Assembly: GCA_044892505.1 (NCBI GenBank)
Contig: CM097883.1
Coordinates: forward strand, 421,352,001 to 421,416,000
DNA: 64,000 nucleotides
DNA from: Schmidtea nova
Lineage: Eukaryota
Reading direction: 5' to 3'
Part shown: positions 1 through 64,000 of the stretch, one piece after another
How positions within the stretch are numbered: position 1 is the first letter of the stretch
Layout: every line of letters starts with the position of its first letter
Notes under the pieces: generated by a model
What the model was told of the DNA's origin: nothing
Database searches by the model: none
What the model saw: the letters and a program-made list of their open reading frames with translations, nothing else
Position numbers and translations under genes: made by a program

Positions 1-12
1 TTACCATAACAA

Positions 13-237
13 ATGAACCAATCACCACAACAAATGAACCAATTACCACAAAAAATGAATCAAATAATTCCAATAAACAATCGGTTTAGAGAAAATTCCG
101 CCAAAGATAGCTCTTTACAATTCATGCAAGCTCAGTTGAATATGCAAAGCCAAATGCCACCCGCGAGAAGTGGCTTCCAAAATTTTCCCAATTCTCACAT
201 TACATTTGCGAATCCAACCGGGAACATCCGACAATAA
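13..237 (+). other. Q/N-rich low-complexity ORF fragment of unknown origin
   Basis: ORF track: MNQSPQQMNQLPQKMNQ... No recognisable domain, and it sits at the window edge. Confidence 0.25.
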
Positions 238-337
238 AGACCTAAAATGAATGAATTCAATGATCCAAGTTGTGCTGGTTTGTTGGTTAGATATTCAACA
301 GAGGTTATATTTGATTTTATTGGTTAGGGTAACCTCG

Positions 338-500
338 CCAACATAAACGCTTTCCCCCGCTGATACCCATGATGTATCCCTAACTACTCATCAAATTGGT
401 ACTGTATCAAGGCAGGTGAGCAACCTTGCGGCTTCTATTCCCTTGTTTATTCACGGGTCCACCACTACCGTTAGAAGGTTTGCGTGCTTTTATTCCGGTC
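338..500 (-). ncRNA. Structured element B, copy B0 (subfamily b), 3' of X1
   Basis: Minus strand reads ACC-TTCTAAC-GGT...GACCCGT...CAAGG..AGCC-GCAA-GGTT-GCTCAC..CCTTG, then GATAC-AGTACCAA-[TGATG/CATCA]-G-GTATC, then TTTATGT. Same motif order as the other five copies. Confidence 0.6.
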
Positions 501-660
501 ACTCACATTTATTTAAATTCATTAGGTCTAGGGTATATTTACTTCCTTTATATCCTTTGGCCGAAAATGAATTAGTTTTATTCAATCATTCCATTTACTT
601 AAATACACATTCATTCCTCATACATTCGTAATACCACAATTGAACTATGATACATTTATT

Positions 661-1202
661 TCAATCTAACAACACTGCGGGATTAATAACAGCTAGTAAG
701 TTTTTTTCGGTTAGACCGCTCAGGAGATCTACTTCGATCCCGATTCGTTCAGCATATTCCCTTCTTTCTCGCCTTTTAGCGCCTAATCGATTCCTGCGCT
801 TAGGCCCTTTAGATCCTTCGGTTTTCGGAGTACTTTCTGGGGTGTCTGGATTCGAGTTCAAATTCGTCTCCACCTGTACGCCCATCGAGACGCTGTTTTA
901 TTTTACCCATCGATCAAAGGCACTGGTTCGTATGAGCGGCCGTAATTGCTGTTCAATGAACTCCTTAGTAGAAGCTCGCAGATAATTACTTACAGCGGCT
1001 GTCTCTCGCGCTTGCTCTTCCGCTATTATTTCGGCACGATATCTGGCCTGTTGTATGACCTTTACTCGTTCCGGGTGGAACCAAGTTGTTTTTATCGCTT
1101 GATACTCAGTGTCCAGCTGCCTTAATCGACCTCAAGGGCCTTGACTCGTTGCCGCGATTCCTTTGCCTCTGCTTTGTAGTCGTGGTTCTTTGTTGCACTC
1201 AT
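661..1202 (-). pseudogene. Family X copy 1: coiled-coil protein with basic tail (frameshift plus stop)
   Basis: Manual translation: MSATKNHDYK.../LRQLDTEYQAIKTTWFHPERVK...KEFIEQQLRPLIRTSAFDRWVK*...KRRNRLGAKRRERRE...; homologous to intact ORF 21298-21732. Confidence 0.75.
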
Positions 1203-1446
1203 CTAAAAGAAGAAAATGGGGAAATTAGGGTGTTCTATACATTCATGGTACTCAACCCACTCTCTCCTTATATGATTCATCATAGTCATCAGCATTTAGC
1301 CACTACGATCTAACCCCAAAGTCATCATTCATCCTAACGGCATCACACTGTTTTATGACACTCATTCCCTCATCAACACAGTTAGCAAGGCAGTTCTTTA
1401 TTAATAATCAAACATAGTTATTTTAACATGATAATGTTGTGGAGGC

Positions 1447-1843
1447 TCACAGAAATTCTACTAGCTCCTGATCATAGCTTCGATCGGGTAGTCCTTTGCC
1501 GTCGGTTTGATAAATTTCGGGGCATGGATCCCAGCAGAGCCCATCATGGAAGGTAAACGATGTCTACGTTGTCGTCTAATCAGGTATATATCCTTTCATT
1601 TGGTTTTGCTGCAACTGATTAATCGATGCCGATAGTCACTGTGTTTTCCCGACAAATTTTCTCTGTCGAAACTTTGCTGAATAAAATCTCGAACTCGTCC
1701 ATTCATGTGCATTCTTCCCCCCTTAACAGATTTTAGAAAACTTGGTGCCTCGCCGCATCAACCCTCACATGAAAATGTGTTGCGCTGAGAGGCCGAGTAT
1801 CCCGTCAGATCGAATGACCTTCGGGACAAACCTTATGCATCAT
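1447..1843 (-). pseudogene. Degraded ORF region downstream of the 2.0 kb TATA/CCAAT promoter
   Basis: GC-richer segment with broken frames. A GTATGT donor at 1884 occupies the same position as the 5'UTR intron donors of the Z genes. Product unknown. Confidence 0.3.
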
Positions 1844-2009
1844 GAAGGTTAATAACAATCATAACAAAAATCGAACTAACATACCTTTTACTTCGCACAA
1901 TATACTGGTACAATGATTTCTATTCACACGTTGATTATTCAGTGAAAATCTAACTCTTAACAAGAATGATTCCTGGTAAGAATTGACTGTTGGTAAAAAA
2001 CTGACTCCC

Positions 2010-2065
2010 TTACTGATTTTGACTGCTGCTTATATACTATTTTGGCCTCGCCTTCTGGCCAATCA
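2010..2065 (-). promoter_or_regulatory. Compact Pol II-type promoter (CCAAT, TATATAAG, TCAGT)
   Basis: CCAATCAG at 2059, minus-strand TATATAAG at about 2029-2036 and TCAGT at about 2012-2016. Same layout at 24.0 and 26.35 kb. Confidence 0.6.
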
Positions 2066-2949
2066 GAATTCAGCATGGTTGTCTATTTGTTAGTCATTTA
2101 TTTTTAAATGTCGTGATTTTTTTCTATTAGACCGGTGAGTTTGATGGTTATTCTTTTATTTATGCTTTAGTGGTTTTATTTTATTTTTGATCTCTCTGTA
2201 CTGCCTGAGTGGTCCACCTCCGCATTTATTTTGTACAGAATTTCATTTTCGCTTCGGTAATTTTATTGCACTTTTTTGCTATTCACCCTTCTTTCTATTT
2301 CAGGCCTCGGTGGTTTTCAATTACTCAATGGTAATTTATTATCTTTTGTGCTTATTTTATTTCTGACATTTTTGATAGCTCCTATTCTCGCCTGATTGAT
2401 TTTGCTTGCTCATCGCACAGTTCTCTCATCTCGGTCTAGCGGTAAGTTCTGTATTGTTATTAATATTTTATTGTTATGTTGTTTCTTTCAGGTTTCGTCA
2501 TGCTTTACTGATTGTTTGTCTATCGCTGATGTTTGGTGATTTATTTTATTTAATTTTATTCTTATTTTTCTGTTTAATTTGTACATTTTTTAGATTGTTT
2601 GCGATTCGCCGGGCCCAACCGTTGTCACAAATCGCGGCCAATGATGAATCAAATGCCCAACAATGTGAATCCAAATAAACGGCGTTCTTTCCACCAGGAA
2701 TTCAATAAACCGAGCACAATCGACATAATTACTGCAATATAAGTGAAAATAAGTGAATATAAATTCTATTATAAACATTATTATCTTTTTATTTTTTTAT
2801 AAAAGCAAATTTTATTTAAAAATTATTATACTTCCTATTTTACAGATATAAACTTTACATAAAAAATTATTAACTATTTCATTCTATAGGTGTAAATCAT
2901 ATCATGAAAATTACCTTTACTTAATGTAATGTGAACCTAAATTATTCAA

Positions 2950-3224
2950 CACTACCCCACGAAAATCTCACACTTTCATTTAACTACATTTGAACTACAA
3001 ATCCAAATGCTTCACTTCTAACATTTTATTCATTAGCATCCCAAATAAAATTATCCATTCGCTACCACCCATAACCTCTAACCCACTATCCATAAGATAA
3101 TCAAAATCCTAAAATAATTGATTTCATTATTTTCAAGAAAAAATAAAATTTTCATTAATATCCAATGCATTCATAACACATTCATCCCAGCACAACATCA
3201 CCCAATCAACCATATCACTCATAA
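2950..3224 (-). repeat. Module A copy 1 (G-poor plus strand; probable decayed Cys-rich ORF on minus)
   Basis: Shares the TACCCC(T)CACGA(T/A)ATC(A/T)CA anchor (2958) with 9256, 13813 and 17481, and the CACTCATAA end with copy 2. Confidence 0.45.
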
Positions 3225-3470
3225 TCATGTACAATCACTATTGATATCAAACAAAGAATTAACTTGCATTATTTGTCAAAGAAAATAAAACGTGTATATA
3301 ACCCAGAAATATTCCCTGCATTGAGACTTGAATCTTATAAACCACTGTGTGTAAATATATTTGCTTTCGAGAAAATAGCAGTTCTCGGATTAAAAACTCT
3401 CAATTTTGATTGTTTGGTAAATAAAATAGTTTATAATGTAAAATATTTAATTGGTTTATCAACACTATAA
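3225..3470 (+). pseudogene. TBP-fold (TATA-binding-protein-like) C-terminal fragment
   Basis: TITIDIKQRINLHYLSKKIKRVYNPEIFPALRLESYKPLCVNIFAFEKIAVLGLK aligns by eye to the TBP repeat ...IRLEGL...YEPELFPGLIYRM..P.IVLLIFVSGKVVLTGAK. Too divergent to be host TBP. Confidence 0.65.
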
Positions 3471-3634
3471 ATAAAAAAAACTTTTTCTTTACCAATTATT
3501 TTACAATGCCAAAATTTTCAGAAACAGGTAAATATGTGCTCCATTATTTTATTATTATTTAATTTTTAACCTTTAGAGTTAAAGTTCTTGTTAATGAAAT
3601 TATTGAGATTTATCCAGAAATTAAAGATGAAATC

Positions 3635-3820
3635 TTGAATTGTGCTCCAGATACCGCCGCTGTAAAAGTCTATCAATTTACTGGAATCAATATAGAACGC
3701 ATTATATTCCATCATAGATTTCTAATATGTGGAATAAAAAAACAAACTAATATACTCAAGAAAATAATTTTCCCGTACAAATGTAAAAAATATATTGATT
3801 ACAAACGAAAAAAACTGTAA
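3635..3820 (+). other. ORF fragment co-oriented with the TBP-like fragment, unknown product
   Basis: NCAPDTAAVKVYQFTGINIERIIFHHRFLICGIKK has protein-like composition, but the family could not be verified. Confidence 0.3.
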
Positions 3821-4372
3821 ATATCTACGTTAACGAACTTTACAAATATCCTGAATACTCATGTTTTGATTAACCTAGTTATTATTTTAAAATTATTGTC
3901 TTTATATAATGTTGTAAAAATAGATTATTAACATGAAATTTCTTAAAAAGTTATAGAGGTTTTGTTAAGAAATAAATTACAAGTTGAATCTTGTAAAAAT
4001 ATGTTGAAAAATAATTTAAGATGTGAAAAAAATCAAAGTTAAGTAAGCATAAAATTCAAAAATCATTATTTTCATAAAAGTTTAAACAGAATCTTGTAGA
4101 GAATTAAATTGTGAATAAAATGAGCTATATAATTTTTGAAAATACTATCCAACAGTTGCAGAAAACTTGAAATGTTGTGTCAAAATAAAAATCAATAATG
4201 TAACCCAAATTAAGATATCATATTATAGAGAATAAGTTTTCAAGATTGATGTAATAAATTGTTAAAAAATAGTTGAGCACTTATGAAAAAGTTGAAGTGC
4301 AGCTTGTGCTGGGTTCATGGAAGTTTTGAGAAAAATTAATACGTACTGTGCTAGGGATACCCTATCCATGAT

Positions 4373-4570
4373 CATACATAAAAATACACACTAATTCACT
4401 CGAGCACCCTTAACTACTCCCTGTATAGTTACGTTGGAAATGCGCAAGGTGTATGAAAAATGATTGGCAGATGAGATCAATTGCTGGAACTACTCCCTAT
4501 ATATTTTGACGGGTTCCCGCTGCCGTTTGTAGGTCTTACGCTATTTAACTCCTTCAATAATTACCCTCTT
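4373..4570 (-). ncRNA. Structured element B, degraded copy B'' (subfamily b), 3' of X2
   Basis: Minus strand: AGACC-TACAAAC-GGC..GAACCCGT..GGAGTAGTTC..GATCTCATCTGC..CCAA-CGTAAC..GTTAAG-G-GTG..TTTTTATGT. Colinear with 20890-21075. Confidence 0.5.
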
Positions 4571-4718
4571 AAATCAATAAACACTATTTTTCAAATGTGA
4601 TTTAATTTATTTATTAACTCCTTAAAACGAAAATTTAAAACAACAATGTATGACATCAACAATTCGTTTATTTTATAAAAAATTCGTGAAAATCTTCGTC
4701 GAGCGGTAGGATCTCGGC

Positions 4719-5257
4719 TTACAAATCTATTTCATTTAACTCTGCTATTTGATCAATTTGCGCCCGTAACTGTTTGTCAAATAACTTCTTTTGTCTTCGG
4801 CGCTTGGAGCCGATTCGTTTTCTTTTCTTGGTGCAGTTGACGATCGGTACGACTTTCGTTGATGGCGCTGGAGTTTCCATTATGACTGGCTCTAAACCCT
4901 CAACGTCTGTTCATACCGAACACGCGGGTTTCTTCTCCTTCACCCAGTTTTGATACTTAATGGGCCGGATCTGGGTTCGGAGTCGATGAAGGAGGTTGTT
5001 ACCGAGTGGAGGCACTTTCGTAGTTCAATTTTGGTGGCCTTCCACTCAACCCGGTATTTGTCCGCTGTTCGTTGAGCCCGTTCTGTGCGAGCCATCTATC
5101 TTTCATTCTGACTGGCGCAAACCAGCTCTTTCGCAGGTATTGTATCTGTGCTTCAGTCTTAGACAGTTGGACTTTTATTTGCTCGATTTCCTTCTCGACT
5201 ACGTCTGATTCTCCAAGCTTTATCCAGTGCGATCTGGTGGTTTGGTTCTTGGTTCAT
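4719..5257 (-). pseudogene. Family X copy 2 (several frameshifts)
   Basis: ...KSWFAPVRMK.../EWKATKIELRKCLHSVTTSFID/RTQIRPIKYQNWVKE...KKRKRIGSKRRRQKKLFDKQLRAQIDQIAELNEIDL*; clear match to 21298-21732. Confidence 0.75.
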
Positions 5258-5780
5258 ACTATATAAACGAATTTATTCCGATTAATTGGATAGCTACTGT
5301 AATTTCTATTATATGGTAGAGAAAATGTATTTTACTTAAAATAAATACGCTGTAAACAGCAAAACAACGAAAGAAAATCAATTAGTACAACAATTTATTA
5401 GATTTTATCATATCACACAGTTCACATTGTTAGTTCCTTTTCCCTTTTCCGAATACATGAGCGACGTGAAGGCCCGTGTTATTATGTTAATAAATTGGTT
5501 ATTTGAGTTGGTTAATTTTGACTACTACTAATTGAGTGCTTGGGGATTTGTAAGTGCCCAAGAGAGTCTCCCAAAAATTATTGTGGGGACAATTCGGGTG
5601 CCTGTGTGTGTGTAATGTAGGATTTACTGTGATTAACAAAGATAATTTTAAATAACGAATTAACAAATATCGAACAAATAACTATAATTTCGGAAAACAA
5701 AAATGAAACTCACGTAGTACAGAGATGATGTTTGATTTTCTTGTGGTATTCTTATAAATCGACTTAGTATATGTTTTCTT

Positions 5781-6073
5781 GTATCCGGTATAACGATATT
5801 TTATAGAAAAGTATTTGGAAGGAAAAAGATGTTGAAGTTGACTTTGGTTGAGTTTCCTTTTATCTGGATATTATAACGATATTTTATAGAAAAGTATTTG
5901 GTAGGAAAATAGATGTTGAAATTGACTTTGGACGAGTTTCCTTTTATCCGGATATTATAACGATATTTTATAGAAAAGTATTTGGTAGGAAAATGGATGT
6001 TGGAATTGACTTTGCGTGAGTTTCCTTTTATCCGGATATTATAACGATATTTTATAGAAAAATATTTGGTAGG
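5781..6073. repeat. Tandem repeat, 83-84 bp unit, about 3.5 copies
   Basis: TAACGATATTTTATAGAAAA recurs at 5791, 5874, 5958 and 6042. Confidence 0.95.
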
Positions 6074-6285
6074 ACAAGAATTTTCTTTAGTAATTTTCTT
6101 TTACAATTTACCACAATTCACATTTAACAACGTTCAATTAATTTTTTAATCAATTTTACTTATTTGTGATTTGGCTATAGTAAGCCTAATTCAAATTTTG
6201 AATTAAAATTACTAAAATATAATAATTAATAATAATAATACAAAAATGAAATTGCCCTTATTATTCAGGGATGGGGGGAAATCCA

Positions 6286-6319
<34 letters not shown>

Positions 6320-6334
6320 CTCATAATAAAAACA

Positions 6335-6820
6335 CTAATAATAAAAACAAATCCTTATACTTAACTGTTGGGTTCGACGGATCTCCTCTAGTGACCAATT
6401 TGACATTCTCTCCTCATGTGTCTTTCCCAGAGTGCGCGGCGATGTAAATAGATGTAATCCCAATCCTGTGAGTTCACCTTGAAGGATGTGTCCCCAATAT
6501 ATTACTTGTGACGGTTCTTGATCTGGGCCATTTATTATTATGATCAATCGACCCAACTTCGGAGAATAACATTGGTTAGCCGCGATCGGCCATCCAGGAC
6601 CTTTACGGTATAGTATCTGGCCTCTGCCGGTTTTCCAAATGGGAAACGGACATTTTTCTCCAAAGGCTCTCCTCCACTCGAACATTTGCTCATTGATTGT
6701 CCGTAAGATCGGGGTTGGTACATCCTTTAGCTCTCGCTCAGCCCTGATCTTTGAAACGTCGGTTGGCGTTGATAACCCTCTCTGGGAGGTCACGAGTTTC
6801 TCTATTGAGGTTTGCTCCAT
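6335..6820 (-). CDS. Family Y protein copy 1 (161 aa, unknown function)
   Basis: Open ORF with TAG acceptor 10 nt upstream of the ATG. PFPIWKTGRGQILYRKGPGWPI...VIYWGHI aligns with PFSLFRDGPSDIIWHGSREWPI...VYYQGEI of 22177-22680. Confidence 0.7.
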   Translation of the reverse strand: MEQTSIEKLVTSQRGLSTPTDVSKIRAERELKDVPTPILRTINEQMFEWRRAFGEKCPFPIWKTGRGQILYRKGPGWPIAANQCYSPKLGRLIIIINGPDQEPSQVIYWGHILQGELTGLGLHLFTSPRTLGKTHEERMSNWSLEEIRRTQQLSIRICFYY

Positions 6821-7959
6821 TTGTTTTCGGCTAAAAGGGTGTAGATTACCTACGCAATAGATTATCGCTAATTACAACGAATAATAAGTTGTACCAAAGG
6901 AAAAGGAGAAAAATGTACAGATAACTTTTGTTAAAAACTGTCGCTATTTACATCGATCAGGGCTGCTAAAATAGGTTGATATCAGCTGTCACTATCTACA
7001 GTGATCAGTACACTCCATGTGCCTTAATATGTATTATATCATAATATCTCTGAATCCTTTCTATTACGACTATTCCCTGCGCGTGGAATGAAAGCAGTCT
7101 TGTTTACACTATAATTTCGGCTTTACCCTAGAAAAACCTTACCCTTGAAAATTGGCGAAATAACTTGGCTTATGTACCTCTTTTTTGTGAACATCTCCAT
7201 GGCTTTTTAAACTATAGCAGCCTTGTTCTGCAATCATTGATGTAACTTTTATATCTGATTTTTTTCTGACCCACATATTGCTAAAATTGGTTAAATCAAC
7301 CAAAAAAAATAAATAGTTTAGTAAACACTGTCGCCATGATATAGCGATCAGGCTATGTAATTTAATCTAATGATATCGAACCTTTGGAGCATTTGTTGAT
7401 TTTGGTTTGTGCATTTAATAGAAATCTCATATAGACGAAATCCAGAGGACGGATGAGTTGAGAAGCCTGCTGGATACTGATAATTTGTGGTTCGATTAAT
7501 ATGAAATCCAACGAAGAAAATCATGTAAATCTTTTTTGTAATACAGATTAGGACATTGATCGAATGAAATTCAATAGAAATCCCAGTGATTTGATAGGCA
7601 TGGGGGAATGTGTTCATAGATAATAAATTCCAATTCCTGGTTAACAATTTGTTTTTCTTCTTTGATAGGAATTTGGAGGAAACGATGTGCTGGGTTTTGT
7701 CTTGAAAATTCCAACTCACCCGAGGTTGTTCGAGAACAAATGTGAAACCTGAATAATAAAAACAGAATAAAATTCGAGTCAACAATAATAACTTACTATG
7801 CAGAAAATAAAGAGAGTGAAAAATCACATTTTCAGTGAAAATTAAACTTAAAATCAATAATGTATAGACAACTGGCATGATAGGCATCAGCCAATGAGAA
7901 CCCAGTATTTTTGATTCTCCTAGAAAATTAAAGTATAAAATTAGTGTAAAATGTGATAT

Positions 7960-8782
7960 ATTTTATTTATCAGATATATTTGAAAAACTTAATTTATTAA
8001 ACAAACAGTTACAAGGAAAAAATATGTAATCTCATAACGTGTAAAAAAGTAATTTATGCTTTTTTGGGAAAGCTGAATCTTTCCATAACAATTATTGGTC
8101 GTCGTGAGTTAGCGCAATTTTCATCATTGGTCACAATTTCAAATGAAATACAAGATAATGATTTGGAAATATATATATTAATCATTTGAAACAGCTTCGT
8201 GAGGATATGCGAGTTAGATTTATTGATATTATTAATTTAAATATTCCAGATTGGGTGAATTATCCATTTAGTGTGAATGCAGCTGATATCAATATCGAAC
8301 TGCAAGAAAGTCTTGTGACTTGCAAAGTGATATGAATGCACAAGTTAGATTTAAATTAAATAAAGATAATTTCTGTATCTGCAATGAAATAGTCAGTACA
8401 TTTCCACGGTTATGGGAGAAAGCTAGGTTATATTTCATTGCATTTCCCACTTCTCATTTGGTTGAATCTGGATTTAGTCGAGTTATGCATGTCCTCTCAA
8501 AAGCACGTAACCGTCTTGATGTTGTGCAAAGAGGCGATCTGCGTATGTCGCTAACAACATTGAAGCCCGAAATTAATAAACTCGCTAAATTGCACCAAGC
8601 ACAAGGATCACACTAAATTTCTTTACATAATTTGTTGAAAAAATATGTATGTTTTATATATGTACAAGTTTATTAAAAATATATTTTAGAATTTTTAAAT
8701 AAAGTTTTGTTTTTAATGCCTACTATTTTCGAACAAATATTGAAGGGGGGAGGCACAGACCAAAAAAGGTTGAGAAACGCTG
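7960..8782 (+). mobile_element. hAT (Charlie/Buster-type) transposon 3' fragment
   Basis: Translates YLSDIFEKLNLLNKQLQG...FIAFPTSHLVESGFSRV..LSKARNRLDVVQRGDLR..LT and ends in the TIR AAAAGGTTGAGAAACGCTG. Confidence 0.9.
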
Positions 8783-9244
8783 ATTTAGATCATGACCGAA
8801 GATGTGAATAATTAGTGATTTATAAAAATTGAACCTCGTAGAATTATGAAATTGTAAAATTACAAAGATTTGTATTTTAAAGAATTTTTAAATTCGGTTA
8901 TAAAATTAAAAATTTACTTTTATGGATACTATGTTAGGTAAAAATTGTAATACAAAAAGTATAAATTAAAATTTTTCCTAGAAATTATAAGTTAAAAATA
9001 TATTATTATATTAAAATTTTATTTTATAAAATTCTAAATTTGAAATTTTGTAGAAAAATTTACATCCTTAAAATATAAAAATTCAAATTCAAAAATTTTA
9101 TTATCTTATTATAAAAATTTGAAATTTTATTATTACATAACCTTTGTAAAATTTTAAATTTTAAATTTTGTAAAAGGAATTGTAAAATTACTATTAATAT
9201 TTTACTTCTAAAAATATTTTATATATAAATATATATTATTTTAT

Positions 9245-9775
9245 AAAATACCCCTCACGATATCACAAAATCATAATACATCCATATTTGCAAATCACAA
9301 CATCCATTTCATTCATTAGTAACATTCATATATAATACTAAAATAAAAATCCATTCATTTCTCAACACACGCACTACATGGTTTCACTTATTAACAACTA
9401 TTAACATCACACATCCATAAGATACACACCCAAAAAATTCATTTAATAACATGTGTCTGCATCATACATCCAGAATTTGCACGACCATTAAAATCCATCA
9501 CTGAATTACTTATTTCACCAACACACCATCACATACATTCACAACAATAGGATATTCATTCCAAATTTACAATAGTATACATACATACAAACTGACAACC
9601 ACTGCATCTTCCATCATATATTGTCACCATTCATTTCAAAACCACCTTATGTCAAAATTCAACACTTACGTTCCCTATCACCACATTGCCACCATAAATT
9701 CACCAATTTAAACATTGCAGACAATCTACATCCATGTTCAACCACATCATTCACATTATATCCCCTCACTCATAA
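9245..9775 (-). repeat. Module A copy 2 (decayed Cys-rich ORF-like)
   Basis: Minus-strand frames give MSEGYNVNDVVEHGC..., GRCSGCQFVC, CCEC, KPCSAC, FCDIVRGIL* interrupted by stops. Confidence 0.5.
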
Positions 9776-11422
9776 AAAGTCGGGTATTTTATTTATAAAG
9801 TAGGAATATAAAATTAACAACTACAAAATACAATATTTTATTATTTATCTTTATTATAAATAAAAATTAGGTAAAAATAAAATCGGTAACAACAAACAAA
9901 TATTTATTTTTATTATTAAGTAAATCAAAATTTTAGTTAAAAAATAAAAATCGATGACCACAAAAATCAATATTTATTTTACTATTTATTTTTATCATTT
10001 CAGATAAACGCAAAAAGCAACATTTATTTTAATATTATAAAATAAAACTTCAGTTAAAATAAAATAAAATAAATAACACAAAATACAATACCAATTTTAT
10101 TATTTAATGATAGAGCGAGCAAAAATTTTCACGTAAAAATAAAATCCATAACCACGAAGCAGAAATAGTCTAGGATAACGATAATAAAAACGACTAAAAC
10201 TGATGATCCATATATTTTGGAAATATTTCAAACAGATAGGATATCACAGTGTCGCTAGAAAATGTTTCCGCCGAATGACGTTTGAGAAAACTCCATATCG
10301 AAGCGTGAGTATCAATTGATTGACATTTTGAATCTGAAATGAGAAAAAATTGAAATTTCCAACGGAGTTGGTGTTTGCATCCGAGATTTGGGATTGCAGA
10401 ATTGAGACAAATGATAAGATTCCTAGAAGTCCACTATGATAATGAGTGATGAGGAAAAAAATGAAAATTGTCTTCAATTGTCGTTAAATTTGGAAAATTC
10501 GTCCCGTAGATTTGGAAAGTCACTGTAAATAAAACACTATTATGTTAGATAAAATAAAACAACCAATCAGGCAGGATGAAGGTTGGATCTGATGATTTTA
10601 AACAACCTTAATATATACAGAATTTAACAAAAATCATCTTCCTACAAATTAAATTTTTTTTTATGTCAAGCAAATTACAGAAAATTTTAATCTAAAATAA
10701 AAAGAAAAAACAAAACAAAACTTAATTAACCCCAACGAAGAAAATTGAATGACTATAAATTATAGGAAGTTTTACTAAATTAAATTTGTTACCAAGGCCT
10801 CGACGAGAATCTAAAGGTTAAAATTATTAAATTGGTGGTAAAGTTAAAACCAAATTTAACCTAGCAAGATAGACATTAGGTATAGGGGATAAGTAGAATT
10901 TAGTTAAATTTACTGACACTAAAATATACAAATTTAAACAATCTGGAAAATAATAAAGGTTTAGTCAAAACAATAGAAATCAAATACCCCGAATATATAT
11001 GTTGATGAAAGATTATTCGATCGCTGAATTGAGTTACGATGGTATGTTTGAGCATGAGCTTGGGAATATACTAGAAATGCGAATATGCTTGTTTTCTTTT
11101 GATAATGTAATGGGTAGCAACTGATGGAAATAATTGATTTTATTACGCTTTAGATTTTGATCGGAAAATCGAGAATTCAGTGACAGTAAGGTACGAAAAC
11201 ATCTCGGAAAACCCAGAGAACTTTAATACTCCAGGTACAAATGATTTTATTGATTCTATTCTGCTTGTTCTTGTCCTATGTGCATCGTAAATGGGTCATT
11301 ACATAAATTATTAATGTTTTGATGTTAAAAAAATGTATTATTTTGATGCGATAATATACTTATCGATAAAGATTATTTATTTTGAAATTCCGATTAAAAT
11401 ATTGTTGATAGATTGTTGAAGA

Positions 11423-11710
11423 AAGGACAAAATGGGCATTAAACCTTCTATCGGTAGTCCTTGGACCCAGGAGATAATCGGTCAATCATAGTTTCGAATT
11501 TTCGACGCTCACTGATTGCGAATACCCAACCATTTGTTGCAAACCAACGTTACATTGTAACGGGCAACAAGATGATTAATCTAATGTTTTATGTGTTGAG
11601 TTGTTGATGTGAGCCATAGCAACGTCAAGGTCATATTGACGATCAATAACCCATCATGTTGTTGATGGGAGCTATAACAACGTCAAGGTCATGTTGACGG
11701 TCAACAACCC
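11423..11710 (+). ncRNA. Structured element B copy B1 (subfamily a), with terminal hairpin duplicated
   Basis: ACC-TTCTATC-GGT; CAATCA/TGATTG; TTGTTGC-AAACCAA-CGTTAC-ATT-GTAACG-G-GCAACAA; two copies of GTTGTTGAT-bulge-CGTCAA/TTGACG-RTCAAYAAC. Confidence 0.7.
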
Positions 11711-12661
11711 AATTTTCGATTTTTATCTTAAAAATTCTTAAACATTTGAAAGAAAATTGTTTTAGTTAAAAATTTAACAAATTTAACTTAATTAGAAAAA
11801 TCTTGATTCAAATTAAAATTTTGGATTTAAAATAAATTATTTAAAATTTTATTAAAATTTTATGCAAAAATATTTATTTGGTTTTGCATAAAATTGTTAA
11901 ATTTAATTTTGAAAGAATCGAATCAATGGAAACAACACGTAGAACATTGTATAAATAACGCCATCAAAATAGAAATTATTAGAATTGGCTTGAAAGTTTT
12001 GAGAAATTTATAAAAATTGTTAGAGAACCCACTGGGGAAAACCGAAAAAGGCGAACCCCTCAAAAAGTTCAAGAAACAATCAATCAGTTTCCGACTTGCA
12101 GAATCCGGAGTTTTTGCGAAAATTTCAAGACACATGTGAGGATCTCAATTTTTTTATTATGCAGGCTAGCAAGTCATGCTCTCGTTACCCTGCCGTAGGT
12201 ATTTTACTTGACCTTTCGATTATATTATTGGTAATACGTTATTGTACGATTTAATATGTTATTCATAATTTTTTTTGGAAATTATAATTTTTCGATTTAA
12301 ATTTTAATTTTGTCACATTTTTCTCAGAAACTAACATCATTGAATTGTTATTCATTTATTGTTTTATTTGTACATCTATTTTTTCTCATTAAAACCACTT
12401 CCATACCTTCTAAAGTCAGTCCGGCCTTGAGCTTTACTGATGAAATAGCCTAAGTGGATCACTGTTCGGTTACTTGCTGGCCAGCCCGCTCTAGGTGAGG
12501 CCCACACATTCATGATCGCCTCATCCCATCCATCGTTTTAGGGGAGCAGTGGCTTGACCAAGAACAAGGATTTCTCAAATTAATTTAACTTCTAGAATCC
12601 TATTACATTTTTACCGAAGTGCGATACGGTATTCGAAGACGCAAATGAATATTTTATTTAT

Positions 12662-12662
12662 A

Positions 12663-12713
<51 letters not shown>
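12662..12713. repeat. (TA)n microsatellite
   Basis: Direct reading. Confidence 0.95.
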
Positions 12714-12720
<7 letters not shown>

Positions 12721-13310
12721 TACATAACTCTTATATCTACATAAAAATTTGGACATAATAAAAATAAATTGAAAATATGCATTCATCTCGTATATTGCCT
12801 TCGCAAAATGAATGTCGTCTTTATCTCGCTATAAAGAAATCGCAAATAAGTCGAATGTTTTTAAAGCTCTTAAATAACAACTCAATAAATAATAGAAATG
12901 TCTATATTGTAATATACTTTCAGATCATATTCGATATTATTCAATCGAACTTCACTTTAAGTCACAAACATGAATAATAAATACTTCTGAAAATGGTATC
13001 TAAAGATTTTTGTATTCAAAAATTCCAAAAGAAAGGTCTTGAAATTTTATATATATTTTTTTGATTGTCAAAAAATTCGAATATGGTTGAAAAAATAAAA
13101 ATTTATTTTATAATATTATATTATGCAAAAATTTAGATTAAATTATTAGAATATAAAAATTACAAATTGGAAATTTTATTTTTATATTAGAATATAAAAA
13201 TTATAAATTATAAATCATATTATTATATAAATTTTATAAAATTCTAAATTTAAAATTATGTAGGAAAAATTATAAATAGTATTATTATTATTTCAATCCT
13301 AAAATTATTA

Positions 13311-13311
<1 letters not shown>

Positions 13312-13385
<74 letters not shown>

Positions 13386-13707
13386 TGAGAAGAATACCTT
13401 TACCACTGACGACAATACAAACAATTTCAAGTGACAATAGAACACCTCACTGATTCCGATTGTTCGAAATCAAAGAGAAGTTTATCCAATATTGCAATGC
13501 CGGAATCCAAATCCGATGAAGATCACATTCACTGCCAGTGACAATACAAGCAATTTCGAGTGACAATTGAGTCGAGAAAACCCTGAATATCATCCAATTG
13601 ATCCAGATATTTCAGACTCTTCTGCCCTAGAATATTGTCAGTATGGGATGCTCCATGTTGAGCTATGTCCCATTGGAAAATTATCATATATTATTGAAAT
13701 AAAATTT

Positions 13708-13787
<80 letters not shown>
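13312..13787. repeat. Two (TA)n tracts enclosing a 325-bp non-repetitive insert
   Basis: (TA)n at about 13312-13382 and 13708-13787. The insert has an internal direct repeat (GACAATACAA.CAATTTC.AGTGACAAT) near 13410 and 13540. Confidence 0.85.
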
Positions 13788-13790
<3 letters not shown>

Positions 13791-13802
13791 AATAATTTTA
13801 TT

Positions 13803-14300
13803 AAATACCCTTCACGATATCACAAAATAATTATACATTCATATTTACAAATGAATACATCCATACCATTCATTAACACCATTCACATTTAATACCACAC
13901 ACAAAAATTTATTCATCTACAAATACACATATCACATCATTTCATGCATTAACACCCATCAGCATCACGCATCCAAAAAATCGACACAAGAAATTCACTC
14001 ATTCACATTCATCATTGAACTACCCATCTCACTCAACAACATCAACTACGTTCACATTACTACACTGAAAATTCACGATTTAATCTATAAAAATATAAAT
14101 AACCATCAAATTTGCAAATCACAACATCAATTGATCCAACTTGTTGGCGACCTAATTATCATTGTGTTTCTAACTAACAACCCCTATATTATTCAAAATC
14201 ACACTGGAAATTCATAGTATTCAACAACTCAAATCACCTTTTAAGCATCCTTCATAACTTGCACCTATTGACACCCTTACAATAAATCTTATTATTCAGT
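13803..14300 (-). repeat. Module A copy 3
   Basis: AAATACCCTTCACGATATCACAAAAT anchor at 13803-13828 and similar following sequence to copy 2. Right boundary approximate. Confidence 0.5.
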
Positions 14301-15778
14301 TAACTCAAGTATTTAATTCAAAAAGATCTCATCTAATTAATTTTCAAGAAAATATCACCAATTCAGTTAATAAAGTTAGACTGAAATATACTTTGAATCC
14401 CGTAGAACTTACTATTTAACACCCACCCAATGTTGATTAAAAGCTATTGTATACATATAAAATGTAATTCACTATTATGCAATAGCCCAACTCCAATAAT
14501 ATTCACTCTAAACACTAAGACTCAGAATAGATGAAAATTTTTTTTAAAATAAAATCATTTAAAATTTAATTTTAATAATTTCACAATTACCAACATTTAA
14601 AAAAAACAAGAAAACAATTCTTTCAAAACAGCAACTTTTATATAATTAAATCATATATGATACCCCAACGAGGGACTATCTCCAACTAATTCCTGAATTA
14701 CCAGCCACAGTCATGGAATAAGTACATATCACCGGCGAGAAAGTAAAATTAGACCAGATATGTTAGACGGAATCCGACGGGGACAAAATTCTGCATAGAT
14801 CAAAATCTCGGTAGATCGCCGGTCATCAAAAAAATCGGAGTGCAAAAGCTCTGAGTCGGTGCTGGTTGCGATTGTAATGATTATTTCCAAGCGAGTCGAG
14901 AGTCTACAGATGCTGAGGTGCGATTATTTTTCATTGGTTACCGTTGTAATGATACAATTGACTGACTTGTTGTATAGATTAGTGAATGGAAGTTTGTTTT
15001 CTAAAATTCTAATTTACTAAAATTTAATCAATATAAGAGAATTCTAAATAAAAATTACTTGATAAAGATTGTCCACCGGATAATATTCATGTTAATGAAT
15101 AGATTTTTTTCTAAACCAGGTTAAAATATATACAAATTCAAACTACTAAAATTGTCAAATATCGGATGAAATTCTTGTAAAGATAAGAAATCAATAATTA
15201 TAATACGTTAGATTGAATGCTTACCATATAAAGTTTATATTATAAACTGACCAATAGTAGCAATTTAAATTCGGTAAATCGCTTATATAGTTGAATTTTA
15301 AAGTTGAATTTTTCCGTTTCAGAGGGTAAGGAAACGTTGGAAAATTTAATCCCATAGTATAAAAACTTGACATCATCGTAGTTTTCATAAATGGAAACCC
15401 TAAGGCCTAACAAAACCAAGTTTCCCCTTCATATTAATTATAACCGTTGCCTGTGATCAAGGCCTCGGCGATAATTTGAAATATAATTTTCGTTTTTGGT
15501 TAATTTAATTTTGACATAAATTTAATGGGATTACCCGTATTAATTCGACGTTAAATGGACGTAAATGAATTCTTTCTAAATTTAACTCTATTGAATTTTG
15601 AATTAAAATAATGATATAAATAAATACCGAGTATACAACAGGTTTGAGTATAATTCTGTAACTGAAATAAAAATCTGGACGATCTTTGCGTTTTTGAGAT
15701 GGTATAGTGCACGAAAATTGGATGGAATAGTTTGGCGATTAAAATCTTATTGAATGTCTATAGATGAATTGTTGGATA

Positions 15779-16010
15779 AGGGACAAAATGGGCATCAAAC
15801 CTTTTATCGGTAGCCCTTGAACCCAAGAGATGTTCAGTCAATCATAGTTTCAAATTTTTCGACGCTCACTGATTGCAAATGTCCACCCATTCGTTGCATT
15901 ACCAACGTTACATTGTAACGGGCAACATAATGGTTAAAGTAATGTTTTATGTGTTGAGTTGTTGATGGGAGCCATAACAACGTCAAGGTCATATTGACGG
16001 TTAACAACCC
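15779..16010 (+). ncRNA. Structured element B copy B2 (subfamily a)
   Basis: Aligns over about 230 nt with B1 and B3, and the stems are retained largely through G-U-type changes. Confidence 0.7.
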
Positions 16011-17473
16011 ATCAGAATCAATAAAAAGATCCAGATCTACGATTCAATCCAAGTCTTCGAGACCTTGGATGATCTGTACAGAAACATTTGTGTAGTAAGA
16101 CATGATTAATTTGCATACAATTTTGATAACGTAGTAGTATAATTTTTTATATTTATGCATTATTATCAGTGATTTTTGTGTACAAGTGCTTTTACGATGT
16201 AAGAAGTGAAGAACCAATTTGATTGGTTAATGGTGAAGGATAAAGGGAATAGAAAAATAGGTTGTAGAAAATTGTAAGGGGCATACAAGGGAACTTCATC
16301 TTAACCATAGCTTAAAAAATTAAATTGATAAAACTTTAATCTTAGTTATTTTAGTAAGAAATGGAGCAAATTCAATAGACAAGGGAAACATACGACAGCT
16401 AAGCAAAACTGCAAAGTGTTGAGCAAAAACTGCAATTTGTTTTAATACAGCGATAACCCCATAGGTAGAGAACGCGCAAGATTCCATTTTTAACCCTAGC
16501 ATCCATTAAAAATCCAACAGTTAAGCGGAAAACACCAAAAGGTGAAGTGGAATCAAAACACATCAACCGGTAGAGTACGCGCTAGCTGTAAATTTGCAAG
16601 TCTTTTCATTGAAATCTCGAGAAAAATTAAAAGTAGAATGTTTGAAAGTTAGAATAGGCGGAAAACCCATTGAAAATGCCCATAAAAAACAGAATTTTTT
16701 TCATAAACCTTCAGTACAGAAAAAATCGACTCGTACTCACCTTCACCTTCACACTCTCAACAACGATCCTCTTATGCGGAAAACGCAAGAAAAATGGAAG
16801 CTAATGCCGAAAAGAAAATTGTTCGAAATAATGCTCAAAGCTAGTATAATGATCACGAAATGAAACGAATTGCGAAACAAGTATTGATTTGATTTTACTC
16901 GATGTCGAAAATATTCTTGAGGAGTTTATAACTTATTTCATTTTATTTTTATTCAGTATATAAAACCTTTTAGATCAAATTCTTATTTGGATCGAAAAAT
17001 TTGTAGATAAAAATTTGTTATGTGGATTTCATTTTGATAAAAATAAAATTTACTTTTTATTATAATACAAAAATTTTAAAATAAAAAGCTGTAAACCAAA
17101 GATCTTCCTAATATTGTTATTCTATAAAATATTTTGTCATTTTATAAAAATTCAAAAGAATTTATAAATCAAGAATTGTATCCAAACCCAGAAAAATTAT
17201 AAATCGAAATTTTATTATCACATTAATAATTTTTATCATTTTATAAAAACCCAAATTCGAAATCTTATAGAAAAATAAAAAAATATAAGAAAAATATAAA
17301 AATTTAAATTCAAAAACCTATGTTATAAAAATTATAAATATTATCATTTATTTAATTTTCATAAAATTATAAATTAGATTAAAAAATTAGTATTATTATA
17401 TTTATTTAAAAATTATTATTATTATTTTAATTTTAAAAAATATTTTTTATAATTTATATATAGTATATTATAA

Positions 17474-18020
17474 CTACCCCCACGATATCTCAAAATCATA
17501 AGGCACCTCTAATTGCAAAAAATTACACCCTTTTCATTCAATAGCATCATCCATACTAATACACAAGCAACCTCTATTTAAAACACTATACACACCTACA
17601 CGGTATCATTCAACAGCATTTCAACAATCATACACAAGCAAACCATACCAAAAATTCCACACAGACATGCTAGTTAGAATTGTACGTCTAACCACACGCA
17701 CAAGTACTCCATTGTTTTCAGTCATCCATACCAAAAATCGCACGCAACCACGATAACAATAAAATCAGCCAAACCTATAGTAATATCACACTCAGTCGTT
17801 CGATCTCACCTCACTCATCAATAAATCATTTGTTTTACATCCCACTTACTGATCAGCACTCAAACACATACGATAGCCAAACAGATATCCATAATAGACC
17901 TAACAGGATATGGATGCTTACAAACTTGCACTCCGAACGTCCATGTCATCCACATTCGAATCACCATTCAAAAATTTAAGGCAAACACATTGTTATAAAT
18001 CGCCAAACTTATACACAAAT
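17474..18020 (-). repeat. Module A copy 4
   Basis: TACCCCCACGATATCTCAAAATC anchor. The minus frame has KCC*MIPCRCV*CF, matching the Cys pattern of copy 2. Right boundary approximate. Confidence 0.5.
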
Positions 18021-19353
18021 CTAATCCCCAGGAGGATTACGAGAGAAAAAGCAAAATAAAAAGGAGTAAAATCATTAATTAACAAATGATACAAGAATAA
18101 ACTAAACATGAGAAAAATTATTAAACTTAAATTAATTAAGGTAAACTAAATGTACTACACATAAAATTGGTTGTTTTTTTGTTCTCGTAATTAGATCCAA
18201 TCCGCTTCATCAGTTGAATATTTGAACAGAGATGTAGTCCAAAAATGTAATCCTAATTCCCTAACGAGGGTTAAATCATATTGTGGTAAGGGAAAAAGGA
18301 GAAATTCCATTTTATTCATAAAAACATAAGATAGGCGGCTATAGAGAAGATCTGTTTGAAAAACCACGAAATTACATTATTGAACAGAGACTGAATTGAA
18401 ATTGATTAGAAATTGGATCGAAATTGAATAGAAATTGAAATTGAAATTGAAATTCTATCACCACTTCTGTGGATTGCACTGCGAATTCTTTTCAATTTTT
18501 TATTTTTTGAAATTTTCGGATAATAAATTTCGAGATCTGCAAGTGTTTGTTTTTGTGGTGGAAGATCTTCACTCTGGTAATTCCCCTCGACTAGTTAACT
18601 GGATATTGAGACCTAAATCCTGAAAATGTTATTACCTAAACGAAATAGAATAAATTACTAGTATGTTCGTTGGTTTGGGAGAAATCCGCTTCCTAAAAAT
18701 ACCTATCAAAAATCAATAATTATAATATAAACTTTAAATCGTGATAATAAAAATTATCCAATAAAAATCATGGAATATTTGCTTACTCATTTATATAGTT
18801 TTCTTCTTTTAAGGGGGAACAGCCTTGTTTTCAGGGGTATCCGAACTAGATTTGAATTTCCTAAAATAAAATTTAATTTAGAATCTGAAAATATAGGAAA
18901 TATCTAAAATTAATAGGTAATAATTAGATTAAATTTACTCAATTTCTAGACAGTTTATATTGATACCGTTGCTAATGCCTCGGCAAATTTTGAAAAATTA
19001 AATAAATTAAAGTTTAGTAAAATTATAATTATATTTCTGCACGATAGACATTAGGGATGAGGAATAAGTGAAATATCGTTAAATTTATTGACACAGAAAT
19101 ACACAAATTAAAAAAAATCTTGAAACTAATAATGAAGTTTAGTTAAAATCAATAAAAATCAAATACTTTGAATAGATGTGTTGATAAAAAGGTATTCCCT
19201 CTTGATTTCCCGAATTGAGGCTCGATGGGCATACCCATGGAAGATTCGTGGTCAAATATGTGTTTATTAAATTTTCATAAATGATGATAGATGTTGAAAT
19301 TGTTGTGCATTAACTATGCTCAACATGTACTAAATGATTGCATACTTTTAGAA

Positions 19354-19925
19354 ATGAACCCAATACAACAGCTCGAGGAGATCCGTGCGTTATTACTCGA
19401 CAACGCGAGACATAACAAGAAGGTCGATGCCCGTTTGGCCGAACTAGAAGCCAAAGGCGCATCCAACTCTGACGCACTCCAGCTGATGACTGGCCGAATG
19501 GAAAAATTCCGGGCCCGCTGTCGCGAAATGGAAGCGACATGGTCCCATAAAGAGACGATGGATCGGCTGAAGAAACAGAACCAGCTGCTAATGCAACAGG
19601 CCGCCGAGGACGCAATGAGATTGCGGCGTGTCGGTTTGCAATGCGAGAACAGGAACTCGTAAACCAAAAACTACAGGTAGATAGCGGCATCATCGCAGCC
19701 ATACTACCGAGATCTCAACCTACCCCTCAAGAACTGTTCCCGGTGAGGGTGGAGGAGGAAATCACAGCAGCAGCGGCTCCGACCAAGCCAAAACGATGGA
19801 GGCCCAGTAAAGGAACAAGGGCCAGAAATAAGCGCCGTCAAGAAGCCCGAGTGCTAGGCCAATTGAGGGTCGAGGCCTCGAAAATCGGTGATTTAACCAT
19901 TGACCTGACTAATGCACGTTTTTGA
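19354..19925 (+). pseudogene. Family X copy 3 (one frameshift near 19650)
   Basis: MNPIQQLEEIRALL...MEATWSHKETMDRLKK... then ...KPKRWRPSKGTRARNKRRQEARVLGQLRVEASKIGDLTIDL. TTTTAG acceptor 2 nt before the ATG. The most divergent X copy. Confidence 0.65.
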
Positions 19926-20128
19926 GTGAACTTGTAATAAATGTCGTTATTTTTATGCTGTAATTATAAGTTTTCAATTAGTTTTCTTTTGTGTGATTGA
20001 ATGAAGATAAAGAAAAAAATAAAAGCACTCAAATAAATTAATTGATTAATAAATAAATCACAGTTTAGCGAAAATATTCAAATGAAAATCTCGTATAAAA
20101 CATCTACAGTGATAGAGCGGTTAATTTA

Positions 20129-20361
20129 GGGGGGACAAAAATGGGCACTAAACCTTCTATCGGTAGCCCTTGGACCCAGGAGATATTCGGTCAATCATAG
20201 TTTCGTATTGACGACGCTCACTGATTGCGAATACCCACCCACTTGTTACAGTACCAACGTTACATAGTGACGGGTAACAAGATGGTAGTTTTAATGTTTT
20301 ATGTGTTGAGTTGTTGATGAGAGCCATAGTAACGTCAAGGTCATATTGACGATCAACAACC
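20129..20361 (+). ncRNA. Structured element B copy B3 (subfamily a), 3' of X3
   Basis: Compensatory changes versus B1: TTGTTAC/GTAACAA against TTGTTGC/GCAACAA, and TCGT-ATTG-ACGA against TCGA-ATTT-TCGA. Confidence 0.7.
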
Positions 20362-20425
20362 CACCAAAAGGAATAATGCTGGGGAAAAATTTCAAGTAAC
20401 CGAATATATTCAAATTCCAAATTAT

Positions 20426-20722
20426 TTGAGAATAGATGACCGAAAAATGAAAATCAAGATGCTTAAACTACATCGAAATATGGGGATGAATTTAACCGAT
20501 AAAGTTAAGATATCCATCAAAGAACAATATTACCTTTACAACATCAAAGGGACAGTGGAAATAATCGATGGGAATCAACCGTGGTTGGAATTAAAGAAAT
20601 TATTGTCTTGGAAAATTCAAAAGGAAATTATGGCAAAATTCATACGTGCAGCGAATGAAGAAGCTCTCATTGTTTTGGAAACGAGAACAAAAAATGAGCA
20701 AAATGAGAGACCATGTATGTAG
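20426..20722 (+). other. 98-codon ORF between convergent B elements, unknown
   Basis: ORF track only. Plausible helical composition, but no homologue was recognised in the window. Confidence 0.3.
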
Positions 20723-20889
20723 CCAACAGAGAGCCATGATGCAACATTGAAGCAAATCTCAGAGGAAATGGTGAAACGAAAATTGTCTTTTGTTAGGAGT
20801 GTTGGTGTGTTGTGTTTAAAATTCAAACTCTGAATCAGCTTTCTGACTTTCTCTTCCTGACCTTGACTTCCTCGCTCTCTAGGGTCCAA

Positions 20890-21075
20890 CACACACATAA
20901 AAACTTAACTGTTCATACACCCGTGAATTACCCTAATCGTTCACGTTGGAATTGTGTATAAGAGCCGATCGCAAGCCAGCAGGTGAGCTCCTTCACAAGA
21001 ACTACTCCTGACTTGTCGCATCGTTCGGGTTCTAGCTTGACCGATAGAAGGTCTCGTTATAACTCTCCTCACCCT
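20890..21075 (-). ncRNA. Structured element B copy B' (subfamily b), 3' of X4
   Basis: Minus strand: GACC-TTCTATC-GGTC..GAACCCGA..CAAGTCAG..TAGTTC..GAGCTCAC..CTGGCTTG-CGAT..ATACAC-AATTCCAA-CGTGAA..TTCACG-G-GTGTAT..TTTTTATGTGT. Confidence 0.7.
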
Positions 21076-21297
21076 GTATTTAGGTCTCTCTTTTTGGGTG
21101 TTCGCTTCCTATTTCATATATCCCCATTCAGCCTATTACTTTATTATTTCCTACTAATTACCCTTTTGCTTACGGTTTTATGAGTCAATGAAACTGGAGT
21201 TTATTTTTCGTTATAACTTTATTTAATTCAATTCTCAACCAACAAACAATAACACATTTTTATTTAAATACATATATTTATTCACATAACATTACAA

Positions 21298-21732
21298 TCA
21301 CTGTTTGCGTTTAAAGCCTGTTGTTCTAATACTGTTTGCATCAATGACCATTTTGTTGGCGTCGACCTCCATCCTCAGTTTCAACTGCTGTCGGCGTTGT
21401 GCGTGCGATTTCCTTCGTTTTCGCTTCGTTGTTTGCGTTGCTGTGATCTCGATTTCGGTACTTATTGATGGATCTGGTGTGGGAAACCATCTTTCCAACG
21501 TTATCGGGCGAATTAAATTTTTAAGGTTGTCCGTTATGAACTTTTCTGTGATGAACGACCTGCAGTTCTTTAGTTCAATTTTCAAGGCATATTTCTCCTT
21601 CCTCTGGTCCTGTATCACTTGCGTCGCCCTGATCAATTGTTCCTTTACCCTCTTCATTTCTGTCGGTGAGAAATAACTGCTTTCGATGTCGATGAGTCTC
21701 CTCTTCAATTGTCCTATTGTTTTCTCGTCCAT
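21298..21732 (-). CDS. Family X copy 4, intact 144 aa: coiled coil plus Arg/Lys-rich tail
   Basis: Open ORF with gccATGG context, TTCCAG acceptor 14 nt upstream, GTAAG donor near 21820 and TATA-like tract near 21900. Tail is TKRKRRKSHAQRRQQLKL. Confidence 0.8.
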   Translation of the reverse strand: MDEKTIGQLKRRLIDIESSYFSPTEMKRVKEQLIRATQVIQDQRKEKYALKIELKNCRSFITEKFITDNLKNLIRPITLERWFPTPDPSISTEIEITATQTTKRKRRKSHAQRRQQLKLRMEVDANKMVIDANSIRTTGFKRKQ

Positions 21733-22176
21733 GGCTATTTCCCCTACTGGAAGATAGAAGCATATTCATAATTATTGGGTTAGTTTTAATCGCAAAACGA
21801 GGGATTTATACACGACCCTTACTTGGTTATGATTAGGTTTTCTCTACCTCTTTGTTTTTTCCTCGGTTGGTAGCTACTCTTTGTTGACTAAACTCTATAT
21901 ATTTATATACATGTGCAGTGCAATTCATCCAACACATTCCTATTTCTACGCTTTTGTTTAATTTCCTAAACCTTTATTTGTGTACCACGCTATCGGGTTG
22001 ACTATCTCTTTTATTTTACTGCATATAGTTTGGAATATTTACTGACCATGGTATCGCTGTATGATGGTCATTTATTTTTATTTACTTTTAATTTTTAATT
22101 ACTAAACGGGCAGACAGAGAAATCAATACACAATAAACATATAATTAAATTTCAACACAGATGCGCTAAGTCACAT

Positions 22177-22680
22177 TTAGAAATATTCGTCGATGATCTC
22201 GACCTCACTGTCATCATCCTCGGCGTCGCTAAGCGTTGAGGGGCTGAATGGCGAGTCTGTCGGGCTTGGAGATGGAGCAGGTGCGAACACAAATCGTCCC
22301 GTACTCAGGAACTCTTCCTGCGGGATCTCGCCCTGATAGTAGACTTGATATCTCCCGGGAATTTCGGTGGGAGTCTCGACAAAATATTTCGCCTGGTTTG
22401 GCCAGCAAGGGCGATCCACGTTAATCGGCCATTCTCTGCTGCCATGCCAAATGATATCCGAGGGACCGTCTCGGAATAGACTGAACGGCGGGGCAATTCC
22501 CGTCCTCTCGAACTCCTCCTTGTGCTCTTGCAGAATCTCGATGGCCAACTCAGTTGGGATCGGCTTGAGTGGCATGAGCATCATCAAATGCGTGTCGTAT
22601 TTCCGCGTCTCGTCCGCACGATCTTTCTCCCTCATCATCTCTCCTCGGGGTCCTGTGACTTGGATTCCAGTGTAAAACAT
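22177..22680 (-). CDS. Family Y protein copy 2 (167 aa, S/P-rich then acidic C-terminus)
   Basis: Open, GC-rich ORF with CTTAG acceptor 13 nt upstream of the ATG; homologous to 6335-6820. Confidence 0.75.
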   Translation of the reverse strand: MFYTGIQVTGPRGEMMREKDRADETRKYDTHLMMLMPLKPIPTELAIEILQEHKEEFERTGIAPPFSLFRDGPSDIIWHGSREWPINVDRPCWPNQAKYFVETPTEIPGRYQVYYQGEIPQEEFLSTGRFVFAPAPSPSPTDSPFSPSTLSDAEDDDSEVEIIDEYF

Positions 22681-22815
22681 TTCTTGTTAATATCTAAGTA
22701 TGCAAACATTTCAAAATTAGAGATATATATCGCATCACCCATTATATGTTCCCATGTGCACCTCAGCTACTCGTTCAGCAATTTTCAAGGGGTGTAATAG
22801 TTATTCATATGTATT

Positions 22816-23754
22816 TCATAATTCAAGGGAGTTACCAATAGCGCGTGAATAATTTAAGTTTCCCGGAATTTTTCCCATAGTTATCAATTGGTATTTCCCT
22901 ACTAAATTTCGTATCTCATGATGTTTATCGCTTGCTCGATTATATTTTAAATTCGCGAACTTAATTGCTTTTAAACTGGGGTTAATTATCGTCATTAATT
23001 CTGTTATCGGAATTAGTCTCATTCTCGGATTTTGCGATTGACAGACTAATTATTAAATTACTTTCTGACTTTAATGGAAACTACGGAGGCATCGCTAATT
23101 GCCCTTCCGGTAATTATCTCTGGTTTTCATTTTAATTGTTATCAACTTCTGACTCATGAAATCAATGGACTCCTCACTCTATCCCTTGCCTGAGTTGCTG
23201 CATATTCATCGGGCTGTTTACTCGCTATCTAAAAATCACTCGTGTATTAGACTGAATTGAATTACGATGGGAAATTTTTCAGACATTATTATGTGAATTA
23301 TTTTGGATTCCATACGCCAGAATTTTCGCAGAGTTTGTTGGAGAGCGGTAAACAAATAGAGTTGGGATTGGATTAATTCAAAAAACACCATTTCCTCATA
23401 AACAAAACCCATTACGCCGAAAAAAATGATCTGTCGGTGTTCAGCGGAAATATACGATTTTTCTTAGAGTTGCCTAAATCTTTTCGGGGATTCTTCAAGA
23501 ATCTTCAATGACTGCAGTCGTCATTGGCATCATTAGAATTTATCAGTTTTCTCTTTCAACGTTTTACACTACATATGGGTAATATTGAGTTTCGACTTTT
23601 TGGATGCTGCTACCGTTCCTGACATCCACCCATTCCCTGTTATTAATAAAAAGGTCTTTACGGAGCAACCCATCTTCGCCCCTTGCCGAGACACGAAACA
23701 AAGATGGATCTCCCTGGAGAGCTGACAATCAACGGGATCGCCGAACTCTCACAT
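22816..23754 (-). pseudogene. Family Z copy 1 (degraded ORF)
   Basis: SR*LSALQGDPSLFRVSARGEDGLLRKDLF... matches Z2. 74-nt GTAAGT..TAG intron (23831-23758) ends 3 nt before the ATG. 3' boundary approximate. Confidence 0.6.
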
Positions 23755-23959
23755 TATCTATATTCAAAATAGGTAAAACGAAACGTGAATTATGGTTTAT
23801 AAAATTATATTTGATATAACAGGTTACTTACATTTCCTATTCCGATTTTGCACAATACTTCAGAAATTTCTTCCTCGAGTGTTGATGAAGTCTTTCGAAA
23901 AGATAATGGTGTGATTAACAGTGAAACTTTGATGTTACTGATAGTGTAAAATGACATTA

Positions 23960-24040
23960 AAGTGACTGACCTGAGGGCTTCCTTATATAGTAAAATCGAC
24001 GCTCAGGCAGCCAATCAGAATCGAGTAACCTTTTTATTGG
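23960..24040 (-). promoter_or_regulatory. TATA plus paired CCAAT/ATTGG promoter of Z1
   Basis: Minus-strand CTATATAAG at 23982-23990, CCAAT at 24011 and ATTGG at 24036. GCTCAGGCAGCCAATCA is identical at 26351. Confidence 0.65.
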
Positions 24041-24385
24041 TTAAACGCTCGATTTTTCTATTAATTTATTTTATTTTATTCTCCTAGGTTTTATTCATTA
24101 TTATTTTATTATTTTCATTATTAATTTCATAATTATTCTTTTTGTTCTTTTTATTTCTTAATTTCTACTCAAATTTCACATCTATGTCATTTTTCTCGCT
24201 TTTTCATTTCTTATTTTTGTTTAAATTGTGCTTTTTCTTGTTAATGCTCATTTTTCAATTTGTTTATTACTGTTTTTACATTCCTCATTTTATTTTTATC
24301 CTTTTCTGATTAATTGTTTAATTTTCACCATTATACGTTCCTTCCTCAACCCAACAGGAGGGAAATAAATATCGAAAAAATTTGA

Positions 24386-24870
24386 AACAGAATAATATTC
24401 ATTGATGCAGAGTATGTCAGTTCAGAAACAAGAATAATGATTCCACTATCGGCTGCTATAATAAATTATTATGGAAATATGCTCAAAGATGTATACTTGA
24501 CAGGAAGAGGAATGATTTGTCATTTCAACTAAAGGATCCTTTGGATTACCGAAGTGGCCAGCAGGAATCAACACGATCAATATTCGGACATGACGAATAT
24601 CCAAAGATCAACGATGGGGAAAATATTGATTGGCCATAATATACATGCCGAATTACACTAGCTGGGAATATGGACAGACCAACTGTACGAAATACGATAT
24701 CTAACAGTTGTCCAAATACTTCAATGGACGAATGTAACCAAAAAATGAGATAGGTTCAAACTGCAAACAGTAGCAAGGGAAATTTGTGGGGGAAATCTAA
24801 CTTCGGAATACATTCTGCTCTAGAGGATGTAAAAACCATTCAAAAATATACCTACGAGTAAGAAATCAAT
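24386..24870 (+). pseudogene. DEDDh 3'-5' exonuclease (ISG20/REX4-like), frameshifted
   Basis: IIFIDAEYV..IPLSAAIINYYGNMLKDVYL (Exo I), LDYR/KW.AGI, GKILIGHNIHAEL (Exo II) and HSALEDVKTI (Exo III), in the family order and spacing. Confidence 0.85.
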
Positions 24871-24889
24871 TGATCGAAAACCATTTAAT

Positions 24890-26107
24890 CTCTTGTCTGC
24901 GCCATTATTGATAATTGAAAACATTCGCAGTTAATTTGGAGTCGTACCGAAAGTTATTATCTTATTTTAACTATTGAGACGTCTATTTCCATCGCGTTCA
25001 AAATTTATTAAATTATGGTATTCTCTCATTAAATTCACATGTTAATAGTCAGGGTTTATTGCAACACCGCTTCACTATGAGGGGATAAAATTGTTTACTA
25101 GTCAGTTTGACTTTATACATAGAAATTTAGAATTAACTAGCGTCTGACAATCTCATGATCGATATAATTCTATGATTCCATTTCTTGGCGCGATTATTTA
25201 ATTTTTTGTTCACTTCCCCGGTAATTGCTAGGCTCTCATCTATACTACAATTATCAGTCATTACCCTTCCGGTAATTAAATTTCTTTCGCCCGTATCTTT
25301 GGCCAAAACGTAATATTCTCGATAGTGCTCTTACCAGGCGTTACTACGACTACCGCTTATCGGATAGCTTGTAATTAGATAATTGTCTCCGCTCATCGGG
25401 AGTAATCGGCCAATAATATCGTCTCTGGTGTCACCCAACTGTCATGCATAATTAATGGAATAATGCATGTGAATTTTTAAATGATTATTTCAAATTAATG
25501 GGACTAAAGATTTTCCGACAAGGTCGGTGTGATGATTTCGAGTGGGAATTGGAAAGGCTTACTTTACAATGGAATAATCGACTGACATTCTGGAATTTTG
25601 GATCAATTAGGGGAATGCTCCGCGTTTTACCGAAATATGCTGGTTGTCGTGAAATCATCAACTAGATGACCTCCGTTATACTGACTTGGGAGGGCTAAGT
25701 ACAAAAATGCTGGGAATTTGGTTATCGGCTCCAACTCACTAATTTGATGACGTAATATTTTTTTAGTGTTTCAGTCATGTTCGAAATTTCTCGCAATTTT
25801 CTGTTCCTCTAATAATACTCCGTAGGGTCTCGGGTACCACTGCCATCATTCAGACTTTGAGAAACGCGATGTTACCATTGAAACGCTCGTCATTACTACA
25901 ACTCTAACATAGTTTTCTTTGGTGTTAAACCTAAGGATTTCGGAACCCTACTGCCTGTTTTTCGACATTCACCCTTTACTAACTACCTGTATCAACACTA
26001 AAAAGGTCTTTACGGAGCAACCTATTTCCGCCCCGTGTCGAGACACGAAACAGGGACAGATCACCCCGGAGAGCCGACAACCGACGAGATTGTGGCGACT
26101 CTCGCAT
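24890..26107 (-). pseudogene. Family Z copy 2 (degraded ORF)
   Basis: MRESPQSRRLSALRGDLSLFRVSTRGGNRLLRKDLF. 23-nt identity with Z1 at 26000-26022 and 23648-23670. 72-nt GTAAGT..TAG intron at 26182-26111. Confidence 0.6.
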
Positions 26108-26309
26108 TATCTATGCAACATAAATAGATGAAAGCATAATTCATAGATATCAAAGTTATATTTGGTAATACAATGTACTTACAACTAGATGCTGAAATGA
26201 TTCACGATCAAAGTTGAATAGATGAATAAAGTCTTCCTGAGTGTTAAGTCTTCTTGTCGAAAATGTAAGTTATGAAATAAAGTTGATTTTTCAGTGCGAA
26301 ATGACATTA

Positions 26310-26390
26310 ATTCTGCTGTCCTGAACGCTTCCTCATATAGTGAAATCGGCGCTCAGGCAGCCAATCAAAATTTAGCTAGTGTTTTATTGG
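26310..26390 (-). promoter_or_regulatory. Promoter of Z2 (degenerate TATA, CCAAT/ATTGG pair)
   Basis: Paralogous to 23960-24040, with CCAAT at 26361 and ATTGG at 26386. Confidence 0.6.
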
Positions 26391-26766
26391 TCCAATGACC
26401 CGTTTCTATGTATTATTTTATTTTATCCTATTATTTTATTAATATTTTATTAATTTCTTTTATCTCTTTTATTAATTGTATTTATTTTATTAAATTCTTA
26501 TTTCCTAATTTCTGCTTAATTCTACACTTTTCCCACTTTTTAATTATTTTTTATTTCATTTCTTTGTTTTAATTGTATTATTTCTTTATTATTTATTCTT
26601 TAATCGTTTTATTATTACCTTAATGCATTCTTTTGATTCTTGTCGCTTTTTAATTAATTGTTTATTTTTTTTCCTTTATTTATGTCTGTGCTAACCCAAC
26701 AAATGTGTTAATACCTAACTATTATTTTTAAAATGAAAATGGAACAAAGGATTGGTTAGAAAATGT

Positions 26767-27407
26767 TTAGAATAAAAGAAAAGGTGTAATATTAAAGAAA
26801 CCATCAATGCTCAATATATTAAAACATTCTATTACTGGCTGCTTATTATCAACCATAAATGATGTAACCTTTTCTAAGCTGCTTTCGATTATGACAGCTT
26901 TTCTTGTCAATTCCCCAAAATCGTCTCCTGTGTGGAGAATCAATGCGTTTCTCATAACATTTGTGCTAATAACTGATCTTTTACCATTACTTTAGTTGCA
27001 TTGTTTCATGTGGTTCTGAGCCAAAAAGCTCTTTCTGCTAATACCAATAATTGATACGAAAATTCTCCCACATGCTCATTTGCATTTTGTTTCCTATGAT
27101 AAAATTGTTGTCGGAAAATTCTACTCGAATCTCCCGATAATATTCTAGCCGTATGTGCCTCTCTCATCTTTTCCCATGTACTTGGTTTATCAGCTAATGG
27201 TAACGCCATAATATCGTTGTTATTTTCTCTTGTCATACCCTTCAGATAAATCGGTAATCTTTGTACCCTAATCGCGTCTGGATATCTATAGGCCTTCGCC
27301 ATCTGACAAAATTCTAACATAAACTACGGAAATTTCCCTGGATCTCCGTTAAATACTTTGACAAGTAAAGCGGGATATCTAGCAAAAACATTTTTCTCCT
27401 CTGCCAT
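26767..27407 (-). mobile_element. gag: Ty3/gypsy-type gag, truncated and pseudogenised
   Basis: MAEEKNVFARYPALLVKVFNGDPGKFP*FMLEF..YPDAIRVQRLPIYLKG..TWEKMR..FRQQFYHRKQNANEHVGEF..LAERAF follows the retrotransposon gag pattern. No pol follows. Confidence 0.8.
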
Positions 27408-27475
27408 TTTTTTATTTGCTAATTTCACTTTTGATCGAGTTGTATATTTGAAATTATACCCACTGATAATAATTG

Positions 27476-27493
27476 TTTACGTCGGGATCACCA
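27476..27493 (-). promoter_or_regulatory. Primer binding site complementary to tRNA-Trp 3' end
   Basis: Minus strand ..AACA-TTT-TGGTGATCCCGACGTAAA matches the known Trp PBS TGGTGACCCCGACGTGAT at 14 of the first 15 nt. It follows a CA LTR end at 27497. Confidence 0.8.
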
Positions 27494-27496
27494 AAA

Positions 27497-28304
27497 TGTT
27501 CGGTTCGTATCAGTGGTTATAAAGAACACAATTACAAATGATTTAACAATTAATAAATTAGTCGATTATCGGACTCCAAACGATAATCCTTTATAGATAA
27601 AATATATGTGTTGTGTGTAAAAGAAAAAGAACAAGTGTTTTTAAACTAAATTTATTGATATAAATATATATTCAATTTACAATGAAAAGATAAGTTTCAA
27701 CAGCACAATTACTGCTAAGATTTGTCTAAGTTAGAAATCGGTTATTCAAACCGTCCTCAGAAATAAAGAAACGAAAGCTGGACCTAACTGACTCAATAGC
27801 TCTGACTAAGAGAAAAGTAAGAAGATGGTAGGGTTGCCGAAATTTTACGCGATTGTATCAACCCAGAAATTGGTTGACACCTTATCTTAAATGTTTCCCT
27901 TCTAAAACTTTAATCTAACATAAAACAAAATAGTACGAATACTAATGTTTTCCGCTCGAATTATTTCTTCAAAAATTACAGATTAGCTCAGTGACAAATT
28001 ACCAGTGCTATAATTAAATAATTATTACTTAAGTAAATTCCTCAATTGATTTAAATTCTAACACGATATTTTTCCTCGATTGTTAAGTTACTAGCAAAAC
28101 TTCTCTCTAACAAAATTTTTATTTCTGTAATTAACTTCTGATCAACTGATTTTGTAATCAGTTTATAAAGTCACTCGCAAATTTCACATGAGTCTCCATG
28201 ACCATACGTGACCAGAATTTGTAACATTAGCATAACTAATTTGGTCATTTCTGACCTTTCAAAATATACTCTGTTTATTTATTACTTTTCTCTTATTTAT
28301 TATT
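27497..28304 (-). mobile_element. Probable 5' LTR of the gag element (outer edge lost in gap)
   Basis: Lies upstream of the PBS, ends in CA and contains minus-strand AATAAA near 27650. No second LTR was found in the window. Confidence 0.5.
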
Positions 28305-30454
28305 NNNNNNNNNNNNNNNNNNNNNNNNNNNNNNNNNNNNNNNNNNNNNNNNNNNNNNNNNNNNNNNNNNNNNNNNNNNNNNNNNNNNNNNNNNNNNNNN
28401 NNNNNNNNNNNNNNNNNNNNNNNNNNNNNNNNNNNNNNNNNNNNNNNNNNNNNNNNNNNNNNNNNNNNNNNNNNNNNNNNNNNNNNNNNNNNNNNNNNNG
28501 AAAAAGGAAAAAAAGTTTATTTAATATTATATTAAATTAATAATTAAATTATTAAATTAATGTCATAATTAAAACCGAGGCACTAAAATATCTATTTTTG
28601 GTATTTATTTATTGTTATTTATATTTATTTACCTATTTATAGCAATCATCTATTATTTGTAAATTTCTTTTATTTGTAGAAAAACTAAAAATCAAGATCC
28701 TTCGATCTCGAACCCTAACACACACATATATAATATTTTTTTTATTCAGTGAGCTATTTCATTTAATGAAAAAGAAATACTTTTTGTCAATTTCTTATGA
28801 TGTAATGAAGAAAAGAAGATTGTAAATTTTCATATTTTATATGTATCCTTGATTAATTCATAAGTTCTAGAATTTATGACGATCCAGACTCACCTGAATA
28901 TTTTAACAAATACGTCTGGACTAATTACATGATCGACAAAAATATAGCTATACAAAATAATATCAGTAAAGATTCTTTTATTTTTAATCTATTGTCAAAT
29001 ATTTAGGAATTATCGACTGTGAAAATATTTCAACGAAACAAATCGTTCAAAGTTTGATAATGGAAATTGATACTAACTAGCTATAATTTTTTTTATTATT
29101 TTAAAAAGAATTTTTTCTTACGTCAGACATTTAGCACTTGTTCTTAAAATATATTTAATAAACTAAATCCGGCTTCAACTTTATATGACGTGAGTTACTT
29201 AATCAGAGTCTCCAGTAATAATTATATATTTTCCCCAAAATAATAAAATAATCTTGTTTTAGAACAGTTTCAAGAACGAAAAATATAATTAATATAATAA
29301 TCATAAAATTTTAGTTAACAATTTCATTATGATTTAAATCAGGTTTTAAAAGAGATGATCCTTCAGGAAGTTGTGCGTTTTGTGACTCTTAAGGAGATTA
29401 TGAGATATCGCGTTATCACTTTTTAAAATTGATTTTTACAATATATTTTAAGTATTTTATTTATTACAACAGTCTAAAATGATGAAATTATTTTTAATAT
29501 CCCTTCTTTAATGTGACTTTTATTCTTACGTTTCAATCGATTTTGGGAAGATCTTAAATTTTGATCAATGAAAATTGTTTGGAATGTTAAATTAAAATTA
29601 TGAAATAGAAAATGAAATAGGGAATAAATAAGACAAAATGCACATTTGCAGAAAATTATTAAATGGTTGATTTTTTGAATTTTAATTTGAAAAACGGGCC
29701 AGATATAGATTTGAAAATATTTAATTACATGGTGACGATGGCTTTGTCAGAAAGAGTCGGAAAGCAATAGAATATTAAAGAAAATTGAAATCGTTAATTA
29801 ATTAATTAAAAGAGGCTGATATTGGTAAACAACTAGAAAAGTTAACAAAGTGAATTCTGGAAAGACATTATCACAACACAGCATCTTTATTGGAAACAAC
29901 TGGGAAAAATAGTTGTAAGATAGGCGCATGATAGGACAATTAGTTATTTTTTTCTATGAGAACATCCAAATTAGCTGAAAACCGGTGATTGTTAGGAAAT
30001 TGTTAAACAGATGTGATTTCGTTTCGAGATAATTAATCAAAGGAATTATTCTACCGTATAAAGGAAGTCGAATTTGCAAACGAGCGGCATTTTGCTTCAG
30101 GTATGGTAAAAGACGAGAGTAGTCTATAGAGGAATCACTACATTGTTTTAAGAGGTAACAGAAGACCACAGAAAATATAAATGATTAAGTTGAATCAATA
30201 AGAAATAAATAAGACATCTTATAGTAATACCCACCAAACAATCAAAACGTTTATTTTTGAGTTTTGATCAGTAGAGTGTAGACTTAAATCTTAAGTTTGT
30301 AATTAATTGAATATAAATATACTTTGGAAGTGTTGTTATTTATTGATTTAAAGAGCATGTGGAGTTAGAAATATTGATTTATTGTTTTTTATTAAAACGT
30401 TAACAAAACAAACGTTTTTATCATTGTAACTTTTTGAACAAAATGGTTTGTATC

Positions 30455-30873
30455 TAGTGGCGAAACTTCAAAATTTGGACCCCCCCGCAAAAAAATCAGT
30501 CTAATAAACATTATACAATGTTATAACAATATGATAGTTCATAGCTGATTACACTTTTTCGATTACATATGCAATTACAAAAACGTTAAAGCTTTTTGGT
30601 TTGAAGTTCAAAAAACTTTTCACTTCGAATATGATTTTGTTGAATTTATATCAAAGATAAAAATCAGCACTTTTATTGAATAGTACAAAGTTGAAATATT
30701 AGGAACATAATTTATTATGTGGACCTACTATAATACATGCATAAAAAACGTTTAAGTTTATATATACATATATAAAAAAAATATTGTACAGTTTTTTAAA
30801 TGATAATTTTGGTCCACTTTCAACTCGTGGTCTTCCACGACGCAAGGTCCTGTGTCAACTAATTCCGCCACTA
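30455..30873. mobile_element. hAT-type MITE
   Basis: TIR TAGTGGCG/CGCCACTA with near-TSD TTTGTATC and TCCGTATC. Confidence 0.75.
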
Positions 30874-32559
30874 TCCGTATCTTTTAAATGTTATTATCAA
30901 TTAGTACACATCTTCAAGTTAGTAGGTATCAATTGTTAATTTGCTATTTCATAATTTTTTATAATTTTGAAAACAATTATGATTGTAATCAGTTGCGTAG
31001 CTGTAAAATTATTTCATGGAGTACACAAAAGATAGAAGAATTTTTGACCATTCTATATCTCACCTATTTCATTCTTAAATTAAGATTTTGAGATGCAAAC
31101 AAAATTTAGACAAGCAATGAATCCTTGAGCTCTCTGATAATTTTTGGATATATTTAGCAGGATATTTGATCGTGTAAACATCGATAACTTTTTAATATTT
31201 TGACTGGCAGGAAAGTCGTTATGCATTCTATATTGAATTTATTTTGGAGTTGTTAATTGGTCCTTTCAAAAGTCCTCGCAATGTCATGCATTCCTTTCCG
31301 ACTTCTATTATCACTAGAAACGAATACGATAAAATTCACCGTGGTCTACATTACCTGATATTGTGGCGTCGTTGAATTCAACACAAAACCTATTATCATC
31401 ATCATAACCTCTGTCACTTTTCAATTCTTATAAGATAACACTTTTACTAACGATCCTCCTAATTTCAGCTTACGAATTTAGTAACTGGAATGATATATTC
31501 AATATAGACTTTGCTTCACTTCATACGGAACATGTACATATGCCAGAGATTTGTCATTTAACATAATTGATGTGTTATTAACATTAATTATTAACAGTGT
31601 TGTGCTGAAGAGTTTTCCTTCAAAAAGAGTTTGTACAAGATCTTAGGTTTAACCCAGTATTGACTACAACTACGAATCCTTATTGTTGAAGAACTCCCTA
31701 TTACAATATTTCTTTAAAAGAAAATCTTTATAATATTTTATTTATTTTCTTTTATTTTTTATTCTTGAAAGGATTTCGCCGAATTTCGATGTCAACTTGT
31801 AGATTAAAAAATTCCAAATCGAATAAGCTATAAATCATGGAAATCCATCAAAGAAAACTGTGACAATTCAAGAAATAAAAAACAAGATTTAGGGGTTCAA
31901 ATTTATTTTAAGGGGTTTAAAGAGGGCACGTTTTTTCGGCGTGTCTGAAAAAATTTTGTTTTTGGGGATGCGCATGAAAAAAATAATTTTAAGGGCGTCT
32001 TAAAATGAAGGTTTATGCATGAGAAGGTTTATGCAAACGGTCTAACATCTGCCTACTTATTACAATTGTTACATTTAATAATGGCATTTGATTATAAAAG
32101 AGCCGTTAAAAAAATTTGCAAAATTTATTAAATTTTAAGCCAAAAATCGAAGAAATTGAAACATCCTTCAGATATTAGGGGACATCGTGGACAGGTCTTT
32201 CATGAATAAAGAAATCACCAATTAGAAACAAACAGCAAAAATATTGATAGTATGTGCAGAGAATAAGGAAGAACAAAGTAATACAACGGAAGGATAAAAC
32301 CATAAGATATAAAGGAATAAAGTAAAGAAATAGGGAGGAAAGATAAACGTTGTAAAAGGTTACACAAGAGTGGCTCACCAGGATACACAGAAATGGGGAT
32401 AGAACAAGCAGAAAAAACAAAGATAAGAAAACATACAGAGAAGGACGAGAATGCTGTTTTGCTAAAAATGGCTTCATTTTATAAATTGACAAAAAGAAAT
32501 GTTTTTTTTTGAAGATTTCCAGATGATTGGAAGTATTCGACGCCTGATTTCGAGTATTT

Positions 32560-33170
32560 TTAAAGGCTTGATGATATGGAGAGATTGACTGATGTTCCAT
32601 GATTATGATTTGGGCTTCTGAATCGGTTTCAGTATCCCATTTCGCAACTTGCATAAGATCAACAATCCACTCTTCTGTTTCGCTTGTATCCATATTTAAT
32701 TTATGTATAAACATGCCAAAACTAATTGTGTGACGCGATCTGCAGAAAATTTTAAAATGTTCCGATTACGAGTTGTAGCAAGCCAACAAAAATGTGCCAT
32801 ATTTATTGGCGCGTTTACCTGTGTCACAAGATGCACCGATAACCACTAAATCGAATGTGTCTCCAATTTTATCGAGATAATCTTTTTTAAGTTTTAACCA
32901 ATTGTAAGATCGTTTTGAGATTTCATTAGTTGCATGTTCATCTAATGTTTAAATCATGAGATCTTCGAATTTGTCTTTTAGAGATTGTTCCAAAAATTCT
33001 AATATTTCCATCAGTATTACATGAATCGAAAGAACGAAATAGTCGTGTTTTTCAGTAAAGTTTTCTCTGAGAATTTTTCGGCGTTCTCTGAAAGAGATTT
33101 CAACCAACGGTTGACCATTGAATATATGAGATCATATGAATACGAGTTACTTATTTCTTGAGAAGAATCA
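32560..33170 (-). pseudogene. LIG1: DNA ligase I pseudogene fragment
   Basis: [100 protein letters not shown] covers ligase motifs IIIa, IV and V, with stops and a frameshift. Confidence 0.9.
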
Positions 33171-34657
33171 CCATCACAAAATCCATTATGCACATCAATA
33201 GCGTAATAAGACATTTTCATTTTATTAAGAGATTCGAACATGCTTTTTAATATAATTTTCAAATAAAAACTAATTCCACTCAATTTATATTTCAAATTTT
33301 TAAAGCTTTACACAAAATAATTTTATTTAATTTACAAATTTAAACAAATCATCAGGTAGTCGTTTATAAATGTTTCTTTTATAGTACTTTTTATCTTAAT
33401 TTTTTTTTAATTTATCTCTTAAACTAAATTTATTGTTGTTTCTTAGTAAATTGACTCAAAATATAGAGTCATTTCCTAAGTTACTTAATCATATAAAAGC
33501 CAAGTGATACACACCGACCAAATTTTCAACAATCAGACTGTCCGAAAAAAGGAAAACTTAGGGCTGGAAGAGTAACAGTAACGGACATATAAGCAGGAAT
33601 TGCCCAAATAAAAAAGCTCCAATATATTTTGGTTTGTGTGAAAGAAGGTTGTGTACGATGTAAAAGATGCCACAGAAAAGCCTATATACCCGAAGAATGT
33701 TATAAAAAGTTGATTTGCAGAAGAACAATATAAAAACAAGAACCGTCAAGAAACATATACAGTCAGATAAATGTAATCGAGGAATAAAGAAAGATGAGTT
33801 GCAGAAACTTCCCTAACAACAATCTTAAATCCATTTTTAAAGAAGAACTATTGTGAGAAACTTAAAATTTAACAACAATCTCAAATCCATTTTTAAAGAA
33901 AAACGTGTTGCAGAAACTCCCCATTGTCAAATTTTAAATCCGAACAGTTTAATACAAGTAACTTTTCGTGGTTCTAAAGTTTATCTTTTAGAAACATTTT
34001 CTGTTAAATATAATTTGCATAATATTTATTTATTTGTTTGTGTTAATATTGTATCTAAACAGCACTTATTACGCACGCACACATACAAAAGGATATACGC
34101 ATACACCCCGAGTGTCCCAACACAAATCGGTGACTCTCTCGGGCTCGTCAATAATTTTCTCTTGTACCCAAAACTACATAATAAATAATATTATTTAACA
34201 AACATTAACAATCACTAACAAACGTCAACAATCAAATTTATTTCCATAAAAATATCTTTTAAAAACAACGCTCTATATTTCTAATATACAATCAAATTAC
34301 TTATTCTTATTTTAACTGAATAAGCAAAAGATTTTTTAAGGCAGTTGGGTGCGCTTGCAAACAGTTTCTGTTGAACACTTTTAATGCGCACAGACGATCT
34401 GTAAGACCTTGCATTTTCAAGTGATGTAATATCCAGTGTACCAGGAATAGTATTTGTTGGGGTTGTCGGTAAAATAAACAATTATCGCAATCCGTCTGAC
34501 TCCAAGCGTGTCAATAAAATCAATAATAACACCCGAAAATAATATCAAGTTGTATTTATTATCACAATTACAATTGACTTGACTTCTGATAGAATTACAT
34601 GTAAACGTCACAAATAAAAGAACAATGCTTTTGAATATGTTTTTATTATAAATTTAA

Positions 34658-34879
34658 CCCTTTCCTATCCTGTGTCTATAAAAATATGACAAAAAAAATT
34701 TACCATTCTATCCTCTGTCTGTAAAAAAATGACATTATTTTTGAATAGTTTATTTCCAATGCACTGTCGATTATATTATGACCAACTGTTTATAGAGCGA
34801 TTATGACATTGAACTTTTTTTGAAATTTTATTAGGATTGGAACGGGCGGGACACATAAAATAAAGAAGGTAGGAAAGGG
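34658..34879. mobile_element. piggyBac-like MITE
   Basis: TTAA-CCCTTTCCTA ... TAGGAAAGGG-TTAC. Confidence 0.75.
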
Positions 34880-35650
34880 TTACCATTGCCAATTGAATTA
34901 CGTTAAGTCCAAAAAATCACTAAAATATTACTCCTAAAAAATTGGCGTTTAAATGAGTTTCTCATCTGTGCGCTACTAATATAGAGCCAGCCCTGGTTAC
35001 ATCAACATTCAGAGCATCTTTTTTCAATAAAATGAAAAGTATAAGACTATCAAAATAAACCAGTCACAAAATATTAAAACAATCCGTGACATTTGATACA
35101 TTTATTCAAAGATTTCTAAATGAATTTATAGGAAACAGATAAATTCTCAAGGGTTTCTTTTATCAAACTCACTATTTATATAAGCATGTCAAAGTAGATG
35201 CCATTAACAAAATTAAGAAAAATGAAACAGAAAAATAAATGGAAATGATAAATGTTTAAGGGAAAATGAAATAGATTTTGTTTTGTAAGATTTATTAAGA
35301 AATAAATATTGTCAGTTTTTTTTATTTTTAAAAATGGATTATAAAGAAAATGATTCCCATATGGGAACACAACATTCAAACGCAACGTGAAATTACCGAC
35401 TGATTTTTGTAGTTTATTTATGCTTTGCGTCGTCGTAGAAAATATAACAAAAGATAGTTGGCTGACTCTTTCCCAAAAAAAAGTACCTGAACGAACCTTT
35501 CTGCGGAACCGAAGGCATATAAGTGTTTCTTAGAAACGGCACTTTTGTTGACGCCGTTTCTATTTTGAATGTTATCCTCGAGTTGAGCGCGTAATTTATA
35601 ACTGTTTGAATAAAAACTGAATATTCTTTATATTTAATTAAATAATTGGA

Positions 35651-35751
35651 AAAACCGGTTAACCGTGTAAAATAACCCGGTTTACGGTTTTTTTAAAAAC
35701 CCCTGTTTAACCGGTTAACCGGTTTCGGTTTTACCCGGTTTAGATGTTCTA
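35651..35751. mobile_element. DNA-transposon end (hAT-like) with AACCG/CGGTT subterminal repeats
   Basis: Dense AACCGG/CCGGTT repeats ending ...CCCGGTTTAGATGTTCTA. The partner end was not found. Confidence 0.5.
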
Positions 35752-35799
35752 GAACCATGCACATTCTTTGGATATAGTAGACTATGTGGGGTTCTTAAC

Positions 35800-38700
35800 A
35801 AGAGGATTCCAGTCTCAACACAGTTGAGGATACTTCTTGAATTACGTAAATATTTTGAAGAATTTTATACGAAGGAAAGATGGAGAAAATCGTAAAATGA
35901 AGAGAAAAGAAAATCCGTGTTTTTACGATGAAATATTTCAAAAAGCCTTCTGTTAGAAGATTTGATCTTCGACAGTAGGGAGAAGTGTGGACTCCTGAAC
36001 AAAGGAAATTACGGAACAAGGTAATTTTCATATCCAATGTTTAAAAAAAGTTCAAAATTTTAAAAACTCAATCGTATTTGACGATGCGACTCAAAGTGGT
36101 GGAATGGGGTTAAATGGTATTGTAAAGTGTAAACCTAAGCTGCAGGATGATGTCTTCGATATTTTGGTACAATTTTGAAGATATTCAATTGTTCTTGCCG
36201 GTGCTATAGCAGAAATGTATCTATCAGTAAAGAATACTTCGGAAGATATCATAGAACCATATCATCGATTTCTATGATCTAAGAATGGAAGAGTACTTAA
36301 AAATGAGTTTAACTGCCAGATATTCAAAATTAATGCGTCATTATTTCTAGAGCAATTAGTTGCACAAAAAATGTCAGAGGGTTTGAAGAGAATTATCTAC
36401 ATATATATGAATGATACAATAAATTCTATCAATTGTGAAGATGAAGAAATTAAACTAATGCAGGAATTATCGTTCATATGGGATGAAGCAGGCATGAGAG
36501 CAAGGAAATGAATGCCCAATTCCAAAACAATTATGGATATGATTCCAGAGGTTGATAAGACAGAGACGTTGAGTTTATAAAAGGTATCAGTTATTATAAT
36601 TAAAACATCGGGTTTAAAATGGTATTCAGAAAGTGATGTGTTCAGTTTTGATATGAATTTACTGAAGAAGAAATGCTAACAAAAAGAAAAGTAGTTAGCA
36701 TTGTAGCGCCAATTTTCGATCCTTTAGGGTAAATTTGACTATTTATCATTCATGGAAAATTGATAATCCAACGTTTATGGTAGTTGTGAATTGATTGGGA
36801 TAAAAAGTTGCCTCGTGTACTATTCAAAGAAGTAAGCAAATGGATTGATGAAGCGAAAAAAATTGGAGGTTTGCAGATTTCAAGATGCTTAATAATGAAT
36901 AAATAAAATATATGGCAACTGCACGCATTTTCAAATACGGATCCGCGGTTTATTTCAGTGAAAATTATGGCCATTCACCCCAAATAACATTATTAGCCTC
37001 AAAGGTAGCCATCAAAGGTAGCTCCAATAGAGACTGCACGAATAAGTACTGCACGAATGGAATTAACGGCGGCTTGTATAGGAGTCAAATTAGCAGCAAC
37101 CGTTTCATCAGTATTAGCAAAATATATGATCAAAATGTATTCCTGGTTGGACAGTAAAGACGTAATTTACTGGATTCAAAATTAAGCCAGAAAGTTAAAA
37201 CCATTTGTTGTGAGAAGGATCGGATTATTTCAAGAAAAAATAAATATAAGCAAATGGAAATATGCTCCAACATTGATTTGATTTCAAGAAGAGTAACTGC
37301 CTTAGATTTAGTAGGAAATGAACTTTGATGGAATAGACCAAGGTTCTTTAAAGATGGCCGAAGATGAAAATGGTACTTTTATATGAAAAAATGAAATGAA
37401 GAAAGAAATTCTACTATGATAAGAATAGATAATCAAATACGGAAGGGAAATACTGATTGCTTTGACGTCAAATCATTGTTATCATTGAAAAGATTGAAAG
37501 TTTTTTTCTAAATCTAAAGAAAAATGAATCTAAACAAATTAAAACCTATCTGTCTACTGACTAGTTAAATGCAATACCGTTTAAACGTTTTAGAAAAGAC
37601 CAAGGAAAATATTTCAAGGAAGAGATCAAATGTTTAAAGTAGAAATTGCTGACAGCCCGAATAGTTCGATAACTAAATTTATACTAATTCTGGATTCTGA
37701 GGCAATGCTGAGAAGGAGTAACCTCACAATTCTTGTTACATATCTACCATGAGAAACAAAGTTTCCAATAATATTATCGGATAAAAGTTGGATCACAAAA
37801 CATCTCATTAAGGATATTTATGAAAGATTAAATTAATACTCATATGATAGATTTTGGATTATAAAGGAAAACAAGTTTATATAGAGATGTGACACAGAAT
37901 CCATTCAATGTCAGAGAAGAAGAGCAAAGGTAATTACTCAAATTACAACTTTACTTCCAACATTCAAAACAACAGAATTTTTACGAGCATTTGTGCGTAC
38001 AGAAGTTGATTTTACTGGACCGTTTGAAGCAAGAGTTGGTCGACTTTCAACCACGTATGGATATAAAAAACTTGCATTTATAACCAATTTTTACAAAAAT
38101 AACTGCTAATTATTTGAAATTTTACAGTTGAAATAAATCAATTTAAAACGTACACCTGTTTTGTTTTGCAATGTCATATAGTGCGACGCTCGATAAGTAG
38201 TTGAAAACATGTCTCAACAAGTTTATTGGGTGTTACTTGTATCAGTCATTATCATTTATTATTTAGTTCGTGGCCGATACAATTTATGAGTTTAGTGTGT
38301 TTTTTTGTATTACTTACTCTACTTCCTAATATTTTGTGGTTCGAAATTAAGATATTCATTTAATACATTTAACTATTTGCAATTAATTTTGCTCATGAAA
38401 ATGATTACTTTTTAGATTTTACACGAAAACTCTCAGTATGAGTAAACTAAGTACACTATTAAAATTTATTCATACTAGAAATGTTAACCACACAGATTCT
38501 CAAAATCCTAGTACTTCAAGTGAACCATTAGCAAAACGAACAAAAGTGGGAAAATTTGTATGTAGATACCAGGAAAAATAAATGAGTTATGGGTCGTTTA
38601 TAATATTCTCTTTATTTCTTGGGTCGCGAGACACAAAAGGTTGTGGAGTGCTGATTTAGAGTGATGATAGCAAGGAATATATCTTACCTACTCCACATCA

Positions 38701-39110
38701 TTTGGTTATAGCTGAATGGAAAGCAGAATTTCTTATCGAAGTAAATGAAAGGACTGAAAAATACTTTTATGTGCGATGGAAGAGTTCAGGAATTATGCCG
38801 GGAATTCTTTATTAGGTGGATGAAAAAATTAATATCGTAATTGAAAGCTCGTAAGAAATGGGATGCTGAAGAAAAAGAAATAAAAGAAAATATTGTTTAT
38901 ATAAGAGATAAAAAGAACGATTTTCGGAAATAGCCGTTAGTTAAAGTCATTAAAGTGATAGTGGGTGAGGATGGTAAAATCAAAGGGGCAAATATTTTGT
39001 GTGAAAGAAAATATATAATAAGACCAATAAGTAGAATGTGCTAATTAATCGAAAGGAAAGAGGAATCATGACCAAAACAAGGATATGATTTTGACAAAAA
39101 TGTGTCAAAA
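35800..39110 (+). mobile_element. pol: BEL/Pao LTR retrotransposon pol remnant, interrupted at about 38090-38600 by a hAT 5' fragment
   Basis: IVFDDA..GLN..KPKLQDD, LAGAIAEMY, TKRKVVSIVAPIFDPLG, LLASK, W.DSKDVIYWI, VDFTGPF, PTPHHL, PLVKVIKVIVGEDGKI..RPI. The insert encodes KRTKVGKFVCRYQEK*MSYG (Charlie-like N-terminus). Confidence 0.9.
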
Positions 39111-39374
39111 GAGGAGGATGGTCAATTCTGAATTAGAGAATGGGTTTGATTTTGTTAAATATAATTTTAGGTGTATTTTCTTTTCTTTTTATGTATATAA
39201 GAAGATTTATTTTCATGTTAAATGAAAATGAAAAATGTTTAAGGGACAAACGAAATTGATTTTTTTTTGTAAATATGATTTATCAAGAAATAAATGGTTA
39301 GTTTTTTAGCTTTAAAAATGGAATTTAAAAAAAATGGCGATGAGAAAGATTAGACATTATAAGGATACTAATAC

Positions 39375-40442
39375 TGTAGTGCCCCTATAATAAATATTTA
39401 AATATTTATTTAATTATTTATTAAAAAAAGAAAAATAACTTGTTTTAATAACAAGTTATTTTGAAGAAGGAGTTTTTCAAATTTGTATTTGATAGAATAA
39501 ATTTTATTAAATTGTATTGTAGTTTTTCAACATCCCTACAATTGGTGTCAGGAGCGACAAATCAAAGCAATCCAAGCACCACGCACTCAAAGTACCAAGC
39601 AATCGAAGCACTCAAAGCACCACGCACTCCAATCATCAAAGCACCAAGAACTCTAATCACTCAAAGCAGCACGCACTCCAATCATCAAAGCACCAAGAAC
39701 TCTAATCACTCAAATCTCCACGCACTCCAATCACTCAAAGCACTCAGAACTCCCATCATCAAAGCACCAAGCACTCCAATCACTCAAAGCTCCACGCACT
39801 CCAATCACTCAAAGCACTCAGAACTCCAATCACTCAAAGCACCAAGCACTCAAAGCACCACGCACTCCAAGCATTAAAGCACCAAGCACTCAAAGCATCA
39901 CGCACTCCAATCATCAAAGCACCAAGCACTCCGATCACTCAAAGCTCCACGCACTCCAATCACTCAAAGCACTCAGAACTCCAATCACTCAAAGCACCAA
40001 GCACTCCAAGCATTAAAGCACCAAGCACTCAAAGCATCACGCACTCCAAGCACCACGCATTCAAAGCACCAAGCACTCAAAACACCAATCACTCAAAGCT
40101 CCACGCAGTCCAATCCATTAAAGCACCACGCACTCCAATCATTAAAGAACCACGAACTCCAAGCACTCAGAACTCCAAACATTCAATCACTCAAAGCAAC
40201 GCACACTTCAATCACCAAGCACTCCACCACTGCAATGGCTCTAAATACGCTCCGCGCACTTCGGCGGGGGCCGTTGTAGTGCCTCCTATAATAAATATTT
40301 AAATATTTATTTAATTATTTATTAAAAAAAGAAAAATAACTTGTTCTAATAACAAGTTATTTTGAAGAAGCAGTTATTCAAATTTGTATTTGAATGAATA
40401 TATTTTTGCAAATTGTATTGTAGTTTTTTCAATATTCCTACA
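39375..40442 (+). mobile_element. TRIM / non-autonomous LTR element with minisatellite interior
   Basis: TG..CA LTRs of 166 bp (39375-39540) and 168 bp (40275-40442), 5-bp TSD AATAC, PBS TGGTGTCAGGAG (tRNA-Leu type) at 39543, and a G-run PPT before the 3' LTR. Confidence 0.92.
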
Positions 40443-40779
40443 AATACTAATACTAATGGAATGAATATCAGAAGATCTGATAACTATTCATAAAGAAATT
40501 ATGAACATTTCCTGAAAGATGATTTTGATGATGGATAAACTTTATATTTTTAATTTTGTTTTTTATGTATTATCTGTAAACAAATTTTATAATTATTTTG
40601 AAATTTTTATTTGTTAGCAATTTTTAAATTAGCAGTATTGTGACATATTTATTTGTATTTTGTTAACAATTAATAAATCAGTATTTTATTTTTCAAAATC
40701 GTGTTAAAATTTATTTTATTATAATTTTCTTTAAAATAATGTAAATTGTCACACTGTCAGATTTCCCACAAATTTAGTA

Positions 40780-43393
40780 CAACAAACCCCCGTTCAACGC
40801 GGGGGATACCTTCTGGAATAGGGGATTTTTGAAAAAAAACATTGTAAAACTCGCATAACACTTTACTTTTAAATAAACATTAATAATAACAAAAAGTCAT
40901 ACATTAAATAATTATTAATTTAATCATTTTATTTCACGTTGCAAAAAGGAATCTAGATTCCCTTGTTTGGCCTCTCTACGTTTATTGCGCAACATTTGCC
41001 GATAACTGTCAAGTAATGCATTACACCCACGTTTAACAGCACTCACTCGCTCGTAGTCTTTGTCGTTCTCTTCCAGCATTTACATGCATTGATTGTAAAG
41101 AGAAAGAACCTTTTCAATGGTTTTAACAGTTAAATTTCGCATGGAACATGTTTGGAGATGTAATTTTCTAGTTATGTATGACAGATCATTTCCTGCAGCT
41201 CTTCATTAGTCAAAAGTTAGTCTTGTAATTTTAAAAAAGTCTGAAAATCATCTTCATCAACATCTTCGATGCCTCCAGAAATGGCTATACGACTAATCTC
41301 TTTCTTGATATTTTGAATATCATTTTCATAATTGCAGTGAACTTCAACAATTTCATTAGAAAATCTTTTCCTAACAACCTTCATAAAAGACAGAGTGACT
41401 TCATTCCACACTTAGTCTATATTTCTGATAGTTTTCATGATATTAAATTGTTTCCACCAAAGCTACATGGCATCTCTATCACCTCCATCAGTTTCTTCAA
41501 TGAGTTGATGCATCGTTTTTCTTAAATAATAAGCTTTGAATGCTGCTATTGCACTTTGATCCATAGGATGTAAGAAGAAAGTGGTATTTGGAAGTAAAAA
41601 TACCACTTCTACCGGGAAATTAGTACTCAGCATCTCAAGTTCCAGGGTATGTCAAGGCGAATTGTCCAATACCTGAAGAGCTCGAGGTTCAACTGCAATA
41701 TCCTCGCAATATTTTTTATTGCTTGGCAGAAACAAGTTTTAAACCAGTCCATAAATGACTTTTGTGTCATCCAAGCCGTATGGTTACTTCGCCAAAAAGA
41801 TGGTAAATTCTTTTAGAGTAACCTGTAACGGCACGAGAATTTTCTCATTGGTATATCAACAAAGGTTTAAATTTTTATTCTCCGGATGCATTTCCACCAA
41901 GAAGAAGAGTTAGACTGTCTTTAAAACCAGAAGCAGCCTTCTCCTCAATGGAAATAAACCTACGTGTTAGCATTCGTTTCCAATAAAGTCCAGTCTCATC
42001 CACATTAAAAAGTAAATTTGGTGAATAATTTCCGCTTTCTACAATTTCACGGAACTCCATCGAATATTTTTCTGCTGATTTTGCGTCTGCACTAGCCGAA
42101 TCACCGATCATTTTTAGGTTATGCAAGTTTGATCGTTTTCTAAACCAATCAAACCAATCAAACCAACATTTGCTTGCTTTAAATACTTCTCCTCTATGTT
42201 GAAGTTTTAAATGATCCCAAAGACTAAGTGATTTTTTTCGTTATGATTTGAGTACTAATAAGCCTGTGGTTTTGATTCAGATCCTCTATCCATTTTGCTA
42301 ATAAATTCTCCATTTCCATCATCAAAACACTTCTGGTTTGTGAAACTTTTGTCGCTGTAATATGAGTAGCATTCACACCAGCCTTTTTAATTTTATCTTT
42401 TTGTCGCACAATTGATCGCACTGTAGACTCAGCCAATTTAGAATCACTTCATACAATCGTAAATTTACCACGATTTACTATCTTTTCAATAATTTTTAGT
42501 TTTTTTCCAAATCCATCACATTGCGAGTTTTCTTAACCGATTCATCACTTTGCCTTTTTGACATTTTTTATAATAAAGAAGGGCTCCAAAATAATTATAG
42601 ATTCAATTTAATTAACATGTGTTCGTTAGAAATCGCTTCTAAGCTTACACCAAAAAGTTTACCCAAATGTAGAGCTACAATGTATACTAGGGAGCACGTT
42701 CGGAGATTATTTTATCTCACTCACGCTCATGAATAACTACGTATGTACATCTGCCTACATATATGAATGTGATAGCGAGAAATAAAGATTTGTTACTCAT
42801 TATGACGATTTTTCACATTCGTCAAGACCAGCGTTTAGACACTATTGTTTTAGATTATCGGCCGCGATATAATGAATTCGCACTCGCCGGCAGGAGCGTA
42901 CCTAAGGTAAATGGCGCCTATTGCAAACACCGATCTTGCGCCCCTCCCCGGCGATAGGTTACTGACGTTTTATTTTCTAAAAAACTACTTTAGAATTGGG
43001 TAAAAAAGCACACAAGTTAAATCTATTAACACTTTATTACAAATTTATCTTTCTTGCTTTAGCTGACGCAATGGCTTTAGCACAGAACACAACACAAGCT
43101 ACCATTCTGCATTTCTTTTTTTCAAATACAAAATAACATTTGTAGAGAGAAAGAGAGCTATAGGCCTAGAGAACATGGACAGACAAACGAAAAACGAATG
43201 CGTGCTTTTTCCTACGCAGTTTTTTAATACACATATTTATATCTATAAAAATATTTTTTTATTTTCATTTGCGTATTTATACGTTAGGCGCTTTTTCGCG
43301 TCCCCCTTCAGTTGGCGCACATGGCACGTGCCATGCCTGCCATACCCTAGTTACGCCTCTGCTGGCCGGATTGCTATAACGGGGGGTTACCTG
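40780..43393 (-). mobile_element. Tigger/pogo DNA transposon, degraded transposase at about 40924-42564
   Basis: MSKRQSDESVKKTRNVMDLEKK HTH, FNVDETGLYWKRM..R.FI..EK.ASGFKD.LTLLLGGNASG. TIRs share AACCCCCGTT and are flanked by TA. Confidence 0.9.
42891..43361. mobile_element. hAT MITE nested in the Tigger end
   Basis: TIR CAGGAGCGTACCTAAGG against CAGAGGCGTAACTAGGG (rc), with TSD CTCGCCGG and CTGGCCGG. Confidence 0.8.
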
Positions 43394-45646
43394 TATTTAT
43401 TTTTAATGTTATGTCATAAAAACTCTAATTTTGACATATTTGACTTTTTTCATTACTTTATAAAATATTTTGTCATTATTTTGTCTTTATAAAAATTCTC
43501 CGTGCCTTAACGACTATTGAATCTATTTTAAAACTATCTTAATCTGTTTACAATGAAATCTCAGTACACAAATTTCTAAAAAACATTTTAACCTTAGAAA
43601 TTATGTGGATGGACAATTCTATACAAAATTATTTTATTTAATTTTACCAATTAAAACTATTTTCACGTGTTTTTATTTACCAAAAATATCAGAGCCTATA
43701 AAATATTTACTTTACCACATTGATCTGATAAATATTTATTTTTAAATTTGAATCCCTTTTTACTAGTTTAAGATCTTTAGACATTTTATTATTTACTACA
43801 AAAATCTGTATTCAAAAATTCTATGGTCCTTATTCATTGAAGAAATAATGAGTTGAAAGTCCTATACAAAAGACCAGTAAAAATGTTCAGTTCATTTTAA
43901 TGAATATAAAATAAAGTGGCCCGTCACTTTAAAATTTCTATACAAAATATCGATGAAAAAATCTTTTACAGCATATCTAAGAAAAAATTTATACAAAAAT
44001 GCCTGAACCAAATTTTTTACCGTCAACTTAAAAAATTTCATGGGGAGGCCGGAGGAGTGAGTTGGGTTGCCACTAACTACCTACTATACAGGCTTCGAAT
44101 ACTCTTCGCACTTATCAACTTATCGTAGATTCAAGCTGGAAATGATGTACACTGGAACATTAGAATTCGTGAAATATTTAAGTCAAATAAACACTTTTAA
44201 AAATCATCAAAATTGTTATTTAAATTTTACACATTTTCCGTCTGTTCTGGAAAAAATTATTTTTTTCTGAAATATTTTGAAAAATCTCAAGTTACTTCCA
44301 GATCATAAATCTTAATAAAAAGAATGTAACAAAAATCATCAAATTAAATTTATAAATAAAACTTTAATCATTTTCAAATGTAATTTATTCTACGAAAAAT
44401 AATTGAATTTTCTAGAAAATAATTTTTTATACGACAGGAAATTTCTGATTGATGTTTCCACAAAAACAATTTGACAGAAAAGATAACAAGAAAAATAATC
44501 GAGATTATTAGTAATGAAAAGCGAAGCAAAAGAACATTAATCCAAACAGCTGAATTCTAAGGGAAAATATCATTGGCATAGACTAATCAGTTCAACGTGC
44601 CCCAACAATAAGTTTGCTCAGCCAAGTGTAGAAGAAATTACTGAATGCAGAAAAATCGGAACGATAAACCAATCTTCCACAAAAATAATTTTTTCACGTT
44701 ACGAAATTTATCCGAGTAGCAAAAAACAGGAGAAAATATTCGCTTTGGAATTTTGAAATTTATTCACACGTTTTTTGTGCATTTTTTCAGTGATGAAATA
44801 TTTTCTTGGTGCATTTTATTTTCTTTCTTTTTTAATTTTGTAGCTGATGGTTTTCGAATTTCTCTTTTCATCCATATAATAGAGAAACCTCACAACAACG
44901 TCATTTTTACCTTTGCTTTCTCTCATTTCTCATTATATTTTAATAATATTTTAGTGGCCTGCATGAGTTTGTCTGTAAAGCAAAATTGCATTTCGGTGTG
45001 TTGTTTTTTTTTAAATATCAAATTGTTTTTTTCTTCACTTTGAAATATTGCTCAGAATTGAACGCAATTTTCGTTCTGCATTTTTCATTTGGAAATCAAA
45101 ATTCCCGTTTCGGAAAAAATATTTTGAGAAATTTTTATGATTACAAAAAAAATATTAATAAAAAAATTATTTGTAAAAAGAACAATAATAATTTATGAAG
45201 ACTTTTTAACAATAAATTTAATATGATAAATAAAATTATTTTGACTTATAACTAGTTGTATGATTTAATTTTTATTTTGATTGAAGGGTGGTTAAAAATC
45301 ATGCAGAAAAAATATTTCTTTTAAAATAAAATTGAAATAAAATTTTTAATTTTTAATGATAAAATCAATTCTATTTCTTGTAGACAAATGTTGATTAAAA
45401 TCGTAATAGCGATTTCGATCAATGGTTGATTTTTAGAATAAATAATTTCATCATTAAAATTTATCATGTTCATTACGATTTCGTTTATGTTCAATTAACA
45501 TTTGTAAAGGCAGTGCTGAAAATTTGTGTAAAATTAAAAACATATCGACGTGAAATATGAAAGAATTTATATTTGAAAATTATTTGTCGGATGATTATTT
45601 GTTTTTAATCAATTAATAAAAGGTAAAGCTTTGTGATAACCATTCT

Positions 45647-45699
45647 AAACCCCAATAACAGACTAGTTTCGAGCTTTGGGCTCTCATCAGTGTTGGGCT
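45647..45699 (-). ncRNA. Minimal type I hammerhead ribozyme (Penelope-like-element type)
   Basis: Minus strand AGCCC-AACA-CTGATGA-GAGC-CCAAA-GCTC-GAAAC-TA-GTC-TGTT-ATT-GGGGTT has a complete core, a 4-bp stem II and palindromic ACTAGT in stem III. Predicted cut is between 45661 and 45660. Confidence 0.9.
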
Positions 45700-45879
45700 G
45701 GTGGAATCGAAAAACAAGGAAAATAAATTGTTAATAGACTCATAATTTAGAATAGGGTTAACTACTATTCGTGTTTTCGAATATTCGAATAGAAATTTTT
45801 TAATTATTCGAATTATTCGAATTATTCAACAATATGCTAAAAACAAAATTTAAAGAAAAAAGCAGTTATTTATTGAAAT

Positions 45880-47230
45880 CGTTTATTTATCATTCAATTA
45901 TTGAGACTGAAACAAACTCTTTAAAAATGCAATAGAGTTTACGGATTCATCTTTCAATATTGTTCTCAATTTTGACATCAAAATTCCGGATGTTGAAAAT
46001 ACTCGTTCGCTTTCCGTTGATGTTGGTTTCACTGTTAGAAGAGCATTATATAATAAATCCATATTTTTAGATCTAATTCCATCATTCCAAATATATAAAG
46101 TTGAAATTCTTTGTTAAAAGAATTGAAATCATCCCAATTAATTGCTATTACAGAATTTTTGCTTTTTTGTATTTCTAAATTTAACTGATTGGAAACTGAT
46201 AGTGATGTAGTTTCGGGTTCAGGTTCATCATGAATACATAAAGTTTCTGCATGTTCTTCATCATTACTTCGCTGTGCAGTTTATTCTTTTTGAAATAATC
46301 GTTTCATTAGCTCTTTGGCATATGCTAATGTGACGTCTCTGGAAAATTAAAAAATTTCATTGGGGGAGGAGGTTTACAAAAAGATAGAAAAATTTTTGAA
46401 AATTTCTTTGTTATAAAAACGATGAGTCATCGATATTTTTGACATGTACACTTTGGCGCTTTATAGAACAAAGACCATGAGTCATACAAACTCGACTGAC
46501 GCATCATTTTGAAGCATGACTCACCCTCTACAAAATGCATGACTCATCGTTTCACGGACGATTCTGATTGGTCTGAGCCAGAGAGCACCCTTCTCACTAC
46601 ATCAAAAGTGACACCATCGGTTTATGCCTTCTCTGGCTTATACGTTTGAGTAAAACCTCTATAAAATTTAAACTTAGTGCAGTTTCTTTCTGTCAATTTA
46701 TTCATTAAAAAAATTACTATCGTTTCGCAAGATAATAATGTAGCATCTTTTCTGCTTTTACTGGAGACAGAACAGCCAACATATCCTTAAGAATAACCAA
46801 ATTATTTTCTTGAACTTTTTCAATAGCATTCAATTCAGTCAGACTGATTTTTATACAGCTATACAGCATGATAAATCTCTCAATCATAGCTTCAAAAGAA
46901 TTCCAACTGGTTTTAATATCTCTTATCAAACCAATTTCCTTTTTAAATTCTTGTTTACATATCGCTGCAAAATACTATTTTTAGTGGGTGATCGTCTAAA
47001 GAAATCTACAATATTTCGAACTTCTTTTATTGCCCTGTTGTAATTTGGGTGAAGAATAATTTGATGGTTTTTTTCATAATTTTCAAAAACCAATTCACCA
47101 TTTTCAAATTCGTTGGAATTGTCATCCAATTCTAATTCTGAAAGTTCTGAACTAATTTCGTCATCACACATTTCTTCACCAAAATCCAGTTTCTCGCTAT
47201 TATTGTAGAAAATATCTATTACAGTCAGAT
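45880..47230 (-). mobile_element. hAT (hobo/ZBED1-like) transposase remnant, interrupted at about 46340-46690
   Basis: IKEVRNIVDFFRRSP, DIKTSWNSFEAMIERF and PTSTESERVFSTSG..SKLRT.L (dimerisation domain). Confidence 0.85.

Positions 47231-64000: not shown

What the first reader, a model, noticed from the sequence alone, without database searches (positions are those of the whole stretch)
338..21075. Six copies of an unrecognised ~170-290 nt element with covarying stems
Seen, shared motif order: ACC-N7-GG(T/C); RACCC; a stem enclosing TAG...GCTCAC; a bulged hairpin; TTTATGT. Closing stem: CAATCA/TGATTG (B1-B3), CAAGTCAG/CTGGCTTG (B'), CAAGG/CCTTG (B0). Apical stem: TCGA-ATTT-TCGA, TCGT-ATTG-ACGA, AGCC-GCAA-GGTT. 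Bulged hairpin outer stem: TTGTTGC/GCAACAA, TTGTTAC/GTAACAA, ATACAC/GTGTAT, GATAC/GTATC. Inner stem: CGTTAC/GTAACG, CGTTAC/GTGACG, CGTGAA/TTCACG. The 5' bulge always ends in CCAA and is opposed by a single 3' G. Single substitutions in the hairpins mostly give G-U pairs on the sense strand, favouring RNA over DNA structure. I could not assign it to any family I know.
Basis: seen in the sequence. Interest (0 to 1): 0.85.

Follow-up and report, generated by a model that had tools for sequence, protein, structure and literature searches.

The report
Orphan structured RNA element, six copies
Six copies of a ~160-290 nt RNA element with two covarying hairpins match no known RNA family, sit downstream of a small orphan gene family in an invertebrate-like genome, and have no known function.

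Summary
Exactly six copies exist, all within the first 21 kb: B0 (336-481, -), a sixth copy B'' (4374-4536, -), B1-B3 (11441-, 15797-, 20150-, +) and B' (20893-21054, -).

- **Structure:** two irregular hairpins (HP2, HP3) keep pairing through many double substitutions. Within a copy 89% of positions pair, against 51% when strands are swapped between lineages. G-U pairs favour the sense strand, so RNA is more likely than DNA.
- **Family:** Rfam 15 gives no match at any threshold. No relatives turned up in viral, metagenome or prokaryote collections.
four copies lie 180-250 nt after the stop codon of a fast-evolving orphan ORF (ORFb: long N-terminal helices plus a Lys/Arg-rich C-terminal helix). 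The copies belong to ~4 kb tandem or inverted duplicated units, not to dispersed transposon insertions.
- **Selection:** B1-B3 stay 83-90% identical with compensatory changes, while their flanks (and ORFb in two units) have decayed.
- **Doubts:** the ACC-N7-GGT hairpin is weakly supported. B2 and B'' look degenerate.

Best reading: a new, selection-maintained 3'-UTR RNA module that acts as a protein-binding platform. An independent ncRNA gene is the main rival. Function is inferred, not shown.

The parts
323..481 (-). Copy B0 (type II). Core 339-481; HP2 408-445; HP3 about 360-410; UUUAUGU 341-347; CCCUAAC 323-329.
   Evidence: (E 0.02)
4353..4536 (-). Copy B'' (type II, sixth copy, partly degenerate). 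HP2 4463-4500; HP3 4384-4454 (alternative 4405-4451); UUUAUGU 4376-4382; UCCCU 4353-4357.
   Evidence: (E 0.4)
11429..11714 (+). Copy B1 (type I) conserved block. Core 11441-11596; HP2 11483-11518; HP3 11534-11570; UUUAUGU 11588-11594; two 54-nt HP3-like units at 11600-11653 and 11658-11711.
   Evidence: (D8)
15785..16014 (+). Copy B2 (type I, with three structure-breaking substitutions). Core 15797-15954; HP2 15839-15875; HP3 15891-15928; 54-nt unit 15958-16011.
20138..20366 (+). Copy B3 (type I). Core 20150-20306; HP2 20192-20227; HP3 20243-20280; UUUAUGU 20298-20304; 54-nt unit 20310-20363.
20858..21054 (-). Copy B' (type II). Core 20893-21054; HP2 20972-21015; HP3 20914-20960; UUUAUGU 20895-20901; ACCCUAG 20879-20885; GAGAGC...GUCAAGGUCA tail down to about 20858.
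   Evidence: (E 3e-8)
21298..21732 (-). ORFb of the B' unit, the only intact copy (144 aa). Long N-terminal helices, a linker, and a Lys/Arg-rich C-terminal helix. The stop codon lies 246 nt before B'.
19291..19925 (+). ORFb of the B3 unit, split by one frameshift (19291-19662 and 19641-19925). The stop codon lies 227 nt before B3.
664..1131 (-). ORFb remnant of the B0 unit, with an in-frame stop at 898-900. It ends 182 nt before B0.
   Evidence: (E 2e-6 to the B' ORFb)
4719..5250 (-). ORFb remnant of the B'' unit, with several frameshifts. It ends 185 nt before B''.
   Evidence: (E 0.005)
22177..22680 (-). ORFa of the B' unit (167 aa), upstream of ORFb in the same frame.
6335..6820 (-). ORFa of the B'' unit (161 aa), 27% identical to the other ORFa.
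   Evidence: (E 4e-7)

Best explanation
B is a genuine strand-specific structured RNA module. Its core is two irregular hairpins:
- HP2: a closing stem, an asymmetric U / CAC loop, an upper stem, and a tetraloop that is GNRA in three lineages.
- HP3: an outer stem, a 5' bulge ending CCAA, and an inner stem.

These are framed by invariant single-stranded motifs: ACCUUCUAUCGGU, RACCC, GGG and UUUAUGU.

B belongs to a lineage-specific gene family (ORFa - ORFb - B) that was amplified locally as ~4 kb tandem and inverted units. B sits in the 3' untranslated region, 180-250 nt after the ORFb stop codon.

I infer that it works as a cis-acting protein-recognition platform. The invariant loop and bulge bases are displayed on covarying helices and are bound by a trans-acting protein. 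That protein is either a conserved host factor or the Lys/Arg-rich C-terminal helix of ORFb itself. Binding would set the fate of the transcript (stability, translation, localisation or packaging).

Shown: the copies, the structure, the strand, the position relative to ORFb, and the slower evolution of B than of its flanks. Inferred: transcription, the binding partner and the outcome.
For: - **Structure and strand:** (see the observation check).
- **Recent compensatory change between B1 and B3 (89% identical):** TCGA/TCGA becomes TCGT/ACGA; TTGTTGC/GCAACAA becomes TTGTTAC/GTAACAA; one A to G change gives U-G; no substitution breaks a pair.
- **Pairing probabilities:** HP2 and HP3 reach 0.74-0.99 in B1 and B3.
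- **Position:** same strand as ORFb and 182-246 nt after its stop in B0, B'', B3 and B'.
- **ORFb homology:** the ORFb copies are homologous only at protein level (24% identity, E 2e-6 and 0.005). They share a C-terminal TPxP - K/R cluster - hydrophobic helix.
- **ORFb fold:** the AF2 model of the intact ORFb has helices at 3-73 and at 110-137, the latter covering the basic motif (mean pLDDT 71).
- **Slower evolution of B:** cores are 46-57% identical between lineages, although the surrounding DNA is unalignable. B1-B3 are 83-90% identical, against 70-76% or nothing for the rest of the collinear units.
- **Local family:** all copies fall within 21 kb at about 4.05-4.36 kb spacing, none in the other 43 kb, and no target-site duplications (flanks).
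Against: - B1 and B2 have lost ORFb yet stay conserved. This fits a function independent of that mRNA, or gene conversion.
- ORFb is so divergent that it is an unlikely reader of invariant RNA bases, so a host factor would be needed.
- There is no expression data.
- Poly(A) signals downstream are inconsistent.
- Whole-copy folding energies do not differ from shuffles.
- HP3 is not the thermodynamic favourite in B', and B'' hardly folds into the model.
- Only about four independent lineages exist, all paralogues at one locus.
- ORFa and ORFb have no homologue anywhere, so the gene models themselves are unconfirmed.
Confidence: 0.4

Rival explanations
1. B is an independent small non-coding RNA gene of about 225-290 nt in type I copies. 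It is arrayed like snRNA or other small-RNA gene clusters, and ORFb is merely the neighbouring gene of the ancestral duplicated unit.
For: - B1 and B2 keep a sharply bounded conserved block (GGACAAAAUGGGC ... AACAACCCA) with no ORF left upstream and no conservation outside it.
- The compensatory changes arose after duplication.
- RNAalifold closes the whole type I block with a terminal stem AUGGG/CCCAU.
- A T-run lies inside UUUUAUGU in five of six copies.
Against: - No conserved upstream promoter element and no tRNA-type internal boxes.
- The block boundaries and terminal stem are not shared by B', B0 and B''.
- Four of six copies keep the same distance to the ORFb stop.
- Conservation continues past the T-run.
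- No Rfam small-RNA family matches.
Confidence: 0.25
2. B is the 3'-terminal recognition module of a mobile or virus-derived element, such as a non-autonomous retroelement or an endogenised RNA-virus segment. The replication or reverse-transcription machinery would read it, and the copies would be decaying insertions.
For: - Most ORFb copies are broken.
- The window is rich in transposon debris: mariner, hAT and pogo-like fragments.
- ORFa and ORFb are orphans, as many viral or transposon proteins are.
- Structured 3' ends with possible pseudoknots are typical of such elements (established knowledge).
Against: - No reverse transcriptase, integrase or polymerase lies near any copy.
- No target-site duplications, poly(A) or microsatellite tails, or terminal repeats.
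- Units are collinear tandem duplicates with other shared segments.
- Copies are confined to one 21 kb stretch.
- No match in 2.9 million viral contigs.
Confidence: 0.15
3. B is a catalytic or nuclease-blocking RNA fold: a new self-cleaving ribozyme, or an exoribonuclease-resistant pseudoknotted structure that yields a stable 3'-UTR-derived RNA.
For: - Invariant unpaired bases sit in junctions between covarying helices.
- Crossing pairings are possible in type II copies: RACCC(G) with (C)GGGU at the base of HP3, and HP3 loop UUAGGG with CCCUA(A/G) 10-19 nt after UUUAUGU.
- Shuffle tests give p 0.08/0.004/0.46 for the first pairing and 0.02/0.08/0.09 for the second.
Against: - No hit to any Rfam ribozyme or xrRNA model, even at E<=10.
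- The loop pseudoknot is impossible in type I copies, which have a triloop.
- No helix enclosing HP2 and HP3 is conserved: it is present in B1 but absent in B3.
- The pseudoknots rest on conserved GGG/CCC motifs with almost no covariation.
Confidence: 0.07
4. B is a DNA-level element (protein-binding repeats or a cruciform), or a plain sequence repeat whose apparent stems are chance palindromes.
For: - Several stems are short.
- Folding z-scores are not significant.
- TCAAGGTCA in the 54-nt units is a classic nuclear-receptor half-site as DNA (from memory).
Against: - Double compensatory changes occur in four helices across lineages.
- There are about a dozen G-U pairs against about three A-C pairs on the sense strand, which a DNA duplex or cruciform would not favour.
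- Slid controls collapse to about 30-47% pairing.
Confidence: 0.04

Closest known systems
Histone mRNA 3' stem-loop in tandem histone gene clusters
   Same: A conserved RNA structure placed a fixed short distance after the stop codon of each member of a tandemly repeated gene family, read by a dedicated protein. The comparison is by analogy only.
   Different: B is ten times larger, has two irregular hairpins plus single-stranded motifs, shows no sequence resemblance, and its genes are orphans. No Rfam hit.
Arginine-rich-motif protein / structured RNA pairs (HIV Rev-RRE, LINE-1 ORF1p cis preference)
   Same: An oligomerising helical protein with a basic helix is encoded on the same transcript as an irregular multi-helix RNA with conserved bulges.
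   Different: No retroviral or LINE genes are nearby. Binding is untested. ORFb diverges far faster than the invariant RNA bases. Two copies lack the ORF.
Flavivirus-type exoribonuclease-resistant RNAs and other pseudoknotted viral 3'-UTR modules
   Same: 3'-UTR position, about 70-200 nt multi-helix fold, and a possible pair of crossing pseudoknots in type II copies.
   Different: No enclosing P1 or three-way junction. Pseudoknots are statistically weak and absent from type I copies. No Rfam xrRNA hit. No viral genes.
Stringent-type LINE/SINE 3' tails (e.g. eel UnaL2 stem-loop) and the R2 3' UTR element
   Same: A conserved structured 3' end shared by diverged, mostly broken copies.
   Different: No reverse transcriptase, no tail repeats, no target-site duplications, and the copies are collinear tandem units in one locus. 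The Rfam R2 element did not match.

Membership tests
Any Rfam 15 family (4227 covariance models) | Score at or above the family gathering threshold | tested here: not met
   0 hits over the whole window. At E<=5 over 1-22000 the only hit was an unrelated PrfA match at 8671-8792. At E<=10 over 20100-21100 the only hits were sub-threshold snoRNA matches outside B.
Self-cleaving ribozymes (hammerhead, HDV-like, twister, twister-sister, hatchet, pistol) | Match to the family covariance model or conserved catalytic core | tested here: not met
   No Rfam match even with permissive filters. CUGAUGA/GAAA cores are not conserved across copies (sequence reading).
Self-cleaving ribozymes (any class) | Site-specific self-cleavage | not testable with these tools
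   Needs in vitro transcription and a cleavage assay.
tRNA-derived SINE / tRNA-like structure | tRNA-like cloverleaf or A/B boxes, with target-site duplications at the ends | tested here: not met
   ARAGORN finds nothing in the window. No direct repeats flank the sharply bounded type I blocks.
LINE / retroelement 3' tail | Reverse transcriptase ORF upstream in at least some copies, and a poly(A) or short-repeat tail | tested here: not met
   The upstream ORFs are ORFa and ORFb, with no significant Pfam hit (none below E 0.003, all under the curated cutoffs). No longer ORF was found nearby. No tails were seen.
Flavivirus-type xrRNA | Three-way junction closed by P1, plus two pseudoknots (5' end with junction; loop with 3' strand) | tested here: inconclusive
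   Crossing pairings are possible in B', B0 and B'' (individual p 0.004-0.46). However, no conserved enclosing helix exists, they are absent in type I copies, and no Rfam xrRNA hit was found.
H/ACA or C/D snoRNA, snRNA | H box plus ACA, or C/D boxes; Sm site plus conserved promoter and 3' box | tested here: not met
   No Rfam hit. The boxes are not conserved across copies on reading. No conserved upstream or downstream promoter or 3' box.
3'-UTR cis-regulatory RNA element (generic kind) | Lies on the coding strand, downstream of a stop codon, within the transcript | tested here: inconclusive
   The strand and the distance to the ORFb stop are met in four of six copies. Whether B lies inside the transcript cannot be tested without RNA data.

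The most novel reading that the evidence does not exclude
B is a previously undescribed class of autonomous functional RNA restricted to this animal lineage. It would be a compact, possibly double-pseudoknotted fold whose invariant junction bases perform catalysis or build a specific RNP. Selection would maintain it in its own right, which would explain why it survives in units where the neighbouring ORF has decayed.
Probability: 0.2. Interest if true: 0.8.

Novelty: new variant of a known kind. Interest (0 to 1): 0.55.

Why it matters
New structured RNA families backed by real covariation are rare in animal nuclear genomes, and most animal 3'-UTR elements are short linear motifs. This ~160 nt fold is preserved through sequence turnover to about 50% identity, outlasts the coding sequence next to it, and matches nothing in Rfam.

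If it is a protein-binding 3'-UTR module, it would give a compact system for studying co-evolution between an orphan gene family and its RNA signal. If it is an autonomous RNA or a ribozyme, it would be a new class.

The claim rests on six paralogues in one locus, so it is a lead to follow up, not a result.

Tried and rejected
**Rfam.** Gathering and permissive thresholds gave nothing.

**External relatives.**
- Loose motif pattern in viral contigs: 5 hits, all chance by HMM.
- Stringent and type II patterns in metagenome contigs: 0 and 0.
- Type II pattern in viral contigs: 0.
- Prokaryote genomes: 0 for the type II pattern, and 79 hits for the loose pattern, none fitting the covariance model.
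- Literature search for the element's sequence strings: only unrelated primers.

**Proteins.**
- ORFa had no homologue in the word-indexed search.
- ORFb had none in the exhaustive 1.8-billion-representative search.
- Neither had a significant Pfam hit. For PDB, ORFa had none and ORFb only a marginal match at E 0.72.
- The AF2 model of ORFa was useless (pLDDT 40), so no fold search was run.

**Ideas rejected.**
- Coding exon: B1 and B3 share a 19-codon ORF but B2 truncates it, and the changes are mostly non-synonymous.
- SINE insertion: no target-site duplications, and the units are collinear.
- Telomerase RNA: a CCCUAAC-like motif occurs in B0 only, and six copies is wrong for that gene.
- Spliced-leader RNA: the 5' part is not conserved between lineages.
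- miRNA precursor: the hairpins are too short.
- LTR element: no flanking repeats.

**Alignment.** MAFFT could not align HP3 structurally, so HP3 counts come from my script and from the model-fitted alignment.

**Organism.** Not identified. The only clues are transposon fragments nearest to crustacean and cephalopod proteins and to a wastewater-metagenome contig. The window is not human. The N runs were left untouched.


Full report
**What the window is.** The window is AT-rich (about 30% GC) nuclear-type DNA with (TA)n microsatellites and few long ORFs. It carries transposon debris: a mariner transposase fragment (Pfam Transposase_1, 2e-16), two hAT fragments and a weak pogo/Tc5 HTH. The hAT fragment is closest to crustacean and cephalopod FAM200A/SCAND3-like proteins, and at 81% to a 512-nt wastewater-metagenome contig. 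I take it for an invertebrate animal genome; the species was not identified. It is not human. The seven N runs were left untouched.

**Checking the observation.**
- The pattern ACC-N7-GG-N5-12-RACCC occurs exactly six times on the two strands of the window, each time followed by TTTATGT 132-152 nt later.
- The six sites are 479 (-), 4534 (-), 11443 (+), 15799 (+), 20152 (+) and 21052 (-).
I found it by tblastx and by reading the sequence.
- An HMM of five copies scores them at E 1e-33 to 1e-51.
- A covariance model built from B1-B3 alone, with my structure, was run over the whole window with filters off. It returns B' (E 3e-8), B0 (0.02) and B'' (0.4) as the next-best hits. The remaining hits (best E 0.45) were not examined and are treated as noise.
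- A pattern of the bases invariant in the three most divergent copies has a chance expectation of 0.00.
- Pairwise identity of the cores is 83-89% among B1-B3 and 46-57% between the four lineages.

**The structure.** Two hairpins are well supported.
- HP2 has a closing stem: CAAUCA/UGAUUG in B1-B3, CAAGUCAG/CUGGCUUG in B', CAAGG/CCUUG in B0, and a weaker AUAGG/CCAAU in B''.
- Above it is an asymmetric loop (U opposite CAC, or CAU in B''). In type II copies there is an extra AG/CU step and a G-G mismatch.
- The upper stem always starts A-U, G-C. The tetraloop is AUUU or AUUG in type I, and GUGA, GCAA, GCAA in B', B0 and B''.
- HP3 has an outer stem: UUGUUGC/GCAACAA, UUGUUAC/GUAACAA, AUACAC/GUGUAU or GAUAC/GUAUC.
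- HP3 also has a 5' bulge ending CCAA and an inner stem: CGUUAC/GUAACG, CGUUAC/GUGACG, CGUGAA/UUCACG, UGAUG/CAUCA or UAACUAU/GUAGUUA.

*Tests of pairing:*
- On a MAFFT alignment of HP2 that knows nothing of structure, 11 of 16 pairs change on both sides. Pairing is 80.6%, against 27-47% when the partner strand is slid, and no shuffle of 500 reaches the observed covariation.
- On the model-fitted alignment of the whole core, 93.9% of cells pair, against 29-39% when slid. Thirteen pairs carry double changes, six of them in the outer stem of HP3.
- In my own test, a copy's 5' strands pair with its own 3' strands at 124 of 140 positions, but with the 3' strands of other lineages at 258 of 504.
- Read on the opposite strand, only 115 of 140 pair, because about a dozen G-U pairs face about three A-C mismatches.
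- The four 54-nt units differ only by changes that give G-U on this strand.
- Together this favours RNA made from the strand that also carries ORFb.

*Caveats:*
- There are only about four independent lineages, all paralogues.
- The shuffle control ignores relatedness.
- Whole-copy folding energies are ordinary (z -0.06 to -0.73).
- Base-pair probabilities support HP2 and HP3 strongly only in B1 and B3 (0.74-0.99).
- In B', HP2 is certain but HP3 loses to an alternative. B0 is intermediate. B'' hardly folds into the model.
- B2 has three pair-breaking substitutions, and B'' has mismatches plus an insertion in HP3. Both look like decaying copies.

**Weak or open parts of the model.**
- In type I copies RNAalifold prefers CUUCU/AGGAG plus GGU/ACC. 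B2 carries one compensatory change there (C to U with G to A).
- Type I copies continue beyond UUUAUGU into one (B2, B3) or two (B1) 54-nt hairpins. These look like duplicates of HP3: outer UUGUUGAU/AUCAACAA, a 5' bulge, and inner CGUCAA/UUGACG.
- The type I conserved block ends sharply at AACAACCCA and can be closed by a terminal stem AUGGG/CCCAU.
- Type II copies have a large HP3 loop containing UUAGGG or AGGGA. It can pair with CCCUA(A/G) 10-19 nt after UUUAUGU: 7, 7 and 5 bp, with shuffle p 0.02, 0.08 and 0.09.
- RACCC(G) can pair with (C)GGGU at the 3' base of HP3: 5, 8 and 4 bp, with p 0.08, 0.004 and 0.46.
- These crossing pairings are suggestive only. They rest on conserved motifs rather than covariation.
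- The HP2 loop CUCAC may also pair with a G-N-GAG motif after UUUAUGU.

**Context.** Four copies follow a small ORF on the same strand.
- The intact ORFb (21732-21298, 144 aa) stops 246 nt before B'.
- The B3 copy (19291-19925) has one frameshift and stops 227 nt before B3.
- The B0 copy (1131-664) has one in-frame stop and ends 182 nt before B0.
- The B'' copy (5250-4719) has several frameshifts and ends 185 nt before B''.
- These are homologous only as proteins: 24% identity, with tblastn E 2e-6 and 0.005 in the window.
- They share a C-terminal pattern of TPxP, a Lys/Arg cluster, then a short hydrophobic helix.
- A single-sequence AF2 model of the intact copy gives helices at 3-20 and 23-73, a disordered linker, and a helix at 110-137 over the basic motif (mean pLDDT 71).
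- A second ORF, ORFa, lies upstream in two units (22680-22177 and 6820-6335; 27% identity, E 4e-7).
- Neither protein has a significant Pfam hit, and neither has a homologue in the two large protein collections. For PDB, ORFa has none and ORFb only a marginal match at E 0.72.

**Duplicated units, not dispersed insertions.**
- The copies are spaced 4055, 4356 and 4353 nt apart within orientation blocks.
- The B1, B2 and B3 units share other collinear segments at 70-76% identity.
- Nothing resembling B exists in the remaining 43 kb.
- The type I blocks have no flanking direct repeats.
- No reverse transcriptase or other transposon gene adjoins any copy.
- In the B1 and B2 units the ORFb segment has been largely deleted or decayed. 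Even so, the B block stays 83-90% identical, with sharp boundaries.
- Between B1 and B3, five of about seventeen differences fall in paired positions. They make two complete compensatory pairs and one U-G, and none breaks a pair.
- So B is under constraint for structure. Less likely, it is kept alike by gene conversion.

**Comparison with what is known.**
- No Rfam 15 family matches at gathering score or at E up to 5-10.
- ARAGORN finds no tRNA-like gene.
- Motif scans of viral, metagenome and prokaryote collections give either nothing or chance hits. The covariance model and the HMM reject those hits.
- Text searches for the sequences find nothing relevant.
- The nearest analogies are functional, not homologous. 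They are the histone 3' stem-loop in tandem gene clusters, basic-helix protein and structured RNA pairs such as Rev-RRE, pseudoknotted viral 3'-UTR modules, and stringent LINE 3' tails. The defining features of each were tested where possible and are not met, or are inconclusive (see the membership table).

**Interpretation.** I commit to a 3'-UTR cis-acting protein-recognition module of the ORFb gene family (confidence 0.4).
- The invariant unpaired bases on covarying helices, the fixed position after the stop codon and the coding-strand polarity all point that way.
- The survival of B where ORFb is gone makes an independent ncRNA gene the main rival (0.25).
- The other rivals are a mobile-element or viral 3' module (0.15), a ribozyme or nuclease-resistant fold (0.07), and a DNA-level or chance explanation (0.04).

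**Verdict.** The finding is real and is not in Rfam. Its function is unknown and the evidence base is six paralogues in one locus. Interest 0.55.

Noticed in passing
window 5756-6077: An 84-nt tandem repeat, about 3.8 copies at 86-91% identity. It lies between ORFa and the ORFb remnant of the B'' unit.
   Followed up: no
window 8320-8616 (+) and 45901-47258 (-): Two hAT transposase remnants. The first is 54-58% identical to Artemia, Palaemon and Octopus FAM200A/SCAND3-like proteins, and 81% identical to a protein on a wastewater-metagenome contig. The second matches Pfam Dimer_Tnp_hAT at 2.6e-6.
   Followed up: partly
window 50307-51257 (+); 41878-42448 (-); 27006-27320 (-): A mariner transposase remnant (Transposase_1, 2e-16), a pogo/Tc5-like remnant (weak HTH_Tnp_Tc5), and a gag-like ORF without a Pfam hit.
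   Followed up: partly
window 23647-24325 and 25999-26669: A direct repeat of about 700 nt at 69% identity, 2.35 kb apart. It could be an old LTR pair or a segmental duplicate. It is unexplained.
   Followed up: no
window 39375-40443 (+): Tandem coding-like repeats rich in Ser, Thr, Pro and His (KAPRTPIIKAPSTPITQSSTHSNHS...), with units 75-92% identical.
   Followed up: no
window 11625-11633, 11683-11691, 15983-15991, 20335-20343; also about 20859-20867 (-): TCAAGGTCA is invariant in all four 54-nt units and recurs downstream of B'. Read as DNA, it is the extended nuclear-receptor half-site (from memory). This may be coincidence.
   Followed up: no
window 20426-20722 (+): A 98-aa ORF sits in the 510-nt gap between the convergent copies B3 and B'. 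It has no Pfam hit.
   Followed up: partly
window 323-329 and 378-384 (-): B0 carries the telomere-like strings CCCUAAC and, in the HP3 loop, GUUAGGG. They are perfectly complementary to each other. B' has UUAGGGU with ACCCUAG.
   Followed up: partly
window 6289-6318, 12660-12715, 13318-13385, 13710-13790, about 48900-49000, about 56450-56550: Long (TA)n microsatellites recur in the spacers of the ~4 kb units and elsewhere in the window.
   Followed up: no
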